Source of the DNA: an uncultured virus (IMG/VR IMGVR_UViG_3300032084_002349)
Lineage: Duplodnaviria > Heunggongvirae > Uroviricota > Caudoviricetes
IMG/VR virus record: IMGVR_UViG_3300032084_002349
Coordinates: 1 to 64,000 of that record
DNA: 64,000 bases
Direction: 5' to 3' (one strand)
Shown here: in pieces, positions 1-64,000 of the stretch
Layout: each line of letters opens with the position of its first letter
Numbering within the stretch: the first letter of the stretch is position 1
Made by a program: the position numbers and the translations under genes
Notes under the pieces: model-generated
Told to the model about the DNA's origin: nothing
What the model saw: only the letters and a program-made list of their open reading frames with translations
Databases searched by the model: none

Positions 1-3000
1 TCTCTAATTGTTGCAATTGTTGTTGTAGAATAGCCCTGTCTCGTTCAGCCGAACCCATAAAAAAGCTAAAAAAGCCTGAAAAAAGTCCTGCCAAAGCACT
101 AATACCTACCATTGTAGCGAGTTGGCCTGTTATTGCTTTGAGTGCTGGTGACATTCTACCAAATCCAGCAGTTATTGCTGGACCTAAACGACCCAGATTA
201 GCCACTAGTTTTGCTAATAGAGCAGAAGCAACTCTACCTCCGCCAAAATAACCTTGTATATTTCCACCAACAGAATAACCACGAATACCTCCGCTACCAC
301 CGAAACCAACACTACCACTACCTATTAATCCACCTGTAGCAGCAGATATCGGACCTCCTCTCATAGCTTTAAGAGTATCTGTAGCATCTCTTCTTAAAAC
401 AAAACTGTTTTCTGGTAAAATAGCGCTTTGATTATCTACCTTACCACTACTATTACCCGGAACAATAAAAGAACCACCTGTCTGACCTTTTCGGCTTAAA
501 CTTGAAGAACCACCACGATCAATCTGATTCAATTGTTTCATTTCAGAAAGAGTGCCAGGTAAAGGAGGCGTAAATACAGCTTCTCCAGAAGCTAACCTAA
601 CAGGAACCCCCATACCACTAGACTGACCACCTTTAGCAAAACCACCAGAAGCATAACCTTTAACAATGCCACCGGAAACTTTACCTGGTAGAAGAGCAGA
701 GGCTACTTGTGCTAATTTAACAGCATTAATGACACCAATTAAACTAATCATAGCTGTTGTCATACCACTAATACCAGCACTAAAAGATTTCCACAATCTA
801 TTACCATCAATTGTATCAGTTGCTCTTTGTATAGCAGCATTAAGTTTATTATAATCTTCTGCCGCCTGCTCTTGTAATGCTGCTCTTTCTTCAACAGTTA
901 CAGCAGTATCCAACCTATTAAAAGTTTTGTCCAGCTCTGCCGAAGCTGCTGCGATACCTTTAAAGGCTAATTCTGTCTCTTTTACAATAGAAGCGTCAAT
1001 AAAACCTGTGACAGCTCCAGCAGCTAAGCCAGCAGCACCTCCTACAGCAGCACCTCTTCTACCAAAAGCTTGACCTCCAACTATTCCTGCGCTCATACCT
1101 AAAGAGCCGCCTTTTTGTAAAGCTCCAGTGAAGCCTGCGAATGCTGCGCTTTGGTCACTAACCGTACCAGCTAATTCATCAAAAGCATGACCCAGCTCTG
1201 GCATTTTAGAGCTTAGTAGTGTTGCCCCAGTACCTATTAAGCCAAAAGTACCACCTAATTTATCACCGGCTGTCGTAATCTTTTTAGTCAATTCTGGATA
1301 AGCACTAGATAATTTCTTCATACCTGGAAGATTTTGTAAAGAAACAGCTTCTGAAAAACCATCTAATATAGAACCGACACCAGACTCGATACTCTTTTGT
1401 GCTTTTCTAAGATCATCATCTAAAGCTCCAAACTTCCCGGCTTTTTGAGAACCTGAAGCTTTCATATCAATATCTCGAACTTTCATTCTAGATGTCAAAA
1501 ATCCTAATTTCTTAGCCATCTCTTCTGTAACACCAGATAGTTCATCACCAGCAGTAATTTGTGCGTCTAAAATTTCTTTAAACCCATCAGACATATTTTT
1601 AATTTCATCAAGAGATAGTCCTGCCTTCATACCTTGAACAAGTTCATCTATACCCTGATTCAACAAATCTGGATCAATCTCATCATATCCCGTATAAATT
1701 TTCTTAACTAGATCAGATACTTCTGTTCTAACCATACCCTCTACATCTGCATCTCCAATAGATTGTATATTTTTAACAATAACATCCTTTAGATCTCCTT
1801 GCATACCTGTTTTCTCGGTAGCTCTAGTTTCTGCTCCTTGAAGAATTCTACTTCTAATACTTTTTTCGTATTGTGAAACAGTCATTCCAAGTTTTTTAGC
1901 TACTCTTTCCAGATATTCCATTTTATCTGCTCTAGGACTACCACCACTAGCTAAACGTTGAACAAAACCAACAGGGCCGCCACTAGCATAACCTTGAATC
2001 CTATCTGCTCTATTAAGTTGATCTAATTTTTGAGATCCTAATTTTTTTGCAGACTTTTCATTGATTACATACTCACCAGGAGTTAATAATGCAGGAACCG
2101 TGTCGCTAACAGAGCCTCCTCCAGCTAATTTTGCTCTATAATTATTCACTTGTTTCAGAAAATCTGCAGGACTTTTACCACTACTAAAAACTGTTCTTGT
2201 GGTATCAGCAGGCATGTCCGATGGTAAGCCAAATAAACCAGAAGCAGAACCCAAACCTTGCGCAAAATCTAGTGGATCATTAGACTGATCTTTATCGTAA
2301 GGAGCACCAATACTTGCTACAGCCGCTTCGAGATAAGCTCCTACAGCATTAAAGAAACCTGCTTTTTCCATAGCATCTTTATTCAGATCGCCTGGCGATA
2401 CTGGCTGAGCTTGTACTTTTGTAGCCATCTGATTAGCAACTTTAGCTACCGTGTCTTTGAAATCCTTAAACATAGTATCTTCATAAGGTTTATTATCATC
2501 AGTCTCTCCTAAAGTTCTGCCAATAAGCTTTACCATAGTTCCGTCATCAGCTTCTGCAAACACTTCTTTAGCAGTTCCTCTCAGGCCAACTAGTGCATAA
2601 GGTACTGCTTTATCTTGTGCTGCTTTTAATGCTACTTTTTCTTTTAAGGCTTTAAATGTTTCTTGATTAAGTTTACCTTTACCTTTATAACGATCTATTA
2701 CAGATTGTGCTAGGCTACTCGGCATGTTTTTTAATTGTCCCTTAGGAATTCCTCCTGCGTTTTGACCAGATTCAAATATTTTAATATCGTCTACAGTCAA
2801 AGCTTCAGCTCCACCACCACCGGTAAATCTTTGTACTCTACCTCCACGATTAAGTTTTTTAAGATTATCTGCGCCTATTTTTTCAACAGCTTTTTTACGA
2901 ATAACATATTCACCAGGAGTTAGCATAGCAGATACAGTGTCTCTATTACCACTTCCAGGAACCAAACCACCACTAGCAAAGCCTTGAGTATTAACTCCAG

Positions 3001-4774
3001 ATTGTTTATTATTAATAGCTTCAGACAAAGCATCAATAGACTGAAGTAAGCTAGCCATACTAGTATTTACAGAGCCTAGTGCTGTTGTATTAGCGTTTAA
3101 AGCTGCTGAATTTTTAGCTAAAGCTTTGTTGTTAGAAGCCGAGCCTTTATTCCTACGACCACTACCTCTACCACTAACACTACCGCCAGAAGAAGGACCT
3201 ATTGGACCCATTGGGCCTGATGGACCACCTCCGCCTCCTCCGCCTCCGCCTTTACCTCCAAACCCACCAAGAAAACCACCACCAAATTCACTTAATGCCG
3301 AAACTCCCTTAAAAGCAGCTAAGGCCGTTATCATAGGCAATAAAGGTTTTAATGCTGAAGCCAATGTTATAAATGCATTTGCTGTTGTTAAAGCAACTTT
3401 AGCAATGCCTCTGAAAGTTGTGCTATTACCTATATCTCTAACTAAAGAAACAAAAGACTGTCTGGTTTTTTCAAATTGAACTGCTAAAGATGCTTGAGCT
3501 TGTATAGCCGCTTTAGATAAACTGCCTTGCCCAGATTGAGCTACCCCTAAAGCTTTTTGAGCAGTGGCGAACTGTTGAATTAAAGGAATAACTTTACCAA
3601 TTTGACGGAAACCACCAAGCTCTTCGACAATTTGACCAAAACGCAAATCTCTTGGATCTAAACCTTTAAGACCTTCGCTTAATCGTTTAACAGCTTCAAA
3701 GGGTCCAACAAATTTCCCTTGTAAGTCTGTAAGCGTAATACCAAACTCTTTCAAAGACTCTATAGTAGAACCTCTTTGTATTCTAGTAAAGATAGTTCTT
3801 AAACCAGTAGCAATAGTTTCTGCACTTTCACGAGTAGTCGCTCTAACACTAGTAAACAAAGCTACAAATTCATTAAGAGCAGCCGTACCTTCACTAATAC
3901 CCCTACTAGAAGAAGCAAACACACCACCAGTACGCTGAATAGCAGCAATGATATCGCCAGCTTCAACAGCAAAACTAGCAGCTACAGCATTCACACTACC
4001 AAGAGCAGCTTCTAACTCCCCAGAACTAATACTAAACTGACGCATTAAAGCAATACTACCTTCAACAGTATTATTAAGATTATCAAAAGAAGGAGCTAAT
4101 GCAGATTTGGCTAAGGCTTCTAATGCTATTTTAGTTTCTTGAGCGCTTAAACCAGCTTGAGAAAGTGTAACAGATACTTGAGCTAAATCAGAAGACGCAA
4201 CACCTAAATTGCTAGATAGATTAGAGATTTCTTTTGTAATACCAGAAAGGCCACTAACAGTCGTTCCTGTTACCTGACTTAATCGAACAATTTGTTTATC
4301 AAAAGCTACAAATTCTTTGAAAGCACTATTAATAGCGTTAGTTAAACTATAAACAACACCAGTAACAGCACTAAAAGCAGCGAATCTACGAATAGCTAAG
4401 CCTGATTGTTTTCCAAATTCTTGAACTTGGGTAGTAGCTGAGCTAATAGCACTCCCAGTACTTTGCACTTGTTTTTGCACTTTGTTAAGAGACTGAACGC
4501 CTCCAGAGCCACCTAAATTATTTAAACCGGCCCCTAACTGAGATACTGTAGCACTTAAACTAGCAACACTAGCATTAGCTTTAGCAGCATTTTGCTGTAA
4601 CAACTGTAACTGCTTGTTAACCTTAGTAACATTTTTAGCTGCTGATCCTTTTAAATCAAGATTAACTTTTACTTTAATATTAGATAATTGCTTTCTAATT
4701 TGAGAAGCAATAACCTTAGTATTACTAGGTCCTCTTAAATTAATTTGTGCCGTTAAATTAAAAGCTGCTGCCAT
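1..4774 (-). CDS. Tail tape measure protein (3' end runs off the window; about 1590 aa visible)
   Basis: ATG at 4774 (MAAAFNLTAQINLRG...). TMP-type segment ESAETIATGLRTIFTRIQR and repeated FASGG..DTVxAxLTPGEYVI motifs. Lies downstream of the tail genes. Missing from the ORF track, consistent with no stop inside the window; I spot-checked the frame rather than reading it end to end. Confidence 0.88.
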   Translation of the reverse strand, partial: MAAAFNLTAQINLRGPSNTKVIASQIRKQLSNIKVKVNLDLKGSAAKNVTKVNKQLQLLQQNAAKANASVASLSATVSQLGAGLNNLGGSGGVQSLNKVQKQVQSTGSAISSATTQVQEFGKQSGLAIRRFAAFSAVTGVVYSLTNAINSAFKEFVAFDKQIVRLSQVTGTTVSGLSGITKEISNLSSNLGVASSDLAQVSVTLSQAGLSAQETKIALEALAKSALAPSFDNLNNTVEGSIALMRQFSISSGELEAALGSVNAVAASFAVEAGDIIAAIQRTGGVFASSSRGISEGTAALNEFVALFTSVRATTRESAETIATGLRTIFTRIQRGSTIESLKEFGITLTDLQGKFVGPFEAVKRLSEGLKGLDPRDLRFGQIVEELGGFRQIGKVIPLIQQFATAQKALGVAQSGQGSLSKAAIQAQASLAVQFEKTRQSFVSLVRDIGNSTTFRGIAKVALTTANAFITLASALKPLLPMITALAAFKGVSALSEFGGGFLGGFGGKGGGGGGGGGPSGPMGPIGPSSGGSVSGRGSGRRNKGSASNNKALAKNSAALNANTTALGSVNTSMASLLQSIDALSEAINNKQSGVNTQGFASGGLVPGSGNRDTVSAMLTPGEYVIRKKAVEKIGADNLKKLNRGGRVQRFTGGGGAEALTVDDIKIFESGQNAGGIPKGQLKNMPSSLAQSVIDRYKGKGKLNQETFKALKEKVALKAAQDKAVPYALVGLRGTAKEVFAEADDGTMVKLIGRTLGETDDNKPYEDTMFKDFKDTVAKVANQMATKVQAQPVSPGDLNKDAMEKAGFFNAVGAYLEAAVASIGAPYDKDQSNDPLDFAQGLGSASGLFGLPSDMPADTTRTVFSSGKSPADFLKQVNNYRAKLAGGGSVSDTVPALLTPGEYVINEKSAKKLGSQKLDQLNRADRIQGYASGGPVGFVQRLASGGSPRADKMEYLERVAKKLGMTVSQYEKSIRSRILQGAETRATEKTGMQGDLKDVIVKNIQSIGDADVEGMVRTEVSDLVKKIYTGYDEIDPDLLNQGIDELVQGMKAGLSLDEIKNMSDGFKEILDAQITAGDELSGVTEEMAKKLGFLTSRMKVRDIDMKASGSQKAGKFGALDDDLRKAQKSIESGVGSILDGFSEAVSLQNLPGMKKLSSAYPELTKKITTAGDKLGGTFGLIGTGATLLSSKMPELGHAFDELAGTVSDQSAAFAGFTGALQKGGSLGMSAGIVGGQAFGRRGAAVGGAAGLAAGAVTGFIDASIVKETELAFKGIAAASAELDKTFNRLDTAVTVEERAALQEQAAEDYNKLNAAIQRATDTIDGNRLWKSFSAGISGMTTAMISLIGVINAVKLAQVASALLPGKVSGGIVKGYASGGFAKGGQSSGMGVPVRLASGEAVFTPPLPGTLSEMKQLNQIDRGGSSSLSRKGQTGGSFIVPGNSSGKVDNQSAILPENSFVLRRDATDTLKAMRGGPISAATGGLIGSGSVGFGGSGGIRGYSVGGNIQGYFGGGRVASALLAKLVANLGRLGPAITAGFGRMSPALKAITGQLATMVGISALAGLFSGFFSFFMGSAERDRAILQQQLQQLE

Positions 4775-4872
4775 AATTATTTATACCTTTGTGTGTCGTT
4801 TATATATAAGCATACCCTCTGTTTCCAGAGGGCTGCAAAGAAAGGAGTATAATATACAAATAATCAAAAAGT

Positions 4873-5799
4873 TTATTCTGTGTTAGTTTCCTCGGTAGGA
4901 ACCTCTTGATTGGTAGAGGTGTTCTGAGGTGTGACTTCAGGTTCAGTTGTAGATTCTTCCTTAGGTTTATCCTGTTGTGATTCTGATTGTTTTTCATCTT
5001 TACCCTTTTCCAAAACTACAGGTTTACCATCATCATCAGTAAAAGGAACAAAATCTACTAAATATTCTCCCGACTCATCAACCAGATTTCCATCCTTATC
5101 TACATATTTACCTTCCTCGTCGATATACCTACCAATTTCATCTACTAACCTACCGTCTTGATCAACATACTTACCATCTTTATTAATGAATCTTAAATCA
5201 TCATTAACAAACTTATATTCTAACAAAAACTTATTTTCTGGTAATTTTTTCTCAAATTCAGAGTCTAAGCCATAAAGCATAGCTGCTAATTTTTGAGCAC
5301 CAATCACCGCAACCGGATCAGAAGATTTATTCAGGTAATCTTCATAATTACGAAAATAAACTTTCTTGGTATTATTATACACCACACAAGATGAAACTAA
5401 GTAGTTGAATCTAGCATTATCAGCTTGGCCTTCTGCTGTGTGTGTATCTAAATTGGTTCTAACAGAAATTAACTCTTTAAGCTCTTCTCTAAGATCTCTC
5501 ATTTTTAAAGCCTGGGCTTTAGCGTTCTCAAGAGAAATACCTCCAGTAGCTAGGCTTTTTTCGTTATTGTTTAACTCTTCTTGAATAGCTAAAAAACGAG
5601 CTTGCTTTTCATCATCCCATAATCCTTGATCTTTAAGCAAATCATCTAATTTAGCACGAACTATAGACCCAGACTTTACAGCATCAGAAAATGCCTGATT
5701 GTAAACTTTCTGACCTTCTCTTTGTTGAGCTAAATTTGGAGACTGTACCAAAAATTCCTGATTTTTACCATTTACTGTCATTTTAAAAGTCTCAGCCAT
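4873..5799 (-). CDS. Putative tail assembly chaperone
   Basis: 308 aa helical, acidic protein with short YVDxDG repeats, directly upstream of the TMP. Confidence 0.5.
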   Translation of the reverse strand: MAETFKMTVNGKNQEFLVQSPNLAQQREGQKVYNQAFSDAVKSGSIVRAKLDDLLKDQGLWDDEKQARFLAIQEELNNNEKSLATGGISLENAKAQALKMRDLREELKELISVRTNLDTHTAEGQADNARFNYLVSSCVVYNNTKKVYFRNYEDYLNKSSDPVAVIGAQKLAAMLYGLDSEFEKKLPENKFLLEYKFVNDDLRFINKDGKYVDQDGRLVDEIGRYIDEEGKYVDKDGNLVDESGEYLVDFVPFTDDDGKPVVLEKGKDEKQSESQQDKPKEESTTEPEVTPQNTSTNQEVPTEETNTE

Positions 5800-6098
5800 T
5801 ATTCTTCTCCTCTGTTATAATAAATTTGTAAATTATACTTTTCTACATGATTCAAATAATCATTCAAATCCTGTACTCCATTTCTCATTTGGTCGTTTCC
5901 GTGATCCAATAATTCGTGTCTCAAATCCTCCCATTTATCTCTAAAAAAAACTTCTTGATCAGTATTAGGATCTTCATCATTATTCCATAAATATCCAAAT
6001 TCTTTTTCAAATCTAGCTAAAGAACCTATCATGATTGTCTTAAATCTTTTTTCTAATTGTTCTATAATTAGTCTTCTACTATGTATTTTTCTCTGCAT
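5799..6098 (-). CDS. Hypothetical protein, tail module
   Basis: 99 aa ORF coupled to its neighbours. Confidence 0.6.
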   Translation of the reverse strand: MQRKIHSRRLIIEQLEKRFKTIMIGSLARFEKEFGYLWNNDEDPNTDQEVFFRDKWEDLRHELLDHGNDQMRNGVQDLNDYLNHVEKYNLQIYYNRGEE

Positions 6099-6100
6099 TG

Positions 6101-7150
6101 TTATTCACCTTTTTTCATAGCGTTTCTTTGTTTTAATTGACTTTCTAGCTTAGTACGAACATGTGGCATATCTTGCCATTGAACTGGTTCTTGACTGGTT
6201 TTAGCTATAGTTTTCAAATGATTAATTTCAGCCATTCCTTCTGCGTCATTCAGACCGTAAATACCTTTGGCTTCTTCTTGCGATTGAGTAACAATAAATA
6301 TTTCTCCTGCATTTTTATATTTACCACCTATGGAATCCATTAATTTAGTTTTCTTACGTTCTTTTTCAGCTTTTCTTCTTGTGGCCAACATCCATCCATC
6401 TAAAGCATCGTCGTCAGCAATAACATTATCATCTGGAGCTTCAGGATGTTCATGAACCGAATCATACATTTTACTAAGGTTCACCAATAATCTTTGCTCA
6501 TCATTCCATGCGTATGCGGGTGGTGCAAATATATTACCTTTGGCAGCATCCCAGTAAGATTTCCAAAGATCACTTCTAGCTACAATCCTTAAATCTTCCA
6601 TACTTAAACCGTTCCTATTTACTTCTGTGATAATACTATCCAAAAACTCTGTATTAATACTAGTATCATCTTTACCTTTAAAAACCAACTCTTCATCTTT
6701 ATACACCGTATTCAAAACTATATATTCATTTTTTGCTGAATTAGCATAGTATTCTAAAGTTAAGGTGTCCATCGATGTTTTTTTTGTTTCTAACTCACTA
6801 ATCTTTATTCTACCAGTAGATAAGCTAGCTTTAATTTTTTTCCTCATAGTAGGATCGTCGTATTTTAGATACAACTCAATTTTCATATCGTCTAGCCTGT
6901 TGTTTAAAACTTTTAGGCTTTCTTCTTTGGTTGAATTCCAAATGCCATTAGTCTCTAATATTCTATCAGCTTGTTTTTTCTTAAGCCAGTATTTAGTATC
7001 AAATTTATTACTATTAAGTATATTATTATATATATAATGAGCTTTTTGTTTGATTTGAATATTGGGTGAAACAACTCTATAATCTGTATTATCAACAGAT
7101 ATATAGTAGTGTCCTGTAATAATCCTGTATATATTTCCTTCTATGTCCAT
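6101..7150 (-). CDS. Hypothetical tail-region protein (possible chaperone)
   Basis: 349 aa. Motif YDSVHEHPEAPDDNVIADDDALDGW. Lies between tail tube and TMP. Confidence 0.55.
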   Translation of the reverse strand: MDIEGNIYRIITGHYYISVDNTDYRVVSPNIQIKQKAHYIYNNILNSNKFDTKYWLKKKQADRILETNGIWNSTKEESLKVLNNRLDDMKIELYLKYDDPTMRKKIKASLSTGRIKISELETKKTSMDTLTLEYYANSAKNEYIVLNTVYKDEELVFKGKDDTSINTEFLDSIITEVNRNGLSMEDLRIVARSDLWKSYWDAAKGNIFAPPAYAWNDEQRLLVNLSKMYDSVHEHPEAPDDNVIADDDALDGWMLATRRKAEKERKKTKLMDSIGGKYKNAGEIFIVTQSQEEAKGIYGLNDAEGMAEINHLKTIAKTSQEPVQWQDMPHVRTKLESQLKQRNAMKKGE

Positions 7151-7184
7151 TTTTGACTTTTAATTTAATTTATTAAAATTTAAA

Positions 7185-8033
7185 TTACGTAACCGTCAAG
7201 CTGTTATATGATGTGTACGTGAATGTGATAGTAGCGTTCCCACCGCCAGTATCTCCACCTCCATACGCAACATTACTTAAACGAGCATTTTCAATCGCAA
7301 AACTATATCCACACAAAGCAATAGTAATATCTTCTTTATTGTCTGTAGGGCCATTACAGCCAGCAGCAGCAGCTATTGCGATACCATCTACACTGGTAGC
7401 ACTAACTTCAAAATCAACTGTAATTTCAGAAGGCAAACTTGCAAAATTATGATAAGCTTTATATTCACCTAATCTAAATAAATTTTCTCTACTAATCGAA
7501 GCGCTAATACTAATATTGGTTAAATTACCAGCGTTTGTAACTGTAGCAGGAACACCGCTTTGATAACTATATCTGACTAAAGCTTTAGAGGTTGTGTCTT
7601 CTGAAGCGCTCACACTACAACCACCAACAGTCTTGCTAGTTCCTGAAAAACTAACTTCTTCTGTAAATATTCCATCTACAGGAAAGTTATATGTAACACC
7701 ACTAATACCCATACCTGTACAATGAATAGAAGATGTTGAGGTTAATAGCTCCTCCTGATCATCTCCAATACCTAAGCAAACTGTTTTATTATTATCTCCA
7801 ACATTATCAATAAAACTACCACTAAAAATAGTACCGCTACTATCGGTCAGAGCCCTAGTTACTGTAACTTCAACATTAGGAGATAGATTTAAAACATCTA
7901 CAGCTTCTAATTGACCTAATTGAAATACTGGCTCAAGGTCAAAAGATGTAGTGATAGCAGCGCTTTGAGCACCGGCGACAAAACTTCCATCAACAGCCAA
8001 GGCGTGACAAGCATAAAAAATTCTATTCGCCAT
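7185..8033 (-). CDS. Tail tube / major tail protein, paralog 2
   Basis: Beta-rich Ser/Thr/Gly protein that aligns along its length with 8111-9010. Confidence 0.65.
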   Translation of the reverse strand: MANRIFYACHALAVDGSFVAGAQSAAITTSFDLEPVFQLGQLEAVDVLNLSPNVEVTVTRALTDSSGTIFSGSFIDNVGDNNKTVCLGIGDDQEELLTSTSSIHCTGMGISGVTYNFPVDGIFTEEVSFSGTSKTVGGCSVSASEDTTSKALVRYSYQSGVPATVTNAGNLTNISISASISRENLFRLGEYKAYHNFASLPSEITVDFEVSATSVDGIAIAAAAGCNGPTDNKEDITIALCGYSFAIENARLSNVAYGGGDTGGGNATITFTYTSYNSLTVT

Positions 8034-8052
8034 TTTTATTCTCCATTGAATT

Positions 8053-8080
8053 AAAAGCTGGGGGCAATATTACCCCCAGC
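8053..8080 (-). terminator. Intrinsic terminator after tail tube paralog 1
   Basis: GCTGGGGG/CCCCCAGC stem followed by a short U-run on the minus strand. Confidence 0.7.
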
Positions 8081-8110
8081 ATAGTATTCCCTACACTGCT
8101 TACTTAATGA

Positions 8111-9010
8111 TTAAGCGTCTGTAATTTCAAGTTCATTATAAGTACTAAAAGAGTAAGTAATGGTTGCATTACCACCACCAGTATCTCCACCACTATAATT
8201 AACACTTGTTAACTTACATTTATCACCGAGATCAAACGTGTATGCGTCGTTACCATCTGTGCCACAAACTACAACAACAATTTCACGGTCATTACTAGCC
8301 AAACCGCTACAAGCTGTATCTGGTACATCGACTTCAACACCATCAAGATCTGTAGCGCTAACTTCGAACTCACAAGTAACTTCAAGTGGGAAATTAACGA
8401 AACGATGGAATGGTTTCAAAGAACCAAGTTTATACATACTTTCACGACCAAGATCAGCACTAATACTAATACTTGTGATATTTTTACCATCTACTTCTGT
8501 AGGTAAAACAGCGGCTGCGGCGCCAAAATTAATATTTTGACGTCTTAATACAGTTTTTTCTGTGGTAGCAGGAGCAGCAACACTACCTGTTAAAGCTTTA
8601 GCATTACCAACAAAAGTAACTTCTTCTGTCATATTACCATCAACTGGGAAAGTATAAGAAACAGAAGAAACAAACATACCGCTACAAGTAATAGCGCTTG
8701 TGCTACTTAAGGTAGAGCCAGTATCACTACCGATACCTACTACAACAACTGCTTCATCATTAGCGTTAGCGATCAAAGTACCACCACCAGTAGCAAGTTT
8801 CCAAACGGAAGATTCTCCATCAAGAATTTTAGATACTGTAATTTCTACTTCTGGATCTAACGATACATTATCATACAAGGCTAGTTGACCTAATTGAAAA
8901 ACTTGCTCTAGGTTGAAATTGGTGGTAATACCGACGCTCTGAGCGCCTTGTACAACTGTACCACCAATTGATACGCCCTGAGATGCGTAAAATACTCTAT
9001 TATTTGGCAT
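8111..9010 (-). CDS. Tail tube / major tail protein, paralog 1
   Basis: 299 aa, two internal pseudo-repeats (NLEQVFQLGQ / GRESMYKLGS), strong RBS, own terminator, typical gene position. Confidence 0.7.
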   Translation of the reverse strand: MPNNRVFYASQGVSIGGTVVQGAQSVGITTNFNLEQVFQLGQLALYDNVSLDPEVEITVSKILDGESSVWKLATGGGTLIANANDEAVVVVGIGSDTGSTLSSTSAITCSGMFVSSVSYTFPVDGNMTEEVTFVGNAKALTGSVAAPATTEKTVLRRQNINFGAAAAVLPTEVDGKNITSISISADLGRESMYKLGSLKPFHRFVNFPLEVTCEFEVSATDLDGVEVDVPDTACSGLASNDREIVVVVCGTDGNDAYTFDLGDKCKLTSVNYSGGDTGGGNATITYSFSTYNELEITDA

Positions 9011-9069
9011 GGTTTATTCTCCATTTGCATTTAAAACGGTTGGGAACACTACGAATAATTATACACCAA

Positions 9070-10050
9070 TTATCCTATAGTATCAAATATTATTTCAGCA
9101 GTGATACGAATTTTGGCCTCTTCGAAAAAATACCTAGACTCTACTTCAGAAACAATAAAATCTTTCAAATGGCATGTTTTCCACCTATATTCATCTTCAC
9201 ACACAACTTCATTAGTTACGGGGTCGGGATCTGTGCAATCGTTAACTATTAAATTATATGGTTTTCTACTACCATTTAAAGACCCATTAAAATTAAAAGG
9301 TAAAATACCATCTTGAGCTAATTTTTGAGTATCATAAAGCCATATAACTTTATCTTCTTGTAATCTAATAATATCTATAATAGAATTTCTATGAGCTGAA
9401 TTAGTGGCTATAACATGTAATATAATATCTTGATCAGCAATTAATGATTTATCGCCCAATTGATATGGTTTAGAAATTCCTCTAGGCACTGTTTCTATAA
9501 TAACGCTAGGCATTTGAATTCTATTTTGATTAAAAATAGCATATTCTCCAGTATTTTGACTAAATTGGGTAGCATCATTAACTATATCAAATTGAAACTG
9601 CTTCCACCAAACTAAATTGCTACTAGCTTTATGAACTTGCACCCATCTATACGCATAATTCATCGTAACATTACTAGAAGTAGATATAGCTGTATTGAAT
9701 ATAACTCTACTATTAACATAATCTAAAATATAGTCACTAGAATTCACAGACGAACCATCAACATTAACCCCAGTAATAAGAGTTGGTGCATAATCGTCTA
9801 AATTATCATAAACCCAATCTTGATATATTGTTTGCCATACCTGACCATCAGAATAATTAGGATCAGATACATAACCTAATTTACTAGGATCATTATGGTA
9901 CTCATTAGATGTTGAGCTAACATTAATAAATCCACCAATATTTAAAAAGCCCCAATCTAAAAAAGATTTAAGATTATTTTCTATATTGGAAATAAGGAGG
10001 TAATCATTAATTGAATTAACACCAGTAAACTTTTCACTACCTTTAGCCAT
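9070..10050 (-). CDS. Putative tail completion/terminator protein
   Basis: 326 aa, between neck and tail-tube genes. Confidence 0.45.
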   Translation of the reverse strand: MAKGSEKFTGVNSINDYLLISNIENNLKSFLDWGFLNIGGFINVSSTSNEYHNDPSKLGYVSDPNYSDGQVWQTIYQDWVYDNLDDYAPTLITGVNVDGSSVNSSDYILDYVNSRVIFNTAISTSSNVTMNYAYRWVQVHKASSNLVWWKQFQFDIVNDATQFSQNTGEYAIFNQNRIQMPSVIIETVPRGISKPYQLGDKSLIADQDIILHVIATNSAHRNSIIDIIRLQEDKVIWLYDTQKLAQDGILPFNFNGSLNGSRKPYNLIVNDCTDPDPVTNEVVCEDEYRWKTCHLKDFIVSEVESRYFFEEAKIRITAEIIFDTIG

Positions 10051-10056
10051 TTTTTT

Positions 10057-10689
10057 TTACCTCAGTGCAGATTGTAATAAATTAGTAATTTCACTTTCAA
10101 CACTATCTATTGATTCAGTAATCCAGTTTTTCTTAGCAACACCAGCAAAACCAGAAGGTACACTCCATCTAGAACCTCCTTTACCGATCATAATTCCATT
10201 TCCAGATCTAGAGTTAGGATGAGGTCCAAGTTTTACCTCATAATCTTTAATGATAGTTTTGTCGCCAAACAACAATAACCATCTTAACCATTCTAAAGAT
10301 ACACCTTTATCTGTTACCACCTCAGCTGCTGCGGACGATAAAACATCAGAATAATCTGATCTAATCATAGATAAAGAAAAAGACCCTATAATTTGTTGAG
10401 AACGAATAACTGGTTTATTGTATTCTAAATCTAAATATTTCCAAAACTCTAATATCTCATTAAGGCGATTCGTTGCGTTGTCTAGACCAAATTCTCCTTT
10501 TAGATCACCAGCAATTAAACTATTATAGGTTCTATGAGACTTTATAGCTGAAACTACTATATTAACAATTTCTTTTCTACATTTATTATAAGCCTTTTTA
10601 AAATGTTGATCGACTTCTTTAGATAAAGCTTTTAATATTCTATTAGAAATAGTGCTTGTAGACTCTAATATATTAATTGAATATTCCAT
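10057..10689 (-). CDS. Putative neck/tail completion protein
   Basis: 210 aa, in the head-tail connector block. Confidence 0.45.
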   Translation of the reverse strand: MEYSINILESTSTISNRILKALSKEVDQHFKKAYNKCRKEIVNIVVSAIKSHRTYNSLIAGDLKGEFGLDNATNRLNEILEFWKYLDLEYNKPVIRSQQIIGSFSLSMIRSDYSDVLSSAAAEVVTDKGVSLEWLRWLLLFGDKTIIKDYEVKLGPHPNSRSGNGIMIGKGGSRWSVPSGFAGVAKKNWITESIDSVESEITNLLQSALR

Positions 10690-10695
10690 ATATAA

Positions 10696-11190
10696 CTATC
10701 TCTTCCAATTAGTAAAGATATATCTATTATCTCCTAGCCCCACAGGGGTAGGTTCGTTAGCTCTAATAAAAATATTATTTGTTAAACTAGGTATGTCTGT
10801 ATTAAAAATAATTTTAGAACATTTTTTAATTGAATCTAAATGACTAATAGAACAAATAGTTTGAGCATCAATATCAGGAATATTCACACTACCAACAAAA
10901 TTCTTGCTATCTGTTAAAACAGCAAAATTTACAGCGCTCTCTGACGCAGAATTAGAAGTAATACCTTCACCTAAACAATACGGACAGGTTTGACCATTAA
11001 CGAAAGAGATAGGTCCTGTTCCGTTATATATATTGGCTGATTTCTTAGAAATAGTATCATATACGCAATTAGGACATTGACTTAATTTGCTAGTTTCATA
11101 TACTAAAGTACATGGTATAGTTAAACCTTTTTCGGCTAATACTATATCTATCATGCTATTATATAAAGTTTTAATATTTGTGAGATCCAT
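10696..11190 (-). CDS. Putative head-closure protein with CxxC pairs
   Basis: CPNC...CPYC motif; second gene after the capsid gene. Confidence 0.5.
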   Translation of the reverse strand: MDLTNIKTLYNSMIDIVLAEKGLTIPCTLVYETSKLSQCPNCVYDTISKKSANIYNGTGPISFVNGQTCPYCLGEGITSNSASESAVNFAVLTDSKNFVGSVNIPDIDAQTICSISHLDSIKKCSKIIFNTDIPSLTNNIFIRANEPTPVGLGDNRYIFTNWKR

Positions 11191-11717
11191 TATGTATAAA
11201 ATCCATCACGAGTACTTCGGGCTGGTAAATCTGAAACAGCAAGAAATCTAGGATCAAAATCATTCCCAACAAAAGGACTAAGAATCGCATCTATAGCTGT
11301 AGCATTTCCAATATTATGCTGCTGTTTTAAATGATCATACATTGCACAAGGTCCGACGTCTAAAACTGTCTTATAGCCAGCTAGGTGGCCTGAAACCTGT
11401 ACCTGAGCAGGTCCTAGACCAGCTTTAATACCTTCTGTAGCTGCTTTAGTTCTAAATGTACTTTGATCTAAAAAGCATGATGCTCTTAATGATACAAAAC
11501 TAACAAATGTATCATCTCTGGTAGCAACCGCACAAGGATCTGGAGTGATAGTATTATTAACAACATCAATAGTATAATCTTGATTTAAATTTAAATCCAT
11601 AACCACATATCTAGCAGCCACTGTGCTTAATTGAATGATTCTGGAATCAGAATATGTTTCTTCAAAATCATTAATTAAAGCTCTTACTATAATTGGTATT
11701 TCAGTTTGCCAGGCCAT
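11190..11717 (-). CDS. Putative head-tail adaptor
   Basis: 175 aa, immediately downstream of the capsid gene. Confidence 0.5.
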   Translation of the reverse strand: MAWQTEIPIIVRALINDFEETYSDSRIIQLSTVAARYVVMDLNLNQDYTIDVVNNTITPDPCAVATRDDTFVSFVSLRASCFLDQSTFRTKAATEGIKAGLGPAQVQVSGHLAGYKTVLDVGPCAMYDHLKQQHNIGNATAIDAILSPFVGNDFDPRFLAVSDLPARSTRDGFYT

Positions 11718-11786
11718 AGAAGATCTCCTTGTGATAAATTTATGGTGATAATGTTATTATACCCCATTCTGGACCAGCATGTATAT

Positions 11787-11820
11787 AAAAAAAATAGCCA
11801 CCCCAAAAGAGAGGTGGCTA
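11787..11820 (-). terminator. Intrinsic terminator after the major capsid gene
   Basis: TAGCCACC/GGTGGCTA stem plus an 8-nt U tract on the minus strand. Confidence 0.8.
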
Positions 11821-11845
11821 CTTTATTAAGCAACATCATTTTTGA

Positions 11846-12850
11846 TTATAGAGAACCTAAAAGTACTCTTCTGTTATCTAGAACAGCAAAACCCTGTTCT
11901 GCCCATCCGTAGAAGCCTGCTCTCTTCTGACGATGAAGGGTATCATCTTCGAAGATTTGAACTTCTTGGCGAACTGGCATAATAAAGGAATCTCTGCTTC
12001 TAAGATCCAAACCAACAACTACTTCAGCGTCAGCGGCTGGTAATGTACCAGAAAGTACATTGTTGTAGAATTCTTGATATTCCTGACCTTCGCCAAGCTC
12101 ATCAAGATCATGAAGGTTTACACCAAATACTCTGTTAAGAGTACCGTCTTCAGCAGTGTAGATTTCACGACGAGTAATTTCGTCAACTTGATCAACACCC
12201 CAGTTACGAATGTCTTCCATAGCTTCTGGAGAAACATAAAGATCGGTAAGGATACCTCTGTTATTACTAGCAGAATTACCTCCACCATTACGACGCATAA
12301 CTGTTTTTAACAAGCTTACAAGACGCTTGGTAAACTGACCAGCATCAGCATCACTGTCATAAACAACAATGTTTCTGTCAACACCAGCAGCAAGAACTGT
12401 GTGCCAACCATCATCATTCATCTTTTTGACAAACTGAGCTTCAAGAACTTCCATAGCACGACCAACGACATCCCAACGGGCGTCACGAGCATACTTAAGA
12501 AGATAATCAATGCTTGCACCGATGTCATAAGTTGGAACCATGACATAATCACCTTCAACATGACGTTCTGGAACGTAACCATGATTAGGAAGGGTGTAAG
12601 CAACAAAATCAGACTCTGTGCCTGGAGCAAGGAAATCTAATGGAAATTCTGGAGTAGCACCAGGAGCCAACTGAACTGGCTCAAAAATTCCATTTAAGAC
12701 GTCTCCACTTAAGACAGCCTGACGCAAAGGTAATTCAAGAGCCTTTGCAAACTCTCTACTAGCAGCTAAAGATTGCTCTTTTTCTGCAGATCCTGACCTA
12801 ATTAAAAGGTCAGTAAGCTCTGGACTTGGTTCAAATCTATTATTAGCCAT
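11846..12850 (-). CDS. Major capsid protein (HK97 fold likely)
   Basis: 334 aa, follows protease and decoration genes, C-terminal GFYGWAEQGFAVLD strand, strong RBS and terminator. Confidence 0.85.
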   Translation of the reverse strand: MANNRFEPSPELTDLLIRSGSAEKEQSLAASREFAKALELPLRQAVLSGDVLNGIFEPVQLAPGATPEFPLDFLAPGTESDFVAYTLPNHGYVPERHVEGDYVMVPTYDIGASIDYLLKYARDARWDVVGRAMEVLEAQFVKKMNDDGWHTVLAAGVDRNIVVYDSDADAGQFTKRLVSLLKTVMRRNGGGNSASNNRGILTDLYVSPEAMEDIRNWGVDQVDEITRREIYTAEDGTLNRVFGVNLHDLDELGEGQEYQEFYNNVLSGTLPAADAEVVVGLDLRSRDSFIMPVRQEVQIFEDDTLHRQKRAGFYGWAEQGFAVLDNRRVLLGSL

Positions 12851-12870
12851 TATTTTCGTCTCCTCTTTAA

Positions 12871-13329
12871 TTAGGTAATGTTGATATCTACTTTAACGTA
12901 ACCGTCGGCATCTTTACCACTTAAAAACGTACCAACTTTAACACTGTTGGTTGAAGTTGTGGTAAAATCACCCGACCCATCATAGTAGGCAGCATCACCA
13001 GCGGCTGGTGTGGAACTATCTACCATATTTGTTGTAACCTGACCTCTGCGAAGCAAAGCAACTTTACCACCAAGTTGAACTTCATCTTTGTGGTAGTTGA
13101 TGTGCTGTCTTGTAAGATCAAGATTTACTACATCATTCATCAAGACGCCAGCTGGTGCTGTACCAGATGGACTGCCTGTTGGATAGATAACAGTAGCATC
13201 AGCATCATCCATAGATGAACCGACCCCGCCATTACCGCTGAATACAGCAACGCCACCGCGTGTAGCTGCTACATTCATAAAGAAAGAAACATCAGTTAAA
13301 CTTTCGATACGATCTGGTTTTAAAGCCAT
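12871..13329 (-). CDS. Head decoration / cement protein
   Basis: 152 aa Gly/Ala-rich beta protein just upstream of the capsid gene. Confidence 0.65.
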   Translation of the reverse strand: MALKPDRIESLTDVSFFMNVAATRGGVAVFSGNGGVGSSMDDADATVIYPTGSPSGTAPAGVLMNDVVNLDLTRQHINYHKDEVQLGGKVALLRRGQVTTNMVDSSTPAAGDAAYYDGSGDFTTTSTNSVKVGTFLSGKDADGYVKVDINIT

Positions 13330-13331
13330 TT

Positions 13332-15029
13332 TTACTCTCCTTTATTGGAATTGGAATTTTGTTTGCCTAATCTAGAATATACAAAATCTACTAATGATGC
13401 TCTAGTGCTATGAACTTCTGAGTCATCTTCACTGCCAACACTAAGATCAACGCCGTCTTCTTCGACCTCAACATTTTCTAAAACATCTTCGGCAACAGCT
13501 GACTCAGTCTCTTCATCTTCAACCTCAACCTCAACAGATTCAGTAGAAGCTTCTGTTTCTTCCGAAGTTTCAGCAACTTCTTCCGACTCTTCAGCTTTTA
13601 CCTGAGCCCATTCTGGTATGTTAGAACTAACCAAAGCCTTGATAGTAGAAAAAGCTTCGTCGTCAAGTTCTTCGAACTTATCAACAGTGGCTGAAGCTAC
13701 TTCAGAGGTCACACCAGTTTCAACGAGCTCTGCAATTCTGCTTTGAATTTTAGCCTGTTTTGCTAATTCAGCTTTTTCAGCTTCAAAAGTCGCAATAGCC
13801 TCTTTAGCTGAGGTTAATTCAGTTTGCAAAGCTTCAAGATCACAATCTTTAGCTTTAATGGATTCTTCATGAGCAGATGTGAGTTCTTTAAGCTCCGTAG
13901 CTTTAGCCTCACTCAATTCTGCAACATCGTATTCCATTTTATTTTTGTATTCTTCTAATAATTTGTCTTTTTCAGCAATAGAAATTGTAGCTTCTTCCAT
14001 ATCTTTGGTAGCTTTTTCCTTCCACATTGCCATTTCTTCTTCTTTGTTTTTCATGCCTTGTTCGAGGTCCATAACCTTGGCCTCCAACTCACTAACTTTG
14101 CTATATGCTTCTTTCAAAACTTCGCCGCAACCAGTCATGGCTTCGACTTTGTCTGATAAAGCTTCTACATCTTTTTCTAGACTCATTTTATTTTTCTCCA
14201 GGTTAAGGGACGCTTGAATATTAGATACACTATTATTGACCAAAGGGATATTTTGTTCAGTTTGTTCTTTTAATATTTTTTGTGCAGAGTCTTGGTCGAA
14301 TATAATACTTTCAGGATTTGCTGGTTTATCTACAAAACCTTTACCGGAAAAATTGATATTTCTCAATACTCTACCAATCTTAAAATTATCATACTCACCA
14401 ACACCACCATATGCTCTCAAATGTTTTGTTAAATATGCTGAATTATTATCTCTTTTTAACACTTTGTAATTTCCTGTAGACTTATCTAAAAGACCATAAT
14501 CAAAGTTGTTAAAATAACACTCCATGCTTACATATTTTTTTCCACTTTTAATTTCCTGAATAAGATTTTCAGCTCTTTCTTTAAGATCAGGATTAGAAAA
14601 ATTACGATAAATTACGGAGCCTGTGACGATATGAAATTTTTCAGGTAATGCTTCCAAACCTGTACTCTCTGGTAAAGTATTGCCATCTATATCTATAGGC
14701 CAATTGGAAACAATATGTCCCACAATTTGATCTTCGTCATGCTCTAAGTTAGTTGGTTTGTCTTCTGGTGTGGCCTTAGCTGCCCAGACCTCAGATTTAT
14801 CAAAAATATCATCATTTTTATTCCAAGAAGATGACACTAAAATAGATTGTACATAATAAAGATCTTCATCATTTAATGCAGCAATAGTTTGATTATTATT
14901 GATGTTTGCTTTTGCTAGCTCGATATCTTTTCTTAGGCATGGTTGAGCTTCTGTTATGTATGCTAAAGATGCATTGGCCGATATAATTTCATCGACACCG
15001 TCATCGTATTCTTGCTGATATATTATCAT
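13332..15029 (-). CDS. Prohead protease fused to a scaffold domain
   Basis: N-terminal KPTNLEH...VSMEC...GFVDKPAN protease-like motifs, then a long acidic coiled coil. Confidence 0.75.
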   Translation of the reverse strand: MIIYQQEYDDGVDEIISANASLAYITEAQPCLRKDIELAKANINNNQTIAALNDEDLYYVQSILVSSSWNKNDDIFDKSEVWAAKATPEDKPTNLEHDEDQIVGHIVSNWPIDIDGNTLPESTGLEALPEKFHIVTGSVIYRNFSNPDLKERAENLIQEIKSGKKYVSMECYFNNFDYGLLDKSTGNYKVLKRDNNSAYLTKHLRAYGGVGEYDNFKIGRVLRNINFSGKGFVDKPANPESIIFDQDSAQKILKEQTEQNIPLVNNSVSNIQASLNLEKNKMSLEKDVEALSDKVEAMTGCGEVLKEAYSKVSELEAKVMDLEQGMKNKEEEMAMWKEKATKDMEEATISIAEKDKLLEEYKNKMEYDVAELSEAKATELKELTSAHEESIKAKDCDLEALQTELTSAKEAIATFEAEKAELAKQAKIQSRIAELVETGVTSEVASATVDKFEELDDEAFSTIKALVSSNIPEWAQVKAEESEEVAETSEETEASTESVEVEVEDEETESAVAEDVLENVEVEEDGVDLSVGSEDDSEVHSTRASLVDFVYSRLGKQNSNSNKGE

Positions 15030-17224
15030 AAAACACTCTCTTTATGGTGAATGGTTGAATAATAGACAGATTTAACAATCTTTTGCTCTTCAATAGTCAA
15101 AGAACGATCAAGATCATTACCAATAGCCTTCAACCAATATTCATACCCCATTATATGTTTTTTGGTATTATTATTGTGTACATTTTTTATATTAGCTGAA
15201 ATTTTTTCCTCGTCAATATTAGAAAATGGATTTAATGCAAAGAGAGTTTGAGTTTTAACATACTCTAAGTTTTTGAACTCCTCACTAGATAAAGACCTCA
15301 GATTTTTCTTCTTGTAATAATCTAAAATTAAGGGGTTTACAATAGCGCTAATTTTATCTTGAGCGTCTTGAGCCCATATATCTAAAGTAGCTCCTGTTCG
15401 GGGTTTAAAGGTTTTGCTTTTTCGTTTCTTTGTGTCTTTTGACAACTTAGGTCTTCCCTCACCCGGAACACCTGGTAAAGATTCTGGCGAATCTTTTACC
15501 AACTTCGTTGTGGTTTCTGGTGAAGAAGGCTTTTCGTTCTTTAATTCATATAGATTCTTTTGACCTCTTTTTTTCGACTTTAGATCTAAACCAACCTCAC
15601 TAGGTGTTGCCATGCCACTTTGCAAGACAATCTTTTTGAGACTGTTTTCAAAATCAGCTTCATGAAATGGGCCAGCTTTACTAGGTCTCTTAGCATTGTC
15701 TCTTTCTTTTTGTTCTCTAGCAATTCGGAGACTTTCCATATCAGCATCAAATCCAAACCTAGTTTGCACCAACTCCTCGCTAACCAGATTACGATCAGAT
15801 AGCTGTATCAATAAAGCCTTTTCAGCATCTTCATTACTTAAATCCATTCTATCGAATTCAATTTTGGCTGGATATCTAAAACCCATAGCCTTTTGCACAT
15901 TTTCAATCTCTTTTATCCAAAATTGCTTTAGAATCTGACGACCATATTCTAGTCTTTGGGTAAGTGTTTTAAGACTGATGAAATTATTAGTTGTCCCAGC
16001 AGCACCATAAGTACCTGTAAGAGTCGGGGGTATACCAAGACCAGCATAAACACTATTTAAATGAGGAGTGTATTTTGCTTCTCCTAAAAATTGATGTACA
16101 TTAGTTTTTGATTCTATTAGCTCTATATCTGGACCCCAAATTAAATCCATTGTGCCTCCACCAACATTATTCTGTAAGATATTAGATAACTTAGCCGCAG
16201 CTGCTTTAGTAGGAGCAATTTTATGTTCGAGATTACCTAGTTTGAAAATTCTTATATTAGAAATAGCGCCATCTAGAGCTGCTAAATCTGCAAGCTTAAG
16301 TTTTTCGATAATATTAATATCATCCATGATAGCATAAATCATAGGATATGCCCAATTTTGCCAATCATCTTTTTTATAATGAAACACCAAAGTCTTGTCT
16401 GGACTAAGAGGGTATAATGTTTTATTTTTAGCTGCTAAAATTATATCTTCTGGTAATTCTGAAACTATTTGTTTCTCTACAGCATTTTTTGGACTGTTAA
16501 TAGTTTTTCTTAATTGAGCTGGTAATGATATTGCATAACTTTTTTTACCAACAAAAGAAGACAGACTTTCTCCCATAATATCAACATAGAAAGGATCTAT
16601 AAAAGTATATCTCCAAGGTATCTCTTTACGGTTAATAGTTTCCTGTTCTATACGAATATCTGCTTCCCCAGCAGCTTTATAAAGTTGATCCTCTGTCTTT
16701 TTACCTATTTTAGCTGTTTGTCTATTGATAACAACATTCCCAACTCTATACAAATTATTTAAAAATCTTTCGCTTCTTTCAGTACCTCCAATTTTATCAA
16801 ACCAATTTGTGTAAAATCTTTCTATTCTTTTGTTTCTGTGAACAAGCCTGATACCTTGTGAGCTAAAATCACCCATCAAATCAATGACATTTTTAACTAA
16901 ACCAACCCGTTGATAAATAGTATCCGCTGTTTTAATAATATTTTTTAGTCTAACAGGAACAGCTTCGTTAGGTCTAAAATAATCATAATCCGATCGACTT
17001 AGTCCTGGTCTACCGGAAAGGTTTTCTCCTAAATTAGAAAAGTCTCTACTATATCTAGCATAACCAGTAGTTTTGTGTATTCCTTCAAACTCAGTAATAG
17101 ATTTCGATGATTCCCCTAGAGCTTGCTGTTTAGATTCTAAATCTTCTCCCCAAGTTACATATAGCTCTTCCTGTTCTGTTATGGCGTCTTCGATAGCATC
17201 ACTTTTAGGATATTTTTTACTCAT
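15026..17224 (-). CDS. Portal protein
   Basis: 732 aa between TerL and protease; portal-like segments (LVKNVIDLMGDF, GLGIPPTLTG). Confidence 0.75.
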   Translation of the reverse strand: MSKKYPKSDAIEDAITEQEELYVTWGEDLESKQQALGESSKSITEFEGIHKTTGYARYSRDFSNLGENLSGRPGLSRSDYDYFRPNEAVPVRLKNIIKTADTIYQRVGLVKNVIDLMGDFSSQGIRLVHRNKRIERFYTNWFDKIGGTERSERFLNNLYRVGNVVINRQTAKIGKKTEDQLYKAAGEADIRIEQETINRKEIPWRYTFIDPFYVDIMGESLSSFVGKKSYAISLPAQLRKTINSPKNAVEKQIVSELPEDIILAAKNKTLYPLSPDKTLVFHYKKDDWQNWAYPMIYAIMDDINIIEKLKLADLAALDGAISNIRIFKLGNLEHKIAPTKAAAAKLSNILQNNVGGGTMDLIWGPDIELIESKTNVHQFLGEAKYTPHLNSVYAGLGIPPTLTGTYGAAGTTNNFISLKTLTQRLEYGRQILKQFWIKEIENVQKAMGFRYPAKIEFDRMDLSNEDAEKALLIQLSDRNLVSEELVQTRFGFDADMESLRIAREQKERDNAKRPSKAGPFHEADFENSLKKIVLQSGMATPSEVGLDLKSKKRGQKNLYELKNEKPSSPETTTKLVKDSPESLPGVPGEGRPKLSKDTKKRKSKTFKPRTGATLDIWAQDAQDKISAIVNPLILDYYKKKNLRSLSSEEFKNLEYVKTQTLFALNPFSNIDEEKISANIKNVHNNNTKKHIMGYEYWLKAIGNDLDRSLTIEEQKIVKSVYYSTIHHKESVL

Positions 17225-17281
17225 AATTTAATTGTATTTCCATTGCAATAGGATTGTATGCGTTTATATTTTTATAATACA

Positions 17282-19318
17282 CTATTTTTTATAAATTCCA
17301 AGATAAATATCGTCATTACCGCCTTCGGTAAACCATCCGGGCCCTTTATATAAAGTTTTCTCGTCAGATCTATAGACTCCATCAACACCCCCGATAACCT
17401 CGAACTCAACTGGTGTGTCTGCTCTATTAATTGCTCTGGCTACTGAATTAGCCATAATTAAGGAGCTATAACGGTCTTTTCGTAGTTTACCTCGTTTGGC
17501 ATGAACACCTTTAATATCTGGAGTATCCCATCTTTCTCTGGCACCAGGACTATTACTAGTTTGAGACATTACTATGGTAGTTAACTCATTTTTTAATTCT
17601 TCTATTTCTAAAATACATTCACTAAGAGTATCATATATAGGATCAATATCATCTCTTGTAATATCTTGAGATTCTTTTTCCATAGCTAAACCTAAAGTAA
17701 GATTATCGAACTGAGGAAATAATAAAACTTTATCTTCTAAGTCTTTTCTCAAACCATGATTAGCTTGGCTAGTCCAATCTGATCTAGCAAATTGTATTAA
17801 CTGCAAAATATGCAATCCTGATTTAAAATCCGTATCCTTCGATTTTGCTTCAATAATTGGCCATATAGGTAGTTCATTGCTTTGTAATTTATTAGTATCA
17901 TGTAGAGCTTCTTCAATAGCAACACCACCACCCTGAGCATCTAAGGCTATTCTTTCACACGGAAATACTTTCATTAAGTCTCGAATTTTTCTAGAGCAAA
18001 AACCATAAAAATCGTTCTCATTAACTAATCCTGTATTTTGTCTTTTCTTGAAATTTTTTCTATTTGTAGTCCACACATACACAACTCTAGAATGATTTGG
18101 TTGTAATTCTAATACTACTATACTAAAATTATCTTGCTCACTAGCTGGGTCAATACCATATACATATTTTTTATCTGGATCGCCTTTTATTTTAGCGTCG
18201 AAAATAATAGGTTCTTCATTAATCACAACAGGATTTTTATTACCAACAACACAACTCTCAATCAAACTTCTTTTGAAAAAACCACTACTATCTTTAGTAA
18301 AACATGCAGCATATTCCATATTATAAATACCGCTATGTATAGTCGCTTTAGCTCTAGCTACTTGCCTATCATCCATAAAACCTTTAGGTATAAGTTCGTA
18401 TGGCATTCTAACAATACTATAATCTTGCCAGTTAAAGTTTTGTGGCACCTCGCCTTTAAAAATTTCTTGAAGTTTTGATTCTTCTCCTAAACTATGAATA
18501 ATAGATCTATATCGCTCCCAATACTGAGCAAAGTGTTTAAAGCTGTAATCAGCAGTACCTGCTATTATAGCCTGATTACTTTTACGATGTTGTAAAGTTT
18601 CCATTTCTTCATTCCACATACCGAGCTCTTTCATAAGTTCTTTTTTAGCTTCTGCTTTGACGTTACCCATAGGATCTGCAGAAACAGCAGCAAAACCAGA
18701 TACTACCGTTTCATATACATCTGGTGAAATAGATGCAAATTCATCAGCAATAATGATATGAGCTCTTAAACCTCTAATCTTACTACCATCACCCAAAGGA
18801 ATAGCTATTGTCCAGCTATCTCCGTATCTCATAGTACATCTATCAACATCTCTTCTTGGACCATCATCATTACCATTGAAAATACTACGTATAATAGCAG
18901 ATTTTCTCCATATGGTTTCCATATATTCAAAAATAACTTTACTCTGTCTAAAAGCAGCCCCGACGACAACTATTTTACTACCTGGAACAAATATACATTT
19001 TAAAGTACAATAAAGAGCTAATAAAAAAGATTTACCAAAACCACGACTAGCTATAAACATAGGAAATGGCCGATCCCAAAATTCTTGCAAAATAGCTGCT
19101 TGAATCGGATGTAATTCAATATTCATTAACAATTTGGCCGTCATGCTGAAATTGGCTGGATCTTTAATAATATTGATAAGATGTCTGTCAGGATTTTCTA
19201 TTTCTTTTTTAGAACGACGTATCATTAGATTTTTATCAATCTTAATATCGTTAATGTTTCCTAAGTTAAGCCATGCATTGTCTAGGTAGTTATTATTAAT
19301 ATTATCCATGAGATTCAT
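17282..19318 (-). CDS. terL: Terminase large subunit
   Basis: Walker A ASRGFGKS, Walker B IIIADEF, nuclease motif YGIDPA and C-terminal KDRYS. Confidence 0.92.
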   Translation of the reverse strand: MNLMDNINNNYLDNAWLNLGNINDIKIDKNLMIRRSKKEIENPDRHLINIIKDPANFSMTAKLLMNIELHPIQAAILQEFWDRPFPMFIASRGFGKSFLLALYCTLKCIFVPGSKIVVVGAAFRQSKVIFEYMETIWRKSAIIRSIFNGNDDGPRRDVDRCTMRYGDSWTIAIPLGDGSKIRGLRAHIIIADEFASISPDVYETVVSGFAAVSADPMGNVKAEAKKELMKELGMWNEEMETLQHRKSNQAIIAGTADYSFKHFAQYWERYRSIIHSLGEESKLQEIFKGEVPQNFNWQDYSIVRMPYELIPKGFMDDRQVARAKATIHSGIYNMEYAACFTKDSSGFFKRSLIESCVVGNKNPVVINEEPIIFDAKIKGDPDKKYVYGIDPASEQDNFSIVVLELQPNHSRVVYVWTTNRKNFKKRQNTGLVNENDFYGFCSRKIRDLMKVFPCERIALDAQGGGVAIEEALHDTNKLQSNELPIWPIIEAKSKDTDFKSGLHILQLIQFARSDWTSQANHGLRKDLEDKVLLFPQFDNLTLGLAMEKESQDITRDDIDPIYDTLSECILEIEELKNELTTIVMSQTSNSPGARERWDTPDIKGVHAKRGKLRKDRYSSLIMANSVARAINRADTPVEFEVIGGVDGVYRSDEKTLYKGPGWFTEGGNDDIYLGIYKK

Positions 19319-19772
19319 TCACTCTCTTAATAATTGAAAAGGCCATTTGGTTAGCGGCCTGAGGGTTGTCACAAAATACTACATTGATATTATGTTTAGT
19401 TTGAAGTTCTGTGATATACTTTAAGATAAAAGCAGGTCTTATTTTAATTTTATTCCACATATGTCTAGGTACTGATGATCCTTTGGGATAATTTAAAATA
19501 TCTTGTAAACTAAACTCTAGCAATATAAACTTATATAAGTAATCTTGCATTCTAAGTATTTCAGCTTTAAATCTAGCTTCTGATATATTATTAGCTATTT
19601 CGCTAACGCTATTTTTTCTTTCTATACATAATAGATTCTCTAAGCCTTCAATGGAATAATCTCCAGTATCTAATTTTTTATTAATAGTTTCACAACCAGC
19701 AAAAGCCCAAGGCTTCTGTTCTCTGGTGTCTATAATAACATTAAAACTATATTTTTTCTCATTAGAAGTCAT
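19302..19772 (-). CDS. ERCC4/XPF-domain nuclease
   Basis: IIDTREQ...LDTGDY...IERK motifs. Confidence 0.85.
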   Translation of the reverse strand: MTSNEKKYSFNVIIDTREQKPWAFAGCETINKKLDTGDYSIEGLENLLCIERKNSVSEIANNISEARFKAEILRMQDYLYKFILLEFSLQDILNYPKGSSVPRHMWNKIKIRPAFILKYITELQTKHNINVVFCDNPQAANQMAFSIIKRVNESHG

Positions 19773-20445
19773 AACAAAAATCCACTAAGGATCCCACTCG
19801 TTCTTGTACCACCTGATCATCTATATTAAAACCTTTAATAATTTGAAAGTTTATGACACTCATATCTTTCTTAATATTCTTAAAGCCTCTCTTGATACTT
19901 ACCCCGTACTGCAATAAATTGGTCAAAATATTATTGTTTTTAATTGAATTATGGTATAAAGTAATTAATAAACAGGAATACAATAAAAACTCTAAATTAA
20001 ATTTATATTTAATATACTGATAAAAATAATAACTAATTACATCATCTACACGAGGGGTTTTAAAACTTATCCCATTATATGTGAAATCTACAGGTATATT
20101 ATTATATATTGTGTTTTGCTTAATAGCGTAAGTTCTATGCATAATCTTATAATTATAAAGATTTAAATAATTAAATGTGATGAGATTTTCATGTCTTTGT
20201 ATAGATTCAACATTACTTAATTTACTAACAAGATAAGATGATATATTTAAAAAGCTATAGTCATCAATAATAATAGAAGGGTCTGTTAGACGTTGTTTTT
20301 GTAAAAGAAATAACTCTTTAGAATATGTAAACAAATACAAAGCCAAGCCTTGTTCCATGTCTAAGGAGCAAACATATTCGTCTTTATTGTAATTGATAAA
20401 ATATGAAGAAAGTAATAAATTATATATATAGGTTTTATTGACCAT
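19762..20445 (-). CDS. Hypothetical protein (very AT-rich)
   Basis: 227 aa ORF overlapping both neighbours. Confidence 0.5.
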   Translation of the reverse strand: MVNKTYIYNLLLSSYFINYNKDEYVCSLDMEQGLALYLFTYSKELFLLQKQRLTDPSIIIDDYSFLNISSYLVSKLSNVESIQRHENLITFNYLNLYNYKIMHRTYAIKQNTIYNNIPVDFTYNGISFKTPRVDDVISYYFYQYIKYKFNLEFLLYSCLLITLYHNSIKNNNILTNLLQYGVSIKRGFKNIKKDMSVINFQIIKGFNIDDQVVQERVGSLVDFCYDF

Positions 20446-21037
20446 ACAAAGTATTATATATGGGGAAATCCTGTAAAATTTGATCTTTCAAGTCTGAAAT
20501 ATCTAACTCCTTTTTATTTTGATTAACATTAATAGTAGGAAACCTTATAGGAATTCTATGCTTCATAAATAAATAATCTATAAGAGAGTCAGTATTATGT
20601 AAAGAAAAGAATTTTATATTAACAAAATCCCTCATATGTAAAAATATATTGTCTGTAAACATCTTATAATGTATAGTATTCCTCATATCTTCAACACAAG
20701 AAAACTTATGATATCTATTATTCTGCCTATTCATATCATAACAATATAAACTAATAAATAAATCTATAGGATTTCTTAATAAACATATAAATGTATATTC
20801 TTGAATATTTTGCTTTTTAACTTCTTGAATATATGTAATAGCTCCATGAAGATTAACATGTAAATAGTTAGGATGGTGATAGTCGAAATTTAAGTTATGT
20901 AAATTTTTATTACTAACAAAAATATCTTCTTTCTTCCAGCGTTTATGTAAGGGTCTAGTGATAGCCCTAACTAAAGATCTGCTACCGCACTTTGGTTTTT
21001 CTAAGAAACATAACCTGTGTTCATGTAAAATAATCAT
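20435..21037 (-). CDS. Sulfotransferase-like protein
   Basis: 5'-PSB-like PKCGSRSL and 3'-PB-like LRNPIDLFISLY. Confidence 0.7.
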   Translation of the reverse strand: MIILHEHRLCFLEKPKCGSRSLVRAITRPLHKRWKKEDIFVSNKNLHNLNFDYHHPNYLHVNLHGAITYIQEVKKQNIQEYTFICLLRNPIDLFISLYCYDMNRQNNRYHKFSCVEDMRNTIHYKMFTDNIFLHMRDFVNIKFFSLHNTDSLIDYLFMKHRIPIRFPTINVNQNKKELDISDLKDQILQDFPIYNTLYGQ

Positions 21038-21297
21038 TTTTTATGCTCTCCTATTATCTTAAAGAAAAACATTTCATAATTTTCTTCATTATCTTTAATA
21101 AGATCATGATGCTGTTTACATAAAGTAATACCATTATCTAAATGGAATCTTAATCCTGGATAATCTGACCATTTTTTGATATGGTGGGCATTAAGCTTTC
21201 TCCTGCTAGAACAACCAGGCCACTGACAGCTATGCCTGTCTCTAGCAAAAATTTTCTTTATCCATTGTTTATATTGATTATCATAAAATCTACGCAT
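21034..21297 (-). CDS. HNH endonuclease (packaging-associated type)
   Basis: RDRHSCQWPGC...AHHI...NGITLCKQHH. Confidence 0.88.
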   Translation of the reverse strand: MRRFYDNQYKQWIKKIFARDRHSCQWPGCSSRRKLNAHHIKKWSDYPGLRFHLDNGITLCKQHHDLIKDNEENYEMFFFKIIGEHKK

Positions 21298-22117
21298 CTT
21301 CCTGTTCTCTTTTAGCTGATTCGTGGTTAAGGATTGGTCTATCGTATTCTTCGTCTTGATATTGATGAGCGTCTTGTAATTGATTTTTAAATTGCTTAGT
21401 AGCTAATTTCATAATTTCTAACTGACGACCTTCGCTTTCTCTAATGCTTTCATCTTCTAGCATTCTAATAAGGCCCGTCCAGCTGCTTTTACCATCTTCA
21501 ATACGTTTGATTCGCTGTTCTCTTGTTGCTTTAAGATCTTTACTAATTTTTTGTTGTTCCGAAAGGAGCTTAGTATATTCATTAGTGTAACTAGCAATAC
21601 TATTTCTAGCAAAACTCAACTGTGTTTCAAGATTTGCTAGCTTAGCAGTGTCTCTATCCGCCTCTGGTATTTCATACTCAAAATCAACTTTTTTCTGTAG
21701 TTTTGTCGTTTCTGCTATATGTCTTTTTCTTTCCTTCATACTTCGATTGATAAGTATATCGATAGTAATAAACTGTTTGATCTGCAACTCTTCTGCTGGC
21801 AAAACATCTTCTCTAAATTGCTTTATTAAATTAACCCAAGTATTTTCAAAATAACTCAACTCACCAGTATCTATATCAAATTGCTTACACACCTCAGACC
21901 AAAAAGATTTGGATCTTAATTTTATCTTTAATATTTCTACTTCATCAAACTCTTCTTTAGGTTGTAAAAGATTGTTTTTTTCTATATATTTTTTAACTGG
22001 AGCAGTATTTCTATTTAAATGTTCAGCTATTTGTTCTATAGATACATCATGCACATTATCTTTTATATATTTTTCTTCTGATAATGATAACTGACCTCTT
22101 TTTTTACTCATTTTCAT
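21290..22117 (-). CDS. Probable terminase small subunit
   Basis: N-terminal HTH-like segment and C-terminal coiled coil, upstream of HNH and TerL. Confidence 0.5.
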   Translation of the reverse strand: MKMSKKRGQLSLSEEKYIKDNVHDVSIEQIAEHLNRNTAPVKKYIEKNNLLQPKEEFDEVEILKIKLRSKSFWSEVCKQFDIDTGELSYFENTWVNLIKQFREDVLPAEELQIKQFITIDILINRSMKERKRHIAETTKLQKKVDFEYEIPEADRDTAKLANLETQLSFARNSIASYTNEYTKLLSEQQKISKDLKATREQRIKRIEDGKSSWTGLIRMLEDESIRESEGRQLEIMKLATKQFKNQLQDAHQYQDEEYDRPILNHESAKREQEDA

Positions 22118-22742
22118 TATCCTTATTATCTTTATTCTTATTTTTGTCTATAAAGCGTCGTTTAATATAATTTTGTAATTTAACTTTATCATTTTTAGCA
22201 ACCTTCATACCATGTTTTAATTTTAAGTATGTATTTCTATATTTGATAGGTAGTGTGTCTTCGATCTGATCAATAACCTCAGAATTCATAATATCTCTTA
22301 AGAAGTCTTTTTTATTTTGAGGATCTTTACCATCAATATAAGATGGCTGCATAATATTCTTTTTGCTATCGTTTCTTTTAAACCAAACTTTATAAGCATT
22401 ACAATTTAATTTATCTTTAAATTGAGCGCAATCAGAAACCTCGTCATTAGGTTGGTATAAAGGACACGTTAAACAAGGCTTATCTGGTCTTTGGTAATTA
22501 TCTCGTTTATAGTTGAAAAGGCGATTTCTAACATGTGTCCATAAAAAGTTTTCTAAAGGTCTAGAATGGTCGTACTTTTTAAGTCCTTCTAGAGCAAAAA
22601 CAGCTGCCTGCTGTTTCATATCTTCTATATCATGGTAGCCGAATCTGAATTTATATACCAGTTTTTTGGTTATAATATCTAGGGTTTCTAGAAATTGTTC
22701 ATCTGAAACCTTAGGTTGTTTCTGCTGCTTTTTTTTGCTCAT
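22104..22742 (-). CDS. Phage sigma70-family sigma factor with Cys-rich insertion
   Basis: Region 2-like DIEDMKQQA...LKKYDHSRPLENFLWTHVRNRLFNYKR, followed by CLTC...C...C. Confidence 0.75.
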   Translation of the reverse strand: MSKKKQQKQPKVSDEQFLETLDIITKKLVYKFRFGYHDIEDMKQQAAVFALEGLKKYDHSRPLENFLWTHVRNRLFNYKRDNYQRPDKPCLTCPLYQPNDEVSDCAQFKDKLNCNAYKVWFKRNDSKKNIMQPSYIDGKDPQNKKDFLRDIMNSEVIDQIEDTLPIKYRNTYLKLKHGMKVAKNDKVKLQNYIKRRFIDKNKNKDNKDNENE

Positions 22743-22872
22743 TCAGTAATTCTTCAATACTTTTTGTTTCCTGTTCCTCATTTAAATCCTTATCTAAGCT
22801 AAGTTCCAATTCCTCAGATGCTACAACTTTAACCGAAGATCCAGCAATATTTGTATAAGTCTGATTTTTCAT
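22711..22872 (-). CDS. Small acidic hypothetical protein (53 aa)
   Basis: MKNQTYTNIAGSSVKV...; hand-translated, overlaps the start of the sigma gene. Confidence 0.45.
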   Translation of the reverse strand: MKNQTYTNIAGSSVKVVASEELELSLDKDLNEEQETKSIEELLNEQKKAAETT

Positions 22873-22957
22873 AATATTCTTTCTTTGCTAAACGTAGAAA
22901 ACTCTCTATAATAGTATTGTAGTTAATACTTACACCAAAGTAAAGCGAGATATCTTT

Positions 22958-23149
22958 ATGAATAGATTATATAGAAGATGGAGAGATGAAGATGTGGAAT
23001 TTATTAAAAATAATTATATTAAAATGACCGACAATTCTATTGCTGTTACACTATCTAGAATCACAGGAGATAATATATCTACAGATATGATTAGAAGGCA
23101 AAGGCGTAAATATCGTTTGTCTAGACCCAAAGGCAGACCCTCTAATTAA
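22958..23149 (+). CDS. Small HTH/SANT-like DNA-binding protein
   Basis: RRWRDEDVEFIKNNY...IAVTL...RRQRRKYRL; divergent from the sigma gene. Confidence 0.6.
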   Translation: MNRLYRRWRDEDVEFIKNNYIKMTDNSIAVTLSRITGDNISTDMIRRQRRKYRLSRPKGRPSN

Positions 23150-23991
23150 GGTAGAAGGTCTACATCGAGTAAAGCTGATGCATAGCTAGGAACACAACTA
23201 CATGTCTCATCATCAAAAGTTTCATCTGAAGCACAGATTGCTTTAGGCTGAGGACAAGCACAACCACAACCTACGTCATCTCTGACATGATTTTCAGGGC
23301 ATGGTGTAGGACAAGGATCACAAGAACAAGTACCTGGGGAGAACTTCTCACCTTTAGCACAAGGAGTTTCAAGCTCAGCTAAAGCACAGAAGCAACTGCA
23401 ATCTTCAGCTTTTAAATCCGGAGTATCTTCTGGGCAAGAATTACCACCATCAGGATCGTCTTTATCACATTTACACTCACATGTATCATCATCTCGATCT
23501 GGCAGGGCTGCATCTTCGCAAGTGTTCGTACATGGACCGCACGAGCAAGAGTCTGGATCTAATTCTGGGTTAGGGGCTGAGCAATCATCCTCGGTTTTTG
23601 TACATTTACAATCGCAGATTTCTGATATAAATGTCTTAGGAGCACAAGTGTCAGCATCCTTGGTGCATTTACATGCGCAAATAGCAGTATCAAATTCAGG
23701 AACATTTGGAGGACATTCTCCTTCCCAAGTATTGGCTGTCATAACGCCATCTTCATCAAATTCAGGTGTGTATTCACCAATTTGACCAGCTCTACCGGGA
23801 TCACACTCACACGCACAAGCACCTACAGGTCCTGGTAATCTACCATGAACAGGATGAGGATCATTAGCAGGACATTCTTCAATACCTTCGTCAATATCAC
23901 ATCTACAACATGGTCCTTGTACAGCATCTGGTATTACATTAGGCTTATCTGAAGGACAATTGCATCCTCCGCAACATATAAGAACTGTCAT
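23146..23991 (-). CDS. Cys-rich CXCXC-repeat protein A
   Basis: Tandem C-x10/11-CxCxC units, e.g. CPPNVPEFDTAICACKC. Confidence 0.75.
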   Translation of the reverse strand: MTVLICCGGCNCPSDKPNVIPDAVQGPCCRCDIDEGIEECPANDPHPVHGRLPGPVGACACECDPGRAGQIGEYTPEFDEDGVMTANTWEGECPPNVPEFDTAICACKCTKDADTCAPKTFISEICDCKCTKTEDDCSAPNPELDPDSCSCGPCTNTCEDAALPDRDDDTCECKCDKDDPDGGNSCPEDTPDLKAEDCSCFCALAELETPCAKGEKFSPGTCSCDPCPTPCPENHVRDDVGCGCACPQPKAICASDETFDDETCSCVPSYASALLDVDLLP

Positions 23992-23996
23992 AAGAG

Positions 23997-25394
23997 TTAC
24001 TCCTCTTCCTTAATAGTGTGTGTGAATATACGATTGTTAGGTGTTGGACCAACTATCGCAGAAGGATTATAAAATCTACTAGCATCTGGAGTACTACTTC
24101 CATAAGATGGTAGCATCTGTAAATCAGCCTTAAGTTTTAAGTCGTAAGTTATATCAAAAGTGTTTGCAACATATTCATATAGTCTAGTAACATAATTAGG
24201 TTTATAAATATGTAAATCATAATCAGTAACGGCACCATAGCCAACACCCTTATTCATAACGTAGATAGAATCTAAAGAAAACTTATCTAAATTCTCAACA
24301 GCATAAACACCTGGATTATCCGTTTCATAATATAATGTATAGTCTATAAGATCTGAGTCTGCATCATAACCTGATAATGGTCTGATAGTACCCACACCAC
24401 CTTCTGTAAAAGGAAATCCATCAGAACTATCTAAAGAAACACTATCTACAGCATAACTATTATTAACAGTAACAGTGGCTCCGCTACCAACAACACTTCT
24501 AGAAGGCGAATCGTAAGTAACAGTAGGCGCTGAGGTAAAACTAGAACCTTGAGTTACCATAACGATATCTCTAATAGCTCCTTGATTATCAACAGATGTC
24601 ACTTTTATAGAACCTCCGTTACTCACTGAAAATGTATCACCAGCTTGATAACCAGAACCACCAGTAATAGTAAAACTGGTAGTTTTCATTTCTGCGTCTA
24701 ATGATATATTATAATTAACAGTAATAGTAGGTTTAACAATATTTGATGCGTCTATATCATCCCAGTAACCTTCGAGCGGATATATTGTGTATGTTGTTCC
24801 TATTTTATAACCCGAGCTAGGATTAACATAGTTTTCATCTGATGGTTCAGCAGAAACTGCTGTTAATACTGATGCAATTCTTGGTCGTGAGTTGAAATTA
24901 GTACCATTTACTATATCATAACTATATCCTAATCTTTCGCTTAGCTCTGCTTTGGTCCCAGAAGAAACATTAGCTGTATTCATACCATCGGTGCTTGTAT
25001 CAATACTTTCTGTGCTTAATAAATTTACACCTGAAGCATTAGTGGGAGTGTCAGCAACAATATCGTATTCAATAATTGTATTTCCTTTACCACCTACTCT
25101 TGAATAACAAGGAATAACAACATAAACACTAGAAGCAGAAAAACTTCCAGATTTATCTGAAGCTGTAACAAATTCTATACTTTCGTCATTAAATTTAGAT
25201 ACAGTAAACAACTCCGCTTCTCTAAAAGTCGGAGTAGCTACGCTAGTTCCGATTGGAATTCTAAGATATAAACCATAAGTAATATCTTTTCTTGTATCAT
25301 CTACAGCAAAAGAAGAACTATCTACTCCGTAAGGATAAGATATTAATGAATATTCGTCATTGTAAATTTGATACATAGTTTTTGAGTCATTCAT
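23997..25394 (-). CDS. Putative virion structural protein, partner A
   Basis: GGSGY / FTSAPTVTY / GSGAT beta repeats typical of phage structural proteins. Confidence 0.6.
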   Translation of the reverse strand: MNDSKTMYQIYNDEYSLISYPYGVDSSSFAVDDTRKDITYGLYLRIPIGTSVATPTFREAELFTVSKFNDESIEFVTASDKSGSFSASSVYVVIPCYSRVGGKGNTIIEYDIVADTPTNASGVNLLSTESIDTSTDGMNTANVSSGTKAELSERLGYSYDIVNGTNFNSRPRIASVLTAVSAEPSDENYVNPSSGYKIGTTYTIYPLEGYWDDIDASNIVKPTITVNYNISLDAEMKTTSFTITGGSGYQAGDTFSVSNGGSIKVTSVDNQGAIRDIVMVTQGSSFTSAPTVTYDSPSRSVVGSGATVTVNNSYAVDSVSLDSSDGFPFTEGGVGTIRPLSGYDADSDLIDYTLYYETDNPGVYAVENLDKFSLDSIYVMNKGVGYGAVTDYDLHIYKPNYVTRLYEYVANTFDITYDLKLKADLQMLPSYGSSTPDASRFYNPSAIVGPTPNNRIFTHTIKEEE

Positions 25395-25582
25395 ATATCA
25401 GATCCCCCTGTTTGAACTTTAAGATTGTATGGACCCAAAAAGAATCTTGGTCTAGGATGTTGTATAGGATATACAACTTTGGTTTTGTCTTTTAATTGAG
25501 GTTCTGTACCCCTAGTAATAGATCTTTCGTTAAAATCTCTATCTATTCTAGATTTAATTTTACTTCCATAACTAATATTCAT
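25391..25582 (-). CDS. Small hypothetical protein
   Basis: 63 aa, with RBS and an upstream GGTGTA motif. Confidence 0.5.
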   Translation of the reverse strand: MNISYGSKIKSRIDRDFNERSITRGTEPQLKDKTKVVYPIQHPRPRFFLGPYNLKVQTGGSDI

Positions 25583-25637
25583 ATAAAACCTCTTTTTATC
25601 GTATTAAGTAGTATCTTTTATTATATTACACCAATTG

Positions 25638-26582
25638 CTACGGAATTAACTCTTCACTCAAAAGACTTAAAACATAATCTTTTGGAACACACGAACAACT
25701 ATCTGGATCAAATTTCTCAGTAGCTTTATCACACGTAGGAGAAATAGTTTCTGAGGGACAGCGACAATAACATCCATCTCCTTTCACAAGAGGAGCTGAG
25801 CACTCAGCGTTACATACACATTTACAATTAGCAGGATCTAAAACATGATAATTTCCTGCTTGAGCTCCGGTACCAGTTTCTATGCTTTCACAATAGCCTG
25901 TCTCAGCTTTGCTACAAAAACACGAACAATCTTCTTTTTTTACATCTGGTTTGGCTGGTTCATCACATTCCACCTTATATGTATAACATTCACATCCACA
26001 TCCCGCGTGGTTGAAATGAGGTGCTGCAGGATCTTGGCAAGGCTCATCTGGATTTGCTTCTATTAAATCACATTGACATTTACACTCTTCTTCATTAAAA
26101 TCAGGCGTGAATCCTTCACATTCTTCTGGCTCTATATCACACTTACATTCACAGTCATATTTACCATTTACGACCCATTTAGGTTTTTTAGGATCTGGAC
26201 AAGGAAAACTTGATTCGCAAACACAATCACATCCCTTGTCAATAAACATTTTACCACCACTATCTCCAGCGCAAGTATCTGTTATAGTTCCATCATCTTC
26301 TTCATCAAGATAAGAACACCAACATCTACAATTCAAACTATCAAACTCTGTATGAATTCCCGGATTTGCCGCACAAATCTCATCTGAAGCGCCTTTACAT
26401 ATGCAACTGCAATTATCAGGATCTGGATGTCTCTCAGGAAGTTTTTTACCATGAACATCTGTGCAACTAGCACCCTCCTGATCGTAGAGACAACCACAAC
26501 AACCAGGACCGTGCGCAGTGCTCCAGGCTCCTGTTTTGGGTGCTTCAGGGCAAGTGCAATCATCAGTACAGCAACGGCTCAT
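25638..26582 (-). CDS. Cys-rich CXCXC-repeat protein B
   Basis: Tandem CxCxC units, e.g. CEGFTPDFNEEECKCQC; paralog of 23146-23991. Confidence 0.75.
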   Translation of the reverse strand: MSRCCTDDCTCPEAPKTGAWSTAHGPGCCGCLYDQEGASCTDVHGKKLPERHPDPDNCSCICKGASDEICAANPGIHTEFDSLNCRCWCSYLDEEDDGTITDTCAGDSGGKMFIDKGCDCVCESSFPCPDPKKPKWVVNGKYDCECKCDIEPEECEGFTPDFNEEECKCQCDLIEANPDEPCQDPAAPHFNHAGCGCECYTYKVECDEPAKPDVKKEDCSCFCSKAETGYCESIETGTGAQAGNYHVLDPANCKCVCNAECSAPLVKGDGCYCRCPSETISPTCDKATEKFDPDSCSCVPKDYVLSLLSEELIP

Positions 26583-26602
26583 TTGGTAAGTCTCCTATAA
26601 AT

Positions 26603-27781
26603 TTACACGAAAAAAACTGGATCATTATTAGGTATAGTATCATCAATATCTATATACGCATTAATAGTAATATAATCGTTAAAATTATATTGTTTATTAT
26701 TATCAAATAACTTATAATCAGATTCACTGTTTAAATTATTACCTGCTTCTTTAATCTTACAATCTGCCAATATGAAATTATTTTTTATAGAAACACCAGA
26801 TTCTCTATATGATTCAGTAATTAATACTAATATCGCTTGAACAGTTGGATCATATTCAACACTAGCTAAACTTGATTTTACCCTATTAATACCACCAGGA
26901 TATGCTTCTCCACCATCATTAACTGTTACGCTACCTAATGTATAATTATCATTAATTGTGATTGTCGCTCCCGAACCATTAGAACCATTATAAGTTACAG
27001 ATGGTGTGTTAGTAAAACCATTATCTGAAGATACTAATATTATTTTTGTAATTGCTCTACTATTATAAGCTACTTCTGTAATTTGTATAATACCACTGCT
27101 ACCAGAAACACTATCTGTTACGGTAAAGGTTTCGCCTACTTGATAAGACTCGCCTCCGCTAATACTAACAGTACCACTATTCAAACTTAAATTACCAGTA
27201 ATACTAGCATCAGATAAACCGCCTATGGTAGTTCTAGCATCATTATTTGATAAAGTAAATACAGTACCTAATTTGTAACCAGATCCACCACTATAAATAT
27301 CGATACTATTGATTGTAGACATTAAAGAAATATCAAGAAAAATAGAATTCATAGAATCACTATCAATATAATGAAGATCTCTGGTATCGCTATAAAGATA
27401 GTCTTCCGTTAATGAATAAGAATTATTTCCTTGAAATAAACCTGATGCTACAACGCTAGAAAATTCTGGCCTATAAGTAGGAGAAGTAATATTAAATTCT
27501 ATAATAGCGGGTTGATCATCTTCATAATCTATACTAGATTCTATTAATCCATATATTTTAGAACCAGAATACGTCACATCACTTGTTTCTATAGAAATAG
27601 AATCTTCATGTACTTGAAAATACATATCTGTTTTAGTTTCATTTCCTGGATTTTTAATTAATAAATTTATACCTTTATCTACAACCTTGCCTGAGGAAAC
27701 AGTAAAAGTACTATCATCTGCTCCTTTAAAAGATAATCTAGTAGCAGTTTCATTTAAATTGATAGGTTGATAAATTGCCAT
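26603..27781 (-). CDS. Putative virion structural protein, partner B
   Basis: Paralog of 23997-25394. Start placed at MAIYQP because the longer GTG start overlaps the upstream gene. Confidence 0.6.
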   Translation of the reverse strand: MAIYQPINLNETATRLSFKGADDSTFTVSSGKVVDKGINLLIKNPGNETKTDMYFQVHEDSISIETSDVTYSGSKIYGLIESSIDYEDDQPAIIEFNITSPTYRPEFSSVVASGLFQGNNSYSLTEDYLYSDTRDLHYIDSDSMNSIFLDISLMSTINSIDIYSGGSGYKLGTVFTLSNNDARTTIGGLSDASITGNLSLNSGTVSISGGESYQVGETFTVTDSVSGSSGIIQITEVAYNSRAITKIILVSSDNGFTNTPSVTYNGSNGSGATITINDNYTLGSVTVNDGGEAYPGGINRVKSSLASVEYDPTVQAILVLITESYRESGVSIKNNFILADCKIKEAGNNLNSESDYKLFDNNKQYNFNDYITINAYIDIDDTIPNNDPVFFV

Positions 27782-27819
27782 AATTTTTATTTTCTCTGTT
27801 TTGTAAAGTAATATTAGTA

Positions 27820-28752
27820 TTAAAAACAACCTACTGAGGCAGTGCAATTTACCGCAACAGAAATTCTACCACAATTAGGATCGGGCATTTCTGCTAAAGC
27901 AGCCTTATATGCTTTGATCGCATTTGCTCGGGCTGCACCAAAAGCAGCTACTGCTTGACCTGCCACAGCAGCCATAGCCGCTCCAGCAAGACCTGCTGTA
28001 GGATAACCATTATCTATAGCAGTACCTGTGGAATGAGCAGTGTCAGAAAAAACATTTTGCTCGTTACCTGTGCCTTTGCATAATGTTGCAGAACCTGGTC
28101 CTGACCCATTACCGAAAGGAATTCCACAAACGTGACAAGCTTCCATCTTGTATGCATATTGCGTACTTCCATCGTAGCAATTAGGAGGCATTGGTAGGTC
28201 TCGTCCTATAGGTTGAGCTGTTGATGTTCTATTACCATCTCCGTCTACTAATTCCATATTCATAGATGTTTTCTGTAATGTTACTGACTGAGGACCAGTC
28301 AAGTATGGAGCATGATAACTGAAAGTCTTTGTTATACTACCGCTATTACCACAATTGGTTTTGCCTCCAAAGATGCTACCAGGTTCTCTATAAACAACAG
28401 TAACACTTCCTGAAACTGTTAAACTACAAGTACCGGTTGTAAAAGTAGCATTTGAATTTCCTGAGCAAGCTGTCAGACCAGCTGCTTCGCTTTGAACTAC
28501 TTGCGCGAATTGTTCGGCTGTGTAGGGGGTACAACCGGACCCGGTCCTACCGTATGCAAGAGGGCTCCATGATTTGCGAACGTAATTTTTTATTGATGTT
28601 GGAGGTGATTTTATAGATATGCCTTTAAGAACATCATCATCAAAAGTAACCTTAGTTACGGTTGTGACAGCACTGCCCTCAGATACAGCACAATCAGATA
28701 CATCACAAGCAAAGTCATTATTCTTAAATGTTCCTAAAACTACTTCAGCCAT
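27820..28752 (-). CDS. Hypothetical Thr/Gly/Cys-rich protein, possibly structural
   Basis: Likely start MAEVVLG with RBS and upstream GGTGTAT. Confidence 0.55.
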   Translation of the reverse strand: MAEVVLGTFKNNDFACDVSDCAVSEGSAVTTVTKVTFDDDVLKGISIKSPPTSIKNYVRKSWSPLAYGRTGSGCTPYTAEQFAQVVQSEAAGLTACSGNSNATFTTGTCSLTVSGSVTVVYREPGSIFGGKTNCGNSGSITKTFSYHAPYLTGPQSVTLQKTSMNMELVDGDGNRTSTAQPIGRDLPMPPNCYDGSTQYAYKMEACHVCGIPFGNGSGPGSATLCKGTGNEQNVFSDTAHSTGTAIDNGYPTAGLAGAAMAAVAGQAVAAFGAARANAIKAYKAALAEMPDPNCGRISVAVNCTASVGCF

Positions 28753-28819
28753 ATTTTTACCCTTGATGTTCAATGTCATATAAGATGCGTATGTTTTTTA
28801 TATACACCAATATATAAAT

Positions 28820-28848
28820 AAAAAGAGGCTGCATTTCTGCAACCTCTT
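28820..28848 (-). terminator. Intrinsic terminator
   Basis: AAGAGG-TGCA hairpin plus U-run on the minus strand. Confidence 0.6.
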
Positions 28849-28879
28849 CTCTTAGAGAAAGAAACAATAATTTAAAAAA

Positions 28880-29482
28880 CTAATCTTCCTTATCCAAATC
28901 CTCATCATTCTCTGGTACTGGTTCATTGGCTATTAATTTCTTAGATTTCTTAACAGCCCTGTTTACCATTACCTTTCCTACCATCTTCACAAAAGGTAGA
29001 CCTCTACGCTTCGCTTCTTCTTCTAACCACCCAACCACAGTATCAATATTTTCTAAACACCAATCTCCGCCCATCTCATTCATTTTTAACGCATGTCTAC
29101 GACAAGAGCAACTATCGCTCATGTGAATACCTAAAGTTTTAATCATTTTAGATAATTGAGTTCCTGGGCCATGTGGATCTTCTTCCATAGTTCTAGGAAA
29201 AGTACTTCTTAAAAAGACATCTGGATAAGGACCTAAAGCTTCTTTAAGACGAGTTTCTAATTGTGCTTTAGTCCAATCTCCTAAGTCATCATAAGCTTTT
29301 GCCGAATAAAGATTAATCGGATTAGGAATATCTTTAATAAATACTTGTATAGTTTTTGCTTTAGGAGTATCTTGAAAAGTTAAGTCCAATTCTTCGAATT
29401 CTAGTGGATCAGGATTAACGACTTGTCCAGCATTGGTAGAAAAAGGAGGGGGTTGGATAACGATTTTTTTCTCTAATTTCAT
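28880..29482 (-). CDS. Hypothetical protein with CSC motif
   Basis: 200 aa; CSCRRHALKMNEMGGDWC. Confidence 0.6.
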   Translation of the reverse strand: MKLEKKIVIQPPPFSTNAGQVVNPDPLEFEELDLTFQDTPKAKTIQVFIKDIPNPINLYSAKAYDDLGDWTKAQLETRLKEALGPYPDVFLRSTFPRTMEEDPHGPGTQLSKMIKTLGIHMSDSCSCRRHALKMNEMGGDWCLENIDTVVGWLEEEAKRRGLPFVKMVGKVMVNRAVKKSKKLIANEPVPENDEDLDKED

Positions 29483-29671
29483 ATTATTTCCTTTTTTCCT
29501 ATAGGTAATAAAAAACGATTCGTTAATAATATTATAAGCTATAACGCCTTATATGTCAAGCTTTTAAATCGCACCATATTATATATTATAGTACATTACG
29601 ATTCTTTGTGATTAAACTACAAAAGATACTATAAAGATATATTTTTATTTTTGCAGAATAAAAGGGGTATA

Positions 29672-31156
29672 ATGACACAATTAACACTAAAATACGCAAT
29701 TACCAAAAAAGAAATTGAGGAATTTGAAGAATTATATTTAATTAGTTTGGAAAAAATTTCTGGAACCTACGGCTTGGTATTTCAGAAACAATCTGAGGAT
29801 GACGTCAAAATATATGTTGGTAGTAGTGCAAATATAGTCTCAAGATGCAAAACACATAAGTTTCATCTAGAAAATAAGAAGCATTATTCTAAGAAAGTTC
29901 AAGAGTGTTTTGATAGCCCAGAGTATGAGATGAAGTATGTAATCTTAGAAAGATGCGACGAAAGTTTAATTTTACAGAAGGAAACGGAATATCAGTATAG
30001 GTGGAAAGAAGAATGTTTGTTAAATAATTGGAGAGCTGTCAATGCAGAAGATATAACTAAGTTTTTAGATAAAGCAAGAAAAAGTAAAACATATAATAAC
30101 TATGTGATAAAAAGTGATAAAATTTATAATGGAACTTCTTGTAAAGAACCTATGATTAAATCAAATGCTAGTGGTGATGGTTATTGTAAATTGGTAATAC
30201 ATATAGGCAAGGAAAATAAAAGTATTCTGTTACATAGACTAGCTTATTGGGATGAGTATGGAGAATATCCAGAATTAATTAGACATATGTGCGATAATAA
30301 ACGTTGTTATAATCCTAAGCATTTAAAACCTGGTAGTCATAGACAGAATGGTATTGATAAAAGAGGGGATTTTCCAGAACAGTTTGAAAAGATTTGGTTG
30401 AAGTTTAAAGGAGATGGGGCAGAAATTACTAAGTTTTATGGATGGAAAAGCAATTGTGAAGTTAATGGAGAAATAAGTGTGGCTACTGGAGTATATAGAT
30501 GGGAAAAAGAATTAAACCTAAGAGAAAAGTATCCTGATATAATAAAAAATAATACAACAATTAAGAAAAGACTATCTTTGTGGAATCAAGAAGGTGTGGC
30601 TGAATTTTTGCAGGAATGTCAGGATAAGTATGGTAATAAAAAGAATAAAAAAATAGCAGAGGCTTTTAGTGAAAAATATAATTTAGATATTAGTTCTAAA
30701 GATATTAGTAATATTAAATCGAAATTACAGAAGTATGTCTGGAAGGGTCAGAAAGATAGAAGAGATAAAAGAATAAATAAACCTATTAGAAATAAAGGTA
30801 GGAATAGTGGTGTTTATCAAGTGATTGCGAGTAATTATGAAAAGATGTCAGACGAACAACTAGCGGAATATATAAATAAAGAATGTGGGAAAGTATATAA
30901 AATGGGGGTTGTGCGATCTATGAGATATGATATGGGTTTATATAAACCAAAAGCATTACAGAGTCATTTAGAAAATAATTTACGCAGAAAAGATGGTCGA
31001 ACATTATTGGGAATAGAAGCAGAAAAAATGATCGAGTATTTATATAAGGAATATTCAGATGAAGAACTGGCAGAAGTATGTATAAAAGAGTACGGGATAT
31101 CTGAAGTGTTTACGGCAAAGTCAGTAATGGAATTTAGAAAGATGCTAAAGGTATAA
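29672..31156 (+). CDS. Homing endonuclease with GIY-YIG and HNH domains
   Basis: GTYGLVF...IYVGSS...R..H (GIY-YIG) and LHRLAY...IRHMCDNKRCYNPKHL...N (HNH). Confidence 0.8.
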   Translation: MTQLTLKYAITKKEIEEFEELYLISLEKISGTYGLVFQKQSEDDVKIYVGSSANIVSRCKTHKFHLENKKHYSKKVQECFDSPEYEMKYVILERCDESLILQKETEYQYRWKEECLLNNWRAVNAEDITKFLDKARKSKTYNNYVIKSDKIYNGTSCKEPMIKSNASGDGYCKLVIHIGKENKSILLHRLAYWDEYGEYPELIRHMCDNKRCYNPKHLKPGSHRQNGIDKRGDFPEQFEKIWLKFKGDGAEITKFYGWKSNCEVNGEISVATGVYRWEKELNLREKYPDIIKNNTTIKKRLSLWNQEGVAEFLQECQDKYGNKKNKKIAEAFSEKYNLDISSKDISNIKSKLQKYVWKGQKDRRDKRINKPIRNKGRNSGVYQVIASNYEKMSDEQLAEYINKECGKVYKMGVVRSMRYDMGLYKPKALQSHLENNLRRKDGRTLLGIEAEKMIEYLYKEYSDEELAEVCIKEYGISEVFTAKSVMEFRKMLKV

Positions 31157-31242
31157 AGGGACTTAGGGTCTAAGCGAAAGGTTTAGCTATTACATTTTAT
31201 ATTTTATAGCCCTTATTATGTTTGGATGACCCCCGGCTTATT

Positions 31243-31261
31243 GATACTGATTCTCATTATC
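31243..31261. promoter_or_regulatory. Fur-box-like palindrome
   Basis: GATACTGATTCTCATTATC, 16/19 match to GATAATGATAATCATTATC. Confidence 0.5.
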
Positions 31262-31454
31262 ATAACAAAACAAAAAAACCCCCCATGCTGACTGTAACGT
31301 ACGTATGAATCATGTTCACAATAATGTGACACGTATTTAACGGGTTTTACGTACTATTCACAATAACATGACAAATCATGTTACAAGAATGTGAATTATG
31401 CCATAATGACAATCTAAAAAGTATACAAGTATAGGCAAAAAAATTTTATCCGAA

Positions 31455-31470
31455 TGGCATGATACTTGCA
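31455..31470 (+). promoter_or_regulatory. Sigma54-type (-24/-12) promoter motif
   Basis: TGGCAT-GATAC-TTGCA. Confidence 0.6.
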
Positions 31471-31575
31471 CTATATATAAACTATAAAGAGGAAAAAAAT
31501 TCTTCTTGCAAATTAAAGTTTAGTATGTTAAAATTCCGATATACTAAAAAGAACATTAAACAAAGGATAAAAAAA

Positions 31576-31764
31576 ATGTTAAACACTTCAAAAAATTTCG
31601 AAATAGTTTACTCCTCTGATTGCTGTGGTGCTTCGGTTCACTCCGATGCCGATCTTTGCCCAACGTGCCTTGAGCATTGCGAAGTTATCGAAGATAGAAT
31701 CGATTATGATGATTCTGAAGCGGTACACTTTCAGGCTGGTCTCGATTTTTACGGGGCCGCATAA
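31576..31764 (+). CDS. Small Zn-finger-like early protein
   Basis: SDCCG...CPTCLEHC; RBS AAGGA before the ATG at 31576. Confidence 0.65.
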   Translation: MLNTSKNFEIVYSSDCCGASVHSDADLCPTCLEHCEVIEDRIDYDDSEAVHFQAGLDFYGAA

Positions 31765-31891
31765 AGCGGATTGCATAGACGGAAAAATTTTGGTACACTT
31801 TGAAAAAATATTAAAAGGTGCTATATGTTTAGTGAGCAAGAAAAATTAGAAATCACTATTGACGGTCTGCGAAATGGTGATATATTTATGA

Positions 31892-32128
31892 ATGAAGACG
31901 GAATACCAGTCGATGAATACGGCGACCCTATATTTGAGGATGATGCAAAAAATGAATGAATACAAATCAACATCTTTATATGAGTACCTTTACAAAGTAC
32001 TTGACAAATTTGACACGCCTAAATTACAATGCTATTTGGTGGCTTGTCAAGAATGTCGACCAGAAGATTACGAGGGAATTAGAGTAGCACAGAATATACT
32101 TTACTGTAGGAATTTTTATAATGAGTAG
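31892..32128 (+). CDS. Hypothetical early protein
   Basis: 78 aa ORF. Confidence 0.5.
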   Translation: MKTEYQSMNTATLYLRMMQKMNEYKSTSLYEYLYKVLDKFDTPKLQCYLVACQECRPEDYEGIRVAQNILYCRNFYNE

Positions 32129-32444
32129 TACAGAAAAATTAATGAAAAAGTATCAAATCTTATCAGACGCTTGGGACGAATGTGAAAATATTTGGCAGGG
32201 AATTGCTATCCCTTGTCAGAAGTCTGCTGCTGATGGAGGTACTATTGATGGTGAAAAGGTAGTCAAGTTTAGTCGTAAACATTTCAGAAAACGACATACA
32301 AAGGCAAACCCTCGCGTAGTTGGTGGTGTGGATCATATGTCTAAACCTATAGGTAAACCGGGAAGTGCTGAACGTGTCGAGGCATTAAAGAGTCAGTATG
32401 AATTTTTACAGGATCGTGAGGAATCACCCTTTATAGAAGAATAA
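32121..32444 (+). CDS. Hypothetical early protein
   Basis: 107 aa; GKPGSAERVEAL. Confidence 0.55.
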   Translation: MSSTEKLMKKYQILSDAWDECENIWQGIAIPCQKSAADGGTIDGEKVVKFSRKHFRKRHTKANPRVVGGVDHMSKPIGKPGSAERVEALKSQYEFLQDREESPFIEE

Positions 32445-32817
32445 ATATGGTAGATTATTAGATTTTTGGCACAAAGAGTGCCGCCGGGTTTGGTTAAAAA
32501 AATAATAAATAAATAAATAAAATTTCTGTTAAGTTTCTACTGTATGTTGTCGATATATAAAGTATAGGAAAGAATAACCCACGGAGAAAAACAATGTTGA
32601 CAATCTACACTATATTTGGAATCATGGTAGGGTTCGAAGGGTATGATAATGGTAAGGTATATTTTGGGGTGTATACCCCTAATTGTGAGTACGGATATGT
32701 TATGACTGCTGATGAAATTTATCTTGATACAATCTACGAAAAAAAATAAAGATTGTACTTGACAATAAATATAGTATGTATATACTTGACATATAACACT
32801 TACCACGGAGAACTGAT

Positions 32818-32976
32818 ATGTTTAACATCGATATGCAACTTTTAATTGCTGCCCTGGAATCGGAAGGTTGTGTTGAGCCTTGTGACGAGAACAACTCACA
32901 CCCTCTTGATTGGTGTGACGTAACTGGTGTGGACTTGTTTGAAGAAATATATTGGACACCCGAAGAGGCTTATTAA
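32818..32976 (+). CDS. Small hypothetical protein (52 aa)
   Basis: Hand-translated MFNIDMQLL...; GGAGA RBS and upstream promoter. Confidence 0.5.
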   Translation: MFNIDMQLLIAALESEGCVEPCDENNSHPLDWCDVTGVDLFEEIYWTPEEAY

Positions 32977-33018
32977 AATCACGTAACGAGCCGGGCCGCG
33001 TTACGATAAAAAACTTAC

Positions 33019-33065
33019 AGCAAACGATGTGCCAAACAAAAAAAATTTTTGGCATGATATTTGCA
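33019..33065. promoter_or_regulatory. Back-to-back pair of sigma54-type motifs
   Basis: Minus TGGCAC-ATCGT-TTGCT (33019-33034); plus TGGCAT-GATAT-TTGCA (33050-33065). Confidence 0.6.
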
Positions 33066-33101
33066 CACAGAAAAATAATAAAAATATTTCTAAATTAATG
33101 C

Positions 33102-33130
33102 TTGACAAATTCCGATATAGTATATATACT
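33102..33130 (+). promoter_or_regulatory. Sigma70 promoter, one of about 20 similar early promoters
   Basis: TTGACA-17-TATACT. Confidence 0.8.
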
Positions 33131-33167
33131 TAGGATATAACAAGTAACAGATTAGAAAGAAAAGAAA

Positions 33168-33332
33168 ATGAAAACATTTGATAAAAAACAAGTTGAAGAA
33201 TTATTCCAAGTAACTACAATGTATATCACAGATTGCTGTGGTGAGTATGTTTCAGACAACTGCTCAGACATCTGCCCAGCGTGTGGAGAGCATACAGAAA
33301 TTATCACAGAAGAATACGAGGTTAGTCGATGA
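33168..33332 (+). CDS. Small Zn-finger-like protein, paralog of 31576-31764
   Basis: Hand-translated TDCCG...CPACGEHTEII. Confidence 0.65.
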   Translation: MKTFDKKQVEELFQVTTMYITDCCGEYVSDNCSDICPACGEHTEIITEEYEVSR

Positions 33333-33500
33333 GTAACAATAATTGCATCATGCCAGAAGTTAGAAAAAATGTTTGGGTTGTCTATGATACCCAAGGAAAT
33401 AGAATCGGAGAAGTTGGGGCGATGTCAGAAACTGAGGCTAGACAAAAGGTAGCCCAACATGTTATGATACCTTTCAGACTTTCACACATTGAGGAATAAA

Positions 33501-33851
33501 ATGAAAACTTGCAAAGTAAACCCACTGAAGCTAAACGAAACACGGTTCGAAGCAGCCGCACACAAAGAAGGTCGATATGTTAAGCGTTACTATTTCTCTA
33601 ATGGTCTTGGTGCTAGTGTCGCATGTCACAGTGGTACTTATGGCGGTCACGCTGGATACTTTGAGGTCGCTATTCTCAAGTATCCTCTCGGAACCGATCC
33701 AGAGATAACAAGCGAACTGATTTACGACACGCAGATCAATAAAGACCTTGGCTGTGTAGATGTGATTGGATGGCGTGACTTTTTCGAGGTAGCGGATATA
33801 CTACAGCAGATAAGAAACTATAACACAGGGGAGTATGCTTACAATGAGTAA
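33501..33851 (+). CDS. Hypothetical phage protein
   Basis: FSNGLGASV...YGG...FEVAIL; GAGGA RBS. Confidence 0.6.
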   Translation: MKTCKVNPLKLNETRFEAAAHKEGRYVKRYYFSNGLGASVACHSGTYGGHAGYFEVAILKYPLGTDPEITSELIYDTQINKDLGCVDVIGWRDFFEVADILQQIRNYNTGEYAYNE

Positions 33852-34095
33852 TAGAAAAATAATTACAGTCGAAGCCGGAAGTGTATGGGAAAGAAAAAAG
33901 GGACACGGATGGCTTCGGAAGGTTGTAAGTATGTACACTTATGAAGGAATCGAATGGTGCAAGTACAGGCAGGACTATGGTGATGGATGGGAAACGGAAA
34001 ATACCGAAACGGTAGGAGGTATATTAACATTTGATACTAACATGCACGCATGTACAGTAGATGCGATGAAACGATGGGGATATAAAGTAACGTGA
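33835..34095 (+). CDS. Hypothetical protein
   Basis: 86 aa, coupled ORF. Confidence 0.5.
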   Translation: MLTMSNRKIITVEAGSVWERKKGHGWLRKVVSMYTYEGIEWCKYRQDYGDGWETENTETVGGILTFDTNMHACTVDAMKRWGYKVT

Positions 34096-34144
34096 AGAAA
34101 TTAGGCACAGGGAGTGCGGGCTGAAAATATTTAAATTTTATCTA

Positions 34145-34180
34145 TTGACAACTAAAGTTGTACCATGTATAATGTCGATA
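34145..34180 (+). promoter_or_regulatory. Overlapping sigma70 and sigma28-like promoters
   Basis: TTGACA-17-TATAAT interleaved with TAAAG-18-CGATA. Confidence 0.7.
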
Positions 34181-34285
34181 TAACAATAAGGAGTTAAAGA
34201 TGAAAAAAGGATTTGACGCTGATGGAATGTGTGTTATACTTTTCTTAGTGGTTGCTGTTTCAATGATTTTACTTGAGAGGTTCTC

Positions 34286-34549
34286 ATGAGTTACAACGGA
34301 TATAAAAACTATGAAACGTGGAATGTTTGCTTGTGGATTTCGAATGATGAAGGGCTCTACAATCTCAGCATGTCTTGTGCTAATTATGATGAGTTTGTTG
34401 GTACTATGCGGGAATTGGATTCACTGGAAACTCCTGACCATGTAGCATGGAACGATAGCAACTTAGATATAGACGAGATAGACGCCGCATGTTTTGCTGA
34501 AGATGTAGAAGACGACGAGGTAGAAGAAGATGATGCAGCCGTGGCTTGA
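34286..34549 (+). CDS. Hypothetical phage protein
   Basis: MSYNGYKNYETWNVCLWISNDEGLY, an N-terminus I recall from other phages. Confidence 0.65.
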   Translation: MSYNGYKNYETWNVCLWISNDEGLYNLSMSCANYDEFVGTMRELDSLETPDHVAWNDSNLDIDEIDAACFAEDVEDDEVEEDDAAVA

Positions 34550-34838
34550 CTTGGTTCCATTCATTCGGCAATACGGTCCTATCGTTTCGATGGGGTACGT
34601 ATTGTTGTTTGCTTATATGTTTACTAAAATGGTTTTTAAAATAAAATAACATAATTAGGCCCGCCGGATTTTGTTAGAAAATTCAATATAAAAATATCAC
34701 CCTTCGTCTCAGCTAAGCCTTCGGCGTCACTTGTCATAGCACGACAGCCAGCGAATTCCAAAAAAAGTAAAGATTATGCTTGACAACGCCGATAATAACT
34801 GTATACTTGGAATATCACTAACCCATTGGAGACTTGAT

Positions 34839-35055
34839 TATGACACCTGCTGAAAACATTTATCGTTCAGATGAAGACGTTGTTGATGGTCTTGACACCC
34901 ACGACATGATGGAGGATGATCAGTACGACATCTATGATAGGGATGATGACGGACAGCCTACCCTACAGGAAGAATACCACGACTTATACAGTGGTGACGA
35001 TTATATTGGGGATATGTATATGAACACTATTGACTATCCAGAGGATTGGGGTTAA
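34839..35055 (+). CDS. Small acidic hypothetical protein
   Basis: Asp-rich ORF after a promoter and GGAG RBS; start position approximate. Confidence 0.5.
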
Positions 35056-35237
35056 ACTACTACTATGAAATACTACTTTGATGAGTTTGCAACGGAAGAT
35101 ATTCAGATGTGGGTTCGTTGGGCAGGAGATGAGATTCCCAAAGCAAAGTTGAGAGGAGACTTGGACGATGTAAACGATTGGGAAAGTATTGTTCGATCAG
35201 GTGCTAAGGAATTACTAAAAAGATATAGGGATGAAAA

Positions 35238-35465
35238 ATGAATAACGCTATGGATCCAAATTTTCGGTATTACGACTGCAAAAATATTGTTGACGAAATT
35301 ACTGGAGAGGAGCAAGATAATTTGACGATAATGGTAGCAGTACCTAAAATTGATCTAAGTACACCAGAGGATCGACATGAAAATTTAGTTGCAATTTCAG
35401 GTATTGTAGAGCAACAGTATCGTAGGGGTGTTGAAAGTTTTACTTTTGAGGAGTACACAGGATGA
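35238..35465 (+). CDS. Hypothetical protein
   Basis: 75 aa ORF. Confidence 0.5.
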   Translation: MNNAMDPNFRYYDCKNIVDEITGEEQDNLTIMVAVPKIDLSTPEDRHENLVAISGIVEQQYRRGVESFTFEEYTG

Positions 35466-35720
35466 TAATAAACATGATTCAACTTGACCCTGCTAGTTTG
35501 ACGATAGGATATGTATGCGGCACGTTGTTGTGCTGGTATCTCAGAGATATGTTAGACGCTAAGGAGAGCGAATATGAACGAGAAGCAAAGGAAAGCGATA
35601 AAGATAATGATAGTAGCGATGGTTTTGGGAGTTATGTCGATGCTTATCGTGTCGCTACAGGAAGGAAAAGGTGAAATTGCTCAGTTCAATGTAACCACTG
35701 ATAATCAGTAGAACAAAAAC

Positions 35721-35774
35721 AAACCGCCTGTAAGACCTATCCTGATATTGTTTCATGGGGCGAGGCGGTTTTTT
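35721..35774 (+). terminator. Terminator-like hairpin
   Basis: AAACCGCCT...AGGCGGTTT plus U-run. Confidence 0.55.
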
Positions 35775-35867
35775 CTACCAAACCCGGCCGGGCTGATTAT
35801 CTAAAGTTTTTAGCTTGACAAGCCGATAATATTATGGTAGGATGGTAGTACACGAAAGGACAACACT

Positions 35868-36461
35868 ATGAAAACTGTAAGCAACTTACTCTCAGCTTAT
35901 TTAACTAATAGCCCTAATAGCTGTCATGAATTACTCAAACAGTGCCACAATATCGGAGCCAGCTTAAATGATTCTGGTCACAGATTTATGAAGGCTAAAC
36001 TGATTGATAAAAAATATTCAAAAGTCTTTCCGTATCTGGAATATGTAGATGAGGTCGGATATGATTGGACTTTTTGTAAACAGCGAGTATCTGGTAAATC
36101 TCAGCAAAAAATGTTTCAGAAACGTACTGGTAAAACCAATGCTATAACGATTGCTAACAAATTAGGTAAAAACTACACTATGGAAAAAATGTTTGATTAT
36201 ATCATACTCACCCAAACTTCTGCACCATATTCGATTGCTGTAGGTAGTTATGAAAATATTTATCAGTATTTTGAGCATAGCGGCGATAAGATTACAGCAT
36301 CTATTCCACATGAAAAGTTAGATTTTATTGTTAATCCATCAGAGGGTATTGACTTTCCAGAAGAGGCAACATATGATTATGGTAGATTAATGGATACAAT
36401 TTTAGATAGGATGCTAGAACGTAATTTAATGCAGGATGATCAGGTTGTGCTATCTATTTAG
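35868..36461 (+). CDS. Hypothetical protein (weak PD-(D/E)xK-like pattern)
   Basis: 197 aa; GYD...SGK pattern, own promoter and RBS. Confidence 0.5.
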   Translation: MKTVSNLLSAYLTNSPNSCHELLKQCHNIGASLNDSGHRFMKAKLIDKKYSKVFPYLEYVDEVGYDWTFCKQRVSGKSQQKMFQKRTGKTNAITIANKLGKNYTMEKMFDYIILTQTSAPYSIAVGSYENIYQYFEHSGDKITASIPHEKLDFIVNPSEGIDFPEEATYDYGRLMDTILDRMLERNLMQDDQVVLSI

Positions 36462-36476
36462 AAAAAGGAAAGTAAA

Positions 36477-36860
36477 ATGATAAATTTAGTATTGTCTTTA
36501 TGTATGACTTTCGGGCCTTATACTGAAGATATAAAAGATCTATGTGTGGATAGTTATAGTGATGTTATAATGGTTTATGATCTGTATGATCTACATAGAG
36601 AAAATATGGAGCGTTATCTACCAGCATTTGCAAAAGATGAGACTATTGTATTTTATTGGTATATAAAAGACTATTGTTTAATCACGCATGTGGGCGATGA
36701 TGATTTAGCAAAGAGTCTCACAGAAATAGATGATAGCAATAATATATGGTCTTTGAAATACAAGTACGATTTATTAACAGCAGGATGGTTAAAATATATG
36801 ACTGCTTATAATCCACACGAACCATTTGATGTTACGAGACCATCACCAATTGATCCATAA
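36477..36860 (+). CDS. Hypothetical protein
   Basis: 127 aa with a hydrophobic N-terminus. Confidence 0.5.
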   Translation: MINLVLSLCMTFGPYTEDIKDLCVDSYSDVIMVYDLYDLHRENMERYLPAFAKDETIVFYWYIKDYCLITHVGDDDLAKSLTEIDDSNNIWSLKYKYDLLTAGWLKYMTAYNPHEPFDVTRPSPIDP

Positions 36861-36871
36861 AATCATCAAAC

Positions 36872-36903
36872 CAGCCCGCACGCGATATGCCAAAAATTAT
36901 TTT
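36872..36903. repeat. 32-bp exact repeat, copy 1 (contains a minus-strand sigma54-like motif)
   Basis: CAGCCCGCACGCGATATGCCAAAAATTATTTT, identical at 37817-37848. Confidence 0.85.
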
Positions 36904-36974
36904 CTTTTTTTTGTATTGACAACTAAAGTTGAGCCTGTATAATTGACGATATAACAAGTAAGGAGAAAATACTT

Positions 36975-37277
36975 ATGACACACGCAGAAGCAACACAATT
37001 AGTTTTGGGCAAGAATAACAGAATGCAACGCAAGGTGGGAAACAATACTACAGCAAGAATTTTACCGAGTGGTAGCGTAGCGATTCAACATTTCAGTACA
37101 GATATTGTAGTGATTCATGATGATGATTCTGCTACACTGAGGCATGGTGGATGGAAAAGTCCAACCACAAAAAAACGAATCAACAAATATAGTCCAGTGT
37201 CCGTATTCCAGAAAAATTGGGAATGGTTCACTAGTCACGGAACACCTTTTCAGGAAGGTATGAGAGTTTATGCTTGA
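36975..37277 (+). CDS. Hypothetical phage protein
   Basis: GWKSPTTKKRIN motif; strong RBS. Confidence 0.65.
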   Translation: MTHAEATQLVLGKNNRMQRKVGNNTTARILPSGSVAIQHFSTDIVVIHDDDSATLRHGGWKSPTTKKRINKYSPVSVFQKNWEWFTSHGTPFQEGMRVYA

Positions 37278-37337
37278 CATGGTGTTGAGCATATGGTAAA
37301 ATGGTTTTAGGTTTTTTCACACTTTGGAGGAAAAAAA

Positions 37338-37721
37338 ATGGATAATTTGATTTTGATGGCAAGTGTCATTGGTGGAATCGCTGTAGCACTTGTTTTGTTC
37401 GGAGTTTACTCTGTTTACGGTGGTCGTCAGGCTAGTCTCTGCGATGCTAAGGTCGGTGAAGTTTATAACTTTGAATACATGCAGCCACTGCATGGTGATC
37501 CTAAGCGAGTATTGGCTAAGGTTGTCGAAGAGCCTCATAAGTTTTCTAACAGTGCTATCGAGAAGATGAATCGATCTTCTACTTATCGTAGGAACGATCC
37601 AGACTTCAAGCGTACTCATCACATTGTAACATGTGAAACTCATGATGGTGCTATTAGACAGTTCTACTGTGAGCGTGTAAAGAATTGCCGGAAGCCATTG
37701 TTTGGCTGGGCAGTAGCATAA
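37338..37721 (+). CDS. Hypothetical membrane-anchored protein
   Basis: N-terminal TM helix, promoter and RBS. Confidence 0.6.
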   Translation: MDNLILMASVIGGIAVALVLFGVYSVYGGRQASLCDAKVGEVYNFEYMQPLHGDPKRVLAKVVEEPHKFSNSAIEKMNRSSTYRRNDPDFKRTHHIVTCETHDGAIRQFYCERVKNCRKPLFGWAVA

Positions 37722-37816
37722 CGACTCTCTTCGTGGTGTGTTCCGGTACCTGCCCTAAGTTGTTGCTCTGCAATGATTTAGGAGCAGGCCGGAATCAACA
37801 CAAAAATATTAAATTT

Positions 37817-37848
37817 CAGCCCGCACGCGATATGCCAAAAATTATTTT
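37817..37848. repeat. 32-bp exact repeat, copy 2
   Basis: Identical to 36872-36903. Confidence 0.85.
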
Positions 37849-37924
37849 TATTTTTTCTATAGTTTTTAGTTGACACCAGACGATACTATGATATACTTGA
37901 GAGATAACCACAGGAGACAACGAC

Positions 37925-38701
37925 ATGCTAAAATTCTCAACAGCGAATACAAAACTCAAGAAACTATACAAACTCGCAACAACTGTGCTCAAGCGGTGGT
38001 TGGGTCATAAGATAGGACGGTCTACTGCCAAAGTTTATTCTTTCGATATATTATCGGGAGTAGACTGTCCTTTCGCCTATAACTGCAAGTCTCAAGCCGA
38101 AGAGCAGGCAGACGGTAGTCGCAGAATCAAGGACGGCCCTCATACCAAATTCCGTTGCTTCTCTGCTAGTCAAGAAGTATTATTCACCAACACCTACAAA
38201 AGTCGCAAACGCAATCACGACGCTATACATAGTCTGGAGACAAGTGACGCTATGGCAGACGGATTGTGTGCAGCGTTACCCAAGGATGCTCGAATCATTC
38301 GTATTCATGTGTCTGGTGATATGTTTAGTCACAAGTATTTCATGGCATGGATCAAAGTCGCAGAGCGTAACCCCGATGTTTTATTTTACGCCTACACAAA
38401 GTCTCTGACCTATTGGGTTCGTAGTCGTGACCTTGTACCGACTAATCTGGTTCTGACTGCATCGTACGGTGGTCGTGATGATCATCTAATCGCAGAACAC
38501 GGTTTACGATCTGCAAAGGTAGTATTCTCAAAACAAGAAGCCGCCGATTTAGGTTTGGAGATTGATAATGACGACAGCCATGCCTGCGATCCAACCAAAG
38601 CAAATCAGGATTTTGCCCTACTAATTCATGGAGTCCAGCCCAAGGGTAGCGAAGCAGCAAACGCACTAAAAATTCTAAAAAAAGAGGAGGTAGCAGCATG
38701 A
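37925..38701 (+). CDS. Phage GP88-family protein (radical-SAM-like fold)
   Basis: CPFAYNC...CFSA...IRIHVSGD...FYAYTKS. Confidence 0.7.
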   Translation: MLKFSTANTKLKKLYKLATTVLKRWLGHKIGRSTAKVYSFDILSGVDCPFAYNCKSQAEEQADGSRRIKDGPHTKFRCFSASQEVLFTNTYKSRKRNHDAIHSLETSDAMADGLCAALPKDARIIRIHVSGDMFSHKYFMAWIKVAERNPDVLFYAYTKSLTYWVRSRDLVPTNLVLTASYGGRDDHLIAEHGLRSAKVVFSKQEAADLGLEIDNDDSHACDPTKANQDFALLIHGVQPKGSEAANALKILKKEEVAA

Positions 38702-38925
38702 GTAAGTATTATATTTCGACCGGAACACTACAATTAATTTATTCAACAAGTCAACAACCCTATGACGCCTGTAGAACAGTTATACACGAAATGAATGAAC
38801 ATGATGTATTAGACGAATATATGTATATTGACCAGCGTGGAATGAGAGATTATACAAACGCCGACCAACTCACTTTCGTTGTTCCCACCAAAGATATTCT
38901 AAGAAAAGAAGGGTATCCGGTCTGA
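38698..38925 (+). CDS. Hypothetical protein
   Basis: 75 aa, coupled ORF. Confidence 0.55.
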   Translation: MSKYYISTGTLQLIYSTSQQPYDACRTVIHEMNEHDVLDEYMYIDQRGMRDYTNADQLTFVVPTKDILRKEGYPV

Positions 38926-39031
38926 TGTAAAAAAAACACAAAACCAGGCCGCACGGACTGTGCCATAATTATTTTTGTATTATTCTAAAGAATACTATTG
39001 ACAATGACGATAAATATAGTATACTTACAAT

Positions 39032-39346
39032 ACATGGCACGGAAGAGTTACCCAAGTATTCAAGCCCAAGATTGTGATACGATAAGGCTTTATCGTCAAA
39101 CATTCGGAGATACTTGTAGGGTGCAAGTCCCTAGTGCGATGGCCGTACATTAAGACGGATAAGGCGTATACCACCTTGGTAACCTGATAGGTATACGGGA
39201 AAGAATTGCCCTAGTACGGGTAATACCTAAGTCCTACTACATAAACAACTGGTGACCTCTGAGGAGCGTACTCCACTGGGAACGGGGGAGTTCTATACCT
39301 TCCGGCTAGGCCGGGGAAGATTGGACCAACATCGTATAGACGCCAG
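39032..39346 (+). ncRNA. Candidate large structured ncRNA with a tRNA-like 5' domain
   Basis: Own promoter, no long ORF, raised GC, many helices including the T-arm-like TAGGG-TGCAAGT-CCCTA. Confidence 0.6.
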
Positions 39347-39455
39347 CTTGTTTTACCTAATCCTATAGGATTGGTGGCGATGGTGATAGTCAGCGAAAAA
39401 CTAAAGTATTGACAATAGTCTGTCGATAATGTATACTAGGGGAAAGGAGATAATT

Positions 39456-39770
39456 ATGTATTTTCAGTATGACACCAATAGTTCTGTAATGCCAATACCC
39501 TACAAAACTATAGAAACAAGAGTTAATAGTGATAACAAGAAGCAAAAAATTATAGAGATGCTAGATCATTTTTCTAGTATGGGTGTGGAAGAAATTACGT
39601 TGTCAGATATGTCTAAATTTATGGGTACTACCATTAGGCAGGCTAGGTGGTTTGAAGATAAAGATAGGAATAAACTATATCCTGACAATGCTTATACTAG
39701 TCGTGGTGCTCCGTTTCCATCTACTTGGAATGTCCAAATATGGAAAGATTGGCTAAAGGTATTGACATAA
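39456..39770 (+). CDS. Hypothetical protein (possible HTH)
   Basis: AGGAGA RBS before MYFQYD. Confidence 0.55.
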   Translation: MYFQYDTNSSVMPIPYKTIETRVNSDNKKQKIIEMLDHFSSMGVEEITLSDMSKFMGTTIRQARWFEDKDRNKLYPDNAYTSRGAPFPSTWNVQIWKDWLKVLT

Positions 39771-39808
39771 TAATGTCGATATGATATACTAGAGGAAAGG
39801 AGACAATT

Positions 39809-40216
39809 ATGGTTGGTTTTGAATACAAAGTACGGTTTCACTTGCAACGTGGTCAGCACTATATGCACTGGCAGATCAAGGCATATGATGGCACACTCTC
39901 GTATATTGATCCACAAAAGTATCAGATTGAGATGAGAGGCTGCACACTAATCAATAAGAAAAATGCTGCCAAGAAAGTTCATGCGGCAGGCAAGAAGGAT
40001 GTTTGTGGTTGGGTAGAGTGTGAGAATTTTGATATACTAGAAAAAGACAGTTTACCTATTGACAACTTAGAAAGATTGTTGTATAATCCAATAGTCGAGC
40101 CAAGTTGGAGACGACAAGAGGACGATGGTGATTTTGACTGGGACAACTATCACTTTGATATGTTGGTAACAGATGGTAACAGAGTGCATATTGTAGAGGA
40201 GAGATGTTATGCCTAA
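39809..40216 (+). CDS. Hypothetical phage protein
   Basis: KVRFHLQRGQHYMHWQI; promoter and RBS. Confidence 0.6.
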   Translation: MVGFEYKVRFHLQRGQHYMHWQIKAYDGTLSYIDPQKYQIEMRGCTLINKKNAAKKVHAAGKKDVCGWVECENFDILEKDSLPIDNLERLLYNPIVEPSWRRQEDDGDFDWDNYHFDMLVTDGNRVHIVEERCYA

Positions 40217-40724
40217 CTGGTGCATGAATAAATTGACTGTAATACACGAAGACAAGTCTATGATAGACAAGTTAGAAAAAGCCTATCGGAATGATTGGAC
40301 TATCGAGACTTTCTACCCTACTCCAAGAGATCCCGGTGATCCAACCATGATGATGGGTGAAGGTAAAGCGATGAGTAAAGACGATAACCCAAATAACAAC
40401 TGGTATCTATGGAGACTAGCAAATTGGGGTACAAAATGGGACGTTGGGTGTCAAGATGGATATGGTCTGGAGCCAACTAGGGTAGACAATGAACTTAGTA
40501 TGACGTTCGATAGTGCATGGAATCCTCCGCTGGGATTTTATGAGAGGCTGGTAGCCTTGGGATTTGATGTACAAGCGTCATATTTTGAGCCAGGGATGAG
40601 TTTTGCCGGAATATGGCATAATGGTGAGGATAATTTTTATGAGGGTCACTGGAACGATTTTCCAGAGTCTTTGAGAGATGAGTTCAGTATGCACGAATAC
40701 TATGATACTATGGAGGAAACGTAA
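40209..40724 (+). CDS. DUF1281/YubB ferredoxin-like-fold protein
   Basis: MPNWCMN...NWGTKWD...FDSAWNPP. Confidence 0.75.
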   Translation: MPNWCMNKLTVIHEDKSMIDKLEKAYRNDWTIETFYPTPRDPGDPTMMMGEGKAMSKDDNPNNNWYLWRLANWGTKWDVGCQDGYGLEPTRVDNELSMTFDSAWNPPLGFYERLVALGFDVQASYFEPGMSFAGIWHNGEDNFYEGHWNDFPESLRDEFSMHEYYDTMEET

Positions 40725-40760
40725 TACAAAACATATAGTAAGGGTAGCACCCTTGCTATA

Positions 40761-40922
40761 GGACGGTGACTGAAAGTGTGCTGGCCCGCATGAGGGTACA
40801 ACAGTACGCGAATCCTTACCAACGGGCAAGTGCTTGAGGTTTGGGCTAGCGGTGCGAAGTAGGGAACTATGACATATCATGCCCTGAAAAGTTGGAGGTA
40901 GAAAAAGAAGTCCTCCCCGTCC
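40761..40922 (+). ncRNA. Candidate multi-helix structured ncRNA
   Basis: Closing stem GGACGG/CCGTCC enclosing four hairpins with G-U pairs. Confidence 0.55.
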
Positions 40923-40930
40923 AATAATAT

Positions 40931-41021
40931 AAGCCGCTTAACGGGCTGGTACAACTCTAGAGACTTGGTAGTTGCAAGACTATTTGAGAGCGTTGAGGAA
41001 ACAGCCTGTGGCGGTTTTTTT
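40931..41021 (+). ncRNA. Candidate long-stem RNA ending in a U tract
   Basis: AAGCCGC/GCGGTTT, ACGGGCTG/CAGCCTGT and a GCAA tetraloop hairpin. Confidence 0.45.
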
Positions 41022-41212
41022 ATGTAAAATCAGCCCGGCCGGATTTTGCGTATAATTTCAATATCAGAGTTATTGCTTAATATAATCACATTCAAGCCAT
41101 TATTTTCTCAAGTTTATGCTATTGACAAGACGATACTATATGATAGAATGATAGCATAAGTGACAAGCACCGTGCAAGTTACTAAAATTGGTTTTATCTT
41201 GGAGAATTTATT

Positions 41213-41500
41213 ATGAAGGCTTTTTCTTTTAATGTGACGATTGCTTCTGAGACTCTCGATACAGAAGTTATTGAAGATACCATTCGTCAAGCACTTACTG
41301 ACGGACTACCTGAAGACACTCTTGCTTTGTGCAAGGCTGACGGTGTTAAGGAATATTCTGAGCAGGGTTGGAAGGTTGCTCGAAACCGTAAGTTCGGTAT
41401 CGGCGTGAAGGAAGCAGGCGATGCTCACAAGGCTACCTCTTCCAAGTCAGAATTGGTAGTGTCAAAAGACACTAGCGATGCTATCCTTCCGGGAGTATAA
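41213..41500 (+). CDS. Hypothetical protein
   Basis: 95 aa; promoter, RBS and terminator. Confidence 0.65.
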   Translation: MKAFSFNVTIASETLDTEVIEDTIRQALTDGLPEDTLALCKADGVKEYSEQGWKVARNRKFGIGVKEAGDAHKATSSKSELVVSKDTSDAILPGV

Positions 41501-41509
41501 TAAGAGGGT

Positions 41510-41558
41510 CAGGGCCGCAGCGTCAATGGGGATAACCAAGACTGCGGCTCTGGCTTTT
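41510..41558 (+). terminator. Terminator-like hairpin
   Basis: CAGGGCCGCAG/CTGCGGCTCTG plus U-run. Confidence 0.55.
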
Positions 41559-41564
41559 ATTATT

Positions 41565-41636
41565 GGCCCCGTAGTTCAACGGATAGAACAGTGGTCTTCT
41601 AAACCTCAAATGTGAGTTCGATTCTCGCCGGGGCTA
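41565..41636 (+). tRNA. tRNA-Arg(UCU)
   Basis: Cloverleaf, anticodon loop CT-TCT-AA, GTTCGA T-loop. Confidence 0.9.
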
Positions 41637-42073
41637 TTAACTTATTTGGAGAAAATTTTGGATAAAAAAGAACAAATAACAACAATTTTAGACTACCTGA
41701 ACCAGAGGCTAAGTGTGATGAATGAGGCCGAAACAAATAAGGTAAAGAAAATCCTTGAGGATGACGATATTACTCTTAAGGAGGTGGTGGAATGGTATAT
41801 CGACTATGTTTGGTCTCACTCTTAATTTGTTGTACAGGATGTGTAACTACTAGCAAATGTTCACTTACCTGTAATAAAACTATAGACTTGACGGGTCAGC
41901 CCGATAATGGTAGAATGAATGTTGGAGTTAGGGTAGAGTTCTTTAGAGATTGGACAAGATGATGAACGAGTTGTGTGAACAAATGCAGGAAGACATTAGG
42001 GCTATTCTTGATGGTCGTAGTGATGCTTCTACTATTGATATGATTTGTGATTTACTTGTGGAGAAACTTACTA

Positions 42074-42373
42074 ATGAGTAATAAAAAAATTATTATAACA
42101 TTTAATGGTTGGGTTGAGGCTGATCCTGAAAGTATTAGATTCCAATGGATTGGTGATTATATTGAAAATGAATCACATAAACATATTATCAATGGAACAG
42201 AATATTTAGAATTAGAAGAAAACGAACGAGACGATTATATCTTAGAGGATTTAGGAGTAGCATACAGAGACTCTTTCGATGGTGCATTAGATGAGTGTGA
42301 TGTGAATGTAGAAGAAGATCCTGATAATGTTGCTAAAGAATTTCTTCAAGACTTATTAAGGGATAAACTATGA
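42074..42373 (+). CDS. Hypothetical acidic protein
   Basis: Likely start MSNKKII after GGAG. Confidence 0.55.
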   Translation: MSNKKIIITFNGWVEADPESIRFQWIGDYIENESHKHIINGTEYLELEENERDDYILEDLGVAYRDSFDGALDECDVNVEEDPDNVAKEFLQDLLRDKL

Positions 42374-42531
42374 GTAAGTATGGATCAGTAAAAGTTTCAA
42401 CTAAAAAATCTTGGGAGATGTCTCGTGGACACAACATTCATCGTTCTGGCTCTGGTAATCATGATAACCGGCCTCGTAGAGTTCGCACCCGGATGGATAT
42501 TCGGAGAAGAGCAATAACAGAATACTCATAA
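42370..42531 (+). CDS. Small basic protein (53 aa)
   Basis: Hand-translated ...HRSGSGNHDNRPRRVRTR...; stop abuts tRNA-Ile. Confidence 0.5.
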   Translation: MSKYGSVKVSTKKSWEMSRGHNIHRSGSGNHDNRPRRVRTRMDIRRRAITEYS

Positions 42532-42607
42532 GGGACGGAAGGTAAGCCGGTTGCATCCGACACTCTTATAAGGTGTTCATAGGTAGGTTCGACTCCTGCC
42601 CGTCCTA
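42532..42607 (+). tRNA. tRNA-Ile(UAU)
   Basis: GGGACGG/CCGTCCT acceptor, anticodon loop CT-TAT-AA, GGTTCGACTCC T-arm. Confidence 0.85.
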
Positions 42608-42611
42608 CTCA

Positions 42612-42684
42612 GCCCCTATAACTCAATCGGTAGAGTAGCGGTCTTTTAAACCGTATGTTGTAGGTTCGAGTCCTACTGGGGGTA
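42612..42684 (+). tRNA. tRNA-Lys(UUU)
   Basis: Cloverleaf, anticodon loop CT-TTT-AA. Confidence 0.92.
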
Positions 42685-42752
42685 CTTGACAAGCGATGTG
42701 GCATATGTTAAAATATGCTATTACTAAATGTTTCACGATAGGAGAATTATAT

Positions 42753-42923
42753 ATGGATAATCATAAATGGGAATATATTGATGATCTTACTGATAATAGC
42801 GTTGATTATAGTGAATTCATGACAGAAGGAACATACTTAGATGATGAATATGAAAATGCTGAAACAGATGTAACGTGCAACTACCTCTACCAAGAACCTA
42901 TTGAACTTATTGATGAGATATAG
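42753..42923 (+). CDS. Small acidic hypothetical protein
   Basis: AGGAGA RBS before MDNHKW. Confidence 0.5.
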   Translation: MDNHKWEYIDDLTDNSVDYSEFMTEGTYLDDEYENAETDVTCNYLYQEPIELIDEI

Positions 42924-42938
42924 TATTGATCTCCTTTC

Positions 42939-43012
42939 GACTAATGCGGTGTGGTGGGACACACATATAAATCTAGTTATCAATTTAGTCTGTTCGAATC
43001 AGGCCATTAGTC
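42939..43012 (+). ncRNA. tRNA-like element with aberrant anticodon arm
   Basis: GACTAATG/CATTAGTC acceptor, GTGT/ACAC D-stem, GTCTG-TTCGAAT-CAGGC T-arm, 10-nt anticodon loop. Confidence 0.6.
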
Positions 43013-43022
43013 TTTTTTAATT

Positions 43023-43502
43023 ATGAATATTTTAATGCAAGAACTTGACGAGTTCAGACGTAATGATGATGGCAGTATTATACAAGGAGCATCTCATACT
43101 AGCCGTATCTTAAATCATAAATATCGTAATAAAATAATTATGACTACCTATTCTTATTTGAATAAATTAAATATTGGATACGATGCTATAGCATGTTGTG
43201 GTACGAGTGGTTTAATGGTTGTGCCACAGATTGCTGAATTGCTCAAAAAAAATATAATTGTTATTCGTAAGAAAAAAGATGGATATAGTGACTTTATAGT
43301 AGAAGGCCCAAGTAGTAAACGATATATTATTATTGATGATTTAATATGCTCTGGGGATACTGTTAAACATATCATTCGAAGTATTAAGAATGAAACTCCA
43401 ATCTCTAAATGTATTGGCGTGTACTCTTATATGAAAGATCAATGTGCTTATAGGAAAATGCCTGAATTATGTGAAAAAGATTTAGGCATTCCTTATATTT
43501 AA
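43023..43502 (+). CDS. Type I phosphoribosyltransferase
   Basis: PRPP-binding loop YIIIDDLICSGDT. Confidence 0.85.
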   Translation: MNILMQELDEFRRNDDGSIIQGASHTSRILNHKYRNKIIMTTYSYLNKLNIGYDAIACCGTSGLMVVPQIAELLKKNIIVIRKKKDGYSDFIVEGPSSKRYIIIDDLICSGDTVKHIIRSIKNETPISKCIGVYSYMKDQCAYRKMPELCEKDLGIPYI

Positions 43503-43628
43503 ATAAAATCAGGCCGGGCTGATTATGTTATTTTTTTCTCAATTATGCTAAAGATTAACTGTTGACAGTGACGATATATATGATATACTTAGAGCATACA
43601 GGACATTACTCTTACGAAAGGAACTAAA

Positions 43629-44576
43629 ATGCCTGCTAATGTTGAATCTATGTTTTACACCGGAGCAGAACCTTGGCATGGCCTTGGTGAAAAGTTGGAA
43701 GATGCTCCAACAATCTCAGAAGCAATCGAGGCTAGTGGTCTTGATTGGGAAGTGGGTACAAAAGATCTTGTAACCAAAGATGGTTATGATGTACCTGCTA
43801 GAGCAACTTATCGTAAAAGCGATAATAGTATTCTAGGTGTGGTAGGCCCAAGATACGTACCGCTCCAGAATCGTGATGCCTTCAACTGGTTTCAGCCATT
43901 CATCGACGCTGGTGAATGTAGCCTGCATACTGGAGGAAGTCTAAGTGACGGGCAAAAAGTATGGGCTTTGGCTCAACTCAATCGTGATCCTAGCGAAATT
44001 GTTAAGGGTGATGAGGTTCAGAAGTTTATCCTTCTATCCAACAGTCACGATGGTACAACTGCTATTCGCGTAGGATACACTCCTATTCGTGTTGTTTGTG
44101 TGAATACCTTGGCATTTGCTCACCAAAGTGGCGTAAGCAAACTACTGCGTATCAGACATACAAAAAGTGCAGCAGCAAACCTAGATAACGTCCGAGATAT
44201 CATGGACAATATCAACGGACAATTTGAGGCTAGTGCTGAACAGTTCCGATTTCTTGCTAGTCGTAATTTCAATCAGGCTGATGTTCGTAAGTATGTGAAG
44301 GTTCTGCTGAATATTGATAAAAAGGCTGAAGAGGATATCAAGACTCGTACCAAAAATATTATGGACGACATTCTTGCTACCATCGAAGGCCCGAAACAAT
44401 CAATGCCGGGAGTATCTGGTACTTGGTGGGCTGCCTATAACGGCTTCAATGAGTATCTTAATTACACAAAGGGTCGTAATACCAACAACCGCATGGAAAG
44501 TCTGTGGTTCGGTCAAAACGGCTCTGATAATATCAGGGCGTTGAATCTCGCAACCGAGTATGCCAACGCTCTATAA
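43629..44576 (+). CDS. DUF932 family phage/plasmid protein
   Basis: PWHGLG...SGLDWEV...NSHDG...RVVCVNTL...RHT. Confidence 0.85.
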   Translation: MPANVESMFYTGAEPWHGLGEKLEDAPTISEAIEASGLDWEVGTKDLVTKDGYDVPARATYRKSDNSILGVVGPRYVPLQNRDAFNWFQPFIDAGECSLHTGGSLSDGQKVWALAQLNRDPSEIVKGDEVQKFILLSNSHDGTTAIRVGYTPIRVVCVNTLAFAHQSGVSKLLRIRHTKSAAANLDNVRDIMDNINGQFEASAEQFRFLASRNFNQADVRKYVKVLLNIDKKAEEDIKTRTKNIMDDILATIEGPKQSMPGVSGTWWAAYNGFNEYLNYTKGRNTNNRMESLWFGQNGSDNIRALNLATEYANAL

Positions 44577-44602
44577 TCGCTCTCCTTTCGTGGTGCGTGT
44601 CG

Positions 44603-44640
44603 AAAAGAGTCGGCCTGAGAAATCGGGTCGGCTCTTTTTT
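44603..44640 (+). terminator. Intrinsic terminator
   Basis: AAAAGAGTCGGCCTGA/TCGGGTCGGCTCTTTT stem plus U-run. Confidence 0.8.
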
Positions 44641-44711
44641 GTCAAAACCCGGCCGCGCAAAATACGACAATTTTATTGTGTATAGTAAAATAATAATAGA
44701 TTCTAATTAGT

Positions 44712-44817
44712 TGTAAGTCTATATCTGACAAGGACTTACGGAGATTTCCTAATGGACAAAGGCGTGATGATCCGATATAATGGTAGAGTGTAAGTTGTTT
44801 GCTGGTAAGGACTTACG
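44712..44817. repeat. Two 29-bp imperfect palindromes (11-7-11)
   Basis: TGTAAGTCTAT-N7-AAGGACTTACG and TGTAAGTTGTT-N7-AAGGACTTACG. Confidence 0.7.
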
Positions 44818-45057
44818 AGAGATTTATAATATAAATATAAAAATATTCCAATCTGGAGTTCTATTGTATCATCTAAACCGATAGGTTTGGTTTGAATGGT
44901 TATAGTCAGTGAATTTCTATGGTCTTTGATTTATACAGAAGGATAGTTGATAATATAATTATTGAATAATAACTAGAAAGGACTACTATATATCATTGAG
45001 ATGTTACGGGGTATTTATATATGAGTTTGATTATTAATTAGAATAGGAGTTGTTTAA

Positions 45058-45315
45058 ATGATTAATGAGAAAGAAGTTCAAGAATCACTGAGTAAATTGA
45101 TGCAAGAAGACATGGACTATAGAAACTCTTTGTCTAAGGAAGATTATATTAAATATATGAAAGAAGGTCAAGATTATTTGGAAAATGGTATATTTGAAGA
45201 TTTAGCAAAAATGGTTGATAAAGAATTTCCTAATATATCTGATGAAGATAGGGTTAAGAAATTAAATGAGTACTTACAGATTATAGGTATTACAGAAAAT
45301 AAAGATAATACTTAA
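45058..45315 (+). CDS. Hypothetical protein
   Basis: 85 aa, AGGAG RBS. Confidence 0.55.
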   Translation: MINEKEVQESLSKLMQEDMDYRNSLSKEDYIKYMKEGQDYLENGIFEDLAKMVDKEFPNISDEDRVKKLNEYLQIIGITENKDNT

Positions 45316-45544
45316 TAATAACCTTTTTCCTACTAAACTCAACCCTTTTCCCTTTATAACGAAATTTTATATGATAACAATACTCATCCTATTTGCACTA
45401 GCCGACCTATATTGTGAAAGTAAACAAGTTAATGAATTTAGTATTAGATAGTAATATCCTCCCGGCCTGTATAAATATAACATAATAATTAGATTAGTCA
45501 AGATAAAAAAACCGAATAAATAAATATAATTAAAGGAGTGAATT

Positions 45545-45799
45545 ATGCAAGTAAATCCCGTATCAATAGAAACAGATGGAATAGTTTGTGATCTATTACT
45601 CCAGAAAAAAGGGAAACCAAGAAATTTGGTTATGTGTAGAGCATCGAACCTTTGGGACAATAGATGGCGAATTAATGTTTATACGAAATATATGAAGAAT
45701 GATTTAGAAGGTCAAGTAATATCATATAGTTGCTTTGCCAAATTATCTGACGATAAACAATTAGAAATAGTTCATGAGTCAGGAAAAATAAATATATAA
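45545..45799 (+). CDS. Hypothetical protein
   Basis: 84 aa, AAGGAG RBS. Confidence 0.6.
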   Translation: MQVNPVSIETDGIVCDLLLQKKGKPRNLVMCRASNLWDNRWRINVYTKYMKNDLEGQVISYSCFAKLSDDKQLEIVHESGKINI

Positions 45800-45957
45800 T
45801 TATTGTCTTACCTTAACTACTAACTTTGCACCAGATAATCATAGTCAGTGAATTTTAACAACTTATGAAAAATCATATTAACCTACCGTAACTTGCTGCG
45901 ATAAAAAACGAACCCTACTATTAGGTAGTTGGAAATAAAGGTCGTGGAGTAAGTTGA

Positions 45958-46200
45958 GTGTTAGGTCAAATATTATTAAGCGTATTAACTATTCTATTTG
46001 GAATGGGAACAATTTCTATTTTTTGTTCTTTAATTTTTGAGAATGATCATCCTGCAATAACATATAAACCCAAGGTAAAGGAAAGAGGTGTCGATAAGGA
46101 ATTAGAAGCATATATATCAGAAGATAATAAGGATCAAGGAAATCAAGATAATAATTTAAGTGATTCATTTACTGTAACTATGGAAGAGTATAATTTATAA
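45958..46200 (+). CDS. Hypothetical membrane protein
   Basis: N-terminal TM segment. Confidence 0.5.
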   Translation: MLGQILLSVLTILFGMGTISIFCSLIFENDHPAITYKPKVKERGVDKELEAYISEDNKDQGNQDNNLSDSFTVTMEEYNL

Positions 46201-46323
46201 TTTTTAATAAAAACTAAATGATAGTATTTTTGTCTTATCTTAACTATTAGGATTGCGCCAATGATTGATAGTCAGTGAGTTTTAGAGGTTTGTCAAATCT
46301 AAACTAAAAAGGTTGAATGTTAT

Positions 46324-46527
46324 ATGGTTAATATTAGTCTGAGAGATAATGTGTCTTGTGAGAAAGTTTGTAAAAGTATAGAGAAAGAAGTTAATGCATG
46401 GAAAAAAGAGAATGGTAATAATTTAGATGATTGTTTACTATCTATTGATATAATAAAAATTTCACATACAGTATCAGTACCAAAGGATCAAGTATCTATA
46501 GAAATGAAGGGTCAAGTATCAAAATAA
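46324..46527 (+). CDS. Hypothetical protein
   Basis: 67 aa ORF. Confidence 0.5.
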   Translation: MVNISLRDNVSCEKVCKSIEKEVNAWKKENGNNLDDCLLSIDIIKISHTVSVPKDQVSIEMKGQVSK

Positions 46528-47234
46528 AAAATATTGATTATAATAGAGTTTTAATAACATTTTCCCTACTACTAAAGAATATATAACTATTAGGAATTAT
46601 CATCATGTTTCTTGAATTTTTTCATATTTTAGACATCTTTTATGTCCGTTTTTAGGGTTTATCTTTCCTGTATTAATAATAATGAACTGGTTTTTATCGT
46701 TTTTTAGACCAATTTTGTCATAAATATAACCTTAATTTACTTATTAAATATAACTGACTTGTAAAATAAGGGTTTTCTAAGGGAAAAAAGAGCATAAAAA
46801 AACTAAAGTCCAGACGCTCTAAATTCCGATATTGACTCTATGGTTACTTATGGTATAATGTCTATTAGTACTAGTAGTAGTTTATGTAATAGGTATAGGA
46901 AAAAATGTATAAAAGCATACTTCTCACAGATAGCGAAATCAAACTATTACGCAAGGTTTTACACACTCATTTACATACAAATCCAATAGATATAAAGCAT
47001 CAAGAAATAAAGAATCTGCATATAATTGATAGAACCTTATTGGGTACGATTCCCACCAAAAATAAGAATCAAATGACCTAAATGGGTTAATCACCCACAA
47101 ATCAAAAAGAAATGAAATAGAAATCAAATGGAAATAGTCGGAAGAGTATTACATATCGTGGCTATTGTGGCTACAGCGTGGTTTTTTATAGCATCTTACA
47201 GAGAATGGAAAGTAGATAAAAGGAGAAAGAAAGT

Positions 47235-47561
47235 ATGATTAATAAGTATATTAATTTTGTAGAAGAATGGTGTGAAATATTGGAGTCTAAATTTAAGGCT
47301 AAATATCCTACAAACCCTCCTGTCAAGTATGACTTTAAAGTAAATAAAAAGTATACTAAAATTATCAGAGTAGATGCTGGCGGTGGTAGTAGTGTTCATG
47401 CTTTTGTGGATAATAATAATTTGGATATACTAAAAGCGGCTACATGGAACTCTCCAGCAAAAGGTGCTAGATATAATCTGGCAGAGAATTTTGATAGAAT
47501 TTTAGAGGTTTGCGATCCTCATGGGGGTTATTTATACAGTGGAAGGAAGGTGGCGGTATGA
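47235..47561 (+). CDS. Hypothetical phage protein
   Basis: SVHAFVD...ILKAATWNSPAKGARYN, a motif I recall from other phages. Confidence 0.65.
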   Translation: MINKYINFVEEWCEILESKFKAKYPTNPPVKYDFKVNKKYTKIIRVDAGGGSSVHAFVDNNNLDILKAATWNSPAKGARYNLAENFDRILEVCDPHGGYLYSGRKVAV

Positions 47562-47779
47562 AATACTTTAATGAATTATTTGATATTACAGACCAAGATT
47601 ATCTTATGTTGTACGACGCTCTATTGGAAAAACGTGCAAGGATGAGAAAAGACCAAGAAAAAGGTTTCCCTGATATGGGTAAAGATTATAATATGGAAGA
47701 TATTAATAGATTGTCTAGGGAAATGTGGGAAGTCTTTAATTTAGAGGATAGATTTAGCAAAGAGAGGGTGTCAGTATGA
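47558..47779 (+). CDS. Hypothetical protein
   Basis: Likely start MKYFNEL, coupled to the upstream stop. Confidence 0.55.
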   Translation: MKYFNELFDITDQDYLMLYDALLEKRARMRKDQEKGFPDMGKDYNMEDINRLSREMWEVFNLEDRFSKERVSV

Positions 47780-47928
47780 CAGATGAATTACGACAAAATA
47801 TAGAAAAGTTTATTCTGGCCTATGAGAATCAAATTAATGATATAGATAATATGGATGTGGCAACTACAGATATATTTTTAGAGGGTGCTATTGATCTACT
47901 AACAGAAGTTGTAAAAAAGGACAATTAA
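47776..47928 (+). CDS. Small protein, paralog of 48115-48282
   Basis: LRQNIEKFILAYENQINDIDN. Confidence 0.6.
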   Translation: MTDELRQNIEKFILAYENQINDIDNMDVATTDIFLEGAIDLLTEVVKKDN

Positions 47929-48114
47929 GATGCTTGTAGAATTAGATAAACATGATATTACCATGATTGTGGACTCATTGGAGCATATGGGCGAAGTTAT
48001 GAAAAAACTGGAAAAGAGTACAGGGTATCAACCTTATACTGTTGATCAGATAAATAATATGGTTAATTTTCTTGATGGGTTTTATAATATTAGAGATTTA
48101 AAATAGGATAATAT

Positions 48115-48282
48115 GTGACTAATCAATTAAGGCTAAGGATTGAAAAATTCATTATCGACTATGAGAATCAATTAACCCATATAGATAATATCGAACCCAA
48201 AATTATGGGTGTTTTACTAGAAAATGCTGTAGTTTTACTAGGTGATACCATAGATGAAAATTCTTGTAAAGATATTGATTGA
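48115..48282 (+). CDS. Small protein, paralog of 47776-47928
   Basis: LRLRIEKFIIDYENQLTHIDN; GTG start. Confidence 0.55.
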   Translation: MTNQLRLRIEKFIIDYENQLTHIDNIEPKIMGVLLENAVVLLGDTIDENSCKDID

Positions 48283-48340
48283 CAACAGACGATAAGTATG
48301 ATATACTAATAAAAACCGACCTTTTCAGAAAGAAACAACA

Positions 48341-48547
48341 ATGCAATTTCAAAATGTTAACGAATACAGTAGTGCTGTTGCTGATTATTTGGTGGATGAA
48401 TACGGAGATATGACACAGGAATTACAAATTTCTGATGAAGACGCAAATAATGCAGGTGCTATTATAAATTACTGCTATGAATCAGGAGAAAGCATTAATA
48501 ACGCTGCACATCATCTTATAGGTTTTTTAAGAAAAAAGAGGAAATAA
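48341..48547 (+). CDS. Small helical protein (VADY..EYG family)
   Basis: 68 aa after a strong promoter. Confidence 0.6.
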   Translation: MQFQNVNEYSSAVADYLVDEYGDMTQELQISDEDANNAGAIINYCYESGESINNAAHHLIGFLRKKRK

Positions 48548-48719
48548 TGCTTAAACAAGACTTGGTTTATGAATTTGATGTTTATAAATTCAGGGTAAGT
48601 GAAGAGTGTGGACATCATGTGTTAGATATTACTAATGTTATCAGTTCGGATTATATTAGAATGAGGGTAACAACAAATGAATTGCAGGATTTGTCTAATA
48701 AAATTAATGAATATTTAAA

Positions 48720-48947
48720 ATGATAGCATTTAATGAAAGAAATGATGTTATGCATGTAGTTTGCAGGCATTGTAATGTAGAATATGCTATAACTTTAGAT
48801 GAGCGAGATTTTGACGCTTGGCAAAAAGGAGATTGCTACATACAAAATTGTTTAGATTATTTAACAGTAGCAGAAAGAGAATTGCTAATTAGCGGAACTT
48901 GTGATAATTGTTGGAAAAAAATGTATGGTGAAGAATTAGATGATTGA
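48720..48947 (+). CDS. Small Zn-finger-like protein
   Basis: CRHC...ERELLISGTCDNCW. Confidence 0.65.
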   Translation: MIAFNERNDVMHVVCRHCNVEYAITLDERDFDAWQKGDCYIQNCLDYLTVAERELLISGTCDNCWKKMYGEELDD

Positions 48948-48952
48948 CAATT

Positions 48953-49486
48953 ATGAAGCATAATGACACTTATACTAATAAAGTCGCTGATTACATAAAA
49001 CAAGAATATGGAGAGGATTTATTTACTATTTTGTTAAGAGAAGATGTTGCTGATACTGCTATAATGGCATTAATTATACATGAACAGGCAGGAATACCAG
49101 TACAGGATACTGCTGCAACTATTGCTAAATACTTAAAAAGTGTGAGAGGAAATGTAATGAATGAAGTAGAATTTAAAACATTTGATAGTTGGTGGGTTGA
49201 GGTAGCAGAACCAAGAATGAACCATTATATTGATGGTTATTTAGACGAGAATCCTGATTATACAGAAGATGACGTTGAGGATTATACAGACAGTGGTTGT
49301 GTTCATCGAATGATACATGAAGGTGAAACTAGCAATATGCTTTGGGAGATTTGTCAAGAGGTATTCGATAAAGGGTACAATGGTGAAGATTGGCAATTAG
49401 GTATGTCTGATAGTTTATTCTGTGAATTAGATGATATTATACAGTTGAGTTATGAGGCAGGTCAAAGATACGGGTCAGAAGCATGA
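48953..49486 (+). CDS. Hypothetical protein, apparent fusion of a VADY..EYG domain and an acidic domain
   Basis: In-frame internal RBS and ATG near 49157. Confidence 0.55.
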   Translation: MKHNDTYTNKVADYIKQEYGEDLFTILLREDVADTAIMALIIHEQAGIPVQDTAATIAKYLKSVRGNVMNEVEFKTFDSWWVEVAEPRMNHYIDGYLDENPDYTEDDVEDYTDSGCVHRMIHEGETSNMLWEICQEVFDKGYNGEDWQLGMSDSLFCELDDIIQLSYEAGQRYGSEA

Positions 49487-49655
49487 AGTATCTTATTGAG
49501 GAAAATGACATGGATATTGTTCTTGACGCACTAGATTCTCTACATGAAGATATGCGATGGAACAATCAGAATGAGGATAATGTTGCTCCTTATTCTTACA
49601 ATTTAAAAGAGGTAGAAAGATTATATTATAGATTTACTAAGGAGGTTGATGAATA

Positions 49656-50153
49656 ATGGGAAGTGATATTTATACAGAAAGTGCTGTTGCTGTTGAGTTT
49701 GTAGATTTTCTTCGTAGAAATGAAATTAAAAAGAAAGCAGTTAGGCAAATTATTGCAAATGTTCTATATCAAGAAAAATATATTGATGAAGAAGTATTTG
49801 CTACTATGATTAAAAACAGAGATGGATTTATCGACACATTTATTAATGCGCTCAGTATGGAACAGGGTGAATATTCATCTGGTTATGAAAATGATAGAGA
49901 GCATAATCAGTTTATGCTCAGAACATTTTGCCAGCATACAGGAATTGATGCTGATGATTTACCTGATTGGAATTTGAGAATATTTGATAGTAATAGAGAA
50001 TCAGGTTACGATATAATGACAGGTGTTTTGTACATCATGTTTGAGCCTTATGGTCTTTTTGAAACTAAAATGACAAAACTGGGCAAGGAACTTGCTAAAA
50101 CATTACAGATGGAATTTATTACTGAGACCACTTGGACTGTTCATTCTTACTAG
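49656..50153 (+). CDS. Hypothetical protein
   Basis: 165 aa, AGGAGG RBS. Confidence 0.65.
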   Translation: MGSDIYTESAVAVEFVDFLRRNEIKKKAVRQIIANVLYQEKYIDEEVFATMIKNRDGFIDTFINALSMEQGEYSSGYENDREHNQFMLRTFCQHTGIDADDLPDWNLRIFDSNRESGYDIMTGVLYIMFEPYGLFETKMTKLGKELAKTLQMEFITETTWTVHSY

Positions 50154-50353
50154 GGAAAATTATGTCTATAGAAATAAGTCCAGCAGAAGCATGGAAGATT
50201 TTAGATGCTGTTTTAGCATATAAAAAAGATTATGAATTATCAACCCAAGTAAAAAAGACTCTTACTAATATAGAAAAGAAAATGAAAAAAATTGTTCATA
50301 GTGAGTAAATAGGTGTATTGTTATATATGGCCGATAAAAGTTAGGAGGTCATT

Positions 50354-50551
50354 ATGAGTGATAATACCAAGTTTAGAGTTACTCAGGATTCTGAAACTAA
50401 AAAAACAATATTAGAAGTTTGGAGAAAGTTTGGAGAAAACAAAGACGATTGGGTATTGTATGAAAAGTTGGAAGATATATCAGTATCAGAATTAAAAGAA
50501 TTAAGAAATTTTTTAATTAATCTTTTCATAAAATCGAAAAAGGAAAAGTAA
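50354..50551 (+). CDS. Small hypothetical protein
   Basis: AGGAGG RBS, upstream GGTGTAT; resembles 53631-53834. Confidence 0.6.
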   Translation: MSDNTKFRVTQDSETKKTILEVWRKFGENKDDWVLYEKLEDISVSELKELRNFLINLFIKSKKEK

Positions 50552-51181
50552 ATGGATTTTGATGCGATGTGGCATATCCACAACACGTTTAAAATTACCC
50601 AAGAAATTAACCCCAGAAACAATGAAACTCCAGCATTAGGCCCAATATTTATATCCTTAGTTACTGGTTTAAAAGCCAAAAATATTCTTGAACTAGGCTG
50701 TAGAGATGGTGGTAGTACATTACCCCTAGTGCTTGGTGCAGAAATTACTGATGGCGAGGTATGCTCTGTAGATAAAAATATCCCTCAATTTCGTCATATT
50801 GGAGGGCGTTTACCTAATAACTTATTACTTTATTGGATTTTTCATCAAAAAGATAGTTTAAAATTTTTAGAAGAATCAGTTGAAAATAAAGATATTTACG
50901 ATATCGTACTTGTAGATGACTGGCACAGTTCAGATCATGTATTTAAAGAATTATGTTTAATAGATCAAATTATTAATAATAAATCTTTAGTTTTGCTACA
51001 CGATACTATGCATACTAATAATCAACCGGAATACAACCGAAACAATTATCCTCCCAACCATGAATTTGGAGGTAATGGTGTTTACGGTGGTTTATTGAAA
51101 TTTATGGAGATATATGGAGATTCTTACGAATATAGTACATTACCAATTAGTCATGGTTTAACTATATTAAGGAAGATATAA
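50552..51181 (+). CDS. Class I SAM-dependent methyltransferase (Methyltransf_24-like)
   Basis: ILELGCRDGGS...DIVLVDDWH...LLHDT. Confidence 0.85.
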   Translation: MDFDAMWHIHNTFKITQEINPRNNETPALGPIFISLVTGLKAKNILELGCRDGGSTLPLVLGAEITDGEVCSVDKNIPQFRHIGGRLPNNLLLYWIFHQKDSLKFLEESVENKDIYDIVLVDDWHSSDHVFKELCLIDQIINNKSLVLLHDTMHTNNQPEYNRNNYPPNHEFGGNGVYGGLLKFMEIYGDSYEYSTLPISHGLTILRKI

Positions 51182-51903
51182 TGAACTGTGCTTTTTTGTT
51201 TAGTGGTCAAATGAGAGGCTTTGCATATGCACTACCAGAAATACACAACAAACTTTTTTCACAGTTTGATGGATTTGATACATATTTCTACATACCTGAT
51301 GAGGATTTAACCGAAATAAACGTATCCTCTCTTCAAAAATTAAAACCAAACGTCTTATGTTTTGAAAAAGACTCTATGAAAAATTCAGAAACTAAAGATA
51401 TAAGTCACAAAAATGGCATAACTTTTAGCAAACCCAAGATAGAAAAAAACGAATATATTTTAAAAAACAGAATGGAACATTATATACTACAATGGTATGG
51501 TGTTTATCGCTGTTTTCAATTATTTCAAGAGTATGTTAAAATTAATAATATTAAATATGATTTAGTATGTAGATTAAGATGTGATCATATACCGTGGGAA
51601 AATTTTCCGATTGATAAAATAAATAAAGACACGTTAAATATTCCTCTATGTCATAATAAAACTAATATTAAAGATTATTTAGGAGGTGTGTATGACAGGT
51701 TTGCTATTGGCCCAATAGAAACAATTAAAATATATTGTGAAAAGTATTTAAGTATTTTAAAAGACAACATTGGTAATGGTAACTCAGAGTTAAGGCTTTT
51801 AGAGCATTTAAAACAAAACAATATTGATAGAAGTAAAATTAATAGATTGTGTTATTTGCACGATAGACTAAACAACGATGGAACAGTACAATCTGATAGA
51901 TAA
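51181..51903 (+). CDS. Glycosyltransferase-like protein
   Basis: AFLFSGQMR...YDLVCRLRCD...DRFAIG. Confidence 0.6.
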   Translation: MNCAFLFSGQMRGFAYALPEIHNKLFSQFDGFDTYFYIPDEDLTEINVSSLQKLKPNVLCFEKDSMKNSETKDISHKNGITFSKPKIEKNEYILKNRMEHYILQWYGVYRCFQLFQEYVKINNIKYDLVCRLRCDHIPWENFPIDKINKDTLNIPLCHNKTNIKDYLGGVYDRFAIGPIETIKIYCEKYLSILKDNIGNGNSELRLLEHLKQNNIDRSKINRLCYLHDRLNNDGTVQSDR

Positions 51904-52746
51904 ATGATTTATATTTATAAAGATAATTTTGCTTCCAGAGGTTTGTTTGCATATTTTTGGACTGTCGTAGATGCTTTTAAATATTTAAAAAATTCAGAAG
52001 ATGCTTTATATATTTCTTTAATTAATACCACGCCTTATTACGACACTAATTATAATAAAACCAACAATGTTTGGGAATATTATTTTCAACAACCTTTTTT
52101 AGATGTAGATATATCTTCCGAGACAACCTCCGATATTATAGTTAATCAAAATTTCGTCAATAACCTAATGTTCACTGTAAAAAATGGTAGATATGTTTTA
52201 GATAAAGATCAAGATGTTATACATTTTGCCAAGACAATAATTGACAAATATATTAAAATCCAGCCTCATATACAACACAAATTAGATATTTTACATCAAA
52301 CATTATTCAGTCAATACAAAGTAATTGGTATACATATTAGAAATGGGGAACATTACGCCAATAATAACAGAGGACATGGTAGACATCAACAATATTTGAT
52401 GGACAACGAATACTATGTTAAAACTATTAAATCTTACATAGACGATTACGATAAAGTTTATGTAATGTCTAATGATAAAGAACCCAGAGATTATATTAGA
52501 AAATATTTCGGTAATAGTATTATATTCTATGATCATCCATATATATCGGATAAAAATAATATTGATACTACTTGGCTTTTTAATAACAATAATTATGATA
52601 AAGGTGAAGCGGCTGTTTTAGAGGCTTTGCTGATGAGTAAATGTCATCATAAATTATTGGTTAATAGTAATTTAGGATTCTTTAGTGCTTTATACTCTAA
52701 TAGTCCTTATACCATGATAGATAAACATATAAGGTATGTAGCATAA
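51904..52746 (+). CDS. Fucosyltransferase-like protein (NodZ/O-FucT type)
   Basis: IGIHIRNG, VYVMSN, EALLMSKC...SN motifs. Confidence 0.7.
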   Translation: MIYIYKDNFASRGLFAYFWTVVDAFKYLKNSEDALYISLINTTPYYDTNYNKTNNVWEYYFQQPFLDVDISSETTSDIIVNQNFVNNLMFTVKNGRYVLDKDQDVIHFAKTIIDKYIKIQPHIQHKLDILHQTLFSQYKVIGIHIRNGEHYANNNRGHGRHQQYLMDNEYYVKTIKSYIDDYDKVYVMSNDKEPRDYIRKYFGNSIIFYDHPYISDKNNIDTTWLFNNNNYDKGEAAVLEALLMSKCHHKLLVNSNLGFFSALYSNSPYTMIDKHIRYVA

Positions 52747-53573
52747 TGACAAGTTTAATTATAGGATCATCTGGTCAAATAGGCAACCATCTAACTTCTT
52801 TCTTAAAAAACAAACAAGAAAAAGTTTTAGAATTTGATATTAGTATTACTCACAACCATGATTTACGAATACCAAATAATACAATCTTAGAAGACTACAT
52901 ATGTAAAAGTGATTTTATATATTTTTTAGCGTTTGATGTTGGTGGTTCAAGATATTTAAAAGAATATCAAAATGATCCAAAATTTGTTTCCAATAATATG
53001 AGAATCATAGAAAATACTATGAGTCTTATAGGAAGACATGCGAAACCTTTTATATTTGCTTCCTCTCAAATGTCCAACATGGAACAATCGACCTATGGCG
53101 CATTAAAAAACATAGGGGAAATTTATACAAAATTATTGGGTGGTTTAGTTGTTAAGTTTTGGAATGTTTACGGAATAGAAAAAGATGCAAACAAATTCCA
53201 TGTAATAACAGACTTTATATTAAAAGCAATTAATAATGGCGTTATTGATATGTTAACAGATGGTGAGGAATCTAGGCAGTTTTTACACGCAGATGATTGT
53301 AGTAATTGTTTAAGTATACTGGCTGAACAGTTTCATAGTCTAGACAAGACTAAGCCCTATCATATAACTAGTTTTGAATGGGTGAAAATAATAGATATTG
53401 CTAAACTGATTAGCAATAAAACAAATTGTGATATAGTAAAGGACACGCAAACAGATGAAGTACAATTTAATAAACTAAATCCTCCAGATGAATACATAAT
53501 GAACTTCTGGCATCCTCAAATCACTATAAAAAAAGGTATTGACGACATATTAAAATACTATACGAATAATTAA
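52746..53573 (+). CDS. NAD-dependent epimerase/dehydratase
   Basis: GSSGQIG, FASS, YGALK, FWNVYG, RQFLHADD. Confidence 0.9.
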   Translation: MTSLIIGSSGQIGNHLTSFLKNKQEKVLEFDISITHNHDLRIPNNTILEDYICKSDFIYFLAFDVGGSRYLKEYQNDPKFVSNNMRIIENTMSLIGRHAKPFIFASSQMSNMEQSTYGALKNIGEIYTKLLGGLVVKFWNVYGIEKDANKFHVITDFILKAINNGVIDMLTDGEESRQFLHADDCSNCLSILAEQFHSLDKTKPYHITSFEWVKIIDIAKLISNKTNCDIVKDTQTDEVQFNKLNPPDEYIMNFWHPQITIKKGIDDILKYYTNN

Positions 53574-53630
53574 ATATAAAGGTGTATACAAACTGTATTA
53601 TTTTTACATTGTAGAACCGGATTATTAATT

Positions 53631-53834
53631 ATGTTACCTAAAACAGTAGATTTCAAAATACAAGAAAATATACATAAGGATATACACTCTATTCAATTTT
53701 ACAGAGTTTATAAAACAGAAGAAGGCGAAGAAAAAACTGGATATATTGACAGTTTCAGTCCGATGAGTAAAATAGAACTTCATGCCTTAAAAAATTTCCT
53801 TCAGGAGTATTTGCATAAAAATGACTGGTATTAA
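53631..53834 (+). CDS. Small hypothetical protein
   Basis: Upstream GGTGTAT; resembles 50354-50551. Confidence 0.55.
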   Translation: MLPKTVDFKIQENIHKDIHSIQFYRVYKTEEGEEKTGYIDSFSPMSKIELHALKNFLQEYLHKNDWY

Positions 53835-54195
53835 TATTCAGTGTCCTTGGGCAGAAAATTTAATTATTGGAAATAAATGTGTGGAAACGAGAAGTTACCC
53901 CCTGCCAGAGAAATATGAGGGCGAAGAACTAGCCTTAATAGAAACTCCCGGCAAGACAGGGAATTTCAAGGCTAGGATCATTGGTATAGTTACTTTCTCT
54001 CATAGTTTTCAATATAAAGATGAAAATGAGTGGCGTGATGATTATAACCGTCATCTTGTACCAGATAATGATATGTCGTATAAATGGGACGATAAAAACA
54101 AATATGGGTGGGTTGTTAGTGATGTGGTTAAATTCCCTAAGCCTCAACCAGCACCACAAAACAAAGGAATAATTTTTACAAAGAATTGTCTGTAA
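53821..54195 (+). CDS. ASCH domain protein
   Basis: INIQCPWA...GNKCVETRSY. Confidence 0.85.
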   Translation: MTGINIQCPWAENLIIGNKCVETRSYPLPEKYEGEELALIETPGKTGNFKARIIGIVTFSHSFQYKDENEWRDDYNRHLVPDNDMSYKWDDKNKYGWVVSDVVKFPKPQPAPQNKGIIFTKNCL

Positions 54196-54215
54196 TAAAA
54201 ATATAAGGATGTAAT

Positions 54216-54404
54216 ATGTATATTGTTGTTACTAGCAACATGAGTAAATACGCTATTGAATTAAAAAATTTTCGTATTGGTGATAGAGATGATAGAATAT
54301 TCGGGCCTTTTGAAGAAAAATACATGGCAGAAGAATGGGTGGATAATCATTGTGGCAGTAAGTACTGGACAATTATTAAATTAAATGACAAATGCATTAA
54401 CTAG
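54216..54404 (+). CDS. Hypothetical protein
   Basis: 62 aa, RBS. Confidence 0.5.
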   Translation: MYIVVTSNMSKYAIELKNFRIGDRDDRIFGPFEEKYMAEEWVDNHCGSKYWTIIKLNDKCIN

Positions 54405-54498
54405 AGAATTATTATTATCGAGAAAAGAGTGTTGTGGTAGTGGATGCAGGAATTGTCCATATATACCTAAACATAAGAAAGGTAGTATAAAAACATAG
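54385..54498 (+). CDS. Tiny Cys-rich protein (DUF5522-like)
   Basis: Hand-translated RKECCGSGCRNCPY. Confidence 0.6.
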   Translation: MTNALTRELLLSRKECCGSGCRNCPYIPKHKKGSIKT

Positions 54499-54538
54499 TA
54501 CGGTGTATTTCAATATACCAATTTAGGAGGTATCACAC

Positions 54539-56911
54539 ATGAGGTCGTCCTGTATTATCTTTGTGTTATTATCTGGATCATTATTTGCCCAAGACAACGG
54601 TATAAAGTTTTTTGAACAAAATATTAAGCCAGTTTTGACCACTCAATGTTATTCTTGTCACTCTTCCAATTCTAAAGATGTAAAGGGTGGATTGTCTGTA
54701 GATACTAGGCAAGGCATATTAAACGGTGGTGATTCTGGCCCATCAGTTGTTCCCGGTAAGATAGATGAGAGTTTGTTATTAGATTATATTGAGTCTGGTG
54801 ATATGCCTCCAGATAATCCTCTCAGCGAAGAAGTTGTCAATAATTTTAGACAATGGATTAAAATGGGTATGCCTGACCCAAGATATAAGCATGAGAATAG
54901 GGCAGTAGAATTAAAGCAGGCTAGAAATTTCTGGGCATTTAAAAAGGTTGCGAGACCTCCTGTAGCCAAATACGATGATGGTACAGAGATAGATGCTATA
55001 TTAAATTTAGAAATAGAAAAGAACAAACTAAAACCAGTAGAGGCAGCAGACGATTATACTATTGTTCGCAGACTTTATTTTGACCTGATTGGTTTGCCAC
55101 CAAGTATTGAACAAATAAAAGGCTATACTGATGATACTTCAGAAGATAAGTATGAAAAGTTAGTTGATAGTTTATTGCAAGATGAGGGGTTTGGAGAGAA
55201 ATGGGGACGACACTGGCTTGATGTGGCAAGGTACGCAGAATCATCTGGGCAAGATAGGAATTTAATTAGTCCTTATGCTTGGAGATATAGAGATTATGTT
55301 ATAGATAGTTTTAATCAAGACAAACCATACGATCAATTTATCAAAGAACAAATCGCTGGTGATCTACTACCACATAAAAGTTATGAAGAATATAACAATA
55401 ACAGGATCGCTACAGGATTTTTAACTATAGGTACTAAAAATATACAGGCACAAACCAAACAGTTTGAGGCAGATCGTAATGACGATCAGATAGATGTAAT
55501 CACTAGGGGTTTTCTAGGTATGACTTTAAGTTGTGCTAGATGCCATGATCATAAGTTTGATCCATTTTCTCAGCAAGACTATTATGGTGTTGCTGGGGTG
55601 TTTAATAATACAGAAAATATGGATGGTTTGTATCGGGGAAATAATAATACTGGATATCTTGGAAACTATGATTATCTTGTGACAAAAGAAACAGAAGATT
55701 TATATAAGAAGAAAAAAATAGAGGAATGGTTTTTATTATGTGATATTAAAAATTTACAGACACAAATAGATTCTATTAAAACATGGAATAAAAGAGCAAC
55801 AGAACAACAATTAGATAAAGAATTAGGAAAAAGAGAAAAACAACTAACAGAAAAGATGAATAAACTAAAAGAGATTACTGGCAAGGAAGAATTTCCTACG
55901 CTAGAATATCTTGAGCCGGTTATGTCTGTTAAAGATAAAGAAAAAATGAGCGAGGTTAAGTTAGCGATCAGAGGAGAGGTAAATAATCTGGGTGATGAAG
56001 TACCTAGAAGATTACCAGAAATATTTAGCGATAGACCTAATCTTAATTTTGATAATACCAGTGGACGATATGAGTTTGCGGAATGGATAACGCATAAAAC
56101 TAATCCATTAACTTATAGGGTTCATGTTAATAGGGTATGGAGACATTTGTTTGGTAAAGGTATACTGGATAGTTTTGATAATTTTGGTATACTTGGTGGA
56201 GAGCCTACTAATCTTAAACTTATGAACTATTTATCCACTAAATTTATTACTGGTAGACTATCAAATAAAAGACTTATAAAAACTATTGTAATGAGCAATG
56301 CTTATAGGCGTAGTAGTAAGTTTGATAAAAATAATTATGAGATTGATCCTGACAATATTTATTTCTGGAGAATGAATGAGAAAAGATTAGAGGCTGAACA
56401 AATTAGGGATTCATTATTATTTGTATCAGGTAAACTAGACGGGTCGCATAAAAATGTAAGTGATTTTCAAACAGGTATAAAAAATCCTAGTAAAGAATTA
56501 AGAAAGTATATTGGAGAAACAAGAGCAAGATCAATTTATATTCCATCGTTAAGAGATAATAAGATTGAGGTGCTGGATATATTTGATAGACCAGATAATA
56601 GTTTGCTTAATGCAGAGAGAAGCGTTACGACAGTTTCTACACAAGCGTTATTTCTAATGAATAATCCTAAGATTATAGCATTGGCACAAGAAGAAGCCAA
56701 AGTATTGATTGAACATAATAAAAAGATGGGTAAAACCATGCCCAGTATATTATATCGCAACAACATAAATAAAATATTTCTAAAGTTTTTAGGTCGTCCA
56801 CCGACAGAGCAAGAGAATAAAAAATCTATAGAGTTTATTAAACAAGATAGCGATCTTGCCAAACTTATTCAAATAATAATCTGTACAGGAGAATTTAGAA
56901 ATATTAAATGA
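54539..56911 (+). CDS. Planctomycete cytochrome c + DUF1549 (PSCyt2) + DUF1553 (PSD1) protein
   Basis: Signal peptide, heme motifs CYSCH and CARCHDHKFDP, RRLYFDLIGLPP, WGRHWLDVARYAES, NPLTYRVHVNRVW. Confidence 0.92.
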   Translation: MRSSCIIFVLLSGSLFAQDNGIKFFEQNIKPVLTTQCYSCHSSNSKDVKGGLSVDTRQGILNGGDSGPSVVPGKIDESLLLDYIESGDMPPDNPLSEEVVNNFRQWIKMGMPDPRYKHENRAVELKQARNFWAFKKVARPPVAKYDDGTEIDAILNLEIEKNKLKPVEAADDYTIVRRLYFDLIGLPPSIEQIKGYTDDTSEDKYEKLVDSLLQDEGFGEKWGRHWLDVARYAESSGQDRNLISPYAWRYRDYVIDSFNQDKPYDQFIKEQIAGDLLPHKSYEEYNNNRIATGFLTIGTKNIQAQTKQFEADRNDDQIDVITRGFLGMTLSCARCHDHKFDPFSQQDYYGVAGVFNNTENMDGLYRGNNNTGYLGNYDYLVTKETEDLYKKKKIEEWFLLCDIKNLQTQIDSIKTWNKRATEQQLDKELGKREKQLTEKMNKLKEITGKEEFPTLEYLEPVMSVKDKEKMSEVKLAIRGEVNNLGDEVPRRLPEIFSDRPNLNFDNTSGRYEFAEWITHKTNPLTYRVHVNRVWRHLFGKGILDSFDNFGILGGEPTNLKLMNYLSTKFITGRLSNKRLIKTIVMSNAYRRSSKFDKNNYEIDPDNIYFWRMNEKRLEAEQIRDSLLFVSGKLDGSHKNVSDFQTGIKNPSKELRKYIGETRARSIYIPSLRDNKIEVLDIFDRPDNSLLNAERSVTTVSTQALFLMNNPKIIALAQEEAKVLIEHNKKMGKTMPSILYRNNINKIFLKFLGRPPTEQENKKSIEFIKQDSDLAKLIQIIICTGEFRNIK

Positions 56912-57531
56912 AGTATATTAAAACAAAATTTATGATAACTTCATCACAAAAAAATAAATATTTGTGGTTCAGGGTTGCGAAAGCAGCAACAACAACGATT
57001 CTTTCCCACTTATGCCAACATACTAAAATAAGTTTTTGTAATAGAATTAATATATATCAGAACGATGAAAATGTTTGGCAGGAATATCTGCTATGGAAAA
57101 ACCGAATGTATTCTGATAATTATTTTAAATTTGCTTTTGTTAGAAACCCTTGGGATAGATTAGTTAGTTGTTATTTTAATAAAATGGAGGATGGTTATGA
57201 GAACTTCAATAAGAATAACTTTAAAACATTTGATAAGTTTATACATTATATAAGAAATGTAAAGACTAAGACATGCGATAGACATTATAGGTTACAAACA
57301 GAATTGTATCCTATTGATCAAATAGATTTTGTAGGTCGTTTTGAAAATTTTGCAAATGATCTTGGTTTTGTGTGTGATGCAATAGGTATGCCCAAACGTA
57401 AGAAATTTAAAACAATGCACAAATCCAAACACAGACCATATCAAGAATATTATAATGAGGAAACTCAACAAATAGTTAAAGACAAATATGAACAAGATAT
57501 AGAATTATTAAACTATAAATTCGGAGAGTAA
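56908..57531 (+). CDS. Sulfotransferase family 2 protein
   Basis: RVAKAATTTI; FVRNPWDRLVSCY. Confidence 0.88.
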   Translation: MKYIKTKFMITSSQKNKYLWFRVAKAATTTILSHLCQHTKISFCNRINIYQNDENVWQEYLLWKNRMYSDNYFKFAFVRNPWDRLVSCYFNKMEDGYENFNKNNFKTFDKFIHYIRNVKTKTCDRHYRLQTELYPIDQIDFVGRFENFANDLGFVCDAIGMPKRKKFKTMHKSKHRPYQEYYNEETQQIVKDKYEQDIELLNYKFGE

Positions 57532-57533
57532 AT

Positions 57534-58829
57534 ATGTTAAATAGAAGAAGTTTATTACAAGCCAGTAGTTTTGGTTTCGGTATGTTAGCATTAAAAGGAT
57601 TAATGGCAGAAGAGGCTATGAAAAGTAATAAGAGAGTTATATTCATGTATATGAATGGTGGTATGACTCATACTGATACTTTTGATCATAAGCCTTTAAT
57701 GGTAGAAAAAGCAGGTATAGATGATCCTGTAAGTAAAGGTAGAAAGATTATGAAACCGGGAGTGCCTTTAACTCCAGCAGGAGATAGCGGCATAGAAATT
57801 AGCGAGAACTTCCCACACTTGCGTAAACATGCAGATGATTTATGTCTGTTGAATGGTATGAAGAGTAAAACAGGTAATCATAATCAAGCAAGAAGTTTAT
57901 TACATACCGGGAATTTTCAATTCAGTAGACCTAGTATGGGTAGTTGGTTATTGTATGGATTAGGCACAGAGAATAAAGAGTTGCCGGGGTTTATAACTAT
58001 AGATGCTAACATTGGGCCTGATAATTATGGTAGTTCATTCTTACCAGCAGTATATCAAGGCACTGCTATTAATGCTGGTAGTAAAAGTGCTATACCTAAT
58101 CTTGTAAATACATCTACAACTAAAGACAGACAAAGAAAAGATTTAGATTTATTAAGAGACTTTAACCAGATGCACCTAAAAGATGGTGCAGAAAATGGTA
58201 GACTAGAAGGATTGATTGAGAGTTATGAGTTGGCTTTTAGGATGCAGACAAGTGTTCCTAATACTATTGATATATCAAAAGAATCGCAACAAACCTTACA
58301 GAAGTATGGTATCAATGATAAAGCCACTGCTAAATTTGGCAAACAGTGTTTATTAGCAAAGAAATTTAGTGAAGCAGGAGTTAGATTCGTAGAGATTGGT
58401 CATGGTGGATGGGATATGCACCAGAACATTAATGATAATTTAAAAAAGAATACTTCTGCTATTGATAAACCTATCGCTGCTTTGATCCAAGACTTAAAAG
58501 ATTCTGGATTATTTGAAGATACAATTATATTATTTGGAAGTGAGTTTGGCAGAACTCCCGGTATAAAAGAAGGAGCAACAGGTAGAGATCATAATAATAG
58601 TGGATTTTCTATGTGGATGGCAGGTGGTGGTGTTAAAGGTGGTATGAGATATGGTTCTACTGATGATTTTGGGCATAAAGCAGTGGATGGTATGGACATG
58701 CATGATTTACATGCTACTATATTACATCTAATGGGTATTGACCATAGTAAATTAACATATAGATATAGTGGTAGAGACTTTAGACTAACTGATGTATTTG
58801 GTAACATTCAACACGATATTATAGCATAA
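57534..58829 (+). CDS. DUF1501 family protein (Tat-exported)
   Basis: LNRRSLL twin-Arg signal, GGMTHTDTFD, GWDMH, SEFGRTP, GRDH, DLHATILHLMG. Confidence 0.92.
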   Translation: MLNRRSLLQASSFGFGMLALKGLMAEEAMKSNKRVIFMYMNGGMTHTDTFDHKPLMVEKAGIDDPVSKGRKIMKPGVPLTPAGDSGIEISENFPHLRKHADDLCLLNGMKSKTGNHNQARSLLHTGNFQFSRPSMGSWLLYGLGTENKELPGFITIDANIGPDNYGSSFLPAVYQGTAINAGSKSAIPNLVNTSTTKDRQRKDLDLLRDFNQMHLKDGAENGRLEGLIESYELAFRMQTSVPNTIDISKESQQTLQKYGINDKATAKFGKQCLLAKKFSEAGVRFVEIGHGGWDMHQNINDNLKKNTSAIDKPIAALIQDLKDSGLFEDTIILFGSEFGRTPGIKEGATGRDHNNSGFSMWMAGGGVKGGMRYGSTDDFGHKAVDGMDMHDLHATILHLMGIDHSKLTYRYSGRDFRLTDVFGNIQHDIIA

Positions 58830-59215
58830 TGGCAAACAAAAAACCAAGAAAAAAGATTCCTAAAGAATTAGCAATAATTCAAGCAGATAATTGTACTGGT
58901 TGTGAGGCTTGTTTAGAAGTATGTCCTGTTGATTGTATATTCCAGATAAAACAGGGAGTAACTCAATGGTGTGAGATTGATTTGTCTACTTGTATAGGTT
59001 GCGAACAATGTATTCATGTTCCCGGCGGTAAAGGTAAGAAATATGATCTTAAAGTCTGTCCTTGGGATGCTATCGAGATGGTTCCTACCGAAGAAATAGC
59101 ACAGGCACAGGCTGATATGGGTGGGCCAAAAGAATATATTGATGCAAATTGGGATAGGCTAGTAGATATTGCACAAAATATAGCAGATTTAAAAGGTAAA
59201 AAAAATGGTGTATAA
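58829..59215 (+). CDS. 4Fe-4S dicluster ferredoxin
   Basis: CTGCEACLEVCP and CIGCEQC...CPW. Confidence 0.9.
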   Translation: MANKKPRKKIPKELAIIQADNCTGCEACLEVCPVDCIFQIKQGVTQWCEIDLSTCIGCEQCIHVPGGKGKKYDLKVCPWDAIEMVPTEEIAQAQADMGGPKEYIDANWDRLVDIAQNIADLKGKKNGV

Positions 59216-59238
59216 CCATTTCTAATAAAGGAGATATT

Positions 59239-59685
59239 ATGAGAACTAACAAATTTCTAGAGGCGTTAAAAACAGTAGCAGATAAACCTGGGCCAAAAGA
59301 CCCACGAAGAACTCCTGCTCCTAAAAAAGATCAGAAAAAAGGTAGTAAGAAAAATAAACCTGATAGTGCCAAAGACGACAAAAGCAAGATTACGTTTAGT
59401 AAAAAGACTATAGATAAATTAAAGAATAAAGTTAGTGAACATAATGAAAAAATTAAAAAGAAGGGTAAAGGGAGTAAGGCTACATTAGGTATGTTAAAAG
59501 CAGTATACAGAAGAGGCGCTGGAGCGTATTCAACTTCTCACGCCCCTAAAATGAGTAGAGATGGTTGGGCTATGGCAAGAGTAAATGCTTTTCTTACAAT
59601 ACTCAGAACGGGAAGGCCATCAAATTCTGGCTATAAGCAAGACAATGACTTACTACCAAAAGGACATCCACGAAGCACCAAATAA
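59239..59685 (+). CDS. Basic viral protein (DUF5824-like)
   Basis: LKAVYRRGAGAY..SH...WAMARVNAFL. Confidence 0.6.
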   Translation: MRTNKFLEALKTVADKPGPKDPRRTPAPKKDQKKGSKKNKPDSAKDDKSKITFSKKTIDKLKNKVSEHNEKIKKKGKGSKATLGMLKAVYRRGAGAYSTSHAPKMSRDGWAMARVNAFLTILRTGRPSNSGYKQDNDLLPKGHPRSTK

Positions 59686-59692
59686 AACTTCT

Positions 59693-60379
59693 GTGGATAA
59701 AATATTTTTAATAAACCATCCTAAACTTATTGATAGGTTATATTTTCAAAAAAAACAATTTGAGAAATTTAAATTAAAATATCAAATTATTAATTCTATA
59801 AAATGTAATCATTTTACAAACTTTTATAATACGAATATCAAATCTTTATTTTTAACTCATTTAGAGATTCTTAAAAGTATTACAGATATAGATGAACTGT
59901 GCTTAATTTTAGAAGACGATGCCGAAATTTATGATATTGACGAAGTAAATAAGTATATAGATTATATACTGAAAAACAATTTGTCTCTGAATTGGGATAT
60001 GATATATTTTGATAAGCCTGTTTATTTTAATAAAGAAAGCCAAAATGCAAAATTAATCTCCGAAACTAAATTAGTTGATAATTATATTTATAAACCGGAG
60101 TGGCAATTACAAACACATGCATATATTATGAATCCAAAAATTATTAAAGATGTGGTTCAAACGCTAATAGACCATATAAATAATATGGAGAGTGGTGCGA
60201 TCAAAAAAGATCAAGGTCTTAAAAGACTAAGCCATATAGACCAAGTATATAAATATTACATTCATCCGAGACTAAATATATATACGCCTATAACCGACTT
60301 AATTGGTCAATGTGAAAATTTTGAGTCAACTTTAAATTATAAAAAAAATTCAAGTTGCCAGTTGACAAAAGACGAATAG
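59693..60379 (+). CDS. Glycosyltransferase family 25-like protein
   Basis: DKIFLIN, LTH, LILEDDA, THAYI; GTG start at 59693 preferred. Confidence 0.75.
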   Translation: MDKIFLINHPKLIDRLYFQKKQFEKFKLKYQIINSIKCNHFTNFYNTNIKSLFLTHLEILKSITDIDELCLILEDDAEIYDIDEVNKYIDYILKNNLSLNWDMIYFDKPVYFNKESQNAKLISETKLVDNYIYKPEWQLQTHAYIMNPKIIKDVVQTLIDHINNMESGAIKKDQGLKRLSHIDQVYKYYIHPRLNIYTPITDLIGQCENFESTLNYKKNSSCQLTKDE

Positions 60380-60455
60380 AGTTATATAATGGACAATATC
60401 ACTATTTTGTTGTTGTTTACTTTGGTCTATCTACTACTTTGGATAACGGATTTTA

Positions 60456-61037
60456 ATGATGGAAACTTTGATTGATCCTAAAGATATTACTAACTACAAT
60501 CGTACCGATTCAGAATTGCAATCTTTCTGGATATTCTGCATCCTCGTTGCCGGTAAGAATAGCGACACAACTGCTAGATTAGTTACTAAACTACTCAAAG
60601 ACAGAGGAGATATGACTCCATTTGAGTTTATTAAAAGCCTCAAGTTATCAGAACTTCATAATTATTTGAAGGCACATAAGACAGGACAGTATGATAGGAT
60701 ACGCAAGGCTTTATATTTCTCATCTAAATTAAACTTGAGAACTTGCACAAGAGAAGACTTGATGGATGTTTATGGTGTTGGGCCAAAGACTGCCAGATTC
60801 TTTTTGCTTCATACTAGAGAATTTTGTGATGAAGTTGTATTAGATACTCATATACTTAGGTGGATGAGAGAAAGGTGTGATGTTAAAGAAGCACCAAAGA
60901 ATACTCCACAAAATCCAGAAAAATACGCTCAGTACGCAGGATTGTGCAAATATCTAATGGAGCAACATTATACAGGCTTGACATTGGCTCAAGCAGACCT
61001 TATGATATGGACAGACATGAGTGGGAGATTAGATTGA
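60456..61037 (+). CDS. HhH-GPD-type DNA glycosylase
   Basis: LMDVYGVGPKTARFF...VLDTHILRW. Confidence 0.8.
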   Translation: MMETLIDPKDITNYNRTDSELQSFWIFCILVAGKNSDTTARLVTKLLKDRGDMTPFEFIKSLKLSELHNYLKAHKTGQYDRIRKALYFSSKLNLRTCTREDLMDVYGVGPKTARFFLLHTREFCDEVVLDTHILRWMRERCDVKEAPKNTPQNPEKYAQYAGLCKYLMEQHYTGLTLAQADLMIWTDMSGRLD

Positions 61038-61324
61038 ATCATAAAGAATACAAAGAAGAAACTAGACAAAGGTATGGAGAACCTATAGAATATGTTTTGT
61101 CTCGTTTAAAACAAGGTAAAGAAATTGATTTGTTTGATATCATAAATGCAAAATGTGAATTAAAAGAATTAATAAAAAAAAGTAACAATAATCCACAAGA
61201 TATAAAACACACAATAAATAGAAGTACAATGATGATTTTAACGCCAATTTATAAATGGATTTTATGGTTAGTAATAACAATGTTGATAGGTATAATTTTC
61301 TATACATTTAGATCCAAATTTTAA
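61034..61324 (+). CDS. Hypothetical membrane protein
   Basis: C-terminal TM segment; TTG start coupled to the upstream stop. Confidence 0.4.
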   Translation: MNHKEYKEETRQRYGEPIEYVLSRLKQGKEIDLFDIINAKCELKELIKKSNNNPQDIKHTINRSTMMILTPIYKWILWLVITMLIGIIFYTFRSKF

Positions 61325-61389
61325 AACAATTAATTTTGTGAATCACAATACGTTTTGTGATTATTTTACTTTTAATTTCAGGAGGAAAT

Positions 61390-61710
61390 ATGAAGATTTT
61401 TATTGCAGTATTATTGGCTGGTTTAACTTTGCCTGCTTTTGCCGGGGAAGCACCAGTAGTATCTGAACCTCAAACTACAGTATCGGCAGATTGTGATTGC
61501 AGTCCTTGTGAATGTAGCACATGCAACTGTAGGGTGCGTAGAGGCTTGTTTGGCAGGAGACTTTTTATTCGTTCTACAGATTGTGCTTGCAATAAAACTG
61601 GCAGCACATACTCAAGAACCAGAACAGTTACAGATGGGTGCTGTAATGTTCTTCGTTCAAGAACTTTTAGTAGAACTATTTGCAACGGCAACACTTGTAA
61701 TTGCAAGTAA
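61390..61710 (+). CDS. Secreted Cys-rich protein
   Basis: Signal peptide (AFA site), GGAGG RBS, many Cys. Confidence 0.65.
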   Translation: MKIFIAVLLAGLTLPAFAGEAPVVSEPQTTVSADCDCSPCECSTCNCRVRRGLFGRRLFIRSTDCACNKTGSTYSRTRTVTDGCCNVLRSRTFSRTICNGNTCNCK

Positions 61711-61766
61711 TTTTATGGGGGGTGAGATAACATCAAACCCCCTTTCATTTCATGGAGGAAATAATT

Positions 61767-62111
61767 ATGCAAAAAATAGTATTATGTTTAATTGCTGTAA
61801 CTTTATTAACAAATGTTTGTGAGGCTAGAAGAAATAGAAAGAAAACTAACACAACTTATAAGTATACATACTCTACGACAGTAGATAATACCTCCGCACA
61901 AGGAGTTGCTAACACAATGGCATCGAGAAATTGTGTTGCTCATTTTGGTGGACATAGTAATAATTACGAGGGTTGTGGTAGCGGTTGGAGTCAAAACGAA
62001 GCATATAACAACTGTTGCTACAGTAATAGCGGAATGTTTGTTATTGATGTCGGTTACGCTCAAGGTAAATCTGGTATGTGGTATTGTTGCAAAAGATACT
62101 CAAGGCATTGA
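61767..62111 (+). CDS. Secreted Cys-containing protein (weakly CAP-like)
   Basis: Signal peptide; AHFGG...YEGCG...VGYAQG...WYCC. Confidence 0.6.
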   Translation: MQKIVLCLIAVTLLTNVCEARRNRKKTNTTYKYTYSTTVDNTSAQGVANTMASRNCVAHFGGHSNNYEGCGSGWSQNEAYNNCCYSNSGMFVIDVGYAQGKSGMWYCCKRYSRH

Positions 62112-62180
62112 CAAACAATATTGTTTAGGCTATACTATAGTTGTGGTTTATTGTTTTAACAAACGGAAAGAATGAGGATT

Positions 62181-62351
62181 ATGAGTAATAAAAATTATTT
62201 TCTTGTAGCAGCATTTGCTAGTTTTGTTCTTAGCGTTTCTCTTTGGTTTCTTGGAGACCAAGCAGTTGCAAAAGAGCAAGGAATTTTTGTAGGACTATGG
62301 GTTCCTAGCATTTTGACTTTAGGAACATATTTTGGTAAATGTAATAAGTAA
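62181..62351 (+). CDS. Small two-TM membrane protein
   Basis: Hand-translated ...GIFVGLWVPSIL...; promoter at 62108. Confidence 0.6.
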   Translation: MSNKNYFLVAAFASFVLSVSLWFLGDQAVAKEQGIFVGLWVPSILTLGTYFGKCNK

Positions 62352-62360
62352 GGAATAATT

Positions 62361-62546
62361 ATGGATAACTTTACCTTATTTGTATGTGGTATTGTAATTA
62401 CGCTCATCTCTGGTATGGGTGTGATTACTTCAGAAGTTTTTCTAGGATATTATAAATATTTTGAAAAAGAAAAATTAAGGCAGTTACAAAAAGCAAGACT
62501 ACAATTAGAAAAAGAAAAAGAAGTTTTGCAAAATGCTAAAGTTTAA
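62361..62546 (+). CDS. Small membrane protein
   Basis: N-terminal TM segment, RBS. Confidence 0.6.
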   Translation: MDNFTLFVCGIVITLISGMGVITSEVFLGYYKYFEKEKLRQLQKARLQLEKEKEVLQNAKV

Positions 62547-62633
62547 ATATGAGAGGGGAGATAATATCAAACCTCTACATATTTTCAGTAAATTTTTACC
62601 TAATTTAAAGGCGGTAGAAATGATAATAGAACA

Positions 62634-62897
62634 ATGTACAGGAATATTGATGAAGATGAACGTCTATTGATAATGGCGAGAAGATATTGGGATGAAGAGG
62701 ATCAATTAACAGAAAAGCAATTATATTGGGTGTTAAAGAATGAAGGATACTCAAAGACTGAAATTGACAATGCGATCAGTGATTATTGGTCTATTCATAT
62801 ACAGTCTAATATTCTTCTCCATTATTGGATTGCACCAATTATTTTAACAGTGATGATGGTCGTTTTAGTTTTATATGTTCAGAGTTTATTAAAATGA
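62634..62897 (+). CDS. Hypothetical membrane protein
   Basis: C-terminal TM segment. Confidence 0.55.
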   Translation: MYRNIDEDERLLIMARRYWDEEDQLTEKQLYWVLKNEGYSKTEIDNAISDYWSIHIQSNILLHYWIAPIILTVMMVVLVLYVQSLLK

Positions 62898-63106
62898 AAA
62901 GAAAACATTGTAAATTGGACGATACATGCAAGATGAGTTTTGAGTTAGAAGAACTCGATGGTAAAACATTTATGATCATAAAAGATACAAAATGTACCCA
63001 CGAACAAACTGCATATAAAGGATTTGCTAATGTTAATTCGTATGTAGATAAATATAGACTTCTTAAACTTGCAGACTTCATATATGATTATTGTAATAAC
63101 AAATGA
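62894..63106 (+). CDS. Hypothetical protein
   Basis: Likely start MKRKHC, coupled to the upstream stop. Confidence 0.5.
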   Translation: MKRKHCKLDDTCKMSFELEELDGKTFMIIKDTKCTHEQTAYKGFANVNSYVDKYRLLKLADFIYDYCNNK

Positions 63107-63431
63107 AAAGCATAATTTATTTTTTATTATCTGTACCTAGATGTTTATTTTTATTATTATTTAGAAAGACTAAGTAATGTGGAAGATTTGGTGCAAAGCA
63201 TTGGGTGAAAAATCTGGTACGACCGATAGACAAAGCGATGGTATTGCTTTTATTAGGTCTGCGCTTGTATTACAGGCTATCCTTACCAATCTATTTATAG
63301 TTGTTAACATTCTAAAAAGTTGGTATCAATAAATTCGTAATGATCTAAAGATTGTTCTTGACAATGACGATATTTATGTTATACTAAGATTAGAGAGATT
63401 GAAATTTTATATACTTTTTAAAGAGGGATTT

Positions 63432-63635
63432 ATGACTGCTACTGTTACCGATTTCACCAGCGAGGTGTTTGCTTTTATCGAAGTGACCTATGGGAAAAAA
63501 GTTATCAAGCAAGTAAAAAATAAAGATAACATTGAGATCATTAAGAATATCACAGATGATTCTATATCAAAAGAATATACTGTAGATAAAACAGCACATA
63601 AAATTATGGCTATGTTAAGGATTATACCATCGTGA
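63432..63635 (+). CDS. Small helical protein (VADY..EYG family)
   Basis: Start MTATV after GAGGG; promoter at 63358. Confidence 0.6.
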   Translation: MTATVTDFTSEVFAFIEVTYGKKVIKQVKNKDNIEIIKNITDDSISKEYTVDKTAHKIMAMLRIIPS

Positions 63636-63892
63636 AAAAGAAATCCAGAAGAGAATTAAGAGAAGCAAAAATAAGAGCGATGCAACAAATGTTCTATGAG
63701 GATGTATGTATTTACATAACGGAAGAATATAGTCCTAGAATATATAGGTTATTTTCCGAGAGTCCTATGGCTGGAAGTATAGTTGATCTTGTTAATGAGT
63801 ATTTTTGGGGAGGTAATACTGTTCAGTTTACTGCTGGTCAAATAGCAGATTTGTTAAAAAGTAAATATACTAAAAAAAAGAAAAATGATTGA
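63632..63892 (+). CDS. Small helical protein (VADY..EYG family)
   Basis: FYEDVCIYITEEY...TAGQIADLL. Confidence 0.6.
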   Translation: MKKKSRRELREAKIRAMQQMFYEDVCIYITEEYSPRIYRLFSESPMAGSIVDLVNEYFWGGNTVQFTAGQIADLLKSKYTKKKKND

Positions 63893-64000
63893 TCCAGTAC
63901 TTGAAGAAAAAATAACACAAATAATAAAGTTGTGTAACCAAAAAATAAAAGATCAACACACTCACGAATCTAACGCTGGGTACTATAATGATTATGATGA

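Follow-up and report, generated by a model that had tools for sequence, protein, structure and literature searches.

As a rule, the early promoters of phages are adapted to the housekeeping sigma factor, and the question raised by the uncultured caudoviricete IMGVR_UViG_3300032084_002349 is why so many of its early promoters share their space with a second, sigma28/FliA-like element, and which polymerase would read it. The window analyzed here was a stretch of 64,000 nucleotides from a contig of 117,168 bp. A planctomycete host had been proposed in the initial annotation, and it was borne out by marker genes of the phage (DUF1549/DUF1553/planctomycete cytochrome c, DUF1501, and DUF1559), the host being thus assigned from genes and not from culture.

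Between positions 31,001 and 64,000, the plus strand carried 13 copies of TAAAG-N17/18-CGATA, whereas 300 dinucleotide shuffles gave a mean of 0.15 and a maximum of 2. On the whole contig, exact copies numbered 16 on the plus strand and 0 on the minus strand, while pairs of the same boxes at any other spacer from 8 to 30 numbered 0-3 each, including one match per strand at the canonical enteric N16; consequently, the claimed 17-18 bp spacing was enriched over both shuffled sequence and other spacers. Moreover, each of the sites listed in the initial annotation, 12 exact and 4 variant, was recovered on the plus strand at the position given there. In the Escherichia coli FliA/sigma28 class 3 consensus, TAAAGTTT-n11-GCCGATAA, the TAAAG and CGATA cores are separated by 16 bp (PMC2859248, as given in its Table 1), compared with 17-18 bp in the phage and in Planctomycetia, so that the spacer is indeed longer than in the sigma28 consensus, by 1-2 bp rather than by the proposed 1 bp or so. 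Among the 19 strict sites in 31-90 kb, both cores were of FliA type (TAAAG in 16 and TCAAG in 3 at -35, CGATA at -10). A G stood two bases 5' of CGATA in 16 of them, with the GC dinucleotide in a minority only; this -10 form, GA/GT/GC-CGATA, departs from the strict GCCGATAA and counts against a sigma28 reading. The motif is clade-wide, since all five complete relatives harbored 10-17 exact copies on one strand, against 0-1 for the controls.

The 20 sigma70 promoters initially annotated have the -35 box TTGACA in 18 cases (TTGACG at 41888 and TTGACT at 46832), with a 16-18 bp spacer, TAnnnT, sense direction, and a position 5' of gene starts. A strict TAAAG/TCAAG-CGATA pair accompanied 12 of the 20, with a spacer of 17 in five and 18 in seven and none at other spacers within 8-30; one-mismatch variants at two further promoters (33102 and 37870) raised this to 14/20, and the remaining six (32759, 37274, 41888, 42686, 60362, and 62108) lacked a sigma28-type motif (Table 1). 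The motif had also been described as sliding relative to TTGACA. Its offset does vary between copies, but it does not slide freely, since the TAAAG-to-TTGACA offset was 12-13 bp in 27 of 55 pairings (G000, G005, and G006 combined), and minor clusters lay at +6 to +8 (8), -8/-9 (6), +28 (2), and +35 (2).

Table 1. Promoter-like sites and related features of the window; offsets in bp run from the sigma28-type -35 core to the sigma70 -35 box.
Feature	Position	Strand	Details
Sigma28-type TAAAG-N18-CGATA	31514..31541	+	Weak sigma70-like partner TTGCAA..TAAAAT, offset -8, read by eye
Variant sigma28-type TTAAG-N17-CGATA	32529..32555	+	Without TTGAC partner
Interlocked pair TAAAT-N17-CGATA	33091..33130	+	Sigma70 -35 at 33102, offset +11
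Interlocked pair, sigma70-first register	34145..34180	+	TTGACA 34145; TAAAG-N18-CGATA 34153; offset -8
Interlocked pair TAAAG-N17-CGATA	34768..34807	+	TTGACA 34780, offset +12
Interlocked pair TAAAG-N17-CGATA	35802..35843	+	TTGACA 35815, offset +13
Interlocked pair, sigma70-first register	36916..36951	+	TTGACA 36916; TAAAG-N18-CGATA 36924; offset -8
Interlocked pair TATAG-N18-CGATA	37858..37897	+	TTGACA 37870, offset +12; 5' of GP88-family gene
Interlocked pair TAAAG-N17-CGATA	38986..39025	+	TTGACA 38998, offset +12
Interlocked pair TAAAG-N17-CGATA	39402..39437	+	TTGACA 39409, offset +7
Interlocked pair TAAAG-N18-CGATA	39754..39790	+	TTGACA 39762, offset +8
Interlocked pair TCAAG-N18-CGATA (common host variant)	41108..41149	+	TTGACA 41122, offset +14
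Exact TAAAG-N17-CGATA, absent from the initial annotation	41743..41769	+	No sigma70 partner; within small ORF 41646-41825; possibly fortuitous, or else a start for sigma28 only
Interlocked pair TAAAG-N18-CGATA	43549..43589	+	TTGACA 43562, offset +13; 5' of DUF932 gene
Variant TAATG-N18-CGATA	44750..44777	+	No TTGAC partner; TAATG also at host flagellin genes
Tandem pair TAAAG-N18-CGATA, then sigma70 -35	46804..46859	+	TTGACT 46832, offset +28
Interlocked pair TAAAG-N18-CGATA	48267..48307	+	TTGACA 48279, offset +12
Interlocked pair TAAAG-N17-CGATA	63346..63385	+	TTGACA 63358, offset +12
DUF1549/DUF1553/planctomycete cytochrome c gene (host marker)	54539..56911	+	
DUF1501 gene (host marker)	57534..58829	+	Best matches within class Planctomycetia, 58-59%
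Phage-encoded sigma factor	22104..22742	-	Region 2 and Cys-rich insert, divergent C-terminus; terminase/structural module
Sigma70-type promoter	29531..29559	-	Aimed into structural module holding the phage sigma gene
Candidate late promoter motif, GGGGTA form	11760..11765	-	5' of ORF 11190-11717
GGTGTA/AGTGTA forms	9067, 17283, 25632, 28808	-	
GGTGTA/AGTGTA forms	50312, 53581, 54502, 59207	+	

In the inferred host class, T(A/C)AAG-N17/18-CGAT(A/G) matches flagellin and fliA promoters. For flagellin, 58 starts were parsed from 70 Planctomycetia loci and scanned at spacers 10-25; exact TAAAG-CGATA pairs were at N17 (7) or N18 (3) in ten of ten cases, with none at other spacers in that range, and 25 sites were collected in all, about 33 of the 58 starts being without one. 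The comparison with planctomycete flagellin promoters that had been suggested thus returned the same boxes and the same longer spacer. Upstream of fliA, the motif was present in 16 of 24 Planctomycetia genomes without flagellin (spacer 18 in 15 and 17 in one, with no other spacer), whereas among flagellated genomes 2 of 11 fliA loci had it. Furthermore, a matrix trained on host sites only detected, at N17/18, 19 plus and 1 minus sites in this phage genome, where the other spacers from 12 to 23 gave 0-5 each, and in the phage relatives it detected 26 plus and 2 minus (G005) and 3 plus and 24 minus (G006). An orthologous secreted-protein gene kept its N17 motif in five genomes without flagellin, where the spacers had diverged. 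Host-genome counts are not independent, because these genomes are related, and the flagellin starts and flagellated fliA loci without the motif count against a sigma28 reading; nevertheless, the flagellin, fliA, and host-matrix evidence agrees with the original identification of the motif as the host sigma28 promoter type, longer spacer included.

Two further host tests spoke against it. In enteric bacteria flgM belongs to class 3, yet 0/26 flgM upstream regions carried the motif; the gene may lie inside an operon. Genome-wide, spacers 17/18 were not enriched in 20 genomes without flagellin (42/144, p 0.15), and spacer enrichment in 6 other host genomes was unconvincing. Of 29 Verrucomicrobiota loci used as a control, one had an exact pair, with spacer N16, and flagellins of other classes, taken at phylum level, gave N16 in four and N17 in three among 40 starts, which is not diagnostic. 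Stacking with sigma70 boxes in the host found no support at two sites of genome G247 (108030 and 5077281) with TTGACA inside the spacer, where no sigma70 -10 could be seen by eye.

The label "motility sigma", used in the initial annotation, proved too narrow: FliA (TIGR02479 over cut-off) was detected in 151/151 Planctomycetia genomes and 178/201 genomes of the phylum, compared with flagellin in 76/151 and FlgM in 122/151 of the sampled Planctomycetia, and the motif is used without flagellin. Plim_1142 (COG1191) of Planctopirus limnophila, the probable fliA, belongs to the essential-gene list, with an insertion index of 0.0013 versus 0.12-0.15 for Plim_1137-1140 (PMC10632474, supplement). FliA is probably essential in this, the one species screened, with polarity on the downstream essential bioA being possible; in one genome of the class, fliA stands directly before bioA, as in Plim_1142/1143. 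Against phage records, host FliA showed at most 40% identity.

We consider it likely, with a probability of about 0.8, that the early promoters are OR-gates of two host sigma factors, sigma70 and FliA/sigma28, a reading derived from sequence comparison. The motif would be read by the FliA/sigma28 RNA polymerase of class Planctomycetia, and is overlaid on consensus sigma70 promoters 5' of most early gene cassettes. Only one holoenzyme could occupy a site, and hence whichever sigma is free would start the same mRNA, with two predicted starts per site whose distance, about 8-13 bp, would vary with the register. Since FliA is class-wide, probably essential, and retained together with the anti-sigma FlgM in genomes that lack flagella, such gates would probably let the early genes be expressed whatever the state of the cell and capture extra polymerase. 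The takeover of swarmer as well as sessile cells suggested in the initial annotation would be a hypothetical case of this. A more ambitious proposal, which we put forward tentatively, is that FliA-FlgM is an essential cell-cycle switch of Planctomycetia and not a motility accessory, and that this abundant phage clade has rebuilt its entire early region as sigma70/sigma28 OR-gates with preferred registers 21 bp apart (-8, +13, +35), seizing mother and daughter cells; roughly 25 sites per genome would drain this essential sigma from the host, and the phage would read out a planctomycete developmental promoter code.

The same overlap could also serve interference, the FliA holoenzyme blocking the sigma70 promoter or being titrated, with lysis delayed in FliA-high cells, similar to CtrA lytic deferment, or an essential host sigma drained. 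Mutually exclusive occupancy of the overlapping boxes, the 20-26 or so sigma28-type sites per phage genome, the apparent essentiality of FliA, and the known restraint of phage genes by cell-cycle regulators of the host (PMC9437464) agree with it. Yet the two boxes are conserved together with the host spacing, point in the sense direction, and stand just 5' of ribosome-binding sites, as expected for productive starts; some sites (31514 and 32529) offer FliA no strong sigma70 promoter that it could block; and titration of FliA can be a by-product of an OR-gate and not an alternative to it. We regard interference as unlikely.

Still less likely is a middle-promoter role in which the motif is recognized by the phage sigma or some other protein of the phage, its sigma28 likeness being inherited or convergent. 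Every relative encodes a sigma and the motif is clade-wide; however, each of the five relatives had one region-2 sigma match per genome, none FliA-like, and a second, FliA-like phage sigma was discarded on this count. The phage sigma, whose single-sequence fold had a pLDDT of 56.7 and was set aside, lies in the late module, where the coding strand has 0 strict sigma28 sites and a different motif occurs. The latter, GGTGTA, stood 5' of an ORF start in 16/41 cases and would drive the late genes separately, probably read by the phage sigma as candidate reader. In the fuller record, the replication genes are served by sigma70-type promoters that lack the sigma28-type motif, unlike a middle class, and identical boxes and spacing occur at host flagellin and fliA. 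Least probable of all is a single strengthened sigma70 promoter (UP-like element plus spacer motif) spread between cassettes by recombination, with no second sigma. Half of the pairings share the +12/13 offset, AT-rich upstream DNA is frequent, and the joints between contigs of related RNA data coincide with promoters, a weak sign (public RNA comprised 8 runs with 5-11% of words, as assembled contigs only). Such a promoter would not account for the 17/18 bp kept whether the motif precedes or follows TTGACA, at offsets from -9 to +35, for box pairs without TTGAC, or for the match to host sites without sigma70 boxes.

Dual sigma70/sigma28 (class 2/3) promoters are known from enteric fliA, fliD, and flgM, and sigmaA/sigmaD promoters from Bacillus subtilis. 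As in the OR-gates proposed here, both sigmas serve one transcription unit; nevertheless, those promoters are few, belong to bacterial flagellar operons, and are not known to form systematic interlocks within 40 bp throughout the early region of a phage. FliA class 3 promoters share the TAAAG -35 and CGATA -10 cores, which in the inferred host class precede flagellin and fliA, but the TCAAG variant is common, and in the phage genome about 20 copies are interlocked with sigma70 boxes. The prophage flagellin fliC-P of the TldR system is likewise a phage gene under a host sigma28 promoter, although it is a single flagellin moron of Enterobacter lysogens outside an early block, with no sigma70 interlocking described in the accessible portion of the preprint (bioRxiv 10.1101/2023.11.30.569447). 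CtrA sites in pili- and flagellotropic alphaproteobacterial phages and Spo0A sites in phi29 also tie phage promoters to a regulator of host development or motility, but these regulators are transcription factors, for which a deferral of lysis has been proposed or shown (PMC9437464), whereas in the present phage the early promoters contain duplicates of the promoter that belongs to a sigma factor, and activation is predicted. Within the PVC group, chlamydial sigma28 is used without flagella; the Chlamydia pneumoniae hctB promoter, TNAAG-N15-GCC, extends one base beyond the gammaproteobacterial consensus, and tandem developmental promoters differ in use between two cell forms, in this case with few targets, on the host chromosome and without a phage (PMC3333780).

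Our literature search, with most subscription papers outside its scope, returned no report of this promoter architecture or of the clade, and a cultured relative was not found, the sole match being a Bacillus phage G capsid (21.8%). If true, clade-wide sigma28 doubling of early promoters would be a new way to secure takeover across host cell states, and T(A/C)AAG-N17/18-CGAT(A/G), as consensus of a class-wide sigma, would offer a testable handle on the control of the planctomycete budding life cycle. Moreover, the shifted spacing marks the host independently in the more than 599 viral contigs of the clade that lack an assignment. Outside the clade, five large phages had 0-5 motif copies, near the control level, and a sixth (G557) had 3 plus and 6 minus copies versus 2 and 3 in controls.

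The architecture of interlocked sigma70 and sigma28-like promoters is real, and all sites listed in the initial annotation are present in the sequence. The second motif, TAAAG-N17/18-CGATA, occurs in 13 copies on the + strand between 31 and 64 kb, against 0.15 on average and never more than 2 in shuffled sequences; on the whole contig (117,168 bp, of which the window covers the first 64 kb) there are 16 copies on the + strand and 0 on the - strand, with 0-3 for other spacers. A strict pair is found in 12 of the 20 sigma70 promoters, always with a spacer of 17 or 18, while two bear variant pairs and six none. The offset from TAAAG to TTGACA had been described as sliding; it does vary between copies, but it is clustered, with 27 of 55 pairings in three genomes at +12/13, eight at +6 to +8, six at -8/-9, two at +28 and two at +35. 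The groups at -8, +13 and +35 are spaced about 21 bp from each other, a register considered a lead only, because packing constraints and shared ancestry could also give it. Contig joints of related phages often lie at promoters, a weak hint at cassette shuffling between promoter units. A shared element of about 35 bp is present at two places, overlapping a reverse-facing sigma70-like site at each.

All five complete relatives carry 10-17 exact motif copies on a single strand (controls, 0-1). Among 19 further records, clade members including the early block presented 5-19 copies, mostly on one strand, and three clade fragments 0-3. In an IMG/VR pattern scan with free spacing (TAAAG..TTGACA..CGATA; 80 of 134 stretches analysed), the total spacer was 17 or 18 in 41 of the 86 matches listed, and among these listed matches a sigma70 -10 was present in 34/41 with that spacer versus 5/45 with others.

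A planctomycete host is indicated by genes of the DUF1549/DUF1553/planctomycete cytochrome c, DUF1501 and DUF1559 types. Among named cultured organisms, the closest relative of the first is encoded by Anatilimnocola (40%), and its near-identical matches under other labels most likely stem from misbinned phage contigs; the DUF1553 gene, with more than 50 relatives (69-92% identity), is probably spread across the clade. For DUF1501, the best matches among 201 Planctomycetia genomes (59% and 58%) belong to two genomes that are flagellated and carry the motif at flagellin, the class having been reached via Singulisphaera. Relatives of the capsid protein in IMG/VR number at least 599, one of them 100% identical in a 165,940-bp record; the protein's sole cultured match is Bacillus phage G (21.8% identity).

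The second motif very probably represents a host sigma28 promoter whose spacing is specific to the lineage. Its spacer had been estimated as about 1 bp longer than the sigma28 consensus; it is longer, by 1-2 bp, than the 16 bp separating TAAAG from CGATA in the E. coli consensus TAAAGTTT-n11-GCCGATAA (PMC2859248), and promoters of the inferred host class were therefore examined. From 70 of 76 flagellin-bearing genomes, 58 flagellin starts were parsed and 12 loci left out. The comparison with planctomycete flagellin promoters suggested by the initial annotation gave 10 exact pairs at these 58 starts, seven at N17, three at N18 and none at the remaining spacers from 10 to 25; TCAAG, TAATG and CGATG variants had identical spacing, and about 33 of the 58 starts had no such site. 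A matrix trained on 25 host sites only and then run on phage genomes detected 19 N17/18 sites on the + strand and one on the - strand of the studied phage (other spacers, 0-5 each), 26+/2- in the related phage G005 and 3+/24- in its relative G006. In Verrucomicrobiota, the alternative host group, 29 flagellin loci yielded one exact pair, at N16, and FliA over the cut-off was absent from two genomes.

Of 24 genomes lacking flagellin (drawn from 75, chosen mainly for long contigs), 16 also have the motif upstream of fliA, with spacers of 18 (15) and 17 (1) and no other; of 11 flagellated genomes, 2 do so, and in this group fliA is often downstream of flhG/flhF-type genes. The motif was found in 0/26 flgM upstream regions, and genome-wide, in 20 genomes without flagellin, spacers 17/18 were not enriched (42/144). 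One orthologous gene for a secreted protein has retained the motif across five genomes that lack flagellin. This unannotated signal-peptide-like gene family (loci L370, L380, L430, L438 and L439), with its conserved sigma28-type promoter, is a candidate member of a non-flagellar regulon; the two members tested had no Pfam match. In the planctomycete genome G236, spacer 16 accounted for 5 of 7 genome-wide matches, a hint that this lineage may use the canonical spacing.

The term motility sigma, applied earlier to FliA, is too narrow, since FliA exceeds the TIGR02479 cut-off in 151/151 class genomes, whereas in the same draw flagellin is present in only 76/151 and FlgM in 122/151; FliA and FlgM occur also in Planctomycetia genomes without flagellin. 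Regions 2 and 4 are nearly invariant across eight aligned FliA proteins. In a P. limnophila transposon screen, the Fig. S3 essential-gene set includes Plim_1142 (COG1191), with an insertion index of 0.0013 versus 0.12-0.15 in Plim_1137-1140 and 0.012 in bioA (Plim_1143), the next gene downstream (PMC10632474). In one of eight class genomes examined fliA immediately precedes bioA, which supports the identification of Plim_1142 as fliA, and the gene is probably essential in P. limnophila. A polar effect on bioA retains some plausibility as the source of this apparent essentiality, although fliA tolerates fewer insertions than bioA. FliA and FlgM in Planctomycetia merit study in their own right.

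Judging from their geometry, the interlocked boxes would admit one holoenzyme at a time, sigma70 or sigma28, either of which could start the same mRNA. In other FliA-FlgM systems, FliA activity is gated by FlgM. If FlgM gates FliA during the budding cycle, early genes would stay on in both states and dual promoters would capture more polymerase, possibly draining the host of FliA. The closest cases are a flagellin gene of a prophage controlled by a host FliA promoter (bioRxiv 2023.11.30.569447), CtrA- and Spo0A-wired phages (PMC9437464) and flagella-independent chlamydial sigma28 (PMC3333780). Within an incomplete literature coverage, neither a phage early region made up of interlocked sigma70/sigma28 promoters nor this phage clade was found described, and we regard the arrangement as a new form of the co-opting of host developmental regulators by phages.

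Sigma region 2 had a single match per genome in five relatives, and the phage sigma carries a Cys-rich insert and differs from FliA at its C-terminus. The structural module coding strand contains 0 strict sigma28 sites. GGTGTA was detected upstream of ORF starts in 16/41 cases in the studied phage, 15/43 in G005 and 13/41 in G006 (eight control hexamers in the same genomes, 1-13%), with one occurrence in the early block. The GGTGTA(T)-type motif precedes structural and other genes, is conserved in relatives and may serve the phage sigma as a late promoter. The simplest reading would be three promoter classes, namely sigma70, host sigma28 and phage-sigma late; in the fuller record, the promoters of replication genes are of the sigma70 type and lack the second motif.

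Features of the phage genome (window positions, or G000:C1 for the whole contig of the studied phage)
Feature	Position	Strand	Remarks
Structural module		-	Terminase, capsid, tape measure, sigma factor
Small early-type gene block	from ~31.4 kb	+	
GGTGTA(T)-type motif	9067, 11765, 17283, 25632, 28808	-	30-60 nt upstream of genes
GGTGTA(T)-type motif	50312, 53581, 54502, 59207	+	30-60 nt upstream of genes
~35-bp shared element	45440-45510; G000:C1:101225-101295		Each overlaps a reverse-facing sigma70-like site
Contig joints of related phages	34193>36973, 35771>41122, 44816>43559		Within 34193-44816; 88% likeness
DUF1553 + DUF1501 pair	54539-58829		Host-derived, intact
DUF1559 prepilin-type gene	G000:C1:84400-85407		Host-derived, intact
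Cysteine-rich repeat proteins	23146-23991; 25638-26582	-	Each follows a possible fibre gene
Glycosyl-, sulfo-, methyltransferase and sugar-nucleotide-like genes	50552-60379; G000:C1:72668-116119		Very large set
tmRNA	G000:C1:71618-71957		
tRNAs Arg(TCT), Ile(TAT), Lys(TTT)	inside window		
tRNA Leu(TAA)	G000:C1:83458		
Volactin-family (actin-like) gene	G000:C1:98605-99609		Pfam E 3.8e-67

The two cysteine-rich repeat proteins had no match in Pfam or PHROG. The transferase and sugar-nucleotide set was judged from translations, with two genes confirmed by family scans, and the gene before the Volactin-family gene bears the late-type motif.

Follow-up and report, generated by a model that had tools for sequence, protein, structure and literature searches.

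A simplified manA-type RNA of an uncultured marine phage, apparently without one of the contacts used in cage assembly

What a folded, gene-free interval of a phage genome encodes, and whether it serves the genes beside it or acts by itself, is the question raised by a locus of an uncultured marine phage that lies within a block of short plus-strand genes with σ70-type promoter sites. The window, meaning the whole 64,000-nucleotide stretch analyzed here, covers the opening 64 kb of a virus record of 117,168 bases, that of a tailed phage with a terminase large subunit gene, four tRNAs, and one tmRNA (genome position 71618; tag ADTSVLALAA). The phage carries PSCyt1/PSCyt2/PSD1 and DUF1501 genes (54539-58829 of the window), which are typical of Planctomycetes; its host is therefore probably a Planctomycete. 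A preliminary description of the locus proposed a plus-strand, multi-helix non-coding RNA of unknown class at 40740-40922, closed by GGACGG/CCGUCC; comparative data bear out both the non-coding RNA and its closing helix.

The plus-strand interval 40734-40922 (189 nt) is a conserved, folded non-coding RNA. The 5' boundary first given, 40740, was too far in and missed a hairpin at 40734-40760; folded from that boundary, the sequence does not stand out from its shuffles (z -1.41; 21 of 200 as good), whereas with the 11-bp 5' hairpin included it does (z -3.80; 0 of 200). Thirteen close variants have folding z-scores of -1.2 to -4.7 (60 shuffles each). The minus strand of the candidate region has no folding signal over shuffles (z -0.44), for which reason a minus-strand RNA was dropped. 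As first described, there is no plausible ORF with a ribosome binding site: the ORF list of the window holds none on the plus strand of the RNA region, and the 100-codon minus-strand frame 40578-40880, which overlaps with a genuine gene on the plus strand, is taken to be a shadow frame. A/C-rich, G-poor linkers precede (40725-40733) and follow (40923-40930) the RNA on the plus strand; both are nearly G-free in the 18 loci listed and are putative processing sites.

Conserved homologs of the RNA exist. Pattern scans of viral and metagenome contigs returned at least 294 motif matches; 94 of the matches listed were dropped for missing closing helices, and the remainder gave 142 distinct sequences, comprising, among the matches listed, 70 canonical manA RNAs, 13 members of the window subtype, of which one matches the window exactly, and 59 other relatives. 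Inspection by eye restored L268 from among the dropped matches, and a whole-record search supplied L349. A blastn search of annotated phages yielded only one 23-nt chance match, and an exact-pattern scan of bacterial and archaeal genomes gave 21 loci with no credible match to model R1, described below (best 10.7 bits). The same model finds a single copy of the RNA in the genome of the window.

At the gathering level, Rfam finds three tRNAs in the window and nothing else; in E-value mode the best match of the RNA is manA (RF01745), over the whole model, at 23.5 bits (E 6e-4), which does not reach the gathering threshold of 55.2 bits. Across 20 loci the Rfam manA scores form a continuum from 195.5 to 28.6 in 16, with no match in four; in a 46-kb search with E values as high as 2 admitted, the close variants L245, L255, L324, and L268 give no manA match. 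Model R1 was built from 30 of the 59 non-canonical relatives and no window-type sequence (L117 and L241 among them pass the Rfam cut-off). It scores the window RNA at 102.5 bits (E 3e-24), close variants at 94-105, L268 at 81, and the canonical manA RNAs L003, L011, L026, and L010 at 40-55 bits. The E-value match, the score continuum through these intermediates, and the linking of the window and canonical manA by R1 identify the RNA as a manA homolog in place of the unknown class first suggested; because defining features of manA fail in it, the RNA is not filed as a member of RF01745. By sequence comparison it appears to be a simplified manA homolog without one contact that manA uses for cages.

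The likeness to manA comprises P1, P2 with GUGACUGAA after it, P3, a P4 arm that opens with GU, P8, UUG, and P9 with GG-UA...CC, as well as a length of about 190 nt, occurrence in marine phage, and L3-L8 complementarity, which is also found in canonical copies. In contrast, the RNA has an unbranched single arm where manA has a P4-closed junction of three hairpins (P5/P6/P7), shows no evident L8-L9 pairing in the window subtype, lies at the 3' end of a cassette or before tmRNA and not in a potential 5' UTR, and belongs to a probable Planctomycete phage as opposed to a cyanophage or Photobacterium. None of the 14 subtype sequences carries the L5-L7 motif GGUGGU..ACCA, which is present in 1 of the 59 other non-canonical sequences and in 70 of 70 canonical ones, the canonical set having been defined by the GGUGGU part. 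ROOL, GOLLD, and OLE, named among structured RNAs in passages of a preprint (bioRxiv 10.64898/2026.07.01.735769), are likewise phage- or tRNA-associated, protein-free folded RNAs with loop-loop contacts, but they are several hundred nucleotides long, and Rfam matches none of them in the window at the gathering level, nor over the locus when E is allowed to reach 10. Literature searches listed no paper on the reduced subtype, passages of PMC7779021, PMC7657543, PMC9964418, and PMC10690425 being among the text covered; supplements 1-4 of the last may hold fragments, and the supplements of the preprint may show a reduced variant. A literal search of the manA part of supplement 5 of Weinberg et al. 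(PMC2864571) gave no subtype motif, alignment gaps defeating such searches.

The manA-type fold can be followed along the plus strand. P1 (40734-40760) is the 5' hairpin, with a UAGCA loop and double-sided changes at 8 of its 11 pairs in 13 variants. The closing helix P2 (40761-40766 with 40917-40922) is 100% paired with two double-sided changes in 15 sequences, and in 45 sequences 3 of 5 pairs change on both sides. The signature GUGACUGAA (40766-40774) is common to manA and identical to the Rfam consensus, an invariance that is partly by construction because it anchored the searches. P3 (40777-40782 with 40795-40800; 40777-40800 with its 12-nt loop L3) is 98.9% paired, with one double-sided and three single-sided changes in 15 sequences. 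P4 (40804-40809 with 40849-40855; double-sided changes at 3 of 6 pairs), P5 (40811-40820 with 40838-40847), and the P6 hairpin (40823-40836) form one long arm (40804-40855), which R1 aligns in this way without having seen the subtype; P5 and P6 together have double-sided changes at 5 of 13 pairs. P8 (40862-40864 with 40883-40885), which encloses loop L8 (40862-40885 in all), is 100% paired, with G-U replaced by G-C in 2 of 15 sequences, and the P9 hairpin after UUG (40894-40916; A-rich loop) is 99% paired in 45 sequences with two pairs double-sided. Independent support comes from a contig of RNA run X2, in which A40806G and T40853C both fall in P4; it also carries one change that breaks a P5 pair. 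Three features were rejected: a short CC/GG helix in L3, drawn initially, on the sequences of L349 and L268; a tRNA-like CCA end, since P2 takes up the terminal CC and the ends differ in other relatives; and a short leader peptide in P1, since the ATG is found only in L245, L266, and L275.

The helices named in the preliminary description are all in the sequence where placed, and together they make up the minimum-free-energy fold (-70.8 against -58.7 for the homology fold, about 12 kcal/mol better with the pseudoknot not counted). Natural variants nevertheless support the manA-type fold over this one, as far as sequence comparison can tell. Among the 13 close variants, double-sided changes occur at 13 of 59 pairs of the homology fold (8 in P1) and at 0 of 41 of the minimum-energy fold; in 15 sequences with P1 left out the figures are 13 of 45 and 3 of 41, two of the three belonging to the closing helix common to both folds, and all of these counts ignore relatedness. 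About half of the inner helices first named appear to differ from those that evolution preserves: CGGGC/GCTTG and GGAGG/CCTCC stand, whereas GCCC/GGGT finds no support in the variants, which rule out TATGA/TCATG (paired in only 67% of cells), CCAA/TTGG, and the AGGG/CCCT register. Pairing of 96% and a single double-sided change leave the helix GTGTGCTG/CAGTACGC as a possible alternative fold, but it excludes the better-supported P3 and P4.

The RNA is probably a stand-alone accessory non-coding RNA of the phage, homologous to manA, trimmed and stable, that acts in trans through its core. It would be made as the last part of an early-cassette transcript, or ahead of the tmRNA; the transcript would end at a terminator and be trimmed at the unstructured A/C-rich linkers. 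The invariant unpaired core (GUGACUGAA, UUG, and the closing bases of P9) would then serve as a decoy or scaffold that binds a macromolecule of the host or the phage, while L3-L8 would close the monomer as a pseudoknot or join copies. Of the roles guessed at in the preliminary description, scaffold or sponge fits this context, and in some relatives the RNA lies in tandem with phage tmRNA, a hint that its target may be related to translation.

The L3 strand GCAUGA (40788-40793, plus strand) forms a 6-bp loop-loop pairing with UCAUGC of L8 (40877-40882). Double-sided changes occur at 2 of 6 pairs, with a wobble in L245 and compensating changes in L275 and L268, and the loops pair better with their own partners than after swapping (0 of 5000 permutations as good among 28 non-redundant loop types, a set that keeps two mis-parsed rows and in which counts ignore relatedness); loop-swaps in canonical manA, where the loops barely vary, give 262 and 4060 of 5000. 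It is about an even call whether L3-L8 is a pseudoknot that locks the monomer or a kiss that links copies into a dimer or ring. The second case touches on what passages of the preprint (bioRxiv 10.64898/2026.07.01.735769) describe for manA, which self-assembles in vitro into RNA-only cages (8-, 10-, and 60-mers), with pentamers held by L5-L7' and L8-L9', or by L5-L7', L3-L8', and a GNRA contact. A closed cage of this kind, built here by L3-L8' in trans and a two-base self-kiss of the P1 loop, overlaps with a trans-acting RNA and differs solely in claiming closure; it is unlikely. The same passages report L3-L8' as intermolecular in manA_pho34_A767 and variants that reach the same pentamer via different contacts, and P1 loop centers are mostly self-complementary across the manA-type sequences collected (AGCU, CG, GAUC, AAUU, and CAUG; GC here), which suggests an L1-L1' self-kiss. 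However, while the family core and L3-L8 pairing of cage-forming manA are kept in the window RNA, L5-L7', common to both pentamer types, is absent together with the L6 GNRA hairpin (helix numbers being matched to those of the preprint through a count along the Rfam structure line, an inference). Complementarity for an L8-L9 kissing pair is only 2-4 bp in the subtype and varies without compensation, own L8-L9 partners being no better than swapped ones in the wider non-canonical set (563 of 5000 permutations), and an L1-L1' contact is not described in the parts of the preprint text covered. Because L5-L7' is absent, the published pentamer or 60-mer cage is not to be assumed. For the trans-acting RNA, a tentative possibility is a minimal manA that has kept the core and L3-L8 and lost the pentamer interface, the job of the core (on a conserved host factor) being conserved and the cage optional; alternatively, it may form a simpler assembly through L3-L8' only.

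Upstream of the RNA lies a 171-aa gene (40209-40724, plus strand; no Pfam family; phrog_20518, of unknown function), and the locus continues with the 9-nt linker, the RNA, a hairpin, a promoter-like site, and the next gene. The nearest candidate promoter for the 171-aa gene and the RNA is a σ70-type promoter-like site on the plus strand, TTGACA-17-TATAAT (40059-40087; 12 of 12 consensus match), inside the upstream ORF; its -150 offset is unchanged in all 7 loci examined, of which one is identical to the window, a constancy to which protein-level conservation could contribute. The long terminator-like hairpin (40931-41021, plus strand; z -3.41) ends in a U run and is too long for a simple terminator scan; its sequence is not conserved, and different hairpins replace it at the same place in relatives. 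A 1.5-kb stretch has 5-15% of its words in common with each of 24 RNA-labelled runs, and contigs of related strains cover the RNA in three of the four runs compared, from four studies (X2, X12, and X16; marine), those of X2 and X16 at least extending past both ends; run X9 has no contig over the RNA. Such contigs, which reveal no strand, ends, or level and could derive from DNA, are consistent with expression.

This arrangement could also suit a cis-acting 3' element, in which the fold stays on the mRNA and stabilizes or controls the upstream transcript. The subtype nearly always begins about 10 nt after a stop codon and is followed by a terminator-like hairpin, the RNA-library contigs reach into the upstream gene, and the upstream ORF of L275 and of L349 extends across P1 to end at the UGA of GUGACUGAA (TGA within GTGACTGAA), so that ribosomes would unfold the 5' end of the RNA while it is in mRNA. 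Such an element is nonetheless decidedly unlikely: the RNA follows unrelated genes in different phages (upstream genes differ in L263 and L265) and lies between gene and tmRNA in L263 and L349, and canonical manA often has a promoter directly upstream (46 of 67) or sits in tRNA arrays (L010 and L104) with no mRNA to protect.

Within one phage clade, the RNA is found at either of two genomic sites. In L168-L171 (78-79% protein identity) the two flanking genes are adjacent with no RNA between them; one of these genomes (G002) has a diverged copy 16 nt before the tmRNA, and the remaining three records are fragments, 6-40% complete. L349 and L263 have the RNA 16-17 nt before the tmRNA, and in the genome of the window the stop codon of the homologous gene abuts the tmRNA directly, the site being empty of RNA. 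The complete records of related, more distant phages G005 and G006 give no RNA match. The best reading is that the RNA moves as its own small unit and is not a regulator of a neighboring gene.

A riboswitch or leader for the downstream gene, possibly switching between P3 with P4 and the helix GUGUGCUG/CAGUACGC, is highly improbable here. The manA family is listed as cis-regulatory and a riboswitch candidate in the manA passages of Weinberg et al. (2010; PMC2864571), and an ORF starts within 60 nt in 37 of 57 other non-canonical relatives, which makes a leader-like position common in the rest of the family. The alternative helix is part of the energy minimum; across 15 sequences it keeps 96% pairing and shows a single double-sided change. 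Against this, the window RNA is not in a potential 5' UTR: the 290 nt between it and the next gene (41213-41500, plus strand) hold the variable, non-overlapping terminator-like hairpin and a separate promoter-like site for that gene (41122-41149, plus strand), present too in relatives without the RNA. Among 12 close variants with enough downstream sequence, six have a terminator-like hairpin by a crude rule, six a promoter-like site before the next ORF, and two an ORF within 60 nt; that of L324 begins 22 nt after the RNA. L255 breaks the alternative helix and other branches do not conserve it (a mean of 3.9 bp for own arms against 3.7 bp for swapped ones, 36 arm pairs), and it is therefore read as an alternative or misfold; a conserved conformational switch was rejected for want of any signal beyond the subtype. 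A self-cleaving ribozyme that frees itself or the tmRNA, also among the early guesses, can scarcely be credited: the RNA is compact, possibly pseudoknotted, and next to the tmRNA in some relatives, but no ribozyme family is found at the gathering level or among 7 Rfam matches up to E 10, and the manA passages of PMC2864571 and bioRxiv 10.64898/2026.07.01.735769 mention no catalysis.

Other gene-free features lie near the stand-alone RNA. The spacer after the terminator contains a GC-only box, CAGCCCGGCCGG (41028-41050), with similar boxes in the spacers of relatives; between a 95-aa gene and tRNA-Arg, a very stable hairpin (41503-41560; z -6.49), conserved in L168-L171, is a candidate terminator or tRNA-processing element. 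A second gene-free, promoter-led stretch (39035-39400), probably the first RNA candidate of the preliminary description, has no Rfam family and a z of only -0.64, and is 78-94% conserved in relatives; its 5' part includes a tRNA-like GGTGCAAGTCC hairpin, a 110-nt internal part is missing in L167, and a 309-nt contig of RNA run X2 coincides almost exactly with 39046-39346. In L172-L176, tandem copies of a different structured-looking element, GGACTAGATTGG...CCAATCTATGGGGGAT...CCTCACCACGACC, with AATACAA-type linkers between them and no R1 match, lie 3' of the homolog of the 171-aa gene.

The manA family itself is already known, and the reduced subtype is a variant within it that is invisible to standard Rfam annotation. 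Natural compensatory mutants of the RNA are at hand in L245, L275, L231, L255, L324, and L349. A variant without the main pentamer contact, located outside a 5' UTR and at alternative sites in close relatives, speaks against the leader model for this branch. manA has been labelled a riboswitch candidate and yet forms cages; the reduced variant would separate the core function of the family from cage assembly.
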